NCBI GenBank assembly: GCA_963921275.4
Contig: OZ001293.3
Span: 5,312,001-5,376,000, forward strand
Direction of reading: 5' to 3'
DNA from: an uncultured Hormoscilla sp.
Lineage (GTDB): Bacteria > Cyanobacteriota > Cyanobacteriia > Cyanobacteriales > Desertifilaceae
DNA length: 64,000 nucleotides
Shown: positions 1-64,000 of the stretch, piece by piece
How the letters are laid out: every line of letters starts with the position of its first letter
Numbering within the stretch: the stretch's first letter is position 1
Translations under genes and position numbers: made by a program
Notes under the pieces: generated by a model
The model's input: only the letters and a program-made list of their open reading frames with translations
Databases searched by the model: none
Told to the model about the DNA's origin: nothing

Positions 1-444
1 CAGACCTTGCTTGCCAATGTCTTGACAAGTTTGCAAGTCTTCGGCATTAATTTGCTTGGCAGTATTCAGCAGAGTCTCTTTAATTTCCTCAACGGAACCA
101 AGGGTTTCATAGGCGGTCCTCAACATGCGGGAAATTGCCCAAAATAGATTTACCGCCGTCGGACGAGTTTCCCGCAACTCTTGGGACACTGCTTCCAACT
201 GACTCAAGAATTCGTCGCGATCGCTCGTTTTAATTTCCCTGGCACCCAGATACATGCCATAGGCAGCAGCGATGCCAATTGCTGGTGCCCCTCGGACGAT
301 CATTGTTTTAATCGCCTCTGCCATATCCTCGTAGCGACTAATGGCCACCACTACATAATCAGTGGGCAAGCGATTTTGGTCAATGAGTAAAACATGGTCT
401 TGGTCCCAAATAACGGGATAAATCTGGGTGGAAGTCGATGTCAT
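1..444 (-). CDS. mtnA: S-methyl-5-thioribose-1-phosphate isomerase, 5' part (runs off the window edge)
   Basis: Manual translation from ATG 444: MTSTSTQIYPVIWDQDHVLLIDQNRLP...MIVRGAPAIGIAAAYG...TRPTAVNLFWA, typical MtnA motifs. Confidence 0.93.
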   Translation of the reverse strand, partial: MTSTSTQIYPVIWDQDHVLLIDQNRLPTDYVVVAISRYEDMAEAIKTMIVRGAPAIGIAAAYGMYLGAREIKTSDRDEFLSQLEAVSQELRETRPTAVNLFWAISRMLRTAYETLGSVEEIKETLLNTAKQINAEDLQTCQDIGKQGL

Positions 445-1192
445 GGTAAATACCTCAAAGTAGGTTCGTAGTAAGGACTTTAGGGTAGTGATAAACATGT
501 AGCGATTTGATTACGGGGAGTCCCAATGGCTCAAGGTATGCTGCGTTTTCCATGCATTCAGGGGAATGCTTGACAGCCCGTTGTTTGACTTGTATTTGAG
601 TGCAAAACCTACAAGTATTGCGGTCAGGCTTGGGTTTTAGGCGTTAAAATCACTACCTGCGTCCGCGTAGCGTGCGCGCAGCGCATTCCACTACCCACTT
701 TCCTTTGTCATTGTTAACGCCACTTGAATCTTAACCGAGAAGTATTGGGACCGACGCTTATTGAACTGTGGTACGCTATCGGTAGAGTAAGGTGGGCAAC
801 ACCAACTTAAGGGAGATGAACGTTGGCTTGTTGCTGGTGGAGTCGCGTGTTCTTGCCACCAGTGTTATGCAGCAGTGATTTACCGGTGTCATGACAAAGA
901 TTGTAATCTACTCAGCGGTTCCGAGATTAGCGGTAGTTCTGGAAAGCAGCTATTGTGCCTCGTTAGAGCAAAAAACAATACTCAAAAAAGCTTATAAGCC
1001 TTAGCCCAAAAGGGTTTTATATCTGAAGCAGCCCAGCAGCAGCACCTGTTGGTCGAAAAAAAACAGCTGCTATGGAAGAAAAGTTGGTCAGAAACACCCC
1101 TCCCAGAGCGTCTTAGATAGAAGTGATATTGCTGCCGACGTGCATTGGCCACTGTATTTAAGGGTGCTTGTCAAAGAAGGATTGAGAAGGAA

Positions 1193-1949
1193 GTGCGATT
1201 CGTTTAGTGTAAACCACCGGTGAAAAGCAGGTGGGGGACCACTAGCTAGATTTCATTAGCCTAGATAACTTACAGATGATGGTGGTGAAAGTCCACCTCT
1301 CCAGGTGCAGGAGTAACAGCGTATTCCCTACGGTAGAGATGGCATCAATCCGTAAAGCGGGAATAAAAGGCGTACTGACTGGTAGCCTAAACCGGTTATC
1401 GTCGATTTTTCGCGCAGCCTGCAAGTAGTCATGATGAGCGTAAGCAAAGATTTTCAACGTCGTCACAAGGAACCAGTGAAATAAGGCTGAGACACTGGCC
1501 CAAAAAGGGAAAGGATATAGGGGAGATAGTGCTGTATCGACACGCGAGTGTAGATATAGTGAGGCATATAAAGGTGAAAGGAACAGCTAGCCCATATGAC
1601 GGGAACCTCACATATTGGAGTACGAGACTAGGCAGGAACCCAGAATTGAGTAAACGAGTAGTAAAGCTGCTCAAGAGGCAAAAGGGGAAATGTCTACAAT
1701 GCGGACTAACATTCAAGGATAGTGACAGTTGGGAAGTGGACCACATAAGGCCACTTTCATTAGGTGGTAAGGACCAGTGGGACAACCTACAACTGTTACA
1801 CAAACACTGCCACGACAAAAAGACTGCTAGCGATGGTAGTAGCCGTACCCATGACAAGGGTGGCATTACTGAGGAGCCGGATGAGGTGAAAAGCAGACCG
1901 TCCGGTTTTGAAGACAAGTCGGGGAGGTGACTCTCTGGCTTAGTTTAAT
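1193..1949 (+). mobile_element. Internally deleted group II intron: partial domain I joined to the 3' end of the intron-encoded protein plus domains V/VI
   Basis: Starts GTGCGATTCG; ends with DV GAGCCGGATGAGGTGAAA...GTCCGGTT and DVI ...TTAGTTTAAT; only about 757 nt with no RT domain. Confidence 0.88.
1529..1930 (+). pseudogene. C-terminal DNA-binding/HNH endonuclease remnant of a group II intron-encoded protein
   Basis: RHIKVKGTASPYDG, CxxC, EVDHIRP...GGKD...NLQLLHKHCHDKKT motifs; RT and maturase domains absent. Confidence 0.88.
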
Positions 1950-1969
1950 TCTGACCAGGGTAATCCATT

Positions 1970-2713
1970 ATGTATGCCACAGCAACAGCAAGACGATATT
2001 TAAGGAACGGTGCGATGAGTGGCCACTCTGAGATAGTCTCAAAGTTTTGGCAGCAATGGCTGGAACATCAAGACTCTCTTTATCAGTGCTGTCTGAAGTT
2101 AATGAACTGGAACCACACAGAGGCGGAAGAGGCCCTACATGAGGCGATGGTCAAAGCCAGCGAAAAGGTGCGAGAGTACACCACCAACATAGCCAACCTC
2201 AAAGCCTGGCTGCACCAGATGACGAGGAACCACTGTATCGATATCATCCGCAAACGCTCTAAGAGCGCCACCGGAGTAGAAAGCATAGAATGGGTGGGGG
2301 ATGAAGAGGATATAGGCACGGTGACACCGGTGAAAACCCCAGAGCAAGCCCTAGAGACAGACGAGAAATATATCGAGATTAGAGGCGCGATCGCTTCCTT
2401 GCCCGAACGGCTGCGATCGACGTTTATACTGCACTTTTATGAAGAACTTAAGCATCCCGAAATAGCTGAAATACAAGGGATATCCTACGACAACGTCTGC
2501 AAGCGGATATCCTTGGCGCGGAAAATGCTCAAAGAGAAGTTAAGCGGCCATTTTATCGGGGAAGAGGGGAAAGTTGACAGGTTAGCGCTAGCAGGAACAG
2601 AGAAACCAACCCCCCAAAAGAAAAAGCGGTTGAAACCTCAGGTATCTGACCTATGTGAAGAAAAGACGACTACCGGTACTGAAGCTCCCAAGTGCGTCTG
2701 GGTAGTTGTATAA
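1970..2713 (+). CDS. ECF-type sigma-70 family RNA polymerase sigma factor; probably truncated by a nonsense codon (frame continues to 3241)
   Basis: Region 2 (AEEALHEA, AWLHQMTRNHCID) and region 4 (LPERLRSTFIL...EIAEIQGIS..NVCKRISLAR); ORF 2804-3241 is in the same frame after a single TAA. Confidence 0.85.
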   Translation: MYATATARRYLRNGAMSGHSEIVSKFWQQWLEHQDSLYQCCLKLMNWNHTEAEEALHEAMVKASEKVREYTTNIANLKAWLHQMTRNHCIDIIRKRSKSATGVESIEWVGDEEDIGTVTPVKTPEQALETDEKYIEIRGAIASLPERLRSTFILHFYEELKHPEIAEIQGISYDNVCKRISLARKMLKEKLSGHFIGEEGKVDRLALAGTEKPTPQKKKRLKPQVSDLCEEKTTTGTEAPKCVWVVV

Positions 2714-3238
2714 GAAAAACTGGTTTTAGGTGAGTACGAGTCAAAGGAAATAGAAGGGGAGAAAATCACTGAACTTGCTGTAGAGTCTGGCGGGCCAGTT
2801 CCTTTGCAGGCTACAACTTCAGGGTCAGCTAACTTGAAAAAGTCCCCGCAGAAAGCACTCGTTGAACCGAATGCGATCGAGACTGTGACATTATCTGAAA
2901 CGGTCGCCGAAGTAGGCCACGATCGAGAAATTGCTCGACCTTTTGAGTTGAGGGGAGCGTTTATCGGGTCCGATGAGAGTGAAGACGTTGCACAATTGAT
3001 AGATGAAGTAGACAAGGCAGACAAGGCAGACAAGAAAAAAGTCGTGCCTTCGGCTTATCATCCCATAAATGTGCAATCCCCACCGGAAAAATCATTGAGG
3101 CCAAAAAAGGCAGTATCTTTGTCAGCTAACTGGGAATTGTCCCAACAAAATGCGTTCTTTGAACTGAATGAGATCGAGGCTGTAACATTATCTATTTTGG
3201 GAGGCAAAAAATTTTATAGGCAGCAACTTGAGTTAAAA

Positions 3239-4254
3239 TAACTCAAGTTGCGACCTATAAAAATTGGATACAAAAAGCTATGATAAAGAGAATTATTTTC
3301 AACTCTAATCCCTTAGATGTAACAGCATGAATTGACTTGGGAAACAAATTGGTGATTCGACTAAAACAGGTTTCAACTTGTTTTCTTGTTACTTTTTGTA
3401 TATATTCAAAACAAGAATATTCTTTTCTTTTTGAGTTCTTTTTTCGCAAAGGTTTTAACATTATACTTGACGACTCTTTTAGTAAATCCTCTAATTGATA
3501 ATCATTATAAGCTTTATCTCCATAAACTATTGAATTTGATGGTAAGTCAAAGCCAAAAGATTGCAAAACTTTAACATCATTATAACTACCAGGATCTAGA
3601 TAAAATTCTATTGGCTTTCCATTTTTGTTTACCAACATATGAACTCTTAATCCATAAAAATAACGTTTTTTACTGGCAATATACCCTCGATATTCTTCCT
3701 TGTTATAAATTTGGCATCTATCAATCCTAATATTATCACATACTGGCACCGGGAAACTATCAAGAATATATTCTTGACCCGGATTGAGCTCTTTAAATGT
3801 TTGAGCTATAACTTGGAAGAAAAACATCCAAATTGGTTCCTCAATATTGTGTAATTGACGATTGAACCTACTTTTACTTAACAGATTTTTTATATACTTG
3901 TGTTCGACCATAAATTGACAAGAGCGATCGTGGTGTCCTCCGAAAAAATATGCAGCAACTAATCCGACTGTCATCACTTCGGCATTGTTCATTTTTACTT
4001 GTGGATCTTCTTTTATATTTAACGCTTTTAGTAGCTCGTCACAAAGAACAAAAATTGTTGTAATCATATCTTCCATCATCTACATCCCCCAGCAATTAAC
4101 TATTATTTTAGTACATTATAACCTATAAACAGCCAACCCGCCGTCTAGCACAAAAAAAATATAATTTTGTATCAAAAGCTACGAAATATCCCAAATATCT
4201 GTAAAGTCTAAGTGGGTAATTCATATTTTTTTTAATAGGTCGCAACTTAGGTTA
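3239..4254 (-). mobile_element. IS982-family insertion sequence
   Basis: Terminal inverted repeats TAACTCAAGTTGCGACCTAT / ATAGGTCGCAACTTAGGTTA around a low-GC transposase gene. Confidence 0.85.
3255..4079 (-). CDS. IS982-family DDE transposase
   Basis: LSKSRFNRQL, ILDSFP, GYIASKKRYFYGLRVH, YGDKAY, RKQVETCFS motifs. Confidence 0.9.
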   Translation of the reverse strand: MMEDMITTIFVLCDELLKALNIKEDPQVKMNNAEVMTVGLVAAYFFGGHHDRSCQFMVEHKYIKNLLSKSRFNRQLHNIEEPIWMFFFQVIAQTFKELNPGQEYILDSFPVPVCDNIRIDRCQIYNKEEYRGYIASKKRYFYGLRVHMLVNKNGKPIEFYLDPGSYNDVKVLQSFGFDLPSNSIVYGDKAYNDYQLEDLLKESSSIMLKPLRKKNSKRKEYSCFEYIQKVTRKQVETCFSRITNLFPKSIHAVTSKGLELKIILFIIAFCIQFL

Positions 4255-4498
4255 TTTTATATTTATCGAGCGAGCAAATATCGGATAGCCGGACCCCGAC
4301 AGTCCGTTCCTGGCTCATATCGACCAACTGCGAGCGTATCCCCTAATGCGGCTCGCCGTCGTCGCACCTTGCTGTTTTGCCGCCTGACACGCTCATTGCC
4401 TTGCCACGGAAAAAGAGTGGGAAGTATTGCTCAAAGTATGTCAGAAAACCCAAGAGGAAACGTCTACTTGACTGATGCCCTAGCCCATATCCACTAAA

Positions 4499-4556
4499 TG
4501 CTATATAAAGGTTGATATCCATTTCCTTGCTATATAAAAGTTGATATCCATTTCCT
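4499..4556 (+). repeat. 29-bp direct tandem duplication upstream of the DsbA-like gene
   Basis: TGCTATATAAA(G/A)GTTGATATCCATTTCCT twice. Confidence 0.8.
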
Positions 4557-4581
4557 TTGACCCGATATAATTCGAAAAAAC

Positions 4582-5361
4582 ATGATGCCAAGTTATACTC
4601 TCAGGAATCTAAGGACAGCTGTGAGGATCGCTTTACAACTAACAGGACTGCTGCTGTTTTGCCTAGCCCTAGTGTTCTGGTCACTGCCAGCACAAGCAGC
4701 CAGCAGCATTAGTCCGCAATTATTGGAAGAACAAATTTTGCAGGTTATCCGCGCACACCCAGATGTGATTGTCGAGTCTGTAGATGCTTACCAGCAAGAA
4801 CTTCAAAGGCAACGGCAACAGGCACGGGAGGCATTTTTGCAGGAGATAAAAACCAATCCCCAAGCGATAATTGGCGAATCTCCTACTACCGGAGCAACTG
4901 ATGCTAAAGTTGTGTTTGTAGAGTTTTCAGATTTTCAATGTCCTTTTTGCGGTCGGGCTTATCAAACTGTTAAAGAGTTTATGGCCAAGCATGCCGATGA
5001 AGTTACCTTGGTTTACAAGCATTTTCCTTTGGTGACGATTCATCCACAAGCCCTTCCGGCTGCTAAAGCTGCTTGGGCGGCTACTCAGCAAGGTAAGTTC
5101 TGGGAGTATCAGGACGCCCTGTTTACGCAACAAGATAAATTGGGTGAGGACTTTTATTTAGAAATTGCCCAAAGTTTGCATCTGGATTTAGAACAGTTTA
5201 ATCGCGATCGGGCTTTGGCGGATAGTGCCATTCAGCAGGACATACAGGTGGGGGAAAAAGCGGGTGTTTCCGGCACGCCTTCCTTCGTGATGAATGGGAA
5301 AGCTTTCTCTGGTGCAGTTCAGCTAGAGGAGATGGAGAAGATATTCGCGCAGGTGCGTTAA
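4582..5361 (+). CDS. DsbA-family thiol-disulfide oxidoreductase, exported
   Basis: Signal-like N-terminus, EFSDFQCPFC CxxC, GVSGTP cis-Pro motif. Confidence 0.9.
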   Translation: MMPSYTLRNLRTAVRIALQLTGLLLFCLALVFWSLPAQAASSISPQLLEEQILQVIRAHPDVIVESVDAYQQELQRQRQQAREAFLQEIKTNPQAIIGESPTTGATDAKVVFVEFSDFQCPFCGRAYQTVKEFMAKHADEVTLVYKHFPLVTIHPQALPAAKAAWAATQQGKFWEYQDALFTQQDKLGEDFYLEIAQSLHLDLEQFNRDRALADSAIQQDIQVGEKAGVSGTPSFVMNGKAFSGAVQLEEMEKIFAQVR

Positions 5362-5506
5362 AGGTAAATTTAGCGGTTAGGTTGTAGGGGCGATCGCACT
5401 GCGATACCAATTATCTTATCGCCCGATCGTGGCTAAGGTGGGCGATGCCCACCCTACCATTTTAGTAAAATGCAAGTAGTATCTGATCGCATGCCTGTTT
5501 ACGCCT

Positions 5507-5866
5507 ATGGCGCGACGCTCGACCTGCCCGATCGCCTGTACCCTGGATTTAATAGGCGATCGCTGGACGTTGCTGATCGTTAGGGATATGATGTTTTTCG
5601 GCAAGCAGCGGTTTGAGGAGTTCTTAGAATCTCGCGAAAGAATTTCAACGAATATCCTGACCAGTCGTCTGAAGTTACTAACAGAATTGGGCTTAGTAGA
5701 AAAGCAGCCATACAGCAATCATTCCCGTCGGATGAACTACTTCCTCACAGAAAAAGGAGAAAGCCTCCGCCCGGTAATGAAGGTAATGATTGCCTGGGGA
5801 TTGAAACATATTCCTGATACAATAGAGATCGGCGTAACGATAGGGAATTTCTGCATATCCCGTTAA
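5507..5866 (+). CDS. HxlR-family winged-helix transcriptional regulator
   Basis: CPIACTLDLIGDRWTLLIVRD...ISTNILTSRLKLL. Confidence 0.9.
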   Translation: MARRSTCPIACTLDLIGDRWTLLIVRDMMFFGKQRFEEFLESRERISTNILTSRLKLLTELGLVEKQPYSNHSRRMNYFLTEKGESLRPVMKVMIAWGLKHIPDTIEIGVTIGNFCISR

Positions 5867-5908
5867 TACGCTTTCTATCGTTTGGCGATATTTTGCTAGT
5901 TTATCCAT
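5820..5908 (-). pseudogene. xisI: XisI-like protein, N-terminal fragment only
   Basis: MDKLAKYRQTIESVLTGYAEIPY directly after the xisH-like gene; similarity stops where it meets the HxlR gene. Confidence 0.65.
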
Positions 5909-6308
5909 TGGACAATTTCCTGACCGGGGTCAAAGATAAGCAAACGAAGCTGGAATTTTCTAATCATAAGTGTTCCGATAGCTTCCGAAAATATCTGCTC
6001 ATAGATAGCTTTACGAATAGCTAAGTATAACTCATCTTCACTTTTTGACTCTTCTAAAATAGTTCTATAAAGAAGATACTGGCCCCGACATTGCTGTAAG
6101 TCATAAATTTGAGAAGGGCCTCGAAAAGTTTTAATTTCAACTACGATTTGTCGTTCGCCATTCTGGGCAACAATTATTTTTTTAGCGCCGAGATCGACGA
6201 ATAACTCCCTCAATCCCCATTTTAATTTGAAAGGATCGTCGGTAATGGTCCAGCTATCCTTGGTTAGGGCGGTTTGACCGTTTCGTGGTAGATGTCTTTG
6301 GCAGGCAT
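5896..6308 (-). pseudogene. xisH: XisH-family nuclease-fold protein, frameshifted near the 5' end
   Basis: MPAKDIYHETVK / ALTKDSWTITDDPFKL...VDLGAKKII...VVEIKTF; one-base shift near 6275. Confidence 0.8.
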
Positions 6309-6543
6309 TGCGGGGATTTTAATCTATTATAATTTAAGATGATAGATTTGACTATGCACTTCTACGCTAATTGGAGGCAGGAGCCTCCGATCGCGCAGCG
6401 TGGCGCAGCCATAGGCCGTTCCTAGGTTCTACCTGGGAACGAGAGGAATTGCCTAAAAGCCCGCGCAGGCGGGCTAAGTTCAAGTAGCTGCACCCTAAAG
6501 GGTGCGAATGTGCGAATGTGCGATCGGGGGTGCGAAAATCGGG

Positions 6544-8454
6544 CTAGCTGCTAACAGCAGCCAGTTGCTTACTAAAGAAAGCCGTCCGGACAGTTTCGGC
6601 AATTTGAGAGGGAGTTAAACCCAAGTCAGCTTTTGATTCATCGGGTTTGGCATGATCGACTAAGATATCAGGTACCCCCAGGCGCTTGATGGGAACAACT
6701 ACATCGAGATCGAGCAACATTTCGGCTACGCCAGAACCAAAACCACCCATGACACCGCCTTCTTCTAAAGTAACAACTCGTCCGATCTGCTGGGCTAAAG
6801 GTACAATCAATTCCGCATCCAGAGGTTTAGCAAAGCGGGCATTAATTACAGTTGCTTGGATGTTATGTTCGCTGAGAATTTCCGCCACTTGTAGGGCCGG
6901 GTGAACCATTGAACCATAAGCAACCAGCAAGACATCGTCACCATTACGAAGAATTTCGCCCTTACCAATAGGTAAGGGTTCCCAACCTTCCTCCATCAAG
7001 GGGACGCCGTACCCATTACCGCGAGGATAGCGCATAGCAATGGGACCATCGGTGTAGTTGATGCCAGTCACCACCATCCGTTGCAGTTCCCCTTCATCCT
7101 TGGGTGCCATCAGCACCATGTTGGGCAGACAGCGCAGATAAGCGATATCATACATTCCTTGATGGGTGGGACCGTCGGCACCGACAATTCCCGCCCGATC
7201 GAGGCAGAAAAAGACAGGCAGCTTTTGAATGCAGATATCGTGAACGATCTGGTCGTAAGCCCGTTGCAGGAAAGTAGAGTAAATAGCAGCAACCGAGCGC
7301 ATCCCTTCACAGGCTAACCCAGCAGCGAGGGTAACTGCATGCTGTTCGGCAATACCCACATCAATATATTGCTTGGGCAGTTTTTCATGCAGTTTGGTTA
7401 AACCAGTTCCCGTTGCCATTGCTGCGGTAATCCCGATAATCTGGGGATTATTCTCCGCCAATGTGGTCAGGGTATGGGCAAAGACCTTCGAGTAAGAGGG
7501 GGGTTTGGGTTTGTTAGAGGGAATGGCCTTGCCAGTGGCCAGGTTAAAGGGACTTTGAGCATGGTAACCGACTTGGTCCTTCTCGGCGATCGCATAGCCC
7601 TTGCCCTTAGTGGTAGACACGTGAACCAGAACTGGTCCGGGAATTTTATGGGCATGTTGGAAGGTAGCGATCAAATCTTCCAGGTCGTGACCATCTACCG
7701 GTCCCATATAGGTAAAGCCCAATTCTTCAATCACTGCCCCTACCTTGGGCACCGCCAAGCGTTTCATCCCTTCCTTGACCCGTTCCATTTCTGGGGTAAA
7801 CCGTTCGCCGACAAAGGGCAGGTGTTTGAACTGTTCTTCCAGGTTATCCTTAAGGAACTGCACCGGATCGGACAGGCGCATTTTATTCAGGTAGCGGGAT
7901 ATGGCCCCGACATTGGGCGAGATGGACATTTCATTGTCGTTGAGCACCACCAGCAGGTTAGTATGGGGCAAATGTCCGGCATGGTTAATGGCTTCCAAGG
8001 CCATGCCCCCCGTAAGGGCCCCATCCCCAATGATGGCCACCACCTTGAAGTTGTCGCCTTTCAGGTCCCGAGCGATCGCCATTCCCAGGGCAGCGGATAT
8101 ACTAGTAGAAGCATGACCTGCGCCAAAATGGTCGAACTTGCTTTCGCAGCGCTTGAGATAGCCAGCGATCCCGTCTTTTTGTCGTAAAGTCTGGAAGCGG
8201 TTGTACCGTCCTGTTACCATCTTATGGGGATAAGCTTGGTGACCCACATCCCAAATCACCTTGTCGCGATCGAGGTCCAGGGTTTGGTAAAGGGCCAGGG
8301 TAAGTTCCACCACTCCCAACCCCGGACCGAGATGACCGCCACTGGTTGCCACGGTTTGCAGATGCTTTTCCCGAATTTGGCGGGCAATTTGCTCCAGTTG
8401 ATGAATTGACAGACCGTGCAATTGGTTGGGATGGGTCAGTTCGCTCAAATGCAT
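6544..8454 (-). CDS. dxs: 1-deoxy-D-xylulose-5-phosphate synthase
   Basis: [37 protein letters not shown]. Confidence 0.98.
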
Positions 8455-8574
8455 AGATAGATACCTTGCGCTCGTCTAAGAATATTTTTCTTACCTTATT
8501 AACTGTAAGTTATAATATGTACCTGGAAATCACTGTCCAAATTAAAAAAATCTTACAAAATCTTCTCACCGACC

Positions 8575-9177
8575 TTGGAAGTTGTCAGGAGTAATTTAGC
8601 TATGAATTTTCGCCCCGCGATGGCGATCGCCCTTTCGACGATTGCCAGTTTGATTGCCATCACCCTACCAGTGCCGCCAGCTGCCGCCATCACCCGAGAT
8701 TATCGGTACTGCGCCTATCATTTGCAAAAACTAGGCATTTTTGCTCAAGAGACAGCAGACGCCTGTTCGGCCACACTCAAACCAAGAGACTTAACCAAAT
8801 GCGTCATCAATATTGCAAGGAATACAGAGATCGCTGCAAATGATGCCCTGATAACTTGCCGTCTGACGCGCCGTCCCATGGAATTAGGCACCTGTGTAGT
8901 TGATATTAGCATGAATACAGAAGCCGTATTGGCGCAAAATATTCTTGATAATTGTCGCCGATCGCTGTTACCTCTAAAATATTCTGAATGTGTGGTAGGT
9001 GTAAGTCTCCAGACAGACCTCCCCAGTAACCAAGTGATGAATAATTGTCTTGATGGGCGCGATCGACCCCGTGATTTCTATCCCCTGTTGAGCACGCCAC
9101 AGCCGGTAGCGCCACCGCGTCGCACCCCAGGGGCACCTCCTCCCTTACCTCCAGTTCCAGGCATTCCTCAACCTTAA
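8575..9177 (+). CDS. Cysteine-rich exported hypothetical protein (start may be ATG 8602)
   Basis: Signal-like N-terminus, repeated C-x-P-x-L-x-C-V helical units, Pro-rich tail. Confidence 0.7.
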   Translation: MEVVRSNLAMNFRPAMAIALSTIASLIAITLPVPPAAAITRDYRYCAYHLQKLGIFAQETADACSATLKPRDLTKCVINIARNTEIAANDALITCRLTRRPMELGTCVVDISMNTEAVLAQNILDNCRRSLLPLKYSECVVGVSLQTDLPSNQVMNNCLDGRDRPRDFYPLLSTPQPVAPPRRTPGAPPPLPPVPGIPQP

Positions 9178-9452
9178 AGTAAAAGCTAGAAACCGGGTTA
9201 AAAGCGCAGCTAGAAAAGAGAGATATCTATACCCAGACTAGAGAAACCCTGTTTCTGGTATCGATGTTTGAGAACGTCAGTCAAGTAAAAGAGAGAACTG
9301 GATATAAGAGTGTAGCTATTAACGAGTATATTAGCTCAGAACAGAGAAAGCCGGTTTCTTGAAAAACTAGCATACTATAGCAAGATACGACCAAATTTAA
9401 TAAAGTTATCACTGCCGAGATCGTATTGCAGTAATAAGAGTAAAGAGAATCG

Positions 9453-9626
9453 ATGAACTTTGACACTATCCAAGAACTAACTGAAACTTTTGAAGACCAT
9501 GCCCAACAGACTGAAAACGGGGTTGAGTATTGGCTAGCTCGCGACCTCCAGTACCTTTTGGGTTATACGGAGTGGCGTAATTTTACTGCCGTGGTTACGA
9601 AAGCAAAAACTGCTGATAAGCAATAA
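9453..9626 (+). pseudogene. dinD: DNA-damage-inducible protein D-like N-terminal fragment
   Basis: Manual translation: FEDHAQQTENGVEYWLARDLQYLLGYTEWRNF..V.TKAKTA, cut off by the duplicated TPR-gene segment. Confidence 0.75.
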
Positions 9627-9866
9627 TTCCCAGCATCTGCATAGCCTCTGCCTGGTGAGACTGCTGTTCTAGCATCGCCAAATAAACAGCCCTCGCTTTA
9701 TCCAGACGTCCGGCTTGGTAGTGACTCAAAGCCTCTCTTAACCAATCATTATCTGCTTGCTGTACCATTTCACCTCCTAATCATAACAGACAAACCAACG
9801 TTAATTATAGCTTCAATTTCCAACTGTTGAATTTCCGATTTCCGGGATCTTTTATTTTAACAGACC
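9615..9866 (-). repeat. About 250-bp direct duplicate of the 5' end and upstream region of the TPR gene (other copy 11068-11318)
   Basis: GATAAGCAATAATTCCCAGCATCTGCATAGCC...TTTTAACAGACC at both sites with scattered substitutions. Confidence 0.9.
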
Positions 9867-10090
9867 TGCGGCTGGAAAAATCATTCCAGGAACAACAACT
9901 TCCTGGAATGATTTTTTTCTAATTCTACATCTATGCTGCACCACCACAACAGGCCCAAGGCCAAAAAGTGAGAAACTGCCAGTCCGATAGAGTTAACCCC
10001 TTTTCTTCCTATTCTCAACCCCGATCGCGTAGCGTGCGCGCAGCGCATTCGATGGAAATTACCTGAATTTTTGGTTGTTGCTCTAACAAC

Positions 10091-11220
10091 TCACCCGCGG
10101 AGGCGCGATCCGGGAGGCGCGCTCTTCGCTGTTAATGCTGCCTTAACCTGGGCAAACACACTCGACCAGTCTCCCGGTTTTGCTTGGCGAAATAGCCGCA
10201 TTGTCGGATACCAAGGGCTATCCGATCGATCGAGCAACCAGCGTTCTTCCGGGGTCTGTGCCCGGAAAAACTCTACTTTTAGGCGCCGGTGCCATTCATA
10301 TTCTACAAATCCTTGTCGAAAATTCTGCAATAATAACAAGCACTCTCCCAGACTTAAGTGGCCCCTTGCTGTATCTGGCTTTAAGGCAATAGCATAGCGG
10401 TAATAGCCCATCGCCTTTTGTAATTTCAGTTGTTCTTGCAAGGCAAGACCCAGGTTGTTGTAGGCTGAGGCAAAGTCTGGTTTCAGGGCGATCGCCTTTT
10501 GGTGGCATGCGATCGCCTCTGCTAAGTTCCCCCATCCTTGATAGCAGTTACCCAACTGATTATAAAATTCTGCCTGTTCTGGTTTAATGGCAATGGCTTT
10601 TTTATAATAAGCAATCGCCTCTTTTCTGCGGTCATACTCTTCCATAATTCTAGCCAATTTATAGTCAACTTCCGCACAGTTGACGTTAATGCTAATGACC
10701 TTTTCGTAGCAAACGATCGCCTGTTGGTAATGAGCGCATTCGCCTCTCGATAACGCTTTTTCTCCTTCAGCATCGCCGCCAATTTTTCATGAGCCGCTCC
10801 ACTCCGGATCAGCGGTACCACTTGCTGGTGCGTCTCGCGCAGCTCTAATCTTTTTCCCTGCCTGGGAAGGGCCAAAACCAGGTTATCATAAGCATCGAAA
10901 CAATCAGGCTTCACTGCGATCGCCTGTTTGTAGGCAGCAATCGCCTGTTCTCTTTTTCCCTGTTGCCAGAAGCTAGACCCCAGATTATTATAAGCCTCAT
11001 GGTAATCTGACTTTATGGATATCACCTGTTGGAAATAGCCGATCGCCCGATCGTATTCTCTCGTCCGATAAGCAATAATTCCCAGCATCTGCATAGCCTA
11101 TACCTGGTGAGGCTGCTGTTCTAGCATCGCCAAATAAACAGCCCTCGCTTCATTCAGACGTCCGGCTTTGTAGTGACCCAAAGCCTCTCTTAACCAATCA
11201 TTATCCGCTTGCTGTACCAT
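10091..11220 (-). pseudogene. TPR-repeat protein with glycosyltransferase-like C-terminus, disrupted
   Basis: TPR units (AYNNLG...AIAIKP), C-terminal WLLDRSDSPWYPTMRLFRQ; TAG near 11100, a frameshift and an apparent internal deletion. Confidence 0.85.
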
Positions 11221-11856
11221 TTCACTTCCTAATCATAACAGACAAACAAACGTTAATTATAGCTTCAATTTACAACTGTTGAATTTCTGATTCCCGGGAT
11301 ATTTTATTTTAACAGACCATCCGACGAAAATTACCTGAGTTTTTGGCAATTTTCCCGATACCGCAAGTTATTGATCTCACAACTCACCCAGGACATGCGA
11401 TCCGGCCGCTCGACAGTGCTCTCGTCTTGCGGTGAGCGAAGTCAAACCGGCGGTGAGCAAAGTCGAACCGCAAGACGAGAGTCGGGCTAGTATTACACTA
11501 GCACATCAAAATCAATTCAGCAACTTTAAAGTAAAGCATAATTTCTTTGCCAACACCATGGTAATAGTGGATGAATTACAACAGCACTCCGAGCAGATAA
11601 TTATGTTAGCATATTAGATGGTAGTGTGTTCGCTAGCACCGGTAGTCTTAGATATTTACTTTGCCGCTGGGAGCTTGTAGCTTTGGTTCCGAAAAAACCA
11701 GTTACACAGGGAGAGTCGCGCGGCGCGAAAAGCGCTTGCCGTTGGAAAACACCCCTGACCACCCCACCGCCCAAACCATAAAAAATTATGCTACACCTTT
11801 CCTACCAGCCTCCGCAAGCTAATACTCTCGTTACCGACAACTTCTGAAGTTTTTTT

Positions 11857-12167
11857 AGCCCAAACTAGGCCATTTTTAGCCCAACTATGGCCACAATTAG
11901 CTCATACATGGCTTAGCTTAGCCAAAAAATGGCCTAGTTTAGCTCATACATGGCTTAATTTAGCCAAAACTTGCCTATTTAAATCCAACATGGCCTAGTT
12001 TAGCCAAAACATGGCCATTTTTAGCCCAACCATGGCCCCGGTTAGCTCAGACATGGCTTAGCTTAGCCAAACTTTGCCTATTTTAATCACAAATAGTCTA
12101 TGTTAGCCCAAAAATGGCCATAATTAACCAAAAACTGGCCATTTTTAGCCCCAACCTGGCCCTAAAA
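11857..12167. repeat. Degenerate tandem array of about 15 units of 21 bp (two of 19 bp), consensus AGCCAAAACATGGCCTAGTTT
   Basis: Units read directly at 11857, 11878, 11899, 11920, 11941, 11962, 11983, 12002, 12023, 12044, 12065, 12086, 12105, 12126, 12147. Confidence 0.9.
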
Positions 12168-12269
12168 CAGCCCGGCCTGCTTTAGTAAAAAATGAGCCTA
12201 AGCTAGCCAGGTTAAGACAGAACCAGAGAAAGATATATTACCATGACCGGGTGCTAGCTCAGAATACGT

Positions 12270-12470
12270 CCAGCTAACAATTTCAAAAAACAGTAACATT
12301 ATTAGTAGTAACGACCAACACCGGCTGTTCTTTGTCAGAAGCAGTACCGTCAATTTCGATAACCTGACCTTTAGCAACGAGGGCCCAGGGAGACAATAGC
12401 GGCGGGGCTGCAAACATAAGCGGTGCCCTGTTTGTCTTTAACGGGACCGTCAGAATGACCAACTCTCCGG
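12270..12470 (+). pseudogene. Remnant of a glycine-rich surface-protein segment, probably a DUF4347-family paralog; a 5' remnant lies at about 11487-11575
   Basis: Fragments SSNDQHRLFFVRSSTVNFDNLTF and GGAANISGALFVFNGTVRMTN; 11487-11575 resembles 12641-12730. Confidence 0.5.
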
Positions 12471-12479
12471 ATAGCATAA

Positions 12480-12585
12480 AAAGTAATTTTATGTATCAGA
12501 GACTACAAAAACCTAAATATCCGTAAAGTATAAGTAGGTAATTCATATTTGTTAAAATTTTTTAAATAGGTCGCAACTTGAGTTA
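12480..12585 (-). mobile_element. Solo IS982-like end fragment
   Basis: Similar to 4160-4254 including ATAGGTCGCAACTTGAGTTA. Confidence 0.75.
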
Positions 12586-12686
12586 TGATAGACCAAGGTG
12601 TGACTCGTTCCGGCGTAAGTCAGAAATATGACGATAGTCTGGCTAGTATTACACTAGCACCTCAAAATTAATTCAGCAACCAAAAA

Positions 12687-15600
12687 ATGAAGCATAAATT
12701 TTTTACCAACACCATCGTAGTAGTGGATGCCTCCCTAGAAAACTACCAGCAGCTTATAGACGGCATCCGGCCTGGGGCCAAATCTTTCCTCTTAGACCCT
12801 CAGTCCGATGGTATCCAACAGATCGGCGAACTTCTTCGACAGCATCAAGAAACAGAGGCTCTGCACCTACTTTCCCACGGCAGCCCTGGCTGTCTGTATC
12901 TGGGAAACTCTCAATTGAGTTTAGATACTCTAGGAGATTACGCCTCTACCCTGCAGAAGTGGAAGGTAAAACAACTCCTACTCTACGGCTGTAACGTCGC
13001 CGCCGGAGATGCAGGAGAGGAGTTGATGACTAAGCTACAGGCCCTGACCGGGGCATCCCTTGCCGCCTCTACTACCCGGACAGGGGCAGCAGCCCGAGGC
13101 GTAAATTGGGAGTTGGAGTGGCGAACTTCCGGGATAGAAACTCCCTTAGCATTGTCCGCAGAAGCTCAGATGGCCTATGGGGGCATATTGGCCCCCTCAA
13201 TCAGCAGGATTATGAGGCCTTAAAAGCTCTATACCAAAGCACGGGTGGGGCTTCTTGGCTGAGGAATACAGGCTGGCGGGACTGGAATTTCAACAGCGCA
13301 ACTCCCCCTGATGCTTCTATTGTTCGCAGTTGGTCAGGGGTGTGGGTAATTAACAACAGGGTGACGTCGCTCCGCCTGGGCAACAACCAACTGACTGGCA
13401 GCATCCCGACGGAGTTAGGGAATCTTTCCAATTTAGAACGGCTCCACCTGGGTCTCAACCAACTGACTGGCAGCATCCCGACGGAGTTAGGGAATCTTTC
13501 AAATTTGGAACGGCTCCACCTGGGCCTCAACCAACTGACTGGCACCATCCCGAATCAGTTAGGGAATCTTTCCAATTTGGAAGAGCTCTGGCTGAACAAC
13601 AACCAACTGACTGGCACCATCCCGACGGAGTTAGGGAATCTGCACAATTTAAAATTGCTCATCCTGCACAACAACCAACTGACTGGCACCATCCCGAGTC
13701 AGTTAGGGAATCTGCACAATTTGGAAGAGTTCAACCCGAGCAACAACCAACTGACTGGCACCATCCCGAATCAGTTAGGGAATCTGAACAATTTGGTAAA
13801 GCTCACCCCGAACAACAACCAACTGACTGGCAGCATCCCGACGGAGTTAGGGAATCTTTCCAATTTGGAACAGCTCTACCTGTACAACAACCAACTGACT
13901 GGCAGCATCCCGACTGAGTTAGGGAATCTTTCCAATTTGCGATATCTCGATCTGGACAGGAACCAACTGACTGGCAGCATCCCTACGGAGTTAGGGAATC
14001 TTTCTAATTTGCAAGAGCTCGACCTGTACAACAACCAACTGACTGGCAGCATCCCGAGTCAGTTAGGGAATCTTTCCAATTTGCAATTGCTCTACCTGTA
14101 CAACAACCTTCTGACTGGCACCATCCCCCAAGGGGTACTAGATTTGCAGGCTGACAAGCGATTGGAAAACCCCCCTTATGTAAAAACCGAGATTCCCGAC
14201 TTCGAGTTCTTGCCAGGTAATAACCTCAACATAGACATTAGCGAAAACTTCGGCGACATCAATGACAACATCAACAACTACACAGCTACCGGTTTACCAG
14301 GGGGCGTAACCATCAACTCTCACGGAGTTATCAGCGGTATCTCTACTACCGCAGGCATCTTTACCGTAACGGTAACCGCCATCGACCGAGCGGGATATAA
14401 AGGGATAGATACCTTTGACATTGTTATAAAGAACTCCTTTCCTACCGATCTAGAACTCAGCAACAGCAGCATCGATGAAAACTCCGCAGTCAATAGCGTC
14501 GTGGGGACTTTCGGAACTATCGACCCAGACAGTGGAGATACCTTTACCTACCAGTTAGTCTCAGGCGTTGGTGACCGTGATAACGCCGCCTTCACCATAG
14601 AAGGGAACCAACTGCTAACTAACAGTTCACCGGACCATGAGACCAAACCGAGTTACAGCATCCTCATCCAAACTACCGACGCTGCTGGGGCCAGTTACTC
14701 CGAGGCCTTTACCATTAACGTCAACGATGTTCCCGAGTCTCCTACCGGCCTCAACCTCTCTGGCAGCAGCATTGATGAAAACTCCGCCGTCAATAGCGTC
14801 GTGGGGACTTTCTCCACTACAGACCCAGACAGTGGAGATAGCTTTACCTACCAGTTAGTCTCAGGCGCCGGCGCCTCCGACAACGCCGCCTTCACCATAG
14901 AAGGGAACCAACTGCTAACTAACAGTTCCCCGGACTATGAGACCAAACCGAGTTACAGCATCCGCGTCCAGACTACCGACGCTGCTGGGGCCAGTTACTC
15001 GGAGACCTTTACCATTAACGTCAACGATGTTCCCGAGTCTCCTACCAGTCTCAACCTCTCTGGCAGCAGCATTGATGAAAACTCCGCTGAGGGTGCAGTC
15101 GTGGGGATCTTCTCCACTATCGACCCCGACTCTGGAGATACCTTTACCTACCAGTTAGTCTCAGGCGCCGGCGCCTCCGATAACGCCGCCTTCACCATTT
15201 CCGGGGACCAACTGCTAATTAACAGTTCACCGGACTATGAGACCCAGTCGAGTTACAGCATCCGCGTCCAAACTACCGACGCTGCTGGGGCCAGTTACTC
15301 GGAAGCCTTTACCATTAACGTCAACGATGTTCCCGAGTCTCCTACCGGCCTCAACCTCTCTGGCAGCAGCATCAATGAAAACTCCGCATCGGGTAGTGTC
15401 GTGGGGATCTTCTCCACTATCGACCCAGACAGTGAAGATACCTTTACCTACCAGTTAGTCTCAGGCGCCGGCGCCTCCGACAACGCCGCCTTCACCATTT
15501 CCGGGGACCAACTGCTAATTAACAGTTCACCGGACTATGAGACCCAGTCGAGTTACAGCATCCGCGTCCAGACTACCGACGCTGCTGGGGCCAGTTACTC

Positions 15601-16243
15601 AGAAACCTTTACCATTAACGTCAACGATGTTCCAGAGGTTGGCCTACCAATAGTCGGTGAGGATAGTCAGAACGACTACCTCCGGGGGACGCCCAACGGG
15701 GAACAACTGTTAGGTCTAGGAGGAGAAGACCGGCTCTTTGGGAAAAAAGGGAACGACACCCTCATCGGCGGAGGTGGAAACGATCACCTCTACGGAGGTG
15801 ATCGAGACGACTCCCTCATCGGCGGACATGGAAAAGATTACCTCTACGGAGAAGATGAGAACGACTCCCTCATCGGCGGATATGGAAACGATACCATCTA
15901 CGGAGAAGATGGGAATGACTCGATCATCGGCGGAGATGGAGACGATATCCTCTACGGACAAGATGAGAACGACACTCTCATCGGCGGACGTGGAGACGAT
16001 ACCCTCGAAGGAGGGGAGGACGCCGATATTTTTGTTCTGAAGCAGGGCCATGGCCGGGATACCATCATAGACTTTGAAGATGGCACGGACAAGATCGGGC
16101 TAGCAGGAAGTTTGAGTTTCAACGATTTGCAGATCGTCTCTCAGGGCCAAAATGTCTTGATTATTGGAGAGGAAACCCTGGTCACCCTACAGCGCATTGA
16201 TTTGACCCTGATTACTAGCGATGATTTCACTGTGGTTACTTGA
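12687..16243 (+). CDS. Large surface or secreted protein: DUF4347 - 11 LRRs - Ig-like - 4 cadherin-like repeats - RTX Ca-binding tail; frameshift at a C5 tract near 13192
   Basis: LHLLSHGSPG..LYGCNVAAG (DUF4347); 24-aa LxxLxLxxNQLTGxIPxxLGN units; 100-aa DEN..DPDSGD..DYET repeats; GGxGxD nonapeptides. Confidence 0.88.
13360..14130 (+). repeat. 72-bp LRR-coding tandem repeats (11 units)
   Basis: Recurring AACCAACTGACTGGCA(G/C)CATCCCGA...GTTAGGGAATCT. Confidence 0.95.
14440..15635 (+). repeat. 300-bp cadherin-like coding repeats (4 units)
   Basis: Near-identical units at 300-nt period. Confidence 0.95.
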
Positions 16244-16380
16244 AGTTTACCACAATGGGGGGAACCTCGATACCTTCGCGATGCCTTCCGGTTTTCGCCG
16301 TGCGGGAGGAAGGCATCGTAGGTTGCCTGCGTTGCATCCCGATTTTTCCGGAACGGTAGGCATCGAAAGGACGAACTAGT

Positions 16381-16557
16381 ATTAAACTAAGCCAGGGAGT
16401 CACCACCCCGAAGAGTCTTCAAAACCGGACGATCTGCTTTTTACCTCATTCGGCTCCTCGGTAATGCCACCCTTGTCATGGGTACGACTGTGATTTCCAT
16501 CGCTGGCAGTCTTTATATCGTGGCAATGTTTGTGCAGCAACTGTAGATTGTTGTACT
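16381..16557 (-). mobile_element. 3' remnant of a group II intron (HNH tail, DV, DVI), same family as 1193-1949
   Basis: NLQLLHKHCHDIKTASDG...THDKGGITEEP; minus strand ends GGCTTAGTTTAAT. Confidence 0.85.
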
Positions 16558-16564
16558 GGATAAA

Positions 16565-16740
16565 TCCATCAATGGACGCATCTAACGCGCCAGCAAATAA
16601 CCGACTCCGAAGTGCCATTCCGTATCCCTTGCGGGAGCGCAGCCATAGAGATTTCCGTCAGTGTCACAGTGGTGGAGCAATTGCTCGATAAACATAACTT
16701 TCTTCGTCGCGAGGCTTTCAAGACCAAAGCTACAGGAGAC
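16565..16740 (+). pseudogene. ISAzo13-like transposase fragment
   Basis: WTHLTRQQITD...VSVTVVEQLLDKHNFLRREAFKT. Confidence 0.55.
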
Positions 16741-17009
16741 CAAATTATTGAATCCTCATTCCTTACAACCATAGGAGTAAAGCAATTGCTAGACAACTAT
16801 AGCTAGCTTAAATCATTTGTGTCAATTTTATGGAGGATAGGAACGTGGCTGAAACCCTTGTCTGGTAATGATTTCATTGAACCCACCAGTCGCACAAATT
16901 ATTTAGGCTTGCAAGAGGTCTATTTTACATTAATCTCACGATAATTGTTAATCTAACAATTATCTGATTTAGTAGGAAATCTCTTGGCGATCGCCGAAAA
17001 ACTTGCCAC

Positions 17010-18724
17010 TCAGTTCGGGTCCAGCTGGGCCAGCCAAATAGCTGTATCCGCCCCTTCTTCAGGCGATCGGGTAGCCCCCGCACCACCCATCTCCGTCCGC
17101 ACCCAGCCCGGAGACATGGCATAAACCGCAATGCCTTGCGATCGCAGGGTATCTGCTAACATGATAGTCGCGCCATTGAGCGCAAGTTTGGACAAACCAT
17201 AAGCTGCTGGTACGCTAGCAGACAAGGTGTTCAACTGACCGTATTCGCTGGAAACATTAATAATGCGAGCTGCGGGAGCTTTTGCAAGTAGGGGGAGAAA
17301 AGCTTGGGTAACACTTATGGCACCAAAAGCATTAATATGCAGTGCGACTCGTTTCGGCCTAACCTGTACAAACACGGAAAAGCCGAGCCAAAATTGGACT
17401 GAATGTTTAGAACCAAAACTAATCATAATCAGGCTCAATATGGTAACTCTGGTCATCATGGGGGTTAAATTCCCTCTCCCCAGGTGTGGGGGTGACACCG
17501 GTCCTTAGTGCTGCGGAGTGACATCACCGTGGTGCGGAGCAAGGACTTAAATGTAGGATAGCTGACAGCCCAAAGTCGGCAACTCCGCTAGGAAAGATGC
17601 TCATGGTTAGGAAAACGAATCTGTGAAAGCCTCGTTATGTGTAACCAGCGGAAGAAGGCTTACACGCTGGCCTAAAAAGGAAATGGTAGCTAGTGTTGGC
17701 TGTTGCATATGGCCAACATCACACTCAAAGTAGCTCCCGGGGTAAAGCAGGGACCTAAAAACATCGTGAAATGATACCAGGGAACGAAGTAACTCCACGT
17801 GTGCTGTCCATAACTACTCGACTATCGACCGGTGGTCAGGAGATAGGGACCAGTTAGATGATAAGCGTAAGCCATGTGGAGAGAGATGGCCCAAGAAGCA
17901 AAGGACAGGGGTAACTCCTTGTATAAGTGGTGCAGGAATGTACCGGCAGACGTGGGTCGGATATAGTTGGAAATCTTGGGTGGAAGTATCCCTAATACGT
18001 ACCAAAAATCAGGAGAAATCCTAGATTGTAATATGGACTAAAACTCTAGCCGGGTAAAACTTGAAAAGTCCCCTAATGACGAGACAGGGGCAATGTTAGC
18101 AAAGAGCGGTATAAGTGGTTTCCTGGATACCCCCCGCGAACCTTCCGGAGCTAGATACGAAACAGTCCTATCGACTACCATAAAGGGGAAAAACTGCATA
18201 AGAAGAGGGACAAAGGGAGCAATCCCCAGTAATCCTGCCAATGACAAGGTCCAACTAACCAGTAGCCGTGTGCGATGAAAACCGCATGCACGGTTCGAAA
18301 GGGAGGGTTGGGAAGCGATTCCCAGCTCTACCCCTAATTCGTCAGATCCAACAGATCGCGAGAAATGTTGAGCCGGTTGAGTCCCCCATCGGGTAAAATG
18401 CCAGCATTATTGATCAGCACATCCAGGCGATCGCATTCCCGATCGCGTAGCGTGGCGCAGCCATGTTAAAGCCTGTGCGGCGCGGGAAATACTTCGATCG
18501 TCAGTAACATCAAGTTGCATCGCGGCAATGCGCGATCCTGGGGCTTTTAACTGCGCCGCTCTTTGCCCTTGGCGTTCGCGTAGCGTGCGCGCAGCGCATG
18601 CGATCTGGCTGCTATAATCACGTCAAAGCCGACATATAGTAATCCTTTACAAATAGCAAAACCGATGCCTTTATTGCCACCTGTAACTAGAGCTGTTTTT
18701 CCCTTAAATTGTGCATTCATCATC
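17010..18724 (-). pseudogene. Short-chain dehydrogenase/reductase interrupted by an antisense group II intron, two short-repeat insertions and a frameshift
   Basis: TGGNKGIG, LDVLINNAG, YGLSK, SPGWVRTEMG; removing 17342-18338 joins LT-A|TG-HINAFG. Confidence 0.9.
17342..18338 (+). ncRNA. ORF-less group II intron (997 nt), antisense to the SDR gene
   Basis: GTGCGA start; DV AGCCGTGTGCGATGAAAACCGCATGCACGGTT; DVI ending CTACCCCTAAT; loop TGCATA complementary to 5' flank TATGCA; host gene rejoins exactly. Confidence 0.93.
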
Positions 18725-18796
18725 AATCTCCTGATTTTCAAAGCGATCGCCTCCCGGTATACGGTGGTGATGGTTCTGCCAGTCCCACCGGATAAT

Positions 18797-19267
18797 TTAC
18801 TTTTTCTGCTTCGGCATTTTTGATTCTATAATATGCTCGGCTCCCTTCATAGCCTCCTTAGGAAATGACAAGTTAATCGTAATAGTGGACGTAGTAGCGA
18901 TCCGCAAATAGTAGTGACTGGAACTTTCTCTTCTAACTATAACATTATTCCAGGGAATCATTGGATAAAGAAAAAAGAGTGCTAAAACAGACGCGAGAGA
19001 CAGGTATAACCCTCGATCGCAGGTACCAACTTCGATATCTGAATAGCTCATACAGTTAATATAACAACCACTCGAGGATGTTGATATTGATAGATTAGTC
19101 ATCTCTTGCTTTTTGGCTCTGTAATACAATGCTAGAAGCAACCAGCCGTTTAACATAGAAGATATAACTATTCCTAAGTAACTCACTATATAAATTAATG
19201 GATAATCATATAATGTCAAATTGCCTGGATTTGACAAATCGAAGGCAAGCAGCATTTCATTCTTCAT
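18797..19267 (-). CDS. Hypothetical membrane protein
   Basis: 156-aa low-GC ORF with two hydrophobic segments. Confidence 0.55.
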   Translation of the reverse strand: MKNEMLLAFDLSNPGNLTLYDYPLIYIVSYLGIVISSMLNGWLLLALYYRAKKQEMTNLSISTSSSGCYINCMSYSDIEVGTCDRGLYLSLASVLALFFLYPMIPWNNVIVRRESSSHYYLRIATTSTITINLSFPKEAMKGAEHIIESKMPKQKK

Positions 19268-19599
19268 CTTTTTTCACCGATTGCTATTTTGGGGACAAAT
19301 CAGATATTTTTAAGTTTCTCTCTCAGTGAAAGCTGTTCCGGGAACGATCGCGATCTCTCCTCCAGTAATTGGACTAGAAGCGATCTCTCCCATTATCATA
19401 CCATATCTACGATCGAACCCAATTATTTTCGGGTGCATCCCAGTTTTGCAATATAGCCCGCGCAGGCGGGCTTTGTATCTGTAGCCGGACCCTTTAGGGT
19501 ATGGCTGCGCCCCACATCGCGCAGCGTGGCGGCAGCCATGCGCAGCGCTATCGGGCTGTGCGGGGCGCACAGAAGGCAACGCAAATATGAGATGCACCC

Positions 19600-20643
19600 T
19601 TATTTTCTGGGGTTATCAATCAGTTTCAGCGACCCTCCAAAGGCAAAATCCTGCACCATCGAACTCTTGAGGAAATCATGGGGAAATCCTAATTCGATCG
19701 CACTGACTTCATCCAAGCGCTGCATTTGTTCTGGAGTTAACTCGAACTCCAAGCAGGCAATATTTTCCTCTACCTGCTTGACCTTGCGAGATCCGATAAT
19801 CGGAATAATTCCGCCCTTTTGCCGCAACCAGTTCAATGCTACTTGGGAAGGTGCGCGTCCGATCTCTGCTGCTATCTTAACTACTTCTGCCGCAATTGTC
19901 AAGTCCCGATCGCTCACGTGCATTTGCTCAAAATCATCTGCTCGATTCGACTCTGAAGCAGCAGTTTTTTGACTGCTTTTATTGTATTTCCCCGTCAAAA
20001 CCCCACCGCCTAGAGGACTCCAAGCGGTCACGCCAATTTCAAAGGCACTTGCCATGGGTAACAAGTCTCGTTCCGGAGTACGTTCTCGCAAGGAATATTC
20101 AATTTGCAAGCCGATAAAAGATGTCCAACCTCGCAGACTGGCGATCGTATTTGCTTGGGAAATAATCCAAGCAGGAGTATCGGAAATGCCGATATAAAGC
20201 ACCTTACCGGCGCGGACTAAATCGTCAAACGATCGCATGACTTCTTCTACGGGGGTGGTAAAATCCCAGGCGTGTAACCACAGCAAGTCGATATAGTCTA
20301 CTTGCAGGCGTTTCAAGCTAGCTTCCACTGCTTGTACCATATTTTTGCGATGGTTACCGCCAGCATTCATTTCCCCATTGCCTGTATTGAGACTGTATTT
20401 GGTGGCCACAACCCATTTAGCGCGATCGGCGGCAATAAAGTCCCCCACATATTTTTCGCTCGTACCATTAGTATAAAGGTTAGCGGTATCGAGAAAATTA
20501 CCGCCCGCTTCAGCAAAAGCATCAAATACTTTGCGACTTTCCTCATAGTCAGAACCCCAACCCCAGTCTTCTCCAAAGGTCATCGTCCCGAGACAGAGTT
20601 CTGATACGCGCAGTCCGCTTTTCCCCAATAATTTGTAATGCAT
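19600..20643 (-). CDS. Aldo/keto reductase
   Basis: MHYKLLGKSGLRVSELCLGTMTFG, DTANLY, SLKRLQVDYIDL. Confidence 0.95.
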   Translation of the reverse strand: MHYKLLGKSGLRVSELCLGTMTFGEDWGWGSDYEESRKVFDAFAEAGGNFLDTANLYTNGTSEKYVGDFIAADRAKWVVATKYSLNTGNGEMNAGGNHRKNMVQAVEASLKRLQVDYIDLLWLHAWDFTTPVEEVMRSFDDLVRAGKVLYIGISDTPAWIISQANTIASLRGWTSFIGLQIEYSLRERTPERDLLPMASAFEIGVTAWSPLGGGVLTGKYNKSSQKTAASESNRADDFEQMHVSDRDLTIAAEVVKIAAEIGRAPSQVALNWLRQKGGIIPIIGSRKVKQVEENIACLEFELTPEQMQRLDEVSAIELGFPHDFLKSSMVQDFAFGGSLKLIDNPRK

Positions 20644-20669
20644 TGTTGTTTTTACTCCTGAATATGGTA

Positions 20670-20703
20670 AGTTGCCAGTTGTCAGTTGCCAGTTGTCAGT
20701 GGT
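20670..20703. repeat. Heptamer short tandem repeat (CAGTTGT/CAGTTGC)
   Basis: GTTGCCAGTTGTCAGTTGCCAGTTGTCAGT. Confidence 0.7.
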
Positions 20704-20757
20704 AAATTGCGAAGTGAGTATTCCTATTATCCCATCATTGTGCAACGCCAAAAAAGA

Positions 20758-22935
20758 TTATACAGATAAATTTTCCCGAGAAAAAGGTACAGCAGCATTC
20801 ACCAAACCCAACAAGGGACCAGTTTGGTACTGTCCGTTCGTTGCCAGATCGCTGTGACAAAGATACAGGCGATCGTCCACTCGGGCCAGCAAATCCTGCA
20901 AAATTCGCTGCAACCGCTTTTCGTCCGCTTCGGTCTCGTCTTCTGATATCCAAGGGCGTCCTAATCTATCTTGGAGAAACAAAGGCGCAGCAAATAAGGT
21001 AGCCGCACCGCCCTTGAGCCAGAGGGGCGAACTAGCATCGATCCAAAAATGCCATTGATGGCGGCGACGAGTCGATCGATACTGGAAGATATTGGTGAGA
21101 GTCACAGCACGACTTTGGGGGCCGATCGGACGCACGGGGAAAGGATTAGCAGTCACAGTCCCCTGACGCAGCAGCTGAATAAATCTGCCCACAATCTGAT
21201 GATAACCGGGCCAGGTTTGTTCATACCATGAGTCCTTCATCCGGGCAGCAACTTCCCAGTAATGCTGGGCCGTTTCCATCAATTCCCGAATGGCTGCTAC
21301 TTGATCGTAGGGGAGGTTGCTACCTTTCCACAAAAATTGCTGAATGGCTCGATCGAGAAAGACGATCGGACTGGGAACCAGGCGACCTAAAAGCTGCTGC
21401 TGTTGGATCTCAATCCATTTTAAAATCTGATTATAGGTCTGGGTGGCTCGATGTCCTAATCTGTCCCAGCGGGGAAAGGAGTCAACTGGTAATAACCGGG
21501 GACGATCGGGATCGGGAGCATAGCAATAGTCTGCCAGTAAACCGGCTCGTACTGGGTCAATTCTGGTCATGGCCAGCAGAGATGGATGGGAATCAGCGAG
21601 CGGTTCTTGACTGAGGACCACCAGCATTTCCGCCACGGCATCTCGGTCTACCAGCCGTCCCCATCCCGGATAAACTAGAGCCAGGAGGGTGAGTAAGGCC
21701 CGAATCAGGGGTGAAGCAGTCAGGGGTCGCTGATCGTTGAGCAATTCTATGGCAATTCCGGCTTTGGTGAGGATCTCGGTCAGGGTATAGCGGGCGATCG
21801 CGTCCACACCTGGTAGAATCACGGCAATTTCCTCTGGCGGCACCTGGTCCTGCTGTACTCCGTGAATAATCGCCTCGGCAGTCTGCCGCAACAGCTGCGC
21901 TCGGGATATAGTTTGAATGGACTGTACGGTCACGGCAGGCAAGACCACGGCGGGTGCAAACCCTCCACCCACTAACTCCATGCACCCAGCACTCAATTGA
22001 GGTGCCAAACCGCTGACAGGTTCCAATGCCAGGTTTTCCACTTGACAGCGCGAGGCCAGATCCTTCATATATAGGGGGTCGGCACCTAAACCCAGTCGGA
22101 TTCCCCCAGTCGGATTATAAGTAAAGACCCCTACCGCCCCCCGTAAGAGCAGGAATTCAAATAACATGCGAGCGATCGCGGGATACTCGTCCACATTATC
22201 TGCCAGCAGCAAACGGTAGCGGTTAGTTAAATACTGCTGATAAGTGCGATCGGGCAATAGGTGACGCCAATAGAGTTCCGAAACGATCCCGTAGGTGAGG
22301 AAACCCCGAGAAAGGCACCAACTGCGCCAGCGCAGGAGCAACTCTCCCATAGATTGCCAGAGTCCTGGGGTCCCGGGGAAATCCACCAATCCCTGTTCTA
22401 GAACGATCGGAATATCCTCAATGGGCGTCCCACTCACGGCGGCCAGGGAAAACAAGTCCAGAGTGCGGCGCACCATACGATACTCGCTCACCCCTTCCAT
22501 CCGCAGGACTCCCGAGTCCAACTCCTGACGCCATAGCTGGGTCGCCAATTCCTGCTCGGTTTCCGGGCGCAGGCGCACCGCAAATTGAGCCTTCAGTTGC
22601 AGGCGATCGATTAACAAAGGCCAGAATAACTGCACTTGCTCCAGAAAAAACCCCAGAGGAGTCTTGGCATGAACTGGATACCGTCCCTCTGTTACCTGCA
22701 CCATGCGATCGGCCAAATCGATCCGGTTATCTCCAATGGCCGCCAACGCCAACACCGCCGTTAACTGGGACTGTTGCTGCCAGGATGCCAGCAACAGGCG
22801 CAACTTCTCCACCAGGCGAGTTGTCTTGCCACTGCGGCTATAGCCAGTAATCCAAACAGAACCAGTAGACACGTTCGCGTAGCGTGCGCGCAGCGCATTC
22901 GTCCCCGTCGCTAATTTTTTGCTATTATTATCCAT
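20758..22935 (-). CDS. Conserved cyanobacterial protein with degenerate UvrD-like helicase motifs
   Basis: WITGYSRSGKTT P-loop, ADNVDEY, EEIAVI; divergent from pcxA. Confidence 0.7.
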   Translation of the reverse strand: MDNNSKKLATGTNALRARYANVSTGSVWITGYSRSGKTTRLVEKLRLLLASWQQQSQLTAVLALAAIGDNRIDLADRMVQVTEGRYPVHAKTPLGFFLEQVQLFWPLLIDRLQLKAQFAVRLRPETEQELATQLWRQELDSGVLRMEGVSEYRMVRRTLDLFSLAAVSGTPIEDIPIVLEQGLVDFPGTPGLWQSMGELLLRWRSWCLSRGFLTYGIVSELYWRHLLPDRTYQQYLTNRYRLLLADNVDEYPAIARMLFEFLLLRGAVGVFTYNPTGGIRLGLGADPLYMKDLASRCQVENLALEPVSGLAPQLSAGCMELVGGGFAPAVVLPAVTVQSIQTISRAQLLRQTAEAIIHGVQQDQVPPEEIAVILPGVDAIARYTLTEILTKAGIAIELLNDQRPLTASPLIRALLTLLALVYPGWGRLVDRDAVAEMLVVLSQEPLADSHPSLLAMTRIDPVRAGLLADYCYAPDPDRPRLLPVDSFPRWDRLGHRATQTYNQILKWIEIQQQQLLGRLVPSPIVFLDRAIQQFLWKGSNLPYDQVAAIRELMETAQHYWEVAARMKDSWYEQTWPGYHQIVGRFIQLLRQGTVTANPFPVRPIGPQSRAVTLTNIFQYRSTRRRHQWHFWIDASSPLWLKGGAATLFAAPLFLQDRLGRPWISEDETEADEKRLQRILQDLLARVDDRLYLCHSDLATNGQYQTGPLLGLVNAAVPFSRENLSV

Positions 22936-22987
22936 TGTAATCTCAAGTTATACGACCAGATAGCAATTCGCCCCCTTCAATTTTCTC

Positions 22988-24349
22988 ATGACAACCTTCA
23001 ATTTTACCAAGACGATCGCGTCGGGCTTTCGCGCCGCCAATCAGTGGTTATGGCTTACCCCGGATCGATCCCTTGATGAGGCTTATGAGGCAGCATTAAA
23101 AATCAAAGCCCTGGAAGACGAGCATTTTAATGGTGACAAGATATCTCCTGACTTAAGCGGTAACAGCCTGATGATTGCTAATTATTGTCGCCGCGAACTC
23201 AACAACAACTTAATTGCTGCGAAAATCCGCCTAGGGGAATTCAAAATCAGTAGTAATTTGATCGATCTTTTCTCTCCGAAAAATATTTTGGCCGAGAAGG
23301 AACCGGGTAACCGGACTGTAATCCTCAGAGAAAAATCAGCCATCACCCTAGAAAAGTTAAAATTAATTGATGAAGTCCTAGTCCGGTACAGTCGCGCCAA
23401 AAAGCTAGTCAAGTCCAGGAGTCGGGAATCTCAAACTTTCGTCCCAGTTGAGAATGGATCCGCCCAGAAAGCGCTAATCGAAAAGCAGTCCTTAAATAAT
23501 CAGTCAAAATCGCCTCCTAGCTTAGAGAAAATTGCCGGTGCTGAAACAATTTCTGCCCAAGGAAGTTTCTTGCCCCGGTCGATTTTGGGAACTTTGAAAA
23601 GAGTTCAAAAAGAATTAGATCCGAAAACGGAAGAAGAAGTTGTTGAAAAATTTATAGTTTCTAAATTCAAGACAGTCATTTCCCTGCGATTTATTTTATT
23701 GGCAATTCTGATCCCTCTTTTGACCCAACAGATATGTCATAATTTTCTGGTGGGACCAGTTGTAGATAGATTCAAAGAACAGGAAAGTTTTGCCACATTT
23801 ATTAACGAGGAAATGGAAGAAGAAGCTTTCATGGACTTGGAAAAGTTTGAGAAAAAAATCAAATTTGAAATTTTAACTGGAAAGTTGCCTGAATTATCAA
23901 AGTCGGAGATAGAAGCAGAGTTACAACACAAGGTTGAGGAAATTGAAGTAGAATATCGCGATCGCAGTGCGAATGCGATCAAAAACATTTTCTCGGATAT
24001 ATTCTCGTTTGTGGCATTCGGGTTAGTCATCTGGACAAGCAAGCGAGAGATAACAGTGTTGAAGTCTTTCATGGACGATCTGATATATGGATTAAGTGAT
24101 AGTGCCAAAGCTTTTATCATTATCTTATTTACAGATATGTTTGTGGGTTTCCACTCGGCCCATGGTTGGGAAGTAATTCTGGAAGGAATATCCAGACATT
24201 TGGGACTGCCAGAAAGTCGGAACTTTATCTTTTTGTTTATTGCCACCTTTCCCGTAATTTTGGATACCATCTTTAAGTATTGGATTTTCCGATATCTCAA
24301 CCGCATATCTCCTTCGGCGGTCGCTACCTACAAGGAGATGAATGAGTAA
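22988..24349 (+). CDS. pcxA: Proton extrusion protein PcxA (CemA family)
   Basis: YGLSDSAKAFIIILFTDMFVGFHSAHGWE, ATFPVILDTIFKYWIFRYLNRISPS. Confidence 0.96.
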   Translation: MTTFNFTKTIASGFRAANQWLWLTPDRSLDEAYEAALKIKALEDEHFNGDKISPDLSGNSLMIANYCRRELNNNLIAAKIRLGEFKISSNLIDLFSPKNILAEKEPGNRTVILREKSAITLEKLKLIDEVLVRYSRAKKLVKSRSRESQTFVPVENGSAQKALIEKQSLNNQSKSPPSLEKIAGAETISAQGSFLPRSILGTLKRVQKELDPKTEEEVVEKFIVSKFKTVISLRFILLAILIPLLTQQICHNFLVGPVVDRFKEQESFATFINEEMEEEAFMDLEKFEKKIKFEILTGKLPELSKSEIEAELQHKVEEIEVEYRDRSANAIKNIFSDIFSFVAFGLVIWTSKREITVLKSFMDDLIYGLSDSAKAFIIILFTDMFVGFHSAHGWEVILEGISRHLGLPESRNFIFLFIATFPVILDTIFKYWIFRYLNRISPSAVATYKEMNE

Positions 24350-24425
24350 TGGAAATTATCGTTCCCTGGCTCCGGAAACAGGCTGCGTTCTGCTTGATGC
24401 TACCCCCCTACCGCCTTCATAATTA

Positions 24426-26484
24426 CTATAGTTCCCACAACCGCATTACATCACCCCCAGATAACAGAAACTTACCATCGGGACTGAATGCTAGACTGTT
24501 CACAGAGAATGTAGGGTCCATCCAGTAGTCGCAGTTCACTGCCACTCGCCACATCCCACAACCGCACGGTTTGATCCGAACTCCCAGAGGCCACTGTCCT
24601 GCCATCGGGACTGAAGGCTACACTGTACACATAGGATGTATGTCCCTGAAGTAGTCGCAGTTTTCTGCCACTCGCCACATCCCACAACCGCACGGTATTA
24701 TCTTTACTCTCCTGTCTCTTCCAATCATATATCATAGAGGCAGAGGCCACTGTCCTGCCATCGGGACTGAAGGCTACACAGTTCACTGTTCCGGGAGTGC
24801 TAGGAAGTTGTCGAAGTAAACTGCCACTCGCCACATCCCACAACCGCAGGCCTTCTATACTCCCATAGGCCACTGTCTTGCCATCGGGACTGAAGGCTAC
24901 ACTGTTCCGATACGAAGAAACTGTAGGAGGCGCATAGTCAAATTTATAAAGTGTTCGCAGTTCTCTGCCACTCGCCACATCCCACAAATCCAGGAAACAC
25001 GAACTTCCAGAGGCGATCGTCCTGCCATCGGGACTGAATGCTACACTGGCCACAGCAGCGGCTTTCTGAAATTTTCGCAGTTCTCTGCCACTCGCCACAT
25101 TCCACAACCGCAGGCTTTCTATACTCCCAGAGGCCACTGTCCTGCCATCGAGACTGAAGGCTATACACCACACACAGCCTGTATGTCCCTGAAATTTTCG
25201 CAGAAACTTCCCTGTAGTTAAATCCCATAAGTAGATATCTGGGTTGTTTCCTAAAGCTAGCAGCTTACCATCAGCACTGACAGCGCCGCAGTAGGCAGGA
25301 GGACAGTCTATCTCCCACAGCGTCTCGCCACTACTGAGATCGAACAATGCTGCGCCACCCGTAGCACAGACTACTACTAACTCATCATTTAAAGAAATCA
25401 CATTTCTGATACTTCCGCGCCCCAGTCGCCGCACCATCCCCTGTGCTTTCAGTTCTGGCAAGACAAAATAGCCTCGCAATGTTCTTACATCTCCAGAGGA
25501 AGACACTCTCGGCGGTGGCGAAGGTATTGTTGGCGCAGGCGAAGGTCCAGACTTCCCAGACACCGCATCACCCCACCATTGCTCCACGCTGCTAGGGCGT
25601 TCTTCCTTCTCCAAAGGCAAAGCCTTTTCCACCAAACTCTGCCAGGGTTCTGCCAAAGAAGGTTCCCAGTTTGTCCCCATCATCCGACTCAATACTGGTT
25701 CCGGCAGCGTCCCCGCAATCATTTCATGCAGCATCATCCCCAGTTCAAAAATATCGCTTTCCGCCCCCACAGACTTTCTGGCAATTATTTCCGGTGGCGC
25801 ATAGGTCTCGGTAAACGCCCGCGTACTCTGAGTGCCAGTCATACCCGTCTCTTGCTTCGCCGCCCCGAAGTCTATCAAAACCACCCGTCCTGCCGGAGTC
25901 AGCAAGATATTGTCCGGCTTCAGGTCCAGATGATAGACTCCCGCTTGGTGAGCAATTTCTAAAGCATCCACCAGGGGTTCCATAATTTCCGCCACCCTTG
26001 TCGGGGGCAAAAGCTTGTCAGGTTGGGCGTCCAAGACTTGCCGCAGGGTCTCCCCGGCTATTAATTCCATCACCAGATAAGCAGTACCCCGTTCCGTGAA
26101 TAAATCTTGCACCCGTACCAAGCTAGGATGGTTGAGTCTGGCCAACATCCGCCCTTCCCGCTTGAACCGGTCTAACCAACCTTGGAATATATCAGCTTGG
26201 TTTTGGGGGACGATAAGGTTCCCTGTAGAAATGTGGCGATGGACAAGTTCTTGGGGGTAATATTCCTTAATAGCAACAGGTTGTTCTAAAATCAGGTGAC
26301 GGGCGCGGTAGGTGATGCCAAACCCACCCCGACCTAAAGCATACTCGATCTCATAAGTATCCTTGTCCAAGCCGGTGCCTGGGGAGAGTACGTCTCGCAG
26401 CAGGGTCGGCAAATGGATGTTGCATTCCGGGCAGTATTCGGCGTTGGACGGGATCTTATCTAGGTGGCAATTGAGACAACGCAT
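24426..26484 (-). CDS. Ser/Thr protein kinase with N-terminal Zn ribbon and WD40 repeats; frameshift near 24517 scrambles the last repeat
   Basis: LGRGGFG, VAIKE, HLDLKPDN, DFG; WD repeats; alternate frame gives PTFSVNSLAFSPDGKFLLSGGDVMRLWEL* ending 24426. Confidence 0.9.
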
Positions 26485-26631
26485 AGCTGTAGTGTAGGTT
26501 AGTAACCGGTTCTGTTCTTCACCATTATATTATATGGAGTCTTTTTCGACAACCCGCCTTCCCAGTCTCCCGGCAAGTGGTCAGAACTAGGTAATTTTTC
26601 CTAGCGGTACGAGTACTGCACCCTTTATACA

Positions 26632-26905
26632 TCGAAGCCGACTCTGGGCTTTCTCTTTAAATGGCCTTGATATAAATATTTTATCCGGTAATAACTTGCT
26701 CATTCTCGGGAGTGACTCAGTCATTCCCGGGAAAAATAAGTTATTTCCAGAACTAACTATTTATTTCCTGGAGTGACTGAGTCATTCCACTGAGTTTGAA
26801 AGTCATTCGGTGGGGGCAAAAGGTTACTCTTTGGTGGACGTAAGCACCGCTTTGGCAGGGGTAAGCACCTCTTTGGCGGGAGTAAGCGCCTTGGCAGGGG
26901 GAAAA
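26632..26905 (+). repeat. Dispersed non-coding element with internal 21-bp periodicity (homolog at 50335-50700, opposite strand)
   Basis: Shared blocks AGCCGACTC, TAAATGGCCTTG, AAATATTTTATCC, CGGGAGTGACTCAGTCATTCCCGGGAAAA, GTAAGCACC repeats. Confidence 0.8.
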
Positions 26906-27387
26906 TAGAGATTTAGATGCTGGCCAGGGTTTTCTCACGTTCTCCATCTAGCAAGATGCAACTGGCTACTTCATAATTGCAGGAGAATCAGAGGCAATTT
27001 CTCGTTTGCCTTCAATATGGTTGCTAATATATAAAGAATTGAACAGAAAAGTCGCTGCTGGATCTGAAATTCACAGGAATTTTAGGAGTATTGATTGAAG
27101 CCAAACTCTGCTTGATTTCGGCTGTGAAACCGGTTCTGGATGATTTAATTATCATAGCAGAATTCAGGGTGAGCGATCGGCTATACGATCGCGTCTTGCA
27201 AGCAGTAGGAGAGTAGCGATCGCCCTTTATCCTGAGAAGCGATCGTTATTATGCCACAGCGATCGCCTCTATCCCCAGTACCATCGGCCAAGATCGGAAA
27301 GATTAATAAAAATTAAAATAGTGAAAGACAAAACTTTAGATAAATTATCATTGTATATGTTAAGATAGAGTAAGCTAGGACTAACAG

Positions 27388-28341
27388 ATGACCCAAAAAG
27401 CCGACATAGGTAGTAAACGCCTGATAGGTCTTGACCCCGATCGGTGGGTACAATGGGTGACCCAGATTCCCGGGGCCACCGCACAGGAAATAATTTCGAC
27501 AGATTTCCAATGGGTGAGCAGGGCATCAGATGTTTTAGTTCGTGCATCCAGTCCAGAAGACGGGGAATTTCTCGTTCTGAACGAACTGCAACTATACTAC
27601 TACAACAAAATGCCCCGTCGGGTGCGGGCTTATACAGCACTGGCAGAAGAAAAGTACCAAATACCAGTTTATCCGGTGCTGATTAACATCCTGAAACGGG
27701 GGAAAAATCCGGCCCCTATACCCACATGTTACGAATCTCAATTCCGTAATGTCCGGGCATACCAAGACTATCGAGTCATTAACCTTTGGGAAGTGGATGT
27801 GGATCTAGTCTTCCAACAACCCCTCCCTTCCCTACTTCCTTTCGTCCCCATTCTCAAGGATGGAGGGTCCCGAGCAACAGTCCGACAAGCATTGAAGCTG
27901 TTGCGAGAGGACGAAAAACTGAATGAGTTGGAGAATTTGCTAGCATTTTTTGCTACCTTTGTATTGGAGACAGAAATAGTACAACAAATCATAAGGTGGG
28001 ATATGGCAGTATTACAACAATCACCCTGGTATCAGCAAATCTTGCAAGAGGGAGAACAGCGAGGACTCCAAATTGGCGAACAGCGAGGACTCCAAATTGG
28101 AGAACAGCGAGGACTCCAAATTGGCGAACAGCGAGGACTCCAAATTGGCGAACAGCGAGGACTGCTTTCTGGAATCACAATGGGATTGGAATTGAAATTT
28201 GGTTCTTCAGGAAATGCACTGATTCCAGAAATTCGCGCTGTCAAAGATATTGAAGTGCTCTCAAGAATTATCGATGGACTGAAAACTGTCCAAACTCTTG
28301 AGGAATTGCGCCAAATTTACCAGCGGGATAACTTGACATAG
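27388..28341 (+). CDS. Rpn-family PD-(D/E)XK nuclease with C-terminal EQRGLQIG repeats
   Basis: ADIGSKRL, SDVLV..ELQ, YRVINLWE, SPWYQQIL; 24-bp tandem repeat at about 28052-28165. Confidence 0.88.
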   Translation: MTQKADIGSKRLIGLDPDRWVQWVTQIPGATAQEIISTDFQWVSRASDVLVRASSPEDGEFLVLNELQLYYYNKMPRRVRAYTALAEEKYQIPVYPVLINILKRGKNPAPIPTCYESQFRNVRAYQDYRVINLWEVDVDLVFQQPLPSLLPFVPILKDGGSRATVRQALKLLREDEKLNELENLLAFFATFVLETEIVQQIIRWDMAVLQQSPWYQQILQEGEQRGLQIGEQRGLQIGEQRGLQIGEQRGLQIGEQRGLLSGITMGLELKFGSSGNALIPEIRAVKDIEVLSRIIDGLKTVQTLEELRQIYQRDNLT

Positions 28342-28472
28342 GCGATAACCATTAAATTCCCTGTGTCAAATAGCGATCGCCCTCACTTTTCTGGGATTTA
28401 AGGGATCGCGGCCTCGATTTTTCGCGCAGCGTTCGTAGGAGAAGGGGTGCGATCGCCAGTTCCCGGGGCAGA

Positions 28473-29462
28473 TCAGCTGCTAGAGTAAATCCCCCGCTGT
28501 TGCAGCTGCTGCATAAAGAACTCTTCCAAGGACTGACGCTGCATGTTCATAGAAATCAGCTGGACATCCAGGTTGGCGAGATTCGCGAGAAACAGGTAAG
28601 GATTTCTTTGTAGCCGACCATGCCAAGCATTAGCCTCAAACTGCAAATCTGAGAGCCATTGTTTTAGCAATTCCGGGTTACCACCCTTGCCTTGGATGTG
28701 GAAAGTTTTGCTATTCCCCAACAGTTCATCCAAAGAACCGATGCAAATCCGTTCTCCTTGGGCCAGAATCGCCACCCGATCGCAAATCTTCTCCACATCC
28801 GAAAGCACGTGGCTATTAAAGAAAATCGTCTTACCTTGGCCTTTCAGGGATAAAATTATTTCTCGGATCTGAAAACGTCCCATCGGATCCAGACCAGACA
28901 TCGGTTCATCCAGAAACACCACCTCTGGGTCATTAATCAGCGCCTGAGCCATGCCAATTCGTTGTAGCATACCCTTAGAATACTGGCGCAACCGCCTCTT
29001 TTTAGCCGCCGATTTCGCCAACCCGACCAAATCTAGCAGTTCCGGAATCCGTTGACGCTGCACCGATGCCGGGATTTGGAATAAGCCAGCAGCAAATTGC
29101 AAAAATTCCCAACCCGTGAGATAATCGTAGAAATAGGCATTTTCTGGCAGATAGCCCACTCGCTGCTTCACCGAGCGATCGCCTAGAGGGCGGCCCAGCA
29201 GCCACCCCCGTCCGGAGGTAGGGCGAACAATACCCAGCATTGTCTTCAGCAGAGTTGTTTTCCCAGCACCATTAGGGCCCAATAAACCAAAAATTTCGCC
29301 CTGAAACACCGAAATTGAGGTATTTTTAAGAGATTCAATTTTTTTGTTCATCCAGAACCCAGTGCGATAAACTTTAGTCAGGTTTTCAGTTTGGACCACT
29401 GGAGTTTTATCAGTTTTGGTAGATTCAATAGGTAAATCAGTGACAGAATCCATCTCAGTCAT
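28473..29462 (-). CDS. ABC transporter ATP-binding protein
   Basis: GPNGAGKTT, YSKGM, LDEP. Confidence 0.95.
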   Translation of the reverse strand: MTEMDSVTDLPIESTKTDKTPVVQTENLTKVYRTGFWMNKKIESLKNTSISVFQGEIFGLLGPNGAGKTTLLKTMLGIVRPTSGRGWLLGRPLGDRSVKQRVGYLPENAYFYDYLTGWEFLQFAAGLFQIPASVQRQRIPELLDLVGLAKSAAKKRRLRQYSKGMLQRIGMAQALINDPEVVFLDEPMSGLDPMGRFQIREIILSLKGQGKTIFFNSHVLSDVEKICDRVAILAQGERICIGSLDELLGNSKTFHIQGKGGNPELLKQWLSDLQFEANAWHGRLQRNPYLFLANLANLDVQLISMNMQRQSLEEFFMQQLQQRGIYSSS

Positions 29463-29616
29463 AACAATATCAAGTCGGGTTCGTAGTAAGCGCTTTAGCG
29501 CTTCCGGGTTTATTTACCCTGTAGTATATGTTAGGCAGCTTGACATAAAATACCTTCTCTATTATACTAAATCATATCTTGTAGCTTAAACATAGAATAA
29601 GAGCAATTAAGAATCA

Positions 29617-29802
29617 ATGGAGCGTGGAAAAATAGTAACAATTATCACAGGTGCGATTTCCCTGCTGCTGGCGATCGCCTACCTAATGCTAGTACAACTG
29701 CTCGACTTCCGGGGCGAAATGATCCCAGCACCCCAGTCCCAGCTGAGTCCCTCAATAGAAATTACTAGCGCCACTCCCGACATCAATAGTCTCACCTGTT
29801 GA
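29617..29802 (+). CDS. Small cyanobacterial membrane protein
   Basis: ITGAISLLLAIAYLMLVQLLDFRGEMIPAP single transmembrane helix. Confidence 0.7.
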   Translation: MERGKIVTIITGAISLLLAIAYLMLVQLLDFRGEMIPAPQSQLSPSIEITSATPDINSLTC

Positions 29803-31154
29803 TATTAGAATAACCGGCCCGAGCGTTCCCACTGACCCCACTTCTCCAGGTAGCATCATTAACAACCCGCCAGTTAATATTAGCCGGCACTCGCTCGGGG
29901 CCATAGGCACCCCGGAAGCTAGCATAGACCCCATCAGTAGCGATCGGAATCACCTGCACCTGGCGCAACTGGAGAGTATCGATATCGAACAGCACCCGTC
30001 CGATCGTACTATCAGGGCCACCGGAAAGGAAAGGATGAATAAAGTCTCCCAGACTTTCAAACATAACTCCGCGCTTTCCACTGGCTGATTGGACAATTCG
30101 CACCGGTTTCAGTGTATGGGGGCCATGTCCAAAGACAATATCACCATTGAAGTAACGAATGAACCGGATCCCCGTATTCACCAAATCCCTCTGGGTATTC
30201 GCGTGGGTGCAAGCATTCCAGCTATGGATCGCCAAAATTCTGATATCAGCATTCGCATCCCGGAGCGAGCGCAAAACCGTCTCTTCGTCAGTCACGCAAG
30301 TAACGTAAGTGCAGTCACCCCCTCCAATATACTAGCTAGCAAAGGCCACTCTCACCTGCCGACCCTTAACATTAAAAGTCTTGACTCTGGCCACCTTCTG
30401 GGTGCCCACCCCGTGCCACAGCCAGGGCCCTGACAATTCCCGTTCCAATCTTTGCATATGACGAGCCGACATTAAGGCACCATCAATACCATTTTCCCCG
30501 ACCAGACAATCACGGGTGTGATTGTTAGCCAGACCAATGAGATTGAAACCACGTTTGTAAACTTCTACCAGATTATCTGGGTGAGAAACAAAAGCAAACA
30601 CTTGCGGTGCCGGAGGGGCCCAAAATTGGCTGCATCGCGTTCCCACCACCGTTTCCCAGTTAATAAAAGAAATGTCCCCCCGGTAAGACTTACCAGTAGG
30701 ATCGAACTTCGCGAGCAGGCGCCCAAAGTGAGTCGGGGCCCCTTCAGGATAATAGTTCCTCGGCAATTCCTGCTGCAAACTCAAAGGCGGTGCATGGGAA
30801 ATCCCCATCCCCGAATCTCCCACCCCGCGAATGTCCAAAAATTACGTCGCCCTTTGACTATCCAGGGGTACTGCTGGCAAGGAATCAGACCAATTGGTCT
30901 GCTTAGCCTCCTAAGACACATTCATTAGCCTCCTGAGACACATTCACTACCACGATCGGCTCTTCTTCATACACCACTGGAGCCTTAACAACCGGTTCTG
31001 ATGAGGTAACATCGGTGCTTAAAGCCGGTTCTGGGTCGATCGGGGCAGCGTTAGTGGCATCTTCTGGAGAGCGATTACCAGAACATCCGGCGATTTCCGG
31101 CAGTAGTAGAGCCAGAGTTACCGTCAGAACCCAACGAGCATGTGTTTTTTTCAT
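29792..31154 (-). pseudogene. CapA-family (metallophosphoesterase-like) lipoprotein split into three frames
   Basis: Lipobox IAGC, GVGD, INWET, LANNH, AIHSW, GHGPH, SLGDF across ORFs 30903-31154, 30332-30838 and 29792-30295. Confidence 0.85.
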
Positions 31155-31261
31155 GTTTTTCCGATGTTCCAGCTGAGATCTAGGCGGACTCGCTTACCCA
31201 TCATAGCTTACAACAACACCCTTTGGGCGATCGCCTGCTTGCGGACCAGCATCATTGTGAA

Positions 31262-31334
31262 TGGCTCAGGGCAGATTTGAACTGCCGACCTTGGGCTTAT
31301 GAGTCCCCTGCTCTAACCACTGAGCTACTGAGCC
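31262..31334 (-). tRNA. tRNA with CAT anticodon, most likely elongator tRNA-Met
   Basis: GGCTCAGTAGCTCAGTGGTTAGAGCAGGGGACTCATAAGCCCAAGGTCGGCAGTTCAAATCTGCCCTGAGCCA cloverleaf, paired G1-C72. Confidence 0.95.
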
Positions 31335-31431
31335 TTACTTTCTTACTCTAACATACAGCAGTGAAACCGTGCAAATTTTTTTTTGGCAATCAGGGGAACT
31401 AAAAGTTCCCCTGATGTCTCTCCAGCAGCGA

Positions 31432-33093
31432 CTACTTCCGGGGTGGGAGATAAGATATGGGGTTAACCGCTCTCGAACCGGATAGATGGATCTCAAAATG
31501 CAGGTGCGGGCCAATGCTGTATCCCGTGCTGCCCATTTCGGCAATTAGATCACCTTGCTCAACTTGCTGGCCCTTGTTTACCAGAATACGGTTATTATGG
31601 GCATAGCGAGTTAAACTGCCATTGGGATGGCGAATCTCAACTAGTTTCCCATAGCCACCACGATTCCAGCCAGCAAATTTTACCTCTCCAGGACCTGCTG
31701 ACACAATCGGCGTCCCGATCGGTCCTGCAATATCAATCCCCTTATGCATCCGTCCCCACCGCCAGCCATAGCGTGAAGTCAAAGTTCCTTTAGCTGGCCA
31801 AATATAGCCATTAAAGGGGGCTGTTCCTTCCGGCAAGTCTCTGTGTGGCCGTGGCGATATGGGGGCCGCTGCCACCGCTTCTGGTTTCTTTGTGTTCCCC
31901 CCTGTCGTCTCCATCCCTGCCGATAGTTCTGGTTGCGACTGTTCGGGCTGTCCAGTGGGCAAAGAGGTCTCATTGTTATCTCTCGAGTTATCCCCAGAAG
32001 TTGCCTGCTTCTGTTGCATTTCCTTGTGCTCTGAGAGCAACCCCCTTATATACCGGTTAAAGGGAATGGTCAGAAGTTGATTAACTTTGATCAGGTCCCC
32101 ATCTGTCAGTTGATTAGCCTGCATCAATTCAGGTATAGAAACATCATACTGACGAGAGATTTCTTCTAGCGTCTCTCCAGCCCGAACCCGATGTCGTTTC
32201 CGGGTCAAGCTGGGGTGGACCTCACGTATCTGTTCTGAACCCAGACCTATCGGAACTACCCTTGGGGTCTCAAGATCGGGCAGGTCCCTGGACCGATCTT
32301 GGGCGTGATATTTTTCCCTTAATCCCTGGACTTCAGCCCTCAAGCCATCCACATATACGGGGTGAACTGAGATCATTTCTGGAATTAACCCAGGTACATT
32401 GGACCCTACTGGCTGGGCAACCATAAATGGCACCATATCGGTGCCATCGGATAGTACAACAGTCGAGGTCAACAACTGGGGCCATTGGCTAGTTGTTGAC
32501 TGGAATTGACCGCTAGTGATGGTTTGATTGACATTGAACCTTTCGTACCCGCTCAGCCGCTCAACTAAACTCGATTCACCAGCCTCTGCTATTTGCGTCA
32601 CCTCAACAGATATTTCCTGGAACTGCGGTTGTGCCCCACCTAGAGACCAGTATTTTTCCGGTGACCACTCAAACTCATGCCCACCCGCATCTAATGAGAA
32701 CCTCCTTGTCACGGCCCCGATCATCGCCTCACTAGCTGGAGTATATGGCCAAGTTGGCGTTTCTGTTGCAGCAGAACCCAAACCTGTCCCGATTTTTCCG
32801 GCACGGTGCGCTGGATCCTTTACCACCGGTTCTGCTGCCATTGCTCTGTCACTCTTTTGGTGCAGAAACAGGCTAGATATGGCGACTAACCCTATTGCAG
32901 CCGCCCCCGAGCCAACCCGACGATTTGTTTCTGGTTGGGTCTGTTTTGATGTACCCTCGCCCGATGTGCGATGCGCAGTGCGTTCCCAGGCTCTGCCTAG
33001 GAACGAGGCGCGCGCATCGCACCTCGGAGCTGCTGGAGCATCCTTAGGGCCATCAACCGACTGACAAACCTTCTGGGGTAATGTTCCTTTCAA
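31432..33093 (-). CDS. LysM plus M23 peptidase (NlpD-like)
   Basis: HRVRAGETL LysM; HKGIDIA, YAH, GPHLHFE. Confidence 0.92.
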   Translation of the reverse strand: MKGTLPQKVCQSVDGPKDAPAAPRCDARASFLGRAWERTAHRTSGEGTSKQTQPETNRRVGSGAAAIGLVAISSLFLHQKSDRAMAAEPVVKDPAHRAGKIGTGLGSAATETPTWPYTPASEAMIGAVTRRFSLDAGGHEFEWSPEKYWSLGGAQPQFQEISVEVTQIAEAGESSLVERLSGYERFNVNQTITSGQFQSTTSQWPQLLTSTVVLSDGTDMVPFMVAQPVGSNVPGLIPEMISVHPVYVDGLRAEVQGLREKYHAQDRSRDLPDLETPRVVPIGLGSEQIREVHPSLTRKRHRVRAGETLEEISRQYDVSIPELMQANQLTDGDLIKVNQLLTIPFNRYIRGLLSEHKEMQQKQATSGDNSRDNNETSLPTGQPEQSQPELSAGMETTGGNTKKPEAVAAAPISPRPHRDLPEGTAPFNGYIWPAKGTLTSRYGWRWGRMHKGIDIAGPIGTPIVSAGPGEVKFAGWNRGGYGKLVEIRHPNGSLTRYAHNNRILVNKGQQVEQGDLIAEMGSTGYSIGPHLHFEIHLSGSRAVNPISYLPPRK

Positions 33094-33459
33094 AGAACGA
33101 CCTCCTAATGGCGAACACTTAACTGTCCTTTCCGAACCTAAGTCCCATGAGATTGCCCTAACTCACCTATAAGTACGATGGCGAGCACATACATGTCTTT
33201 AGGTAACGGTTACAATATCATTTTTATGTGAGTGAAGCAAGGATGATCGCCCGATCGAGTTTTGACTAGCGCCATCACAGCCACTCAACTACCATCTTCG
33301 GGATTTTTATCCTCTGACGGTAAAAGATGATGGTCATATTTTATAGTCGGGATCGCCCAAGCAGAATGTTACCAGAAATACTTTTTGCCCAATGTTCTGC
33401 CATCGTCGGACCCTGACTCTCTGCCATAGATTCTCATCCATCCTCAAGAGAATTAAAAT

Positions 33460-33927
33460 CTATCTTTCGAGATCACCTAATTGACGCCTGGCTTCAAACA
33501 AACCCACGGCGGCGCTGACGGAAAGATTGAGGCTGCGAACCCCTGGCTGGTTCATGGGAATATAGACAGTAGCCGCACAGGCGGCTAATACAGATGGTGC
33601 TAGACCAGTGGTTTCGCTGCCAAACAACAGCCAGTCACCAGGCTGGAATGGGAATTTGACATAGTTATAGCTGCCCGTAGTGCTAAAACCAATCCATCGT
33701 CCCCCTAGCTGCTGCCCGAAGGCGGTAAAGGCTTCGAGAGAACTGTGTTGGTGCAAGTTGACGTAGGGCCAGTAATCTAGACCGGCTCGCTTCAAATGGC
33801 GATCGCTAATCTCAAAACCCAGTGGCCCCACTAAATGCAGTTCCGTGCCAGTTGCAGCACAGGTGCGGGCTATGTTGCCGGTATTGGGTGGAATTTGCGG
33901 TTTAATCAAGACAACCCTCAGCATCAA
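33460..33927 (-). CDS. trmL: tRNA (cytidine/uridine-34-2'-O)-methyltransferase
   Basis: PQIPPNTGNIARTC, KRAGLDYW, FGSETTGL, RSLNLS. Confidence 0.95.
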   Translation of the reverse strand: MMLRVVLIKPQIPPNTGNIARTCAATGTELHLVGPLGFEISDRHLKRAGLDYWPYVNLHQHSSLEAFTAFGQQLGGRWIGFSTTGSYNYVKFPFQPGDWLLFGSETTGLAPSVLAACAATVYIPMNQPGVRSLNLSVSAAVGLFEARRQLGDLER

Positions 33928-34229
33928 ACGCTTATTTAACTTTGTTTAGGCAACCTCTGATTGTATCCGGAGAAAACGGCTACATATTTATTTTTTTTTA
34001 ATATCTGGTAGCCAGAGAAAATTGATTAGATATTCCGATCGTGGTTAGTGGTCACTGGTCATCAGCATTTGTATTATGAGTAAATTTTGTATTATCCGGT
34101 AAAAAAGGGAGATGGGTGAAAATTTTCCTCTCTCCCTTAAGTAGCAGGACATAATTATTTTCAGATTTTCCTAGGGAGTAAAAAAGGCTATAGCCCTTAC
34201 TGGGTGGGCATTTTACGCTCTCTGGTATC

Positions 34230-34264
34230 AACTACGAACTACGAACTACGAACTACGAACTACT
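34230..34264. repeat. Heptamer tandem repeat (AACTACG)x5
   Basis: Read directly. Confidence 0.85.
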
Positions 34265-34316
34265 TATCCCCTCGGAACCAGGTGGGTGAGTAAGTAATGC
34301 TGATTTTTAAGTTATG

Positions 34317-35467
34317 TTAAGCAACCAGGGCATGGCACAAATTATCAGAGAGTTCTTGTTCTCGCAACTGAGTGGCAACAATCGCTTGCTTGATGATACT
34401 GCGGGTTGTCAACCCCCTAGGTCGCAGTTTTAACCATCGCTGGGCTTCGTTGCCTTCCCGGAGAATCTTTTGCAGGGGCGAGAGGAAACAGCTAAACCCG
34501 CGTTGCTTGGCATGGGGCCAAACTTCTCGATCGAGTTCCCAGATCCATTCCCGCGCCTGGATGGTGCGACCATCTTGCCAATGTAACAGTTGAGCGTCCA
34601 GACTGTGGCGTGCTGCTGCTGCTTCATTAGCATCGGTGAGGTCGATCAAGTCGGAGGCACGGGTCGAAGCTGGTAAGGTACTGGCCTCTAGGGGGTCTAA
34701 ACCGGGGTCATTAATCAGTTGCCACAGGCGGGCTTCTAAGAGGGCGGTGATGGCTAGTAAGGCGATCGGGTCTGTGACCAAGTCGCAAATTCTCACTCCA
34801 GACGGTTGAGGTCGTAAGGGCGATGGGCACCGTTGGGTCGCACTGAGGTCCACAGGTGACGGACATTTTGCATTGTACCTGCTTTCAGTTGCGCTTCCAT
34901 CCACTGGATATGGTGGGCATGGCTGGTAAACAGGGGCACATGTTCTGGTGTTTTGGGGAAAACTTGCCAGCGAGTCGAGTGAGAACCGGTCGCCAGACCG
35001 TCAATAAACGGCGATGAGGCACTCAGGGCCAGATATAGGGGCGCTTCTACCCGTACCAGGCGACAGGCCCGCATGAGTAATTCTCGGTCGCTGATGCCTA
35101 TGTTGATATGAATGCTGGCGGTGACTACTTTCGTGCCGTAGGTTTGTTCGATGTAGCTGTGGTAGGGGTTGTTCGGGTCGGAACGACTGAAGTGATCGCT
35201 GCCCCCCAAGCACAAGGTACTCCCAGGAATTAGGGTGTAATCACCCAGACTCTTGATATAGTTTCGCAGCCGCCTCCGGGGTTGCAGCAACTCACACAAC
35301 AATGCATCATAGCGGCACAAGGGGGCTGTCGTGTATTCTACATTACGGCTGTCTGGTTCCCGTACAAACCCATCTAGTGCGGCCACAATCTTGTCAGAGA
35401 GTCCGACTATATCACCTTCTGGCGTGCCTGTGTACATTTCTACCTCGAAGCCTTTTGATAGCAGCAT
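34317..35467 (-). pseudogene. gshA: Cyanobacterial glutamate-cysteine ligase with a one-base frameshift near 34795
   Basis: KGFEVEMYTG, EPDSRNVEY, RHLWTSVRPNG...NRLE / RICDLVTDP in the next frame. Confidence 0.88.
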
Positions 35468-35900
35468 GGCAATTATTTTCAACCCTCTTGAGTTCTCTTC
35501 TGCTCTTTCTATTATCTGCGATCCTGACCCGACTGTGTCTATTCTTTTTTTGCTTGTTGGCCAAAGCCCTGATTGTTTGATAACACATTTTTAATAATTT
35601 GTCAAGCTATATTGTACTCTTGTTGTATCTGGACAAAGGTGCATTGGCAGCAGCAAGCTCATCAAGTATGAAAGACTGATGATATTGCTGTGTACGTTGA
35701 CAGGCATGAGACGATAGTATATTATTTATAAAGGGACACGGGATCCTCCCATCAAAAGCAATTGTTTTTGAGAATAAAAAATGTCAAATTTAACTGTTGA
35801 TATGCCAAGGTATTTATTATTGTGCAGCGCGACAATATGAAGATGCTTTATAATTAGAAGCAGCATTAAAAGAAACAAATTGTATAGTTATTTGGCGATT

Positions 35901-36278
35901 ATGGCAGATTTAAGCGGTAGTTGGCTGGGAACATACTGGCAAAGAGAAAAGCCTACCAGATTTGAAGCCACTCTCCTTCAAAGTGGAAACGCCTTGAGTG
36001 GCAATATCTTGGATGACGGTCCCTTAGGGGAAGCTTTGTTAAGCGGTGAAGCGATCGGACGCCGCGTCAGCTTTGCTAAGCGCTAGCTGGGTGCTGGTAG
36101 TGAGTCGATCAGTTATACTGGTGTTGTCAATGAAGATGAAAATTATATGCCGGGACAGTGGCAAGTTGGAGATTATGATTCTGGACCCTGGGAAGCTCAT
36201 CGCAGTGGATCTAACCTGACTGTGGAATTTGCACAAAGTAAAAGCAAGCGAGAACTTGTCGGGGTTGGCAGGGTTTAA
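35901..36278 (+). pseudogene. Hypothetical protein with one in-frame TAG at 36084
   Basis: MADLSGSWLGTYWQ...FAKR*LGAG...GQWQVGDYDSGPWEAHRS continues in frame. Confidence 0.7.
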
Positions 36279-36454
36279 ACGGGATAAGAAACCCTGTTTT
36301 TCGGAAAAACCAGGGTTTTTGGCCTACAATCTGATTTTTCCGGCACGGTGGGCAATGCTACTTTACAGAGTTATTGCAACAGGTGTAATATGTGAGTTGT
36401 AACCGACTATAAACAGATAATAATATTATCAAAGAGAGGGGTGCAAGATATGAG

Positions 36455-37171
36455 TTATTTTTGGGGAACGGTAAAAAATAACTTCTCCAAAAATTGGCTA
36501 AGACCTACTTGTTTTACTTCCCCTGCTCTCTGCTCCCTAGATTCTCCGGGATTGGTAATTTTTTGATTTGGAAGTACCTTGGGCTCGGGACACCCTAGGC
36601 TTGCTCGCGTCGATACTCCGGTGACTGGATTGACTCCCGAGGCCCGATCGCACATTAACTTGACCTGATAGCGGTCAATAAATGCATTAGAAAAATCAGC
36701 GCCCGTGATAGTTGCCTTCACAAAAATGCTGCTGCTGAGCATGGCATCGGTGAAAATGGCGTTGGTCAAATTAGCACCATAAAATGAAACCCGATCGGCA
36801 AAGGTATCTGTCAGGTTGGCTCCGGTTAAGTCAGCCTGGATAAAAGAGCCTTTGGTAAGAATCGTTCTCTGGAGATTGGCGCCGCGAAAGTTGGCTCTGT
36901 ACATATCAGCTCCAGCCAATGAGGTTCCTGACAAGTTACTTTGGGAAAAATCCCGATACTGGAGGTCGGCAAGGGTGTAGTTAACAGTATTTTCCTGTGC
37001 TAGAGTCGGGCGGGCATCTACAATTATTCCAGTTACGACCAGCAACAGGATAGTCAAGATGGCGATCGGATTAGGTAGCGAAGTTTTCTGGTTTGGCTTT
37101 CTGACCATATCAATCCTTGTCTTCAACGGGAGCCTATTCATGATATCATAGTCCGGCGAGCATGACAACAT
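36455..37171 (-). CDS. Pentapeptide-repeat protein, exported (start uncertain)
   Basis: A(D/N)Lxx repeats, C-terminal GVNPVTGVSTRASLGC. Confidence 0.9.
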   Translation of the reverse strand: MLSCSPDYDIMNRLPLKTRIDMVRKPNQKTSLPNPIAILTILLLVVTGIIVDARPTLAQENTVNYTLADLQYRDFSQSNLSGTSLAGADMYRANFRGANLQRTILTKGSFIQADLTGANLTDTFADRVSFYGANLTNAIFTDAMLSSSIFVKATITGADFSNAFIDRYQVKLMCDRASGVNPVTGVSTRASLGCPEPKVLPNQKITNPGESREQRAGEVKQVGLSQFLEKLFFTVPQK

Positions 37172-37185
37172 AGAGCAGAACAGCG

Positions 37186-38148
37186 ATGAGTGGACTAGCA
37201 GCTTTTATTTTTGATGTTGATGGCACTTTGGCGGACACCGAACGGGATGGCCATAGAATAGCGTTTAATCGCGCTTTTGCTGAGGCGGCTCTAGATTGGC
37301 ATTGGTCGGTAGAACTGTATGGCAAATTGCTGGCAATCTCTGGTGGCAAAGAACGTATTCGCTTTTACTTGCAACAGCTTAACCCCCACCCCCACCCCCA
37401 CCTTGCGTTCCCAGGTAGAGCCAGGGAACGAGGGTGGGGCTACGAGAACATTGCCCGCCTGCGCGGGCTTAACCCTCACCCTCACCCCCACCTGGCGTTC
37501 CCAGGCAGAGCCAGGGAACGAGGGTGGGGCTACGAGAACATTGCCTGCCTGCGCGGGCTGAGTGGGGGCGATAATTTGGGAAAAGGGGATTCTCCAGACG
37601 ACCTGGATGAGTTTATTGCTGACTTACATGCAGCTAAAATTAAGCATTACCAACAATTGCTGGCTTTTGGAGCTATTCCTTTGCGCCCTGGGGTCCGGCG
37701 ATTGTTAGATGAGGCCAGAACACAAGCAGTTAGGTTGGCGATCGCCACTACCAGTGCTTTACCTAATGCCACGGCCTTATTAGAACAGACTCTCGATCCA
37801 TCTTGGTTTGAGGTAATTGCCGCAGGTGATATAGTCCCTGCTAAAAAGCCAGCCCCCGATATCTATGAATATGTGTTGGCAAAGATGGGTTTGACCGCAG
37901 GGGAATGTTTGGTGTTTGAAGACTCCCAACCTGGTCTGCAAGCGGCCCATCAAGCTGGCTTAAAAACAGTGGTTACTGTCAATGATTATATTCAGGGTCA
38001 AGATTTTACCGATGCTATACTACTATTGAATCATCTGGGAGAACCCGAACAACCTTTTACTGTTCTTGCTGGAGAGGTGCCAGATGATTCCAGCTATCTG
38101 GATATGGCATTGGTGCGTCATCTGCATAGTGCTTTCTATGTTTTATAG
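37186..38148 (+). CDS. cbbY: CbbY-like HAD hydrolase with an in-frame 2 x 90-bp repeat insertion
   Basis: FDVDGTLADTERDGHR, GGKER, KKPAPDIY, FEDS. Confidence 0.88.
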   Translation: MSGLAAFIFDVDGTLADTERDGHRIAFNRAFAEAALDWHWSVELYGKLLAISGGKERIRFYLQQLNPHPHPHLAFPGRARERGWGYENIARLRGLNPHPHPHLAFPGRARERGWGYENIACLRGLSGGDNLGKGDSPDDLDEFIADLHAAKIKHYQQLLAFGAIPLRPGVRRLLDEARTQAVRLAIATTSALPNATALLEQTLDPSWFEVIAAGDIVPAKKPAPDIYEYVLAKMGLTAGECLVFEDSQPGLQAAHQAGLKTVVTVNDYIQGQDFTDAILLLNHLGEPEQPFTVLAGEVPDDSSYLDMALVRHLHSAFYVL

Positions 38149-38341
38149 GGCGATCTGGCTTGCTGCTGTTGTACCGTTCCGGAAAAATCGGAACTCATCA
38201 AGTTCAGATCGGCAAGCAGAAGTTTCTAGATCGATGGATTAATCATCAGCGTACCTCGCTGTTCACAGTCGCCTCTCCTATTTTAGCATCTGGACAGAAT
38301 AAGCGATTGCGATGACAGTTGCTTGCCTATCCAGATATGAG

Positions 38342-39950
38342 CTACCGTGGTCCCGATCGAACCATGTTCAGTCCATACAGATACAGTTCAGCTACATTAT
38401 AAACACGAGGGGGAGGATCTTTAGGACGCGAACGTTCCTTGAAAATACCAGCGTCAATCATAGACCTGATTTGAAGAGTTAGATTGCTATCCTCCATGTT
38501 CCATATTCTTTCCAGTTGAGTTTCGTCAATAGGAGAGCGTTGTTCCTGGAGTTTATCTAGCAATTCAACAAGTTCAGGATATTCGTTACGCACCTCTGCC
38601 ACACGCTGCTTGGAAACCTCTGGAAAAGCATCTATCAATGCCCGAGGACGCAAAATTCGCTCATAATATTCTGTTGAATAATCTTTCTCGATTTTGATCG
38701 CCTCCTCTAGTAGCAAGATTAGGCTTCGCGGGAAACGATTCTCTTGACTGTCAGCAGTTCGTTTGCGAACCCAGTTGTATGTATAAGCAGCCTTCCCACG
38801 ACCCATTCGCTCGCCCCATAAATAATACAGGCTTTTCCGCAATTGCTCTAAGCCAATTTTATCGAGTAGCTCTACCTTCATTCCTAACTCCTGGTTTAAA
38901 GCTTGGCTCAGACTATCAGAACTATTTAAAGCTTGGCGTAGCACCAGTCTCCAGAGGTCGGCTTCCTCCCAGCGCAGTTGGATCGACCTGCCGCTATAAT
39001 GTCCTTTATTTGTAAAGTTGAGCTGGTTCCAGATATCCTCTCGTAAAAATATCTTAGGCACAATATACTTTAGACTCGTCCCGCTTTCTAACCACCATTC
39101 AAGCAAAGCTTCTAGTGCTTTCTTTCGTCTCTCATAGTCTATTTTAGTGGAACCAAAGCCAGCATCTAGTTCATCGTAAAGAAGCCACACATGCCGATCG
39201 CGCTCTCGCAACCAGCGGTCAATATCTCGTAATTCATCACCAGCTTTTGAAAGAGCTTGTGGAGATTGAGTCCGCTGAACCAACCACGAGACTATTGGAG
39301 TATGTGAGGGACTATCTGGAATGCTCAATTTCACCAACTCCTTATCCAAAACAGGGAGCGAACGTAACTCTGGCTGAGCATGGCACAGTTGCAAGAGAGC
39401 ATAATTTAACCAGAAATATTTCCAGCTATTGTCACCTACCTGTTGTTCGTAACTAGCGAGATCGCTACCTCCTATAACTGGACCTGAAAGTCTCGGTTGG
39501 CCGTGTCCTGCAATAAAATCAACATTTGTTAAATATACATGATATCTAGCCAATTCTCTGGCTTCTTTTGCCTGTTCAACAAACAGTCTAAATAACAAAC
39601 TTTTCCCAGTTTCCTTGGCTCCTCTTATGAGCCAATTATTATTACTTAAAAACTCTGGAAAATCATCCGTGCGTTGGAATATTTTAGGTATTTTTTCAGC
39701 TGCTAGTTGCTGTGCTGTTGCCGCCTCAAACCGCAATTCCTGCAAAAAAATTTGACGGGTTTTCAGACTTGTAGTTGGTGCGCTAGTTTTAATGTCAGGC
39801 AAACTAGGATCAATGGCATCGGCAATTGGCAGATAATCATTGAGCAAATTTTTGGGTACATCCTTGACCAGACTGGACAAAGTTGTAATGTTGGGGTTGT
39901 AAGGCACCTCGTAGTGAAGTTCACCAACTGTTGTTCCACTAGGCACGCCC
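38342..39950 (-). pseudogene. P-loop ATPase (Sll1717-like), apparently lacking its N-terminal part
   Basis: GAKETGKS Walker A-like, LLYDELD Walker B, FLREDIW; no convincing start, abuts the truncated chelatase. Confidence 0.65.
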
Positions 39951-41968
39951 CAGTTTTCCTCGCCCATTCGCTTCTAACATCCGACCCACGATATTCCGAA
40001 ATGCCTCCGGGTTCGCTTCTCGCAGTTTCTCCGCCATCTTCGCATCTAATGCATAGGTCTCTGCTGCTTGGTCGTACACCCAAGTATCCGTGAAATTCGC
40101 TGTCCCCCCCCAACCAATTAATGCTGTCATTCGCTGGGATATCTCATAGGTACCTCCCGAACCTTGATCTGCCATTGCTTCTGCCCATTTCGGATTTAGC
40201 AATTTGGTTCGATATTCCATCCTCAGCACATCTCCTAAGTTCCGGGGTGTCGTATCTTTGGAGAAACTTTCCACAAAGCTGGCATTCACTTTTTGGCCCC
40301 GCTGTTTCTCTGCTGCTTGTTTTAATCCTCCCGTGTTCGCGTAATATTCCTGTATGTCTGTCAGGCCATATTCCACTGAGTCGATTTCTTGGATGATGCG
40401 ATCGGTCGTCTGCAATAGCTGGGTAAAAATTTCCTGTCTCGCTTCCCCTTTGTCTTTTCTGCCATAACTGAAGCGGTTCCGCCCCGCCCATGTATCCCCT
40501 AACTCCTCCCCTGTTTCCCAGTTCCCGTCTACTACCCGATCGTTCACTAGGGAACCAAAATCTCCTGCTAGATTAGAAAACAGTCTCGCTGCTGCATTTT
40601 CTACACCTTGCTTTTGCAAAGCTAACGCATGTTTGCGGATAAAGTTCATCTCTTCTGGTTCCTCGGCATCCGCCGCCCTTTGGAACAAGTCGTCCAGCAA
40701 TTCAATGATATTCGCAAAGCTGTCTCGGAAGATCCCTGAAAGGTTGCCTAAAACATCAATCCGGGGATGAGTTAACTCGGTAATGGGTTTTAATTCATAG
40801 CGGACTATCCGCCCGGTTCCTTCTTTCACTGGAGAGGCCCCTACTAATTCTAGCAGAATCCCGATCGACTCTCTCTTGGTCTTGATCGCATCTAACCCCC
40901 ACAGCATCACTGCTACGGTTTCGGGATATTTTCCCTCTTCCTGAAGATGCTGGGCGAGGATCTTTTGGCCAATCTCTCGCCCCCGATCGCACGCAGCAGG
41001 TGAGGGCATGCAATCGGGGTCTAAGGCATGAATATTGCGACCTGTGGGCAATACTCCCGGACCATCCCGCAATAGATCTCCACCTGGGGCTGCGGGGATA
41101 TACTCGCCGTTCAATCCTCGCAGCAGGTTGGTTAATTCATCTGGGGTTTGCATTAATAATTCGCGAATTGCTGATGATGATGTCTCGGGTTCATCGCCCA
41201 AATAAGCCTCCAGATAGGATGTCATTTCCTCTTCATCAGGTGCTTTTCCCAATATATGCAACCCCGAGGAAAACAGCCGTTTTTCCATTATTTGTAGGTA
41301 TTCGTATATTTTGACAAAATAGCGGTTTAATGCTTCAGCACTAAACATTCGAGCATTCTCAGATGTAAAGGCAATGCCTAATTTTTTGGCGTCCTCGAAG
41401 GGACAGTCGGCATCTAGTCCCGCGTCTACAATTTTCTGACAAATAGCTTCCTTGAGGACGTAATTATTTGCGGGTGCTTCCCGATATTCGGAGATTAAAT
41501 CTCGCAAGGCCAGCAATTCTTTGTATAACCCCGCCCGACCGTAGGGCGGGACATTGTGGGAAATTAGGACCCCATAGCCCCGCCGCTTTGCTAGCATAGA
41601 TTCGGAGGGGTTGTTGGCAGCATAGATATAAAGATGGGGTAAGTCTCCCAGGAGAATGTCCGACCAGGAATAGCCGGTATTTCCTAAAGGCGACCCTGGC
41701 AACCATTCTACCGTGCCGTGCATCCCAAAGTGGACGATCGCATCTGCTTGGTATTCATTTTGCAGCCATTTGTAGAAGGCAGCATATTGGGGATGGGGGG
41801 TCAAGTCCTTTTCAAACATGAGTCGCATGGGGTCCCCGGCAATTCCTAAGGGGGGCTGCACTCCGATCCAAATATTTCCCAACTGCACGCCGCCCAGGTG
41901 AAAGTCATCTCCCAAAGTCTTAATTCCCGTACCCGTAAGGGAATGCCATTGCTTCTCGATGCGGGTGG
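39939..41968 (-). pseudogene. bchH: Magnesium chelatase subunit H / CobN family, C-terminal half only, also missing its last codons
   Basis: HFGMHGTVEWLPG, LPTGRNIHALDP, SGIFRD, KLLNPKW, GRMLEANGRG; the frame begins immediately after the antitoxin stop codon. Confidence 0.85.
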
Positions 41969-42226
41969 TTATACTTCATACTTTGCTCTGATCTCCTCTA
42001 TGCTAACACCCTTACCCTCTCTGAGATCCTTTCGGGCCTGCGCCACCCGAGAGAGGAATTTGGGATTATGTAACAGTAGTTCTTCCCACCAGTCTTCAGG
42101 ATCTTCTAAACCCATTAGAATTCCTACTGCTACTCCTTCGCGAGTGATAATTACATAATCCTTCTGGGCCTGCTGCAAATAACTTGATAAATCTGTTTCA
42201 ACTTCTTCTATTGACACTTGCTTCAC
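41969..42226 (-). CDS. Phd/YefM-family antitoxin
   Basis: LSSYLQQAQKDYVIITREGVAVGIL; GTG start overlaps the toxin stop (GTGA). Confidence 0.8.
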   Translation of the reverse strand: MKQVSIEEVETDLSSYLQQAQKDYVIITREGVAVGILMGLEDPEDWWEELLLHNPKFLSRVAQARKDLREGKGVSIEEIRAKYEV

Positions 42227-42531
42227 TGTTCTTCCCTCCCGTACTCCGATAACCACGTGATTGCTTGAGGCTTTTCTTTAATTGCTATAATTTCTACTGC
42301 TCCCGTGTCTACATTATAGATCACATCGTAGAACACGCGCAAATTATCAATTCGTAACCGGTATTGTGGCCGCTGCATTCGGATCAGACGCTTTATGCGA
42401 CTTTTGCTCACTTTCTCAGGCTCATATCTGAGATGTGTCTCAATTCCATCAAGAACTTTTGCCAGATCGCTTGCTCTGAGTGCTGCTATATCCTTTTCTG
42501 CTGCTGGCGAAAAAATAATCTCGAATCTCAC
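42223..42531 (-). CDS. RelE/ParE-family toxin
   Basis: FSPAAEKDI...YRLRIDNLRVFYDV. Confidence 0.88.
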   Translation of the reverse strand: MRFEIIFSPAAEKDIAALRASDLAKVLDGIETHLRYEPEKVSKSRIKRLIRMQRPQYRLRIDNLRVFYDVIYNVDTGAVEIIAIKEKPQAITWLSEYGREEQ

Positions 42532-42607
42532 AATCGTTACAGTATATCTAACTACCGTTGATGTTTACCTAATTTTAACCAACAAAAGATTGGATCTACG
42601 GTTAGCG

Positions 42608-42849
42608 TCATTCATAAATGCTGTCTCGGCTAAAAGCTCGATCGGATAGACTCGGACTATTTTTAGGAAGTTGCGAGATCCAGGCGCGAAAATCCCTAGC
42701 CCGTTCCTCTGGTGTGGCGCTCAGCCCAAGGGGAGCAACTCTCACTCGACTCCAGTCTGAAATTCTCGCGATGCAATCAAATCAGCAATTATTTTCAGTT
42801 ACTCATCGCTGAGTTTGTCTATTTCTTTCTTCAGTTTTTCTTTGAGCAT
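42608..42849 (-). pseudogene. Antitoxin-like small protein remnant
   Basis: MLKEKLKKEIDKLSDE*LKIIADLI...TPEERARDFRAW...LSDRAFSRDSIYE with stops. Confidence 0.55.
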
Positions 42850-43278
42850 AATTACGGTTCGTCTAACCTCCTCAACCCAACAGTTCCATGATATTCCAAT
42901 CTACTGCCTTTGACAACCCCATATGCCTTCCACATGTTATCCGATACTCAAGAATCGCTCAAACCTATGTATACCAATCGTTTCTACGATCGTTAAGAAT
43001 TATTAAACCTGCCACTCTCGTCCCCGATCGCCGGTTGTAATCCGGGCCTCTCGAACTACCCGATCGCCCTTCCACCCCCATAGTACAGTTCTCTACAGCA
43101 TGACCTTGAAAAATCAGCAAGTTTATGATATATTTCATGATTTTCAGCAGGCGATCGCCCCGATGAGTTTGATAACTGCCATCCTCAACATGATAGCGAT
43201 CGTATACTATTATAGTCTAAGCAAGTGTCATATAAAATACTTGCAATTTGAGTAGAATAGAGAAGGAAGTATATCTAT

Positions 43279-43443
43279 ATGAAAGCCGAGGAACTGAATA
43301 AAAAGTTTGACAACTCTGAAGACGTGCTGGAGTTTTTCGATCTGTCTACTTTCAGACAACCAGGATTAGAAACTAAGCCAGTGAATGGGGTCTTGCATAT
43401 ACGTGCTAGCAGGCGATCGACCCCAAAGCCACCCATGAGGTGA
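43279..43443 (+). pseudogene. BrnA/CopG-like antitoxin N-terminal fragment
   Basis: MKAEELNKKFDNSEDVLEFFDLSTFRQPGLETKPVN, then similarity is lost. Confidence 0.6.
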
Positions 43444-43451
43444 ACTGTCCC

Positions 43452-43670
43452 TTAGCTTCCCAGAACAAACTTAAGAATGATGCCGATCGTGGTAGCCACA
43501 ATCAGGCTAAAGGCTAGATTCACAACCCATTGAGTCCCCTGCCGATAAGCTTCCGCAAGAGCTACTGAACGATCCAGGTGCTCTACTGATTTATCTAAAC
43601 GATCTAGGCGAGTGTTGATCTCATTCAGCTTTTCCAGAATTTGCTCTATGTCTGACTGAGTCATTGTCAA
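43452..43670 (-). CDS. Small coiled-coil plus transmembrane hypothetical protein
   Basis: Heptad LEKL..I..RLD.L and C-terminal WVVNLAFSLIVATT. Confidence 0.6.
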   Translation of the reverse strand: MTMTQSDIEQILEKLNEINTRLDRLDKSVEHLDRSVALAEAYRQGTQWVVNLAFSLIVATTIGIILKFVLGS

Positions 43671-43921
43671 TTACCTCCAACACAAATATAACATAACACT
43701 GCAGCACCATCTCTATTCGGAATATATCCCATATCGCACCTGACGCTCTCTTATTTCATTATTATAGCGCGAATTGTTCTTACCTGAATTACTTGCACTA
43801 TTTTTTACCTACTTTGATCCAACCAAATACTTGCTCTGCCGTTAGCATCATATCAATAATTATGGGTCGATCTGGGTCTTGCTTATCGGTGCCACGCGCG
43901 CGACCCCAAAGCCACCCATGA

Positions 43922-44070
43922 GGTAGCGCTGCATAGGTTTTCCAGAAATCAGGATTTGTCAAGGACTTCATCTAGATGCTTCACAGGGTTAGCTGCAATA
44001 TCTGCTTCAGCTTTAGCGATTAGGTTATCCAATTGGAGATTCTCAACTGATATAATAACTTGTCAATCAG
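43922..44070 (-). pseudogene. Antitoxin C-terminus and toxin N-terminus fragment
   Basis: LDNLIAKAEADIAAN..HLDEVLDKS* overlapping MKSLTNPDFWKTYAALP. Confidence 0.55.
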
Positions 44071-44315
44071 CTCTCTTTGATTGGAACAAATTCGGTGCGA
44101 ATTCCCGAAATAATTCGTAATTGTCAATTGAGCAAATTAATTACTAATTGCCTCATTTTGATTGGGACTGACGAAGGCACAAACAGCAAAAAAATTTTCA
44201 ACTGTTTGGCCATTGTTTTCCCTCACTTTGACAGGGCTAGCAATGCCCACCCTACAGAAACTACAGAAACAATTATTGGTGGGCGATGCCCACCCTACTA
44301 ATTGAAGCCTATACT

Positions 44316-45554
<1,239 letters not shown>

Positions 45555-46061
45555 CTACCACCTGCCCTGAGTGGAGCCACATCACCCCAAGTCTTGGGGC
45601 CAATATGTGGATGCTTTTCCTTTCTCCGGGCAAGGCGCGATCGCGATCGCGCCATTCAGGCACAATTTTTCCATTGTACATGGCGGGGGACATAGTAGGT
45701 CGCAGATCGCCATCTCGGTGGAGATTTGGGGTAGTTTTGATCTCGTAGGCACCAGCAGCTGAGGTTCAGTCTAGGGGGTCTACCACGGTCAGACTGTTGC
45801 CGCCATCGTCAATTTTATCTTTTCTTCAAAACCAATTCGCCCTATTCTTGGTATAGATGTCGATCGCGTAGCGTGCGCGCAGCGCATTCGACTTGCCCGA
45901 CCGGATCTCCTTGTGCGGGGGATCGAGTTCTGGTAGAATTAACCTAAGCTCCTAGGACTAAATACTTAGTTCGAGCTTGGCCCGAGTCGGACTGTCCCCT
46001 GAGACGGACACAGATGAGATCATCCCCTGTCGGCCTCACGCTGGTGCGGGGCCGATTTTTC

Positions 46062-46103
46062 TGAGGTTTGTAGTGAGGACTTCCGTCCTCACTACAAACC
46101 TCA
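46062..46103. repeat. Long palindrome (REP-like hairpin) upstream of prk
   Basis: TGAGGTTTGTAGTGAGGAC TTCC GTCCTCACTACAAACCTCA. Confidence 0.8.
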
Positions 46104-46162
46104 GTAGAGCCCAATCCGCTCAAACATAAGTAAGCAAATCATCAGATCGAAAGAGGGAATCT

Positions 46163-47173
46163 ATGACAAAGCCCGATCGCGTGGTATTAATAGGTGTAGC
46201 CGGAGACTCCGGATGCGGTAAATCCACGTTCTTGCGTCGCATCACTGACTTGTTCGGAAAAGAATTAGTAACAGTCGTCTGCCTGGATGACTACCATTCT
46301 CTGGACCGGAAACAGCGTAAAGAGACTGGGATTACGGCCCTTGACCCCCGGGCCAACAACTTTGACCTGATGTATGAGCAAGCAAAAGCGCTCAAAAATG
46401 GTCAGACGATCAATAAGCCGATCTACAATCACGAAACGGGCATGATCGACCCGCCAGAGCGAATCACCCCGACCCCGATCGTGGTCCTAGAGGGGCTGCA
46501 CCCCTTGTATGACGAACGAGTTCGCGATCTTTTGGACTTCAGCGTTTACCTGGATATCGGCGACGAGGTAAAAATTGCCTGGAAAATCAAAAGAGATATG
46601 GCAGAACGGGGTCATAGTTATGAAGATGTGCTGTTTGCCATCAATGCCCGTCGCCCAGATTTTATGGCCTACATCGACCCGCAGAAAGCTCACGCCGATG
46701 TGGTCATTCAAATTCTGCCCACGGAGTTGATTAAAGAGGACAAAAAACATAAAATCCTGCGGGTACGCATGATTCAGCGCTACGGAGTAGAAGGTCGCGA
46801 TCCAGTATACCTGTTTGATGAAGGGTCAACGATCCACTGGATTCCCTGCGGTCGCAAGCTCACCTGTTCGTACCCTGGTATTAAAATGTACTACGGACCC
46901 GATAGCTATTACGGTCACGAAGTCTCCATCTTGGAAGTGGACGGTCAGTTCGACAATTTAGAGGAGATGATTTACATCGAAGGTCATCTGAGCAACACCT
47001 CCACTAAATACTACGGCGAATTGACCCATCTGGTGCGGGAGCATCAAGAGTATCCGGGTTCTAACAATGGTAGTGGACTGTTCCAAGTGCTCACGGGTCT
47101 GAAAATGCGGGCCAGCTTTGAATATCAGATGGCGCAGGAAGAAAAGGAAGAAAAGGTGCCTGTTAGCGTGTAA
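46163..47173 (+). CDS. prk: Phosphoribulokinase
   Basis: GDSGCGKSTF, LDDYHSLDR, PCGRKLTCSYPG. Confidence 0.98.
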   Translation: MTKPDRVVLIGVAGDSGCGKSTFLRRITDLFGKELVTVVCLDDYHSLDRKQRKETGITALDPRANNFDLMYEQAKALKNGQTINKPIYNHETGMIDPPERITPTPIVVLEGLHPLYDERVRDLLDFSVYLDIGDEVKIAWKIKRDMAERGHSYEDVLFAINARRPDFMAYIDPQKAHADVVIQILPTELIKEDKKHKILRVRMIQRYGVEGRDPVYLFDEGSTIHWIPCGRKLTCSYPGIKMYYGPDSYYGHEVSILEVDGQFDNLEEMIYIEGHLSNTSTKYYGELTHLVREHQEYPGSNNGSGLFQVLTGLKMRASFEYQMAQEEKEEKVPVSV

Positions 47174-47208
47174 AGCACTATCAGCTTTTGCCTGACAATC
47201 TTCACCAA

Positions 47209-47242
47209 GGGCGAGGGGCGGTACGCCTCTCGCGCTTTTTTT
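47209..47242 (+). terminator. Intrinsic terminator after prk
   Basis: GCGAGGGGCG-GTA-CGCCTCTCGC stem followed by a T7 run. Confidence 0.75.
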
Positions 47243-47354
47243 ATCTTTCTTGATCTCCCGAGGGTTGAGCAGGAGATTGCGCTTTGGCTATTTCATTCTC
47301 AAAATACGCTCTTAGGTATCTAGACCAAACTTACAGCAGCGTAATGAAATAGCC

Positions 47355-47545
47355 CTGGGGTCTCATAGTCCAAAGAACTGTTAGTTAGCAGTTGGTCCCC
47401 TACTATGGTGAAGGCGTTGTTGCCGGAGACTAACTGGTAAGTAAAGGGATCTCCCAGGTTGGGGTCGGCCCAAGCCTGCCAGAAAGTCCCCACGAATACG
47501 ACAATGCTGCTGTTACTGAGCTCTAGGTCGGTAGGAGAGGAGTGC
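47355..47545 (-). pseudogene. Degenerate extra cadherin-like repeat
   Basis: Matches 14431-14645 with deletions. Confidence 0.7.
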
Positions 47546-49078
47546 TCTGAAAATCGCTCACGTAAATCGTTTTAATCCCTTGCAGGGTGGCCAGGGTTTC
47601 CCCTTCAAAGTTAATCAAGGTATTTCGGCCCTGAGAGACGATCTGCAAATCGTCTCTACTCAAATCTCCTGCTAGCCCGATCAAGTCCGTACCCTGTTCA
47701 AAGTCTATGATAGTATCCCAGCCCATGCCCGACTCCAGGACAAAAAGATCGGCGCCCCCTCCTCCGTGGAGGGTATCGTTTCCATCTCCGCCGATGAGAG
47801 TGTCTTTCCCGTTGCCTCCGTAGAGGCGATCGCTTCCCTCTCCGCCGATGAGTCCGCCGATGAGGGTGTCCCCCTCTTTCCCAAAGAGTGATAAAGTTAG
47901 GGGTTGGGGGTTGAGGGTTAGGGGTTGACGAGTATTGCTGAAGTTACGGCTGGGAGGAGACTCGGGAACATCGTTGACGTTAACGGTAAAGGCCTCCGAG
48001 TAACTGGCCCCAGTAGCGTCAGTAGTCTGGACGCGGATGCTGTAACTCGATTTGGTCTCATAGTCCGGTGAACTGTTAATTAGCTGTTGGTCCCCTGCTA
48101 TGGGGAAGGCGGCGTTGTCTTCGGCGCTGGCGCTTGAGACAAACTGGTAGGTAATGCTATCTCCATTGTCGGAGTCGGTAATGGAGAAAGTCCCCGCGGC
48201 GCTATTGACTGCGGAGTTTTCATCAATGCTACTGTCAGAGAAGTTACGGCTGGGAAGAGACTCGGGAACATCGTTGACGTTAATCGTGAAAGCTTCCGAG
48301 TAACTGGCCCCAGTAGCGTCAGTAGTCTGGACGCGGATGCTGTAACTCGATTTGGTCTCATAGTCCGGTGAACTGTTAATTAGCAGTTGGTTCCCGGAAA
48401 TGGTGAAGGCGTCGTTATCATCGTCACCAACCCCTGAGACTAACTGGTAGGTAAAGGTATCTTCACTGTCAAGGTCGGTAGTGGAGAAGATCCCCACGAC
48501 GCTATTGACTGCGGAGTTTTCATCAATGCTGCTGCCAGAGAGTTCGAGGTCGGTAGGAGACTCGGGAACATCGTTGACGTTAACGGTAAAGGCCTCCGAG
48601 TAACTGGCCCCAATGCTAAGGGAGTTTCCATCCCGGGTGTCCGCCACTCCAACTTCCAATTTCCGCCCCGGGCTGCTGCCCCCGTCCGGGTAGTAGAGGC
48701 CGCGATGTCAGCCCTTAAAAGAGTCTGTAGCTTAGCCATCAACTCCTCTCCCGTATCTCCGGCGGCTACGTTACAGCCGTAGAGTAGGAGTTGTTTTACC
48801 TTCCACTTCTGCAGGGTAGAGGCGTAATTTCTTAGGGTATCTAAACTCAGTTGGGAGTTCCCCAGATACAGACAGCCAGGGCTGCCGTGGGAGAGTAGGT
48901 GCAGAACCTCTGTTTCTCGATGCTGTCGGAGAAGTTCGCCGATCTGTTCGATGCCATCGGACTGAGGGTCTAAGAGGAAGGGTTTGGCCCCAGGCCGGAT
49001 GCTGTCTATTAGCTGCCGGTAGTTTTCTAAGGAGGCATCTACTATTACTATGGTGTTGGTAAAGGATTTATGCTTCAT
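47523..49078 (-). pseudogene. Paralog of 12687-16243 lacking the LRR and Ig region (DUF4347 fused out of frame to cadherin repeats and RTX tail)
   Basis: Highly similar DUF4347; junction GAAACTCCCTTAGCATTG|GGGCCAGTTACTC near 48610. Confidence 0.85.
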
Positions 49079-49341
49079 TTTTTGGTTCCTCTCGCATTTT
49101 TGGGCCGAGGTGCTAATACCAGGCCTACTATTAGTATACATCATACTTCTGCTAATAACGAGTGCGGTCCGGAATTTTTTGAGCAATTTTCGACTCTGGT
49201 CGGTGGGTGTGGTTAAAACTCGTTGGTAGGAGGCCTCCCCAGCCCGAACTTTAAAGGGTCCGGCTACATGTATATAGCCCGCCTGCGCCGGCTATATACA
49301 TGTATCATCGATGCACCCCCAGCCCGAACCTTAAAGGGTCC

Positions 49342-50212
49342 GTGCGATTCGTTCTAGCCTAACGTGATCAAACACGGAACGCTAGCCCGGTTTCATTAGC
49401 CGGGAACTCTGACCGCATGGGGGTTAAATTCCCCTCCCCCCAGGTACGGGGGTGACACCGGTCCTCGGTGCTACGAAGCGACATCATCGTGGTGCTAAGC
49501 GAGGACTCAAATGTAGGATAACTGGCAGCCTAAGCCGGTGACGCCGCTAGGAAAGATATCCAAGGTTAGAGCAGGCAAACATGTGCAAGCCTCGTTATAA
49601 GGAACCAGCGAAATAAGGCTATATGCGCTGGCCTAAAAAGGAAATGGTAGCTAGTATTAGTTTTAGACTCTGGCTAATATAGTACTCAAATAGCTCCCGG
49701 GGTATAGTGTGGACCTAAAGGTATCGCGAAATGTTGTTAGGGAACGAAGTAACCTCTCGTGTGCTGTCCATCAGGACAAGTTAGATGTTAAGCGCAAGCC
49801 ACGGGGGGAGGGATGGCCCAAGAAGCGAATGCCCGGGGTAATTCCTGGGATAACATCTACAGTAATGTAGATGATGCTGGGTAGCCAGCGCTGACGTGGG
49901 TCGGTGATACTAGGAAGCTGCTGGAATGAGTAATCCTAAAAAGCCACGGAACTAATCCGAAACGCAAGTGGAGGATAAGGTATGGATAACTGGTAAAACT
50001 GACTTGAAAATGGTGATACTAACGGTTATCAGAACAACCACTCGCTAAACCAGGAAAGGGAAGAAAAGACAGGCGGCAAGGGCTAACGGAAGTAATTCCT
50101 ATTAAGTCTACCTATGAAAAGGGCCTAGTACCCAGTAGCCGGATGCGGTGAAAATCGCAAGTCCGGTTTCTCAAGGGAGGGTCGGGAAGCGATTCCCGGC
50201 TCGACCCCATCC
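49342..50212 (+). ncRNA. ORF-less group II intron (871 nt) inserted in a dispersed repeat
   Basis: GTGCGATTCG start; DV AGCCGGATGCGGTGAAAATCGCAAGTCCGGTT; DVI ending CGACCCCATCC; flanks rebuild AAAGGGTCC|GGCTACAT as in the empty copy at 49253-49269. Confidence 0.93.
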
Positions 50213-50334
50213 GGCTACATGAACAAAGCCCGCCTGCGCCGGCTATATACATGTATCATTGAGCCCTCCCCAGCCCGAACCCCCGGGGGGCTGGAGGGGC
50301 TCTTCTTGCCAACGGGCGTCAGACCACACTTCTG

Positions 50335-50700
50335 ATCTTACTCTGGCCTTGGAGGTGCTTACTCTGGCCTTGGAGGTGCTTACTCTGGCCTTGGAGGTGC
50401 TTACTCTGGCCTTGGAGTTACTCAACTGCCCTGAGGTGATCTTGGATCACGTCAAAGCAAAAGGTTGTGACGCCATGGAATGGCTTTCGTACTTGGTGGA
50501 ATGATTTAGTTATTCCTGGAAATGAACAGTTACTCCTAGAAATGAATGATTTTTCCCGGGAATGACTGAGTCACTCCCGGGAGTTCCGAAGTTATTCCAG
50601 GATAAAATATTTCTATTGTTAAGGGGCGCGAGCGTAGGCTGCGACCTTGGAGGCCAAGGCCATTTAGGGAGAAAGCATGGAGTCGGCTGAGATGTCTAAG
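50335..50700 (-). repeat. Second copy of the 21-bp-period element, including about 4 x CTTACTCTGGCCTTGGAGGTG
   Basis: Homology to 26632-26905; near-perfect tandem units 50337-50418. Confidence 0.8.
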
Positions 50701-51010
50701 GGGGGGCATTACTAATTCCTCTACTCCTATGTCACTCATCGCGGGCCTCCTGTTAAAACAATTATCACCGGGTGCATTCATCCCCAGCCACTTTCTCATT
50801 ATACTGTATCCTTGACAATCTGGTAATCAAGATTACCATCACTTGTGGCGAGATTTATTGCGATCGCGAGACAGTTTTACCGCATCTGGTCTTCTCCGGG
50901 CAGGCGAGACTCATGCCCTGATCGGCGTTCTACGTGCGATCGGCGAGGTTTTCTCAACCCCGGTGAGTAATACAAGCTATAAGGGCGATCGCCCATGCCT
51001 ATAAATCATG

Positions 51011-51619
51011 TTAACTCAAATTCTGCGTACAAGCTTGGAAAAGAAAGCGAAGTAATCCTAAGACAGTTCCCATTTCCCCGACAGCATGGGGGAGAGTTTG
51101 ATAAACATTACCATCAACAGTCAGTTGATAAAACTTCCAGGTATCTCCGTTGGTAACAATACCCAAGACATCAATTTCTTTACCTATCTGTTTATTTTCC
51201 CAATGACAGGCTTGCATTTCCACTAAACATTGGGCTAAACCTTGCTCGAAATCATCCTTTTTTGCCTCGATAATACACAAATATGGGGCTTCTAAATAAG
51301 CTTTTCTTGCCGCCACAAGGTAATCAACATTGCCATTGGTTTCGTCAGTTTCCAGACTTGCACCTTTCCATATCTTTAAGGTATTAAATTCCTGAATAGC
51401 CTCTTCACAGATAGCGTCGATTACAAGTTTTCTCGACTCTTCATAACTCTGCAAGTCAAAGCATTGTAGTCGTTCTAGGCGTTGCCGAAAGAAATCACTG
51501 ATGGGAACCGGTTCGACCTCAAGATTCCAGAGCAATAATTCAGTTATATTAAGTTGCTTGAATGCTTCTTTATAATTAAAGTTGGAAAAGTTTTTTTTCT
51601 TCTTTTTTGCCGGTTTCAT
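51011..51619 (-). CDS. Hypothetical PD-(D/E)XK (restriction-endonuclease-like) protein
   Basis: GNVDYLV, IIEAKKDDFEQGLAQCLVEM, GIVTNGDTWKF. Confidence 0.75.
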   Translation of the reverse strand: MKPAKKKKKNFSNFNYKEAFKQLNITELLLWNLEVEPVPISDFFRQRLERLQCFDLQSYEESRKLVIDAICEEAIQEFNTLKIWKGASLETDETNGNVDYLVAARKAYLEAPYLCIIEAKKDDFEQGLAQCLVEMQACHWENKQIGKEIDVLGIVTNGDTWKFYQLTVDGNVYQTLPHAVGEMGTVLGLLRFLFQACTQNLS

Positions 51620-51672
51620 GATTGATATTGAATTAGTTACAAAGGTTAACGTGGGCGATGCCCACCCTAGGG

Positions 51673-52069
51673 TTATGGGATGAAGATCCTAGTTACACCC
51701 TTATAGTTTTCGATGTAAAGAACGATCTCCATCAGGCGATCGACACAGCGATCTCTATAGCTTGCTTCATACAGCAGGCGATCTGCATTTCCAATTGTCA
51801 ACACGGGCAAAGAGGTAGGAGTATTTTCTTCGCGCAGCACTTGTTCTAATGAATCTTCTTCTTTACTGCTGCGATTTGCTGTCAGCAGAATCATCTAATT
51901 TGATTGGGCAAATCGCCACACTATGCGAGCGTTACTTTCAATTGGCAATTTTATCTGTGCGAAAGTGATAAAACTAATTTGTTCCCCAATTGAGCCAACC
52001 TTGCTTAACAATGATTCCATAGATCATCACAGCATGTCTCTCAATATTATGATCGACGAGAAAGTTCAT
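51673..52069 (-). pseudogene. DUF5615/PIN-like toxin with a frameshift and a stop
   Basis: MNFLVDHNIE... / ...IVWRFAQSN*MILLTANR; ATGA overlap with the DUF433 gene. Confidence 0.75.
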
Positions 52070-53716
52070 AGCTGTCCGTTAATTTTTGCTAAAGTTCGGG
52101 CTTTTTGCGCTTGTAGCTTTTCCCAAGCAGCCTCTTTACCAGGTGGTGGCGGCATCTTGGCAATTTTGGCTATGAGATCGCGATTGCGTTCTTCCCAATA
52201 CTGCCTGATTTCCTCAGCGTACTTCAAGACCATCTCATACTCAGCCTCCACTTCCTCGCGATTATTCTCAATGTATGACAAAGCTACGTTGATTTCGGAT
52301 GGGGTCGAGCCGGGAATCGCTTCCCGACCCTCCCTTGAGGAACCGGACTTGCGATTTTCACCGCATCCGGCTACTGGGTACTAGGCCCTTTTCATAGGTA
52401 GACTTAATAGGAATTACTTCCGTTAGCCCTTGCCGCCTGTCTTTTCTTCCCTTTCCTGGTTTAGCGAGTGGTTGTTCTGATAACCGTTAGTATCACCATT
52501 TTCAAGTCAGTTTTACCAGTTATCCATACCTTATCCTCCACTTGCGTTTCGGATTAGTTCCGTGGCTTTTTAGGATTACTCATTCCAGCAGCTTCCTAGT
52601 ATCACCGACCCACGTCAGCGCTGGCTACCCAGCATCATCTACATTACTGTAGATGTTATCCCAGGAATTACCCCGGGCATTCGCTTCTTGGGCCATCCCT
52701 CCCCCCGTGGCTTGCGCTTAACATCTAACTTGTCCTGATGGACAGCACACGAGAGGTTACTTCGTTCCCTAACAACATTTCGCGATACCTTTAGGTCCAC
52801 ACTATACCCCGGGAGCTATTTGAGTACTATATTAGCCAGAGTCTAAAACTAATACTAGCTACCATTTCCTTTTTAGGCCAGCGCATATAGCCTTATTTCG
52901 CTGGTTCCTTATAACGAGGCTTGCACATGTTTGCCTGCTCTAACCTTGGATATCTTTCCTAGCGGCGTCACCGGCTTAGGCTGCCAGTTATCCTACATTT
53001 GAGTCCTCGCTTAGCACCACGATGATGTCGCTTCGTAGCACCGAGGACCGGTGTCACCCCCGTACCTGGGGGGAGGGGAATTTAACCCCCATGCGGTCAG
53101 AGTTCCCGGCTAATGAAACCGGGCTAGCGTTCCGTGTTTGACCACGTTAGGCTAGAACGAATCGCACAGACTCTGTCAGGTTGAGAAGATTGCGAATAAA
53201 CTTGGGTGAATATTCTGCTTTCACGTAGTCCATCACGTCGTAGAGGGTTATGCGCTTGCCGTTGATCGAGAGTCCTCTTTCCGTGCGGACGATCGCCGCT
53301 GGTTTGGCATCATGCATGTTTATTTTATTGTGAGCCTTCAGCCCTTGCAGCCTTTTCCAAGCCGCCTCTTGACCAGGTGGTGGCGGCATCTTGGCAATTT
53401 TTACTAAGAAATTGCGATCGCGTTTTTCCCAATTCTGCCTAATTTCCTCAGCCTCCTTCCATAGCATCTCATACTCAGCCTCGACGGCCTCACGATTATC
53501 CTCAATGTATGACAAAGCCGCGTTCATTTCCGACTCTGTCAGCCAGAGAAGATCGATAATCATCTGGGGTGAATAATCATCTTTCAAGTAGTCCATCACG
53601 TCGTACAGGGTAATGCCCTTACCTGCGATCGTGAGTCCTATTTCCGTGCGGACGATCGCCGCCTGCTGGGAATCATTCATGTCTGTCATTTCCTGCAATT
53701 TTCTCTCTTTATCCAT
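52066..53716 (-). CDS. Tandem DUF433 antitoxin-like protein, two exons (53716-53168 and 52296-52066) split by a group II intron; 259 aa when spliced
   Basis: Two IVRTExGLxIxGKxITLYDVMDY units; exon join gives LTES|EINVALSYIE matching LTESEMNAALSYIE of the first unit. Confidence 0.88.
52297..53167 (-). ncRNA. ORF-less group II intron (871 nt), sense to the DUF433 gene; near-identical to 49342-50212
   Basis: Reverse complement of the other copy with two differences seen by eye; loop AGACTC complementary to exon end GAGTCT. Confidence 0.94.
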
Positions 53717-53942
53717 CTTATGAATGGCACTGACTTAAGTTAAAGAATACTCTGTTTGTCATTGCGAGGGGGGGCTCAGAGAGGTTAACTTTGTTGTATA
53801 TGAGTTGACCCCTCCCGCGCAGCCGCTTATGTCACTACCATTCATCCATCTTATAACAATTTGGGCTATTTGGCAAGGATGCGATGAAAATTACTCATCA
53901 ATGTTACAGATATTTTTTTTAGCCTTAACCGACAATGTTTTC

Positions 53943-53995
53943 AGTCGGTTTTAACCGACTCTAGCTATTAGCCGGGGGTTTGAACCCCCGGCGGG
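53943..53995. repeat. Double-hairpin dispersed repeat (second copy 59304-59351)
   Basis: AGTCGGTT..AA.CGACT.TAGCTATTAGCCGGGGGTT..AACCCCCG at both sites. Confidence 0.75.
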
Positions 53996-54039
53996 CTATC
54001 GGGAAAGCGGGTAAGTGAGATGTGCGTGAGATATGTTAT

Positions 54040-56010
54040 TTAAGCACCGCCGCGCAATTTATCAAGTACGCTGCGGTCTTCTAAAGTAGAAGTATCCCCA
54101 GCAATTTCTTGACCGCCAGCCAGCGATCGCAGCAACCTGCGCATAATTTTCCCAGAACGAGTTTTGGGCAAAGCGTCAGTAAAGCGAATTTCTCCCGGAC
54201 GGGCGATCACGCCAATTTCCTGGACCACATGCTGCTTCAGTTCGTCTTTGAGTTTTTCACTAGCATTTTGACTACCTTCCAAAGTGACAAAAGCTACAAC
54301 ATTTTCGCCTTTAACTTCGTCGGGCTTACTCACCACAGCTGCTTCTGCTACTGCTGGGTGAGAGACTAAAGCAGACTCAATTTCCATCGTACCCAAACGG
54401 TGTCCTGCCACATTAATGACATCATCAACGCGACCCATTACCCAGAAATAACCATCTTCATCCCGACGGGCACCGTCCCCGGCAAAATATAAATACTGGT
54501 CATCTTTGGGAGCAATATGTTCCCAATAGGTGCGACAGAAGCGATCTGGGTCTCCATAAACCGTGCGCATCATGCTGGGCCAGGGATGGCGAATCACTAA
54601 ATAACCCCCTTGATTATCTGCTACTGGGTTGCCTTCCAAATCCACTATATCTGCAATAATGCCAGGGAAAGGTAGAGTTGCAGAACCGGGTTTGGTCGGC
54701 GTTGCCCCCGGTAGGGGAGTTAGCATAAACCCGCCAGTTTCTGTTTGCCACCAAGTATCCACGATCGGACAGCGTTCTCCACCAATAATGCGGTGATACC
54801 AGATCCAAGCTTCCGGGTTAATGGGTTCCCCTACCGTTCCTAACAAGCGCAGAGAAGATAGATTTCGCGAGTTAGGATGATGTTCGCCCATCTTAATAAA
54901 TGCCCGAATTGCTGTGGGGGCGGTATAGAAAATATTCACGCCGTATTTTTCGACTACATCCCACAAGCAACCGGGGTTAGAAGCGCGGGGGGCACCTTCA
55001 TACATTAGAGAGGTAGCGCCATTGGAAAGGGGACCGTAGACAATATAACTATGCCCTGTAATCCAACCCACATCAGCAGTACACCAATAGACATCCGTAT
55101 CCTGAATGTCAAAAGTCCATTTCAGGGTCATGTGGGTGTAGAGGTTGTAGCCCCCAGTGGTGTGGACGACACCTTTGGGCTTGCCCGTAGTCCCGGATGT
55201 GTAGAGAATGAACAGCATATCTTCGCTGTCCATCGGTTCGGCGGGACAGTCAGCGGAAGCGGTAGCTTGCAAGTCATGCCACCAGTGGTCGCGTCCGGGT
55301 TCCATCTTAATTTCTTGGGCGGTGCGCTTGACTACCAAAACGTTTTCTACTGAGGGGGCACCGTCATTGGCCAAAGCTTTGTCTACTTGCACTTTTAAGG
55401 GCACGATCGCATCTTTGCGCCAACCGCCATCAGCAGTCACCACTAATTTGGCTTCTGCATCTACCAGCCGGTCCTTGAGGGCTTCGGCGCTAAAACCGCC
55501 AAACACTACCGTGTGGGGTGCGCCAATGCGAACACAGGCCAGCATGGCGATCGCCGCTTCGGGAATCATGGGCATGTATATCCCCACCCGATCGCCCTTT
55601 TGCACCCCCAACTGCTTGAAGACATTAGCCATTTGGCAGACTTCCCGATGTAGCTGGGCATAGGTAAGGGTGCGGGAGTCTCCCGGTTCCCCTTCCCAAA
55701 TCAGGGCCGCCTTATTCCTGCGCCAAGTGGTCAAGTGCCTGTCAAGGCAATTGTAAGAAATATTCATCTTGCCGCCCACGAACCACTTCACAAAGGGCGG
55801 TTGCCAATCTAGGACCTGAGTCCATTTCTCGAACCAATGCAACTCTTGTGCAGCCAAGTCCGCCCAAAACCCTTGAGGGTCAGCTTTCCCTTGCTCGTAC
55901 AGTTGCTTGTACTGCTCCAGGCTTTTGATGTGAGCATTTTCCGAGAACCCAGCAGGGGGCTGGAATAGGCGTTTTTCCTTCAGGATCGATTCTATTGTCG
56001 GCCTTTTCAT
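54040..56010 (-). CDS. acs: Acetyl-CoA synthetase
   Basis: [31 protein letters not shown]. Confidence 0.98.
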
Positions 56011-56163
56011 GCTCTGTATCTCAATAAGGGCATTAAACTATTGTGAACCTAGAGACGCCCAAAAGCATCAATATCAAGAACCCGGTTTTTTGGCAAAACC
56101 GGGTTCTGGCTCACCTAAAGGGGGATGCTGCTGCACTCGGACCGAGCGATCGCACCCCACATC

Positions 56164-56925
56164 CTAGAGTGAGTCCGGGTCAATATTCAGCTCGCGCAGT
56201 TTTGCTGCTAGCCGTTCAACTCGTTGTTGGGCTGCGGCTGCTTTCTCATCAGGAGTCAGAATCAATTCACCATCAGCCGTAAACCACCGTAACCACAGTC
56301 GGTCAATACCTTCATAACTCCCTCGCGACAAGCCTAAACTCAGTTCCAGTTGGGGAATGAGCAAACGCCCATTACTCAGCGGCGCTAGTTCGTATCGACC
56401 GCCCACCAGATGAAATGTCTGAAGTTCATTCGTATAGCGACTGAAAACAATGTAGTAAGGAACGCGCAGAATTTGGGAGTAAACTTCCCACTTGGTCGGT
56501 GGGTTTCCCGGTTGGCGCACAGTCCGTCCTAAATCTTCATTTGCCGTACTGGGGGACAATAGCTCAACTATGACAAGTGGACTGATCATTTCTTGCCACA
56601 TCACATAGCTATCCCGCATATCGTGACCGTCGTAGAGTCGTTCTACTCCCACTACCGCAAACCAATCAGGACGTTTGTACCAATTTAGGTTGTGGCGATC
56701 GTAGTAAATGTTGAGGTCAGTTCCCACAAACACTTGCTCCAAGGTAAAATTCCCAGATAGGAAAGTGCATCGCAACAGAAATGACTGTAGCCCGTGATAT
56801 TCATCTGGCATCCGAATCTCCTCTGGATCTTCGCTAGGCAGGTCATACATCGTCGGCAAAGTCTGCCGAGGTGAAAGAGGTGGATTGGATGGCGAAGGTA
56901 GCGTCGCTAGTTTATTCATTGCCAA
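56164..56925 (-). CDS. Uma2-family (DUF820) endonuclease
   Basis: LPTMYDLPSE, RPDWFAV, VELLSPST..EDLG. Confidence 0.92.
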   Translation of the reverse strand: MAMNKLATLPSPSNPPLSPRQTLPTMYDLPSEDPEEIRMPDEYHGLQSFLLRCTFLSGNFTLEQVFVGTDLNIYYDRHNLNWYKRPDWFAVVGVERLYDGHDMRDSYVMWQEMISPLVIVELLSPSTANEDLGRTVRQPGNPPTKWEVYSQILRVPYYIVFSRYTNELQTFHLVGGRYELAPLSNGRLLIPQLELSLGLSRGSYEGIDRLWLRWFTADGELILTPDEKAAAAQQRVERLAAKLRELNIDPDSL

Positions 56926-57056
56926 TCTCTTACTAGTGGTTCTTCTCTATTATATCATTTGTATAACGGATGGAGCGCGATCGCTCTATTATTATATCAA
57001 CAATAACACAATTTGCAAATATATGATAAAATCCTAGTATAATCTGAAATAGAGGA

Positions 57057-59230
57057 TTGTTCATGATTTCTGACCCAGACAAGCTAGCAGAACAGATAGC
57101 AGAACAGGCAGCACGCTATAACAAAATCAGTGATATTTGGGAGGATGTTACAGAAAAATGGAAACGGATATTGCACCAACCAATTGACAAAGAAACTGCA
57201 AAATCAGTAGTCAAGCAGTTGTATCAGTTAGCGGAACGCACGCTGCTAACTTTCGAGTTCGTCCCTAGCCCGATGGCGGCAATAAATTTAGCCAATAAAC
57301 TAGATATGGGAGCTTCTCTCAGGGATTGTCTGGAGTTGAACTGGTTGGTATTAAAAGCATCTTTGCATGATAATTTAATAAAAGAAATGGGATATGTTAT
57401 GTCAGATTTTATGGATTATCTGCTCGAAGACGATCTGTGGAGTTTTCTCAGTCCAGACCTGGTTATTAATGTAGGTAGCGGTCATCTGCACGATTATCTG
57501 TGGGCTTCTTTAAGAGAAGTTTTGGGAGAGGATCTGGGAGATTATCAATATTGGGTGCCTGAAGAAATGCTAAACTTCGCTGCGTGTTTAGACGCAGTGG
57601 TTACTACTGATGTTATTCCCTACGATCGCGATAAATCTCAACTTTGGGTAGCTTTGTTCGAGAACTTGAGTTGGTGCTTGCTTTACGAAAAAGTTTGTAT
57701 TACAGTTTGTTCAGGAAACAAGTAGAACATTTTTGTGCTAAACTAGAGCTATACTCAATGCAGACCAAATTCAGCTATGGGACGTTACTCTCTGGACCTG
57801 AGACAAAAAGTAGTCACTGCTTATCAATTGGGCAAAGGCTCGATTCGGCAACTCGCCGAGCAGTTTATGCTCAGTCCTGCTACTGTTCATAGTTATATAA
57901 AACAAGATCGAGAAACGCAAGATATAACCCCTAAAAAACCCGGTCCCAAACGTCCGGGCAAGCTAGAAGCCGATCGAGACTTGATCGTGAAGATGGTAAA
58001 AGATTACCCAGATTGTCCGGTGAGGCAGTATCGGGAACATCTCCGGCGGGAGCAGGATGTTTATGTCAGTGTAGGGGGGATGTGTGAGTTCCTAAAAAAA
58101 GAAGGCTTAACCCTTAAAAAAAAACTTACCGGGCAGAAAAGGTAGCAACGGAAGCAGGTCAACAGCAGCGAGTTGATTACCGAGAGCGGGTTCGAGATGT
58201 CCCACAGGGAAAATTGATATTTATTGATGAGGCAGCTTTCTGGATAGGGATGAGTCGCGATCTGGCCAGGAGTGAAAAAGGTAAAAAGGCATTCTATTTA
58301 AGACCATTTTATCAGGGGAGTAAAATGACCTTAATCGGAGCAATAATTCTTGAAGGAGTTGTGGCTAAAAAAGCAATTAAAGGCTCTATGAAAGGTAAGG
58401 ATTTTAAGGATTTTATTGAAGATGACCTGGTTCCGAAGCTGAATCCAGGGGATGTGATAGTTATGGATAACCTTAATATCCATAAAATGGAAGGGATCGA
58501 AGAACTGATAGTCGCTACGGGAGCAAGAGTAGAATATTTACCACCCTACTCACCAGACTTCAACCCTATTGAGATGTTGTGGTCAACGGTTAAGTCACTG
58601 GTCAGAATGTTCTCAACACGAGCAATGGAGGCGCTAGAACAGTTAATTGAACTTGCTCTGATGCTGATTGGAACAAATACGTTTAAGAACTGGTTTACTA
58701 AATGCTGTTATTGTACTAATTAAATAGCGAACCTGCTGTATCTGCTTCGATGTCTCCGGAGAGCGCTCTTACGCACTACTCCGGAGACATCGATCGCCCC
58801 ATCCACTTCGAGTTTACCGAGAGACTTCACGCGGAACTAGTAAAACCCGCGATGGAGTATAACGACGGCTTTAAGGTGTACTCCCATGAAGGCTTTTGGT
58901 TACCAGCAATATACGCAACAGTTCCCCCTCAAACTTGACGTTCTGAATGGTTATTATCAGAGGAAAACGCCGAACTCCGACGAATGCTAATTCAGCAAAT
59001 TAGCTAGGAAAAAATTTGCCAAGAGTTGCAAGCAGTGTCAATTGATTATTGGCAGGACTACAAACTTATGAAAATTGACGCAGATGTCGATGAAGAACAG
59101 ATATATTTGTTAAAAATGAATTGTCCGAGTACCGGAAAAATTCATGCCTTGCGCGTTCCGCCTGACTTGCAAACTGCCAGAGAAGCGATCGGGTGGATAA
59201 ATTGGGGCATCCAGAAAAAATTGCCATGCA
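57057..59230 (+). pseudogene. DUF6745-like protein interrupted by IS630, a palindromic insert and nonsense codons
   Basis: YEKVCI|IC-DRP, WLLSEENAELRRMLIQQI, LLKMNCPSTGKIHALRVPP...EAIGWINWG. Confidence 0.75.
57701..58740 (+). mobile_element. IS630-family element with orfA (57777-58145) and orfB (to 58723) linked by a -1 shift at an A9 run
   Basis: TA at both ends, imperfect IRs TACAG..GTTC.....AA.TAG.ACA; YSLDLRQKVV, FIDEA, MDNLNIHK, LPPYSPDFNPIE. Confidence 0.92.
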
Positions 59231-59392
59231 GATTTAAATTATTAAAGAAGTTCGTTGTTGCGCTAAAGCGCAAACCCCGCGCGCAACAACCGAACATGAT
59301 ATTAGTCGGTTAAAATCGACTTTAGCTATTAGCCGGGGGTTAAAACCCCCGATTTTTCCGGCACGGTACGTAGCGAACCAATTTGGGAACTA

Positions 59393-60583
59393 TTAACGAT
59401 ACTTGCGAATGGGAGTGTCGCAAGGATAGGTTGCTACGGGTTCTGGCAAAGTCTCGCCAACATTAATCAGGGTCTTTTCTGTTGATTTAATCTTAGCTAT
59501 TTGATAGTCTTGGCGCAGTTTTGCCCTCATGGCTGGAAGCCGATCGTACAGTCGCTTCAGGGGGCGGGGCGCAGATTTTTTCATCACATAGGCAGTCAAG
59601 ATCGGAAGGGCGATCGTGCTATCGGTGTAGCAAACAATGGTGCTGGGTAACTCATCTGGGTCAACTTTACCCCAGCTGACGGCTTCGCTGGGTGTGGCAC
59701 CAGATAAACCCCCTGTATCTGGACGGGCATCGGTAATTTGGATAAAATAATCGTGACCCCGTTCTTCCAGTCCCAAGACTTCGTGCAGTTGGGGTTGAGT
59801 TTGCAGCAGGAAGTTTTTGGGAGAACCGCCGCCGATAATCACTGCGGCACTCTTACCTTCGATGCCAGGAATGCCAGTAGCACGGGCCCCATAGGCGATC
59901 GCCGCTGTTTCATTCACATCGATGGACGGATCGATGAATAACTGAGAACCTTCCAGGGCCATTGCTGCCACATTCATGCCAATGGAACTATCCCCAGGAG
60001 AAGAAGTGTAGATCGGCAGACCGCATTCATAGGCTGTAGCCAACAGGCAAGAATTCTGAATTCCCAAGCGCTTTTCAATCTCCCAGACATACTTACCCAG
60101 CAGGTAGTGAAACTCCGCTGTACCTATCCGCTTCTGAAACACGGGTGCCCGTAAAATCTCCCGAATGAACGCATCCGTTTTTAGCAGCACGTCGTAGTCA
60201 AACACAATATCGTAAATGCGAATCCGTCCCTCTTGGCGCAGCTTCACATCATCCAAAAACGGACTACTCGCATACACACTCATTCCCAACCCGTAATGCA
60301 GGTCGTGATACAGATTTGCACCAGTGCTGATTATCCAGTCAATGAAACCGTGGCGCACTAGGGGTGCGAGAATACCCACGCCAAAACCCGCTGGTGTCAT
60401 GGCACCAGATAGACTCACGCCGACAGTCACGCCCTCTTGCATCACCTCTCGACTCAGCAAATGACAGATTTCCCGCAGACGCGCCGAATTGTAAGCCGTG
60501 AAATAGCCGTCGATTAAATCAACGACAGTAATTTCATTGGGCATGGGGGCGGGTGCGATTTTGTGGTCGAGCAATTTTGACAT
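59393..60583 (-). CDS. speY: Deoxyhypusine-synthase-like homospermidine biosynthesis protein
   Basis: SGAMTPAG, STGANLYHD, SSPGDSSIG, GGGSPKN, GGLSGATPSEAVSWGK. Confidence 0.85.
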   Translation of the reverse strand: MSKLLDHKIAPAPMPNEITVVDLIDGYFTAYNSARLREICHLLSREVMQEGVTVGVSLSGAMTPAGFGVGILAPLVRHGFIDWIISTGANLYHDLHYGLGMSVYASSPFLDDVKLRQEGRIRIYDIVFDYDVLLKTDAFIREILRAPVFQKRIGTAEFHYLLGKYVWEIEKRLGIQNSCLLATAYECGLPIYTSSPGDSSIGMNVAAMALEGSQLFIDPSIDVNETAAIAYGARATGIPGIEGKSAAVIIGGGSPKNFLLQTQPQLHEVLGLEERGHDYFIQITDARPDTGGLSGATPSEAVSWGKVDPDELPSTIVCYTDSTIALPILTAYVMKKSAPRPLKRLYDRLPAMRAKLRQDYQIAKIKSTEKTLINVGETLPEPVATYPCDTPIRKYR

Positions 60584-61307
60584 TTTGATACTCCCAGAAA
60601 CGCGAACAGCATAAAAGCACTGACATAAGGGAAAAAGACTTCGGCGAGCGCGAGAGCGCAGGGCCATACATGGCTTTTCGGGGATGTACCCCAAAAGCCA
60701 CATCATCGAACCGAGCTATTGCATATCTAGACGGACTAAAAGTACGTCTGCATCAACAGCCCATATTTCTTGCCAGTAAGCTATGAACTGGCTATGTTGA
60801 AAATTTCTACTCTTAGTAGATGCACTCTCAGAACTTGACCGACCCAGTTCGCGGATCCAGCGGGTAACGGGAAATAGCGAACCTTCACTTGCAGGTCGGT
60901 CAGCTCATACTAGGCGCTTCACAGCGATCGGTCCAAGACAGCCCCGGATCGCACTGGCGCTTGCGCTTCAATTTCATTTCCAGATACCAAAGACCTCTCC
61001 AAGGGTATCCAGTTAAAGCTGGGAAGTCCAATTCTGTTTTGTCCCACCTAATATCACTACGAGCATTTTCACTCTAACACGGGTGTGGTCAAAACCAGTT
61101 GGTAAAGAAAAGGTCATAGTATTACGTATAATACTAAACATGATTACGTGCGCTACGATGTAATATGTCAGCTTCGATCCTTTTGGCCAGGATATCAACT
61201 ACTTTTGACCACACTCCTCTAACACCTATATTACCCTTCATGACCATGAAATTACTCATAATTTCAGCCGGGGATGTCCGCGAAAATAGGGACCGCCTCT
61301 TTTATCC

Positions 61308-61840
61308 TCAAGCAGGCGGTGACCCGATCGTTATTTCCTTGACAGATTTATCGTAGCAATAGTATACATCAAGACCGAAGCAGACAAAAATTACCTGCCC
61401 GATCGCCTCCTTGCTTTCGGCGAACTGCTTTACTTCCCTGACTGCGATCGGGGCTGCCCGCTCCACTGGGAATCCATAAGCACCGGTGCTTATGGAAGGA
61501 AATGCTATTGTTTTAATATCATATGATTCTGCTATTGTCAAGCAACTGCGGTAACATCGTGCTAACAGTTCTTCTTCTCGGTTGTCGCCAGCCCGCCAGA
61601 TGGGACCGACTGTATGAATCACCCATTTTGCTGGCAGGTTATAACCGCTAGTAATCTTGGCTTCACTGGTGGCACAACCTTTTAACTGGCAACATTCTGC
61701 CAAAAGTTGGGGTCCAGCGGCACGGTGGATGGCACCATCCACACGCTTCGCTGTAGAGATATATTAGCAGCATTGACAATGGCATCCACCTGTTGTTTGG
61801 TAATATCCCCTTGCACAATCTTGATTCTTTCTAGTAGCAT
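61308..61840 (-). pseudogene. Macrodomain O-acetyl-ADP-ribose deacetylase, frameshifted in the GGGG loop
   Basis: [17 protein letters not shown] / [27 protein letters not shown] in different frames. Confidence 0.85.
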
Positions 61841-61972
61841 CTAAGAATTATCAGAGACATCAAGGGTTAGATTACAAGCATTGAGATGCTCCCAAGTACG
61901 CGCCCACAATAAGCCTGCCCAGGCCGGCTTCGTAAAGATAGCGCCAGCCTTCAGGCTGAGGTATTTTTGTGC

Positions 61973-62605
61973 ATGGAAACTAATACTCAGACAGAACAAC
62001 AGCTGACTGTCGATCGGTATCGGCGGAAGATGGAACGACGCAAGCAAGTGCAAGATGAACGAGTGGCGGCGGCGTCCCAGGAAAAGGGGTTGATCGTCGT
62101 TAACACGGGTAATGGTAAGGGTAAGACTACGGCGGCTTTGGGTATGGTAATGCGATCGCTCGGTCATGGCTATCGAGTGGCGATCGTCCAATTCATCAAA
62201 GGAGCCTGGGAGCCAGCAGAAAAGCAGGTCCTCAGTCATTGGGTTCCCCATCAGCTAGAATTCCATGCTCTGGGAGAAGGCTTCACCTGGGAAACCCAAG
62301 ATAGAGAGCGCGATATCCAAACAGCTCAGCAAGCTTGGCAAAAAGCCATCGACTTCATTTGTAACCCTGAGTTTAAGTTGGTGCTGCTCGATGAAATTAA
62401 CGTTGCTCTCAAACTCGGTTACCTGAGCATCGAGTCTGTTTTGGCTGGGTTAGAGCAAAAACCAGCTATGTCTCACGTTATCCTCACGGGTAGAGGGGCC
62501 CCAGCACCATTAATTGCCCGAGCTGACTTGGTAACCGAGATGACTCTGATTAAACATCCCTTCCGAGAACAAGGCGTCAAAGCTCAACCGGGAATTGAGT
62601 TTTGA
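61973..62605 (+). CDS. cobO: Cob(I)yrinic acid a,c-diamide adenosyltransferase
   Basis: TGNGKGKTTAA, QFIKG, GEGFTWE, LDEIN, TGRGAP. Confidence 0.96.
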   Translation: METNTQTEQQLTVDRYRRKMERRKQVQDERVAAASQEKGLIVVNTGNGKGKTTAALGMVMRSLGHGYRVAIVQFIKGAWEPAEKQVLSHWVPHQLEFHALGEGFTWETQDRERDIQTAQQAWQKAIDFICNPEFKLVLLDEINVALKLGYLSIESVLAGLEQKPAMSHVILTGRGAPAPLIARADLVTEMTLIKHPFREQGVKAQPGIEF

Positions 62606-62666
62606 ATGATTGAGAATGGCGAATTTAAAATTGAAAATGTAAAATTGCTCCATTTTACATTCACAA

Positions 62667-63360
62667 TTATAGACGACTGAACAAGTATCCTTGCATTTCA
62701 TCGCAATGCTGTTGACACAATAAATTTCGTTCCGCTTCCCTCTCCACTCCCTCAGCGATCACCTTGAGATGCAGCTGATGTGCCATTTTAATTATCCCTG
62801 TTGTCAGAGCTTGATTTTTCTCATTTACTGTGCTTTGATGGATAAATCCTCGATCAATTTTCAAAATGTCAAAGGTAAATTGTTGCAGATAGCTTAAAGA
62901 TAAATAACCCGTGCCAAAATCATCCAATGCTAGCTGCATCCACAGTGTTTTCAATTCCTGCTAGGTGGCGATCGCCACTTCCGGATTTTGGACAACGGTG
63001 CTTTCGGTCAACTCTAAGTCTAGATATTTGGGGTCAAGACTAGTTGACTGGAATACATCGACTAAATTACGACGCAGATCTGGTTGCTGAAATTGACGAG
63101 CCGATAAATTTACTACTATCCGTAAGTCAGAATAACCCATAGTTTGCCAGACTTGAACTTGTTGGCAAGCTGTCTGCAACACCCATTGGCCGATCGGTAC
63201 AATCAGACCAGTTTCCTCGGCTATGGGAATAAATTTAGCCGGTGAAACTAGCCATTGTTCTGGATGTTGCCAACGCAAGAGTGCTTCTGATCCTACTATC
63301 TTACCATCCTTCAGACTGACTTGGGGTTGATACCAAACCTCAAGTTTTTCACGTTCCCAT
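62667..63360 (-). pseudogene. EAL-domain phosphodiesterase, fragmented
   Basis: YQPQV, EALLRW, LELTES, *, LDDFGTGY, KIDR, AEGVE. Confidence 0.85.
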
Positions 63361-63439
63361 AATGCAGGCTAGCTTCCGTCCCTAAAAGATCATCTGTGTT
63401 TAGAGAAGCTGTGTAAAATTGATATTGATTTCCTGCAGG

Positions 63440-63525
63440 GTTTTGTCAGATAATCATCTGCTCCTAGGGACATCCCCTGGCGCAGATCCTTCTTATCCCC
63501 TTTGGCAGTCAGAAAAATGAAGACC
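63440..63525 (-). pseudogene. Response-regulator receiver C-terminal fragment
   Basis: FIFLTAKGDKKDLRQGMSLGADDYL. Confidence 0.7.
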
Positions 63526-63539
63526 AACTGCGGGCAGCT

Positions 63540-64000
63540 TTGACAGCAGGAACAGGCGGTACTGTTACCTTGCGCAACTACCGCAAAGATGGTAGCATGT
63601 TCTGGAACAACTTAAGTGTTTCGCCCATTTATGACGAGGAGGGAAATCTCACCCATTACATTGGCATTCAAACAGATATCACGGAACGCAAGGAAGCAGA
63701 AGAAAAGCTGCAGGCGACAACATCGCGTCTGACAGCATTGATGGAAAATCTCCAACTTGGCGTTCTGGTAAAGGATGAGTCAGGTAAAATTGTCCTCACC
63801 AATCAAGCCTTTTGCGACCTATTTCAAATTACCGCGACGCCACAGGCCATGAGGGGAGCGTATTTCTCATAATTTGCCCTAAATTATCAACATTTGTTTG
63901 CTAATGGAGCAAAATTTATGCAGCGCCATAATAAAATTATTCAGGTCAAACAAGTAGTGATGAGTGAAGAACTGCAAATGGCTTCAGGACGGACCCTGGA
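63540..64000 (+). pseudogene. PAS/PAC sensor fragment with an in-frame TAA at 63870; runs off the window edge
   Basis: NYRKDGSMFWN, IGIQTDITERK; frame continues after the stop. Confidence 0.75.

Follow-up and report, generated by a model that had tools for sequence, protein, structure and literature searches.

A large protein-less lineage of group IIB introns in a cyanobacterial genome and its probable mobilization in trans by a sister lineage

Three elements in a 64,000-nt stretch of genomic DNA (hereafter the window) are real group IIB introns without a protein gene, and belong to a protein-less lineage of about 390 copies, here called lineage A. This lineage probably splices, and retrohomes into DNA, with an RT/maturase supplied in trans by an ORF-bearing sister lineage of the same genome, here called lineage B.

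Structure and ends of the introns in the window

Each of the three introns begins with GTGCG, at 17342(+), 49342(+) and 53167(-), in agreement with the 5′ GUGYG boundary of group II introns, matches Rfam RF00029 (domains V and VI) above the gathering score (43.0, 45.4 and 44.4 bits, respectively) and contains no long ORF, and the first-pass annotation of this DNA had placed their ends correctly (Table 1). The two shorter introns are twins differing at 2 of 871 nucleotides; the sequence of intron 3 is the commonest one in their family, F0, which has at least 138 copies in the genome. The family of the 997-nt intron, F4, has 8 copies and is 69% identical to the twin family. The earlier inventory missed a fourth intron, a member of lineage B with an internal deletion that fuses the 5′ part of domain I to the HNH-coding ORF end, upstream of domains V and VI.

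Table 1. Introns, guide sequences and host exons in the window
Feature	Positions	Strand	Remarks
Fourth intron	1193..1949	+	lineage B, internally deleted, 757 nt
Intron 1 IBS1	17336..17341	+	6/6 with EBS1
Intron 1	17342..18338	+	ORF-less group IIB, lineage A family F4, 997 nt; 3′ AAT, gamma A
Intron 1 EBS2	17638..17642	+	
Intron 1 EBS1	17704..17709	+	within 9-nt hairpin loop; delta U at 17703
Intron 2 IBS2 and IBS1	49329..49341	+	IBS2 49329-49333, IBS1 49336-49341
Intron 2	49342..50212	+	ORF-less group IIB, lineage A family F0, 871 nt
Intron 2 EBS2a and EBS2	49596..49602	+	EBS2a 49596, EBS2 49598-49602
Intron 2 EBS1	49665..49670	+	
Intron 2 J2/3 linker	49811..49813	+	GGA; predicted pairing of gamma G with last nucleotide C50212
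Intron 2 domain V	50137..50168	+	AGC triad, AA bulge
Intron 2 domain VI	50175..50212	+	presumed branch A 50204, then 8 nt ending CC
3′ exon of DUF433-like host ORF	52066..52296	-	
Intron 3	52297..53167	-	ORF-less group IIB, family F0, 871 nt
5′ exon of DUF433-like host ORF	53168..53716	-	IBS1 53168-53173

Intron 1 is an antisense insertion in a short-chain dehydrogenase (SDR) pseudogene, intron 2 lies in an intergenic palindromic repeat, and intron 3 interrupts a tandem DUF433-like ORF in sense orientation and phase 0. The SDR host carries a second break, made by another repeat. The assignment of the third host to DUF433 has to be weakened, as the Pfam match is poor (E 3.4e-5) and falls on the upstream repeat unit, the interrupted pieces themselves giving none. 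Precise insertion had been claimed for all three sites; gap-free empty copies match sites 2 and 3 (95-97% and 82%), and for site 1 the claim rests on the restored SDR frame. The EBS1 pairings were read correctly from the outset: TGCATA of intron 1 faces the flank TATGCA, and AGACTC of the twins pairs at 6/6 with GAGTCT of the DUF433-like site and by four Watson-Crick pairs and one wobble with GGGTCC of the repeat site. The EBS2 pairing also exists, but the sequence first proposed for it, TATAAGG, is better replaced by the 5-mer TAAGG facing positions -13 to -9, with 5/5 pairs to CCTTA at the repeat site and 4/5 at the DUF433-like site. At site 1, TGTGT forms two pairs and two wobbles with EBS2 of intron 1.

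The ribozyme anatomy was followed over the 44 families of lineage A. The AGC triad of domain V is seen in 39 of 44 representatives, the remaining five being misaligned or gapped, and the domain VI bulged A accompanies it. Helices of domains I to VI, as defined from one member, are 78-100% paired over the 44 families, with two-sided changes in the EBS1 stem, DII, DIII, the base of DIV, DV and DVI (fold z -3.76), so that the six-domain structure stands. The domain V bulge is non-standard in many copies (AA in 168 of 296, UC in 18 of 296). A coordination loop with EBS1, EBS2 and EBS3, and a U at delta in the aligned loops, places these introns in subgroup IIB. They are putatively IIB2-like, 326 of 386 lineage A starts carrying the 5′ consensus given for IIB2 in PMC4649490.

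The 3′ end of lineage A is shifted, the presumed branch A standing at -9 with 8 nt after it. The final dinucleotides in 304 copies are CC (184), CU (97), AU (22) and UC (1). This departs from the group II 3′ consensus (AY, with the branch A 7-8 nt away), which is a consensus and not a strict criterion. A canonical AY end two nucleotides earlier was rejected, because none of 316 empty sites shows that offset; 65 of them are compatible only with the shifted end. Likewise, counting the terminal CC as intron is the only way to keep the 3′ exon of the DUF433-like ORF in frame, and the end of intron 2 had been rightly set at 50212, with its two last C's, despite the Rfam match stopping at 50210. Because of the shifted CC/CU end, consensus tools misplace the exon border.

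Distribution and target sites in the genome

With our own profile, 484 domain V/VI matches were found in the genome, which is 96.7% complete. Lineage A accounts for 386 starts and 388 ends, 342 of them paired, and lineage B for 85 ends and 11 intact RT/maturase/HNH introns; together they occupy 7.5% of the genome. None of the 76 RT matches examined belongs to lineage A. The longest stop-free frame in the 44 family representatives is 58-136 aa, with no long ORF, and a tblastn search of them with RT proteins gave, among the 15 best matches, no ORF remnant; these were all read-through artefacts, due to inserted A copies. At locus L109 a YADD frame lies upstream, but it is part of a separate B intron. 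Lineage A is present in congeners, and no ORF-bearing member was found at 25 congener loci; 12 loci chosen for a variant domain V, considered as ORF-bearing parents, were all ORF-less. A search of 400 further genomes from the phylum, possibly without Trichodesmium among them, did not find the domain V pattern of lineage A.

Lineage A families are mutually 63-85% identical, and two of them have undergone very recent bursts. The recent mobility proposed from the window is borne out, as 61 of 123 equal-length copies of the twin family are identical and 242 of 247 flanks are distinct. Head-to-tail arrays were considered as rolling-circle products and set aside, since only three junctions exist and re-homing at the intact 5′ exon would be simpler.

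EBS1, EBS2, EBS3, EBS2a and gamma-gamma′ covary with the flanks or the intron ends. The covariation of EBS and flanks, on which the first-pass annotation had staked its interpretation, holds over 304 copies. Over 40 EBS1 hexamers the score against the own flank is 4.69 of 6 versus 2.24 when permuted, and over 36 EBS2 pentamers 3.77 of 5 versus 1.89, neither value being reached in 100000 permutations; copies within one family are non-independent. EBS3 forms a Watson-Crick pair in 239 of 293 copies. Of the 36 copies whose EBS2a is not U, 30 have the matching base at position -14, whereas 14 match at -15 and 11 at -16; a U at EBS2a matches an A in only 143 of 265 copies. EBS2a is described as RT-stabilised and required for DNA integration, not for splicing (PMC8643678). 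Covariation of gamma-gamma′ is found in 41 of 44 families. Diversification of target specificity through the EBS loops, which had been claimed from the window, is supported by the 40 hexamers present genome-wide; the window alone holds only two specificities because the twins have a common EBS set.

Among 308 sites, 114 lie in long ORFs, with 78 in sense and 36 in antisense orientation (p 1.0e-4), and no better EBS1 match was seen in sense than in antisense insertions (4.85 versus 4.97, p 0.74). The genes eno, zwf, prfC and that of the B12-dependent ribonucleotide reductase, each present in a single copy, are all interrupted in sense. Introns in several single-copy core genes are likely to have to be spliced out. 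In one raw-read RNA run, a poly-A library, the enolase test locus had no reads; RNA contigs of another run, from a different strain and from a library that may contain DNA, cover a related intron in part, with high depth.

The helper and alternative explanations

The 11 complete B introns encode 588-596 aa YADD proteins with RT, maturase and HNH domains. Among solved structures, the T. elongatus maturase 6me0 is closest to them (E 1.4e-113), and the style of their sequence and their IIB2-like RNA make them putative members of the CL2 class. Homology between the ribozymes of A and B extends over domains I-III (E 1.4e-32), with high-identity blocks that are short only (42-84 nt at 75-91%); their global identity of 63-69% is too little above that of shuffles for use. 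In domain IV no clear homology is seen between them apart from a small motif preceding domain V, in 28 of 44 families. That the introns of the window are driven in trans by an RT elsewhere is supported by these 11 intact introns, all outside the window. An intact protein-coding intron with lineage A's own domain IV was looked for and none was found, and therefore the helper would be the diverged sister lineage; lineage B is likely to be it.

According to this model, lineage B protein would bind lineage A RNA and promote its splicing, the lariat would reverse-splice into DNA sites picked by the EBS loops, and the inserted RNA would be copied through target-primed reverse transcription. Loose EBS1 pairing (mean 4.8 of 6) may open hundreds of usable sites to each family and altered EBS loops new sets of sites, and sense copies in single-copy core genes may persist because they are spliced out.

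That the helper is something other than lineage B, either a cognate ORF-bearing A intron, unassembled or recently lost, or a divergent RT, is unlikely. The ribozymes of A and B differ considerably, the assembly falls short of completeness, and three RTs lie outside the B cluster, one of them a free-standing 265-aa YMDD RT. However, no ORF-bearing A intron appeared in the genome or at either set of congener loci, the bursts came too recently for a helper lost long ago, and the divergent RTs have YADG, are interrupted, or are short and below the maturase cut-off. We regard as still less likely that splicing is by the RNA itself or by host factors, with an RT for rare copying only, and that most copies are splicing-poor selfish insertions whose interrupted genes are decaying symbiont pseudogenes. 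Poor splicing reported for the CC-ended RmInt1 (PMC4238363), the departures from the standard in the domain V bulge and at the 3′ end, the tolerance of the 36 antisense insertions and the second break in the SDR host all fit this reading. Against it stand the gamma-gamma′ covariation and the frames of eno, zwf and prfC, which are intact apart from the intron and have no second copy in the genome. Enolase is generally essential.

Least probable of all is spread as DNA, by MITE-like transposition, gene conversion or as passengers of other elements, or an artefactual copy number. It is true that 21 of 137 F0 copies have the domain V-VI linker of another family, indicating recombination between copies, and that B introns harbour 43 of the 320 lineage A copies, some of which have their position in common. 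Nevertheless, the flanks track the RNA guides of each family, which largely refutes such spread, and lineage A copies show no target duplication longer than 3 nt and no terminal repeats. Against an assembly artefact, the lineage occurs in congeners, and in two other public runs the F0 intron is a separate high-depth contig with the same 3′ boundary, in one with a different flank. Retrohoming with the lineage B protein thus remains our preferred explanation.

Implications and comparison with known systems

We suggest tentatively, at somewhat less than even confidence, that lineage A forms an ancient class of obligately protein-less introns, a SINE-like parasite of its sister introns with its own shifted 3′ geometry, which has reached several hundred copies, also in essential genes, and made the host dependent on a shared trans splicing apparatus. 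If so, this host-restricted cyanobacterium would offer a present-day parallel among bacteria to the phase of intron invasion from which spliceosomal introns are proposed to have arisen, and antisense lineage A insertions in the helper gene would brake the whole system. In any case, the presence of several hundred mostly protein-less introns, part of them in single-copy core genes, makes this genome a natural test of proliferation, ORF loss and convergence on a common splicing factor, and its 300 natural target sites for 40 guide types form a ready table of targeting rules, EBS2a included. Gene callers will split such core genes, which bears on claims of "missing genes" in such symbionts.

Several hundred introns exceed the published maximum. 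In Arthrospira platensis, also a filamentous cyanobacterium with a CL-type expansion, 101 introns were counted, the largest number among 1,790 bacterial genomes surveyed (PMC8919778), versus 484 domain V/VI matches here, a ratio that is approximate because the methods differ. In Trichodesmium erythraeum, 17 group II introns are spliced in vivo, ten of them ORF-less (PMC4649490). ORF-less introns lie inside protein-coding genes there as here, and the IIB2 5′ consensus given in that report, GUGCGAUUC, matches lineage A, whereas introns number tens there and hundreds here, with recent bursts. RmInt1 of Sinorhizobium meliloti ends in CC with gamma-gamma′ pairing, as lineage A does, and is an accepted group II intron despite this end, which its report calls unlike all other group II introns (PMC4238363); it is a single, ORF-bearing intron of class D/IIB3, whereas 281 of 304 lineage A copies end in CC or CU.

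Having no ORF and many copies at EBS-complementary sites, lineage A is probably a non-autonomous mobile intron, and its closest counterpart is the ORF-less TeI3 of T. elongatus, for which divergence of EBS is published together with mobilisation in trans with the ORF-bearing TeI4, the latter demonstrated by assay (PMC2882425). Both systems have more ORF-less than RT-bearing introns, families defined by EBS1, EBS2 and EBS3, and nesting in other introns. As reported there, T. elongatus has 28 IIB1 introns making up 1.3% of its genome and rarely lying in genes, driven by assayed "driver" proteins, whereas here about 470 A and B domain V ends occupy a far larger share, sites in long ORFs are frequent, the lineage A 5′ end fits IIB2, and the driver is proposed by inference. 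TeI3 introns, which are ORF deletions, share 85-100% identity with TeI4, far above the similarity of A to B, whereas lineage A has at least 40 EBS1 types and no ORF-bearing member was found in it. Since the genome holds only a diverged sister lineage and no close ORF-bearing parent, lineage A would work like TeI3 without being a TeI3-type deletion derivative. What is new against the mechanism published for T. elongatus (PMC2882425) is the scale, a genus sample that holds no ORF-bearing parent, and the shifted position of the 3′ end.

Introns of the window and their lineage in the genome

The three protein-free elements that the first-pass annotation had placed in the window are located correctly; each opens with GTGCG and carries a domain V/VI match above the Rfam cut-off. 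Its 3′ ends for introns 2 and 3 are also right, the Rfam ends (50210 and 52299) being 2 nt short by the boundary test described below, and the EBS1 pairings that it proposed with the flanking exons are correct as stated. Introns 2 and 3 differ at 2 of 871 nt and represent one guide set at two sites, and intron 1 is 69% identical to them. The dehydrogenase host of intron 1 is additionally interrupted by an unrelated small repeat. The palindromic repeat hosting intron 2 has 82 genome matches, seven with an intron inside, and is a preferred target of the same intron family (F0), while removal of intron 3 leaves two similar units in one 259-aa frame. A fourth intron, undetected by Rfam at the gathering score, still has the 5′ portion of domain I, the ORF end encoding HNH and domains V–VI, without EBS1 and domains II–III. 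The small palindromic repeats of the window belong to a family with two 13–15 nt cores (153 and 137 exact genome matches), which inserts in genes, including the host of intron 1, and in loops of lineage-A introns, the ORF-less group IIB introns to which introns 1–3 belong.

Features of the window and of the rest of the host genome (G000; C1, main contig; L014, L015 and L143, single loci)
Feature	Position (strand)	Length	Remarks
Intron 1 (F4)	window 17342-18338 (+)	997 nt	antisense in short-chain dehydrogenase (SDR) gene; Pfam match on both sides
Intron 2 (F0)	window 49342-50212 (+)	871 nt	in intergenic palindromic repeat
Palindromic repeat, host of intron 2	window 49230-49341 + 50213-50300	80 nt	18-bp hairpin
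21-nt tandem repeat	window 50337-50400		shortly 3′ of intron 2
Intron 3 (F0)	window 52297-53167 (-)	871 nt	sense, phase 0, in second unit of host ORF
Tandem DUF433-like ORF, host of intron 3	window 52066-53716 (-)		
Fourth intron (lineage B)	window 1193-1949 (+)	757 nt	internal deletion
Small palindromic repeats	window 674, 6398, 10036, 18450, 18587, 22886, 45875		also genome-wide
B12-dependent ribonucleotide reductase gene	G000:C1:848310-852697		lineage-A intron and LAGLIDADG domain
F0 nested in F0	G000:C1:5180205-5181946		at intron position ~768
Three F0 copies head to tail	G000:C1:5447656-5450268 (L015)		
Third intron type	L014:203-1990 (-)		full 595-aa ORF
Free-standing RT	L143:1709-2506 (-)	265 aa	YMDD

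The host genome comprises 7.03 Mb, with a main contig of 47% GC and 4738 HIP1 octamers, a cyanobacterial mark; another contig of 31 kb has only 17.6% GC and may be foreign to the organism. A domain V/VI profile made from 36 Rfam hits gave 484 matches in this genome, every one on the main contig: 370 of the window type, 85 of a second type (lineage B) and 29 others, 18 of which are variants of the first. For lineage A, 386 5′ starts and 388 3′ ends were found, 342 of them paired, with a net length below 1100 nt in 328 pairs. At 95% identity, the 304 uninterrupted copies form 44 families, including F0 (871 nt, 138 copies), F1 (835 nt, 70 copies) and F4 (997 nt, 8 copies), and the ten largest families are 63–85% identical to one another. 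Together, lineages A and B occupy 528 kb, or 7.5% of the genome. The expansion is recent, as 61 of 123 equal-length F0 copies are identical, with divergence averaging 0.12%, and insertion is precise, with distinct flanks in 242 of 247 copies (nested and in-B sites left out) and no duplication longer than 3 nt. Nested lineage-A copies number 28 in all. The possibility that such numbers arise from misassembly is spoken against by two other public runs, in each of which the F0 intron forms a separate contig, much deeper than its flanks and with the same 3′ terminal base, although this depth does not equal copy number; one of these runs shows a different flank beside it.

Target guides and the 3′ end

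EBS1 lies in a 9-nt loop consisting of N, the delta U, six guide nucleotides and then mostly U. Across 40 distinct hexamers it pairs with its own flanks at a mean of 4.69 of 6 positions, vs 2.24 with guides and flanks permuted (0/100000), a score lowered by a few small families kept with misplaced loops; shifting the register by 1–2 nt reduces the copy mean from 4.79 to 1.5–2.4. EBS2, located in 301 of 304 copies, is a 5-mer pairing with positions -13 to -9 (3.77 of 5 across 36 pentamers vs 1.89 permuted, 0/100000), and EBS3 forms a Watson-Crick pair with +1 in 239 of 293 copies and a wobble pair in 32. The base two nucleotides 5′ of EBS2 tracks position -14, with 30 of 36 non-U copies matching vs 14 at -15 and 11 at -16; where this base is U, A stands at -14 in only 143 of 265 copies. 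Judged by this covariation, it is the EBS2a-IBS2a pair, which is reported to be required for DNA integration, dispensable for splicing and RT-dependent (PMC8643678), and of all the sequence evidence it speaks most strongly for movement of these ORF-less introns into DNA in the form of RNPs. Families F2 and F5 show true retargeting, each having two EBS sets on a near-identical backbone, and in F2 all 22 fixed differences between the sets fall in domain I.

The presumed branch A is followed by four C's and then by four family-specific nucleotides, which among 370 ends are ATCC (146), GACT (108), GACC (54) or TAAT (42). When flanks were joined at each possible end and an exact 28-nt empty copy was sought in the genome, one was found at 65 of 316 sites, all at A+8, and none at A+4 to 7 or A+9 to 11. 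Open frames across the joined flanks occur at 52–54 of 296 sites for offsets 5, 8 and 11 and at 9–13 for the others. In addition, the J2/3 purine tracks the last intron base across 44 families (AGA/U 23, GGA/C 18, wobble 1, misaligned 2). These three observations place the predicted branch A of lineage A at -9, one nucleotide further than in lineage B; the usual distance from branch to end is given as 7–8 nt (PMC1865049). Ends in CC or CU are found in 281 of 304 copies, and a CC end is also known in RmInt1 (PMC4238363).

Candidate helpers and distribution in relatives

Among the best 76 of 93 RVT_1 matches in the genome, none is an RT contained in a lineage-A intron, and two sit in B introns nested within A introns. 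Candidate helpers are present in lineage B, to which 55 of 58 RT proteins longer than 250 aa belong by clustering at 70% identity. Complete B introns account for 11 of 85 ends; they measure 2.37–2.42 kb and carry a YADD ORF of 588–596 aa, with RT, maturase and HNH domains in the examples tested. B ends are canonical (A plus 7 nt, AAT or AAC), and six of them genome-wide have a start less than 1300 nt upstream. The two lineages are homologous across domains I–III (E 1.4e-32) and have only short blocks of high identity in common, and a short motif ahead of domain V, found in 28 of 44 A families, may be read as the final codons of the B ORF. An ORF-bearing relative is therefore the probable, if distant, ancestor of lineage A. 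The genome also encodes, in a full-length ORF of an intron of a third type, an RT with the active-site motif YADG and 44% identity to B, and a free-standing RT, 21% identical to B proteins, which has no domain V downstream and adjoins a phage-tail-like gene pair.

Lineage A is present in 4/4 congeners, where the domain V pattern occurs 1, 31, 22 and 50 times (three of the assemblies are fragmented), and no copy readable whole contains an ORF. The congener with a single hit has 3 RT matches vs 8–79 in the other three; its assembly consists of 230 contigs, in which repeats are possibly collapsed. The other 36 relatives gave nothing beyond short domain V-region matches, and the pattern was found in none of 400 further genomes from the phylum. 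Scanning the species collection yielded at least 25 loci, all Hormoscilla among the matches listed.

Insertion sites and mobility

ORFs of at least 150 aa contain 78 of the 308 outer sites in sense and 36 in antisense orientation; a further 40 lie in B introns and 154 elsewhere. Since such ORFs make up 59% and B introns 2.7% of intron-free sequence, genes are under-used and B introns over-used; sense exceeds antisense (p 1.0e-4), and a better EBS1 match at sense sites was not seen. The 76 sense-interrupted ORFs scanned include those for enolase, glucose-6-phosphate dehydrogenase (zwf), release factor 3, RecJ, glutamate synthase and B12-dependent ribonucleotide reductase. Among 12 genes checked by tblastn, no second match was found for enolase, zwf, the B12-dependent reductase, RibD, QueG, RsmB and a GTPase, and only distant ones (24–30%) for release factor 3 and RecJ. 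Sense interruption of single-copy genes implies splicing in vivo as a prediction from sequence. The LAGLIDADG domain in the reductase gene is probably an intein.

F0 has entered the B ORF repeatedly at certain sites in antisense orientation. Of these insertions, 15 lie close to B position 2010, before the HNH domain, and helpers are thereby truncated to ~480 aa. More generally, lineage A hits the same few B reference positions (~234, 1006, 2010) in many B introns, often antisense in the RT gene, which may reflect either repeated homing or co-transport.

The earlier reading of a recently mobile family driven in trans and diversifying its targets is supported, and the feature is real. B proteins would act in trans on A introns, whose lariats would reverse-splice into DNA and then be reverse-transcribed; relaxed pairing and guide change would avoid saturation of sites, and the small compact A RNAs may out-compete their helpers. 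The words "intron" and "reverse transcriptase" are absent from the main text of two Hormoscilla genome papers by term search (PMC6520454, PMC7313196), and no report of this expansion was found in the literature covered, which mostly excludes subscription papers. The mechanism itself is not new, being the model that assays established for T. elongatus (PMC2882425), and the published maximum is given as 101 introns (PMC8919778). What is new relative to the literature found is the number of introns, a long-diverged lineage without an ORF-bearing member, a 3′ end shifted throughout the family and the intron load carried by core genes.

Follow-up and report, generated by a model that had tools for sequence, protein, structure and literature searches.

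Mobile group II introns spread by retrohoming, in which the excised RNA is inserted into a new site by reverse splicing. The introns TeI3 and TeI4 of Thermosynechococcus carry no open reading frame (ORF) and are served by a reverse transcriptase (RT) in trans. The dnaN introns of Trichodesmium are also ORF-less and served by an RT in trans (PMC12584367); ORF-less bacterial introns have been described as rare (PMC3245105, PMC8919778), and the highest published number of group II introns in a single genome, all types taken together, is 101 (PMC8919778). The group II consensus reads GUGYG...AY (PMC4424553, PMC4028801), with the end also written AXX(X)XRAY (PMC7923331). The penultimate base touches G1 and the last base pairs with gamma (PMC3669008), and the branch point precedes the 3′ end by 6 or 7 nt in most subclasses (PMC4748821).

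Departures from this consensus have been published. RmInt1 of Sinorhizobium meliloti ends in CC and has a gamma G; changing its penultimate C to A left splicing near wild type in vitro, G and U at this position were worst and impaired the second step, and its run of C residues reduced fidelity and gave circles (PMC4238363). A mobile intron with a penultimate C is therefore already on record (PMC4238363). The class B intron B.c.I4 splices downstream of a canonical-looking AY, which adds 50-70 nt and a seventh domain (PMC4424553). Introns of subgroup IIB2 are marked by the start GUGCGAUUC (PMC4649490) and by two extra stem-loops close to the 5′ end, where domain I has its base (PMC8643678).

The intron analysed here, from Hormoscilla, resembles RmInt1 in being a mobile group II intron with a CC end, a gamma G and a penultimate C, but RmInt1 has its own RT and is followed by an exonic CC, whereas the Hormoscilla intron is ORF-less and of the IIB2 type, is mostly followed by A, and has a UCC end, a spacer of 8 nt and about 140 copies (PMC4238363 for RmInt1). 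With the cyanobacterial IIB2 (CL2) introns N.sp.I4 and that of the Anabaena variabilis plasmid it shares the GUGCGAUUC start, the two 5′ stem-loops and EBS1/2/3 (PMC8643678, PMC4649490), as well as the departure from AY: by their published coordinates, N.sp.I4 and the A. variabilis plasmid A intron end in AUC (PMC8643678), and the introns of Nostoc UHCC 0926 and Calothrix NIES-4101 end in ACU. All of these carry an RT gene and have spacers of 6 or 7 nt, in contrast to the 8 nt of the Hormoscilla lineage (PMC8643678, PMC4649490). Just as the Trichodesmium dnaN and Thermosynechococcus TeI3/TeI4 introns, it lacks an ORF and has RT-bearing relatives in the same genome (PMC12584367 for Trichodesmium), but its copy number, with 139 full copies of one family, is far above theirs. 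Its end lies downstream of a canonical-looking AY as in B.c.I4, yet just 2 nt past the AU and without an extra domain (PMC4424553). The literature searched gave no account of an 8-nt spacer, of CY ends as a IIB2 trait or of Hormoscilla introns; older class descriptions may record the first two of these.

The ORF-less intron family of Hormoscilla

In the window, i.e., the whole stretch of 64,000 nucleotides analysed, Rfam Intron_gpII gave three matches, at 50134-50210 (+), 52375-52299 (−) and 18261-18338 (+). The first belongs to an ORF-less intron at 49342..50212 (+), hereafter copy A (RF00029, 45.4 bits with a cut-off of 40), and its match stops at 50210, at the AU, 2 nt before the real end. 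The same intron is present as copy B at 52297..53167 (−), sense inside a gene with tandem DUF433-type units. Both are 871 nt long, differ by 2 substitutions and run from GTGCG to GACCCCATCC, with the start GTGCGATTCG and with CC directly after GACCCCAT. The third match belongs to a related ORF-less intron of 997 nt at 17342..18338 (+), antisense in a short-chain dehydrogenase gene.

The original prediction spoke of twins, which is true of the window but understates the family: the genome (7.03 Mb) holds 163 matches of more than 95% identity to the intron, of which 139 are full copies. Half of the copies of length 871 (61/122) are identical to the consensus, thus indicating a recent spread. The copies are without an ORF, the longest stop-free frame being 58 codons. 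Two alleles of the domain V-VI linker at 50171-50172 (intron 830-831), TC in 102 and GA in 20 of the 122 copies of length 871, have both spread.

The element has the 5′ end GUGYG, a domain V at 50136..50169 (+) with the catalytic AGC triad (50137-50139) and the 2-nt AA bulge that had been predicted (50159-50160), and a domain VI at 50174..50208 (+) with a bulged A, the presumed branch A50204, and a basal GGG opposite a CCCC run. The 3′ consensus AY is absent, the intron ending in CC; since AY is a consensus with published exceptions such as RmInt1, the element is filed as a group II variant. The EBS1-IBS1, EBS2-IBS2 and EBS3-IBS3 pairings of subgroup IIB were all found. Its assignment to IIB2/CL2 was made on RNA features, namely the GUGCGAUUC start and two hairpins within the first 62 nt of the predicted fold, the 871-nt intron being devoid of an RT of the CL2 lineage. 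Conservation ends 8 nt past the bulged A, without the 50-70 nt extension that makes up domain VII in introns of the B.c.I4 type.

Several copies deserve separate mention. Copies have inserted after position 768 of the intron itself, in its own domain IV, five times in complete form (G000:C1:1325884, 4743593, 5180205, 6031315 and 6411996), and a sixth such site, at 3454542 of the same contig, lacks the 5′ part of the host intron. A head-to-tail pair lies at G000:C1:824934-826675 and a triple at 5447656-5450268, with exact end-to-start junctions. The copy at G000:C1:4362037-4362907 is antisense within a gene, the translation of which resembles a protein of the phosphoribulokinase/uridine kinase family. 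Copy A itself sits in a dispersed palindromic repeat (49240-49341 and 50213-50290) that is present in dozens of copies, several of them invaded by this intron; the similarity of this repeat to CRISPR-DR28 is weak (27.7 bits, below the cut-off of 35). Elsewhere in the window, two inverted paralogous genes at 12675-16243 and 47359-49186, built of 300-nt repeat units that are 87-90% alike, are likely to encode adhesin-type proteins; the region 47359-49186 starts with DUF4347.

The 3′ boundary at the DNA level

A comparison with the 3′ boundaries of other genomic copies, which the original prediction had proposed as a check, bore it out. Among 149 3′ ends reaching AT, 147 read ACCCCATCC and two ACCCCATTC, so that AT is followed by CC in 147 and by TC in two, and none ends at AT, even though the selection of 3′ ends would have retained copies stopping there. 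The first base after AT is thus C in 147/149 and the second in 149/149, while the third is variable (A in 104, G in 29, C in 10 and T in 6). A pattern with CC fixed and the next base variable is not due to chance.

Empty sites in the same genome gave the same answer. An uninterrupted matching site was found for 61 of the 139 full copies, five of these being tandem self-matches and the other 78 copies being without a match; all 61 matched without CC and none with it. For copy A, the tandem palindromic repeat at 49240..49341 (+) comprises an empty unit, whose junction lies at 49261/49262, together with the 5′ portion of the unit that was invaded; the predicted empty sequence GGGTCC|GGCTAC is indeed present at 49256-49267, and the junction has 36 uninterrupted matches in the genome. 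In the five complete self-insertions the host intron halts at 768 and resumes exactly at 769 around an inner GTGCG...ATCC unit.

The reading frames point in the same direction. When flanks were joined, the frame stayed open for 100 codons or more to both sides of the joint in 27 of 139 copies with the cut after ATCC, in one with the cut after AT and in none with the cut after ATC. For the second twin, the cut after ATCC leads in frame to EINVALSY..., which resembles the upstream paralogous unit, and keeping CC in exon 2 leads to a stop after 4 codons; that the frame requires CC to be intronic had been foreseen. The naming of this frame as DUF433 proved only partly right: Pfam DUF433 was found in the upstream unit (residues 29-70 of 183) and not in the unit split by the intron. 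CC proved to be intronic for both twins, but the first twin would not decide the matter by itself, since CC is also the end of its exon 1.

Finally, the pairing partners place both junctions. EBS1 (AGACUC, 49665..49670, +) pairs with positions −6 to −1 of exon 1 (consensus GAGTCT), and at 131 of 148 sites 5 or all 6 of the possible pairs form; with the 5′ junction moved 2 nt upstream, no site out of 148 reaches 5-6 pairs and the maximum is 4. The idea that CC is an extension of the 5′ end was thus rejected. EBS2 (UAAGG, 49598..49602, +) has its inferred partner at −13 to −9 of exon 1 (CCTTA in the flank consensus of 151 5′ ends), and this segment varies with the target across related clusters. 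EBS3 (U49705, +) pairs with the first base after ATCC, which is A or G in 133/149. Over 262 copies from 34 clusters EBS3 pairs with the next base in 205 cases, with a further 33 wobbles, compared with 7/262 for a cut two bases earlier. EBS1, EBS2 and EBS3 each change with the target across clusters.

Exon 1 ends in CC at just 14 of 148 sites, and therefore CC is not a duplication of the target; the absence of CC from the 61 empty sites likewise led us to reject this origin. A likeness of ATCC plus the following A to a CCA tail was dropped as well, that A being present in empty targets. Taken together, these data confirm that CC belongs to the intron and settle the boundary at the DNA level, and the original prediction of a mobile intron with a penultimate C stands in each of its parts: CC is intronic, the element has been mobile, and its penultimate base is C.

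Gamma, the penultimate base and the spacer across the lineage

In copy A the J2/3 GGA lies at 49811..49813 (+), with G49811 as gamma and partner of the terminal C50212, as opposed to A17884-G-A, with A17884 as gamma, in the relative at 17342-18338 that ends in ACCCCTAAT; both had been read correctly. A scan of the genome gave 369 domain V matches, 310 of them of the type of this element, and the 284 of these for which both ends were available formed 56 clusters. When the end was placed 8 nt past the bulged A, gamma was readable in 50 clusters, which are not independent because some are nested or chimeric; in all 50 it agreed with the last base (A-T in 36, G-C in 14). In a tree of 40 representatives, gamma fitted the last base in all 38 scored rows, with four independent pairs (p 0.125). 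There are two exceptions: one family copy combines gamma A with ATCC, and one gamma-G cluster has a copy ending in GACT. A gamma G matching the terminal C was thus rightly predicted, and this pairing is the same as in ordinary AC-ending introns.

The idea that gamma compensates for the non-canonical end did not hold. Gamma pairs with the last base and is therefore silent on the penultimate one. The 50 clusters end in CC (14), CT (22) and AT (14), so CY ends make up 36/50, and a penultimate C occurs together with gamma A in 22/50; with CU ends and gamma A the commoner combination, we rejected gamma as a compensation. The same applies to the AA bulge of domain V: its agreement with a penultimate C reaches just 26/38 rows, against 37/38 with gamma G (four of five independent pairs, all within the ORF-less lineage), so that it follows gamma G in this set, and a compensating role for it was rejected as well. 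In RT-bearing relatives gamma G goes together with an AC bulge and gamma A with an AA bulge; the coupling of the AA bulge to gamma G is possibly local to the ORF-less lineage and absent in the RT-bearing one.

The spacer between the presumed branch A and the 3′ end is CCCCATCC (50205..50212, +), of which 50211-50212 are the terminal CC. An equal distance in the 17342 relative had been claimed, and it is 8 nt in both; overlooked was that 8 nt, provided that A50204 is the branch, is itself outside the usual 6 or 7. A50204 is unpaired in predicted folds and conserved in every cluster end listed, and we infer that branching occurs there. In the predicted fold, two registers that differ by 0.6 kcal/mol are open to pairing between the GGG of domain VI and the CCCC run. 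The 17342 relative reads CTCTA before the CCCC run (18326-18330), its family representative CTCGA. All related clusters and the RT-bearing relatives of family f29 have the 8-nt spacer in common; a special connection of this spacer with the ORF-less clade was rejected, as it is found in RT-bearing introns too.

Outside this genome, a pattern scan gave at least 25 loci, all of them from Hormoscilla among the matches listed; among the same matches, gamma fitted the last base at all 17 loci where both could be read, and 16 of these had CY ends. The closest relative, 92% identical and from another genome of the genus (G004), ends in AGCC, and hence the penultimate C predates this intron family. The TCGACCCC type is present in 21 of the 144 genomes of family f29. 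Of 20 such loci 16 have a 5′ start, and 15 of these an RT frame; by both gamma and EBS3, 14 of the 16 fit an 8-nt spacer, with the ends AAT (7), ACT (6) and ATT (1).

Among RT-bearing plasmid introns, those of Nostoc UHCC 0926 and Calothrix NIES-4101 end in ACT and the other named ones in AAC or AAT; ACC/ACU ends occur in RT-bearing cyanobacterial IIB2 introns. For N.sp.I4 and the A. variabilis plasmid A intron, the published coordinates end at AUC on RefSeq records, with starts matched exactly (PMC8643678 Table S3). An ATCC end for N.sp.I4 was dropped, its EBS3 G and the published coordinates both placing the end at AUC. A 9-letter CY pattern matched 7 of 400 genomes of the phylum, and these were not retained as the 8-nt type: of three complete ones, one ended in ACC and one in AAC, both with 7-nt spacers, and one was ambiguous. 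In two further genomes (G453 and G454) the domain V-VI type of this intron was matched 115 and 108 times, with ORF-less families ending in TAAC and TACC among the matches; they represent a second swarm of this lineage.

The view of a CC end as exceptional cannot be upheld, given that RmInt1 ends in CC and that CY ends, found also in RT-bearing introns of other cyanobacteria, are the majority in the lineage (36/50). Within the lineage the penultimate base is not fixed and is A, C or, rarely, U.

Splicing, spread and the meaning of the CC end

The unit found in new sites is exactly GTGCG...ATCC, without target duplication; the sites match EBS1/EBS2/EBS3, and gamma matches the last C. With considerable confidence, we therefore regard the element as a protein-less group IIB2-type intron, the copies of which end in ACCCCATCC, and which likely splices and spreads in the ordinary way, the RT being likely borrowed from protein-coding introns elsewhere in the genome. 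Each copy would have arisen by reverse splicing, and for this reason the DNA junction would show where the excised RNA stopped at its 3′ side. During the second step, gamma G49811 would grip C50212 and EBS3 U49705 would grip the first base of the exon, and this double hold would set the cut after CC and skip the canonical-looking AU two bases earlier. G1 may make a non-Watson-Crick contact with the penultimate C, as in RmInt1. Branching would start from A50204 and, speculatively, the slip between GGG and CCCC in domain VI may absorb the extra base of the spacer. The three head-to-tail junctions fit re-homing through an EBS3 U-G1 wobble, which has been shown for another intron (PMC12584367).

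As for the helper, 44 RT matches in the genome score above the TIGR04416 cut-off. Among the 33 RT loci examined, 19 have a domain V downstream, 17 of these ending in AGTTTAAY, and none of the 19 is an RT-bearing member of the ACCCC-type lineage; the helper RT is thus a putative one, and the RT tree, built in quick mode, carries no class references. RT genes belonging to other group II introns have been invaded by many copies, most of them in antisense (G000:C1, many sites), so that the family breaks genes that likely provide its help. Long frames contain 22 insertions in sense and 26 in antisense, and hence give no sign of selection for splicing within host genes.

The alternative that survives best accepts ATCC as the mobile end but supposes that the RNA leaves mostly as circles or in linear form without a lariat, or splices loosely, partly at the AU 2 nt upstream, because the 8-nt spacer and the C-rich end misplace the branch A. 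Published data lend it some weight: RmInt1 with its C run splices less faithfully and forms circles (PMC4238363), circles were the only product of a Trichodesmium intron that has a bulged A (PMC4649490), and 6 or 7 nt is the stated norm for the spacer (PMC4748821). Rfam, moreover, aligns the intron end to the AU, and run X8 (window 52296-53166, L143) contains a 901-nt head-to-tail contig with the whole 871-nt intron closed end to start, at a depth of 203 and with almost no cover of the flanks. This contig may derive from a circular RNA, from transcripts of tandem copies or from sparse DNA coverage; the library type of the run is unrecorded, and the contig was not counted as evidence. Its junction occurs three times in the genome, as expected of re-homing through the EBS3 U-G1 wobble (PMC12584367). 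Against this alternative, none of the 149 copies ends at AT, RT-bearing relatives have retained the 8-nt spacer, and all cluster ends listed share A50204. We consider it unlikely.

Much less probable still is a spread of the copies as DNA, by recombination or by a transposase in trans, in which case the ends would be silent on where the RNA is spliced, and the ribozyme may no longer be active. It would agree with the lack of an RT in the element and of an orientation bias. It would also agree with the sequencing data, which count against our main reading too: the contigs of seven out of 24 runs (five of unrecorded type and two RNA runs with only relatives in them) contained no spliced exon junction or lariat; the two RNA runs showed no joint skipping an intron copy, and one contig of run X16 that joins across copy A may stem from the dispersed repeat. 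On the other hand, the targets match EBS1, EBS2 and EBS3, each changing with the target across clusters, there is no target duplication, and the gamma-gamma′ pairing is kept.

Least tenable, and already refuted at the DNA level, is a canonical end at AT, with CC belonging to the target (as a site requirement or a 2-bp duplication) or with two extra bases belonging to the 5′ end: the AU does sit at the textbook 6 nt past the bulged A, exon 1 of the first twin ends in CC and the Rfam match ends at 50210, but CC is found in 0/61 empty-site matches and at just 14/148 exon 1 ends, the frame test gives 1/139 against 27/139, EBS3 would face C (7/262 pairs), and shifting the 5′ junction by 2 nt destroys the EBS1 pairing.

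We thus return to a group IIB2-type intron with a probably borrowed RT: the CC end is a lineage variant with a known precedent that likely splices by ordinary chemistry, and the lineage-wide twist is a modest one, a free penultimate base together with an 8-nt spacer. A bolder interpretation, which we put forward tentatively and hold to be rather doubtful, is that a cyanobacterial IIB2 lineage, with and without RT, gave up the penultimate A and stretched the spacer to 8 nt by means of a slippery GGG/CCCC base of domain VI, yet ranks among the most prolific group II introns known; its architecture may be undescribed and its excision possibly mainly as circles. If true, the contact of G1 with the penultimate base and the ruler for the branch site would be far looser than the consensus says.

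The CC-ending intron reveals no new chemistry. What it corrects is a boundary that consensus tools place 2 nt short, Rfam stopping at the AU, and because of this short cut every host gene is misframed. It also shows that the CC end of RmInt1 is not a one-off, since copies that end in CC or CU and were mobile not long ago number in the hundreds. Dozens of related families differ in gamma, in the last four bases and in the domain V bulge, which makes this genome a natural mutant series for the choice of the 3′ splice site and for the way in which domain VI sets the branch point.
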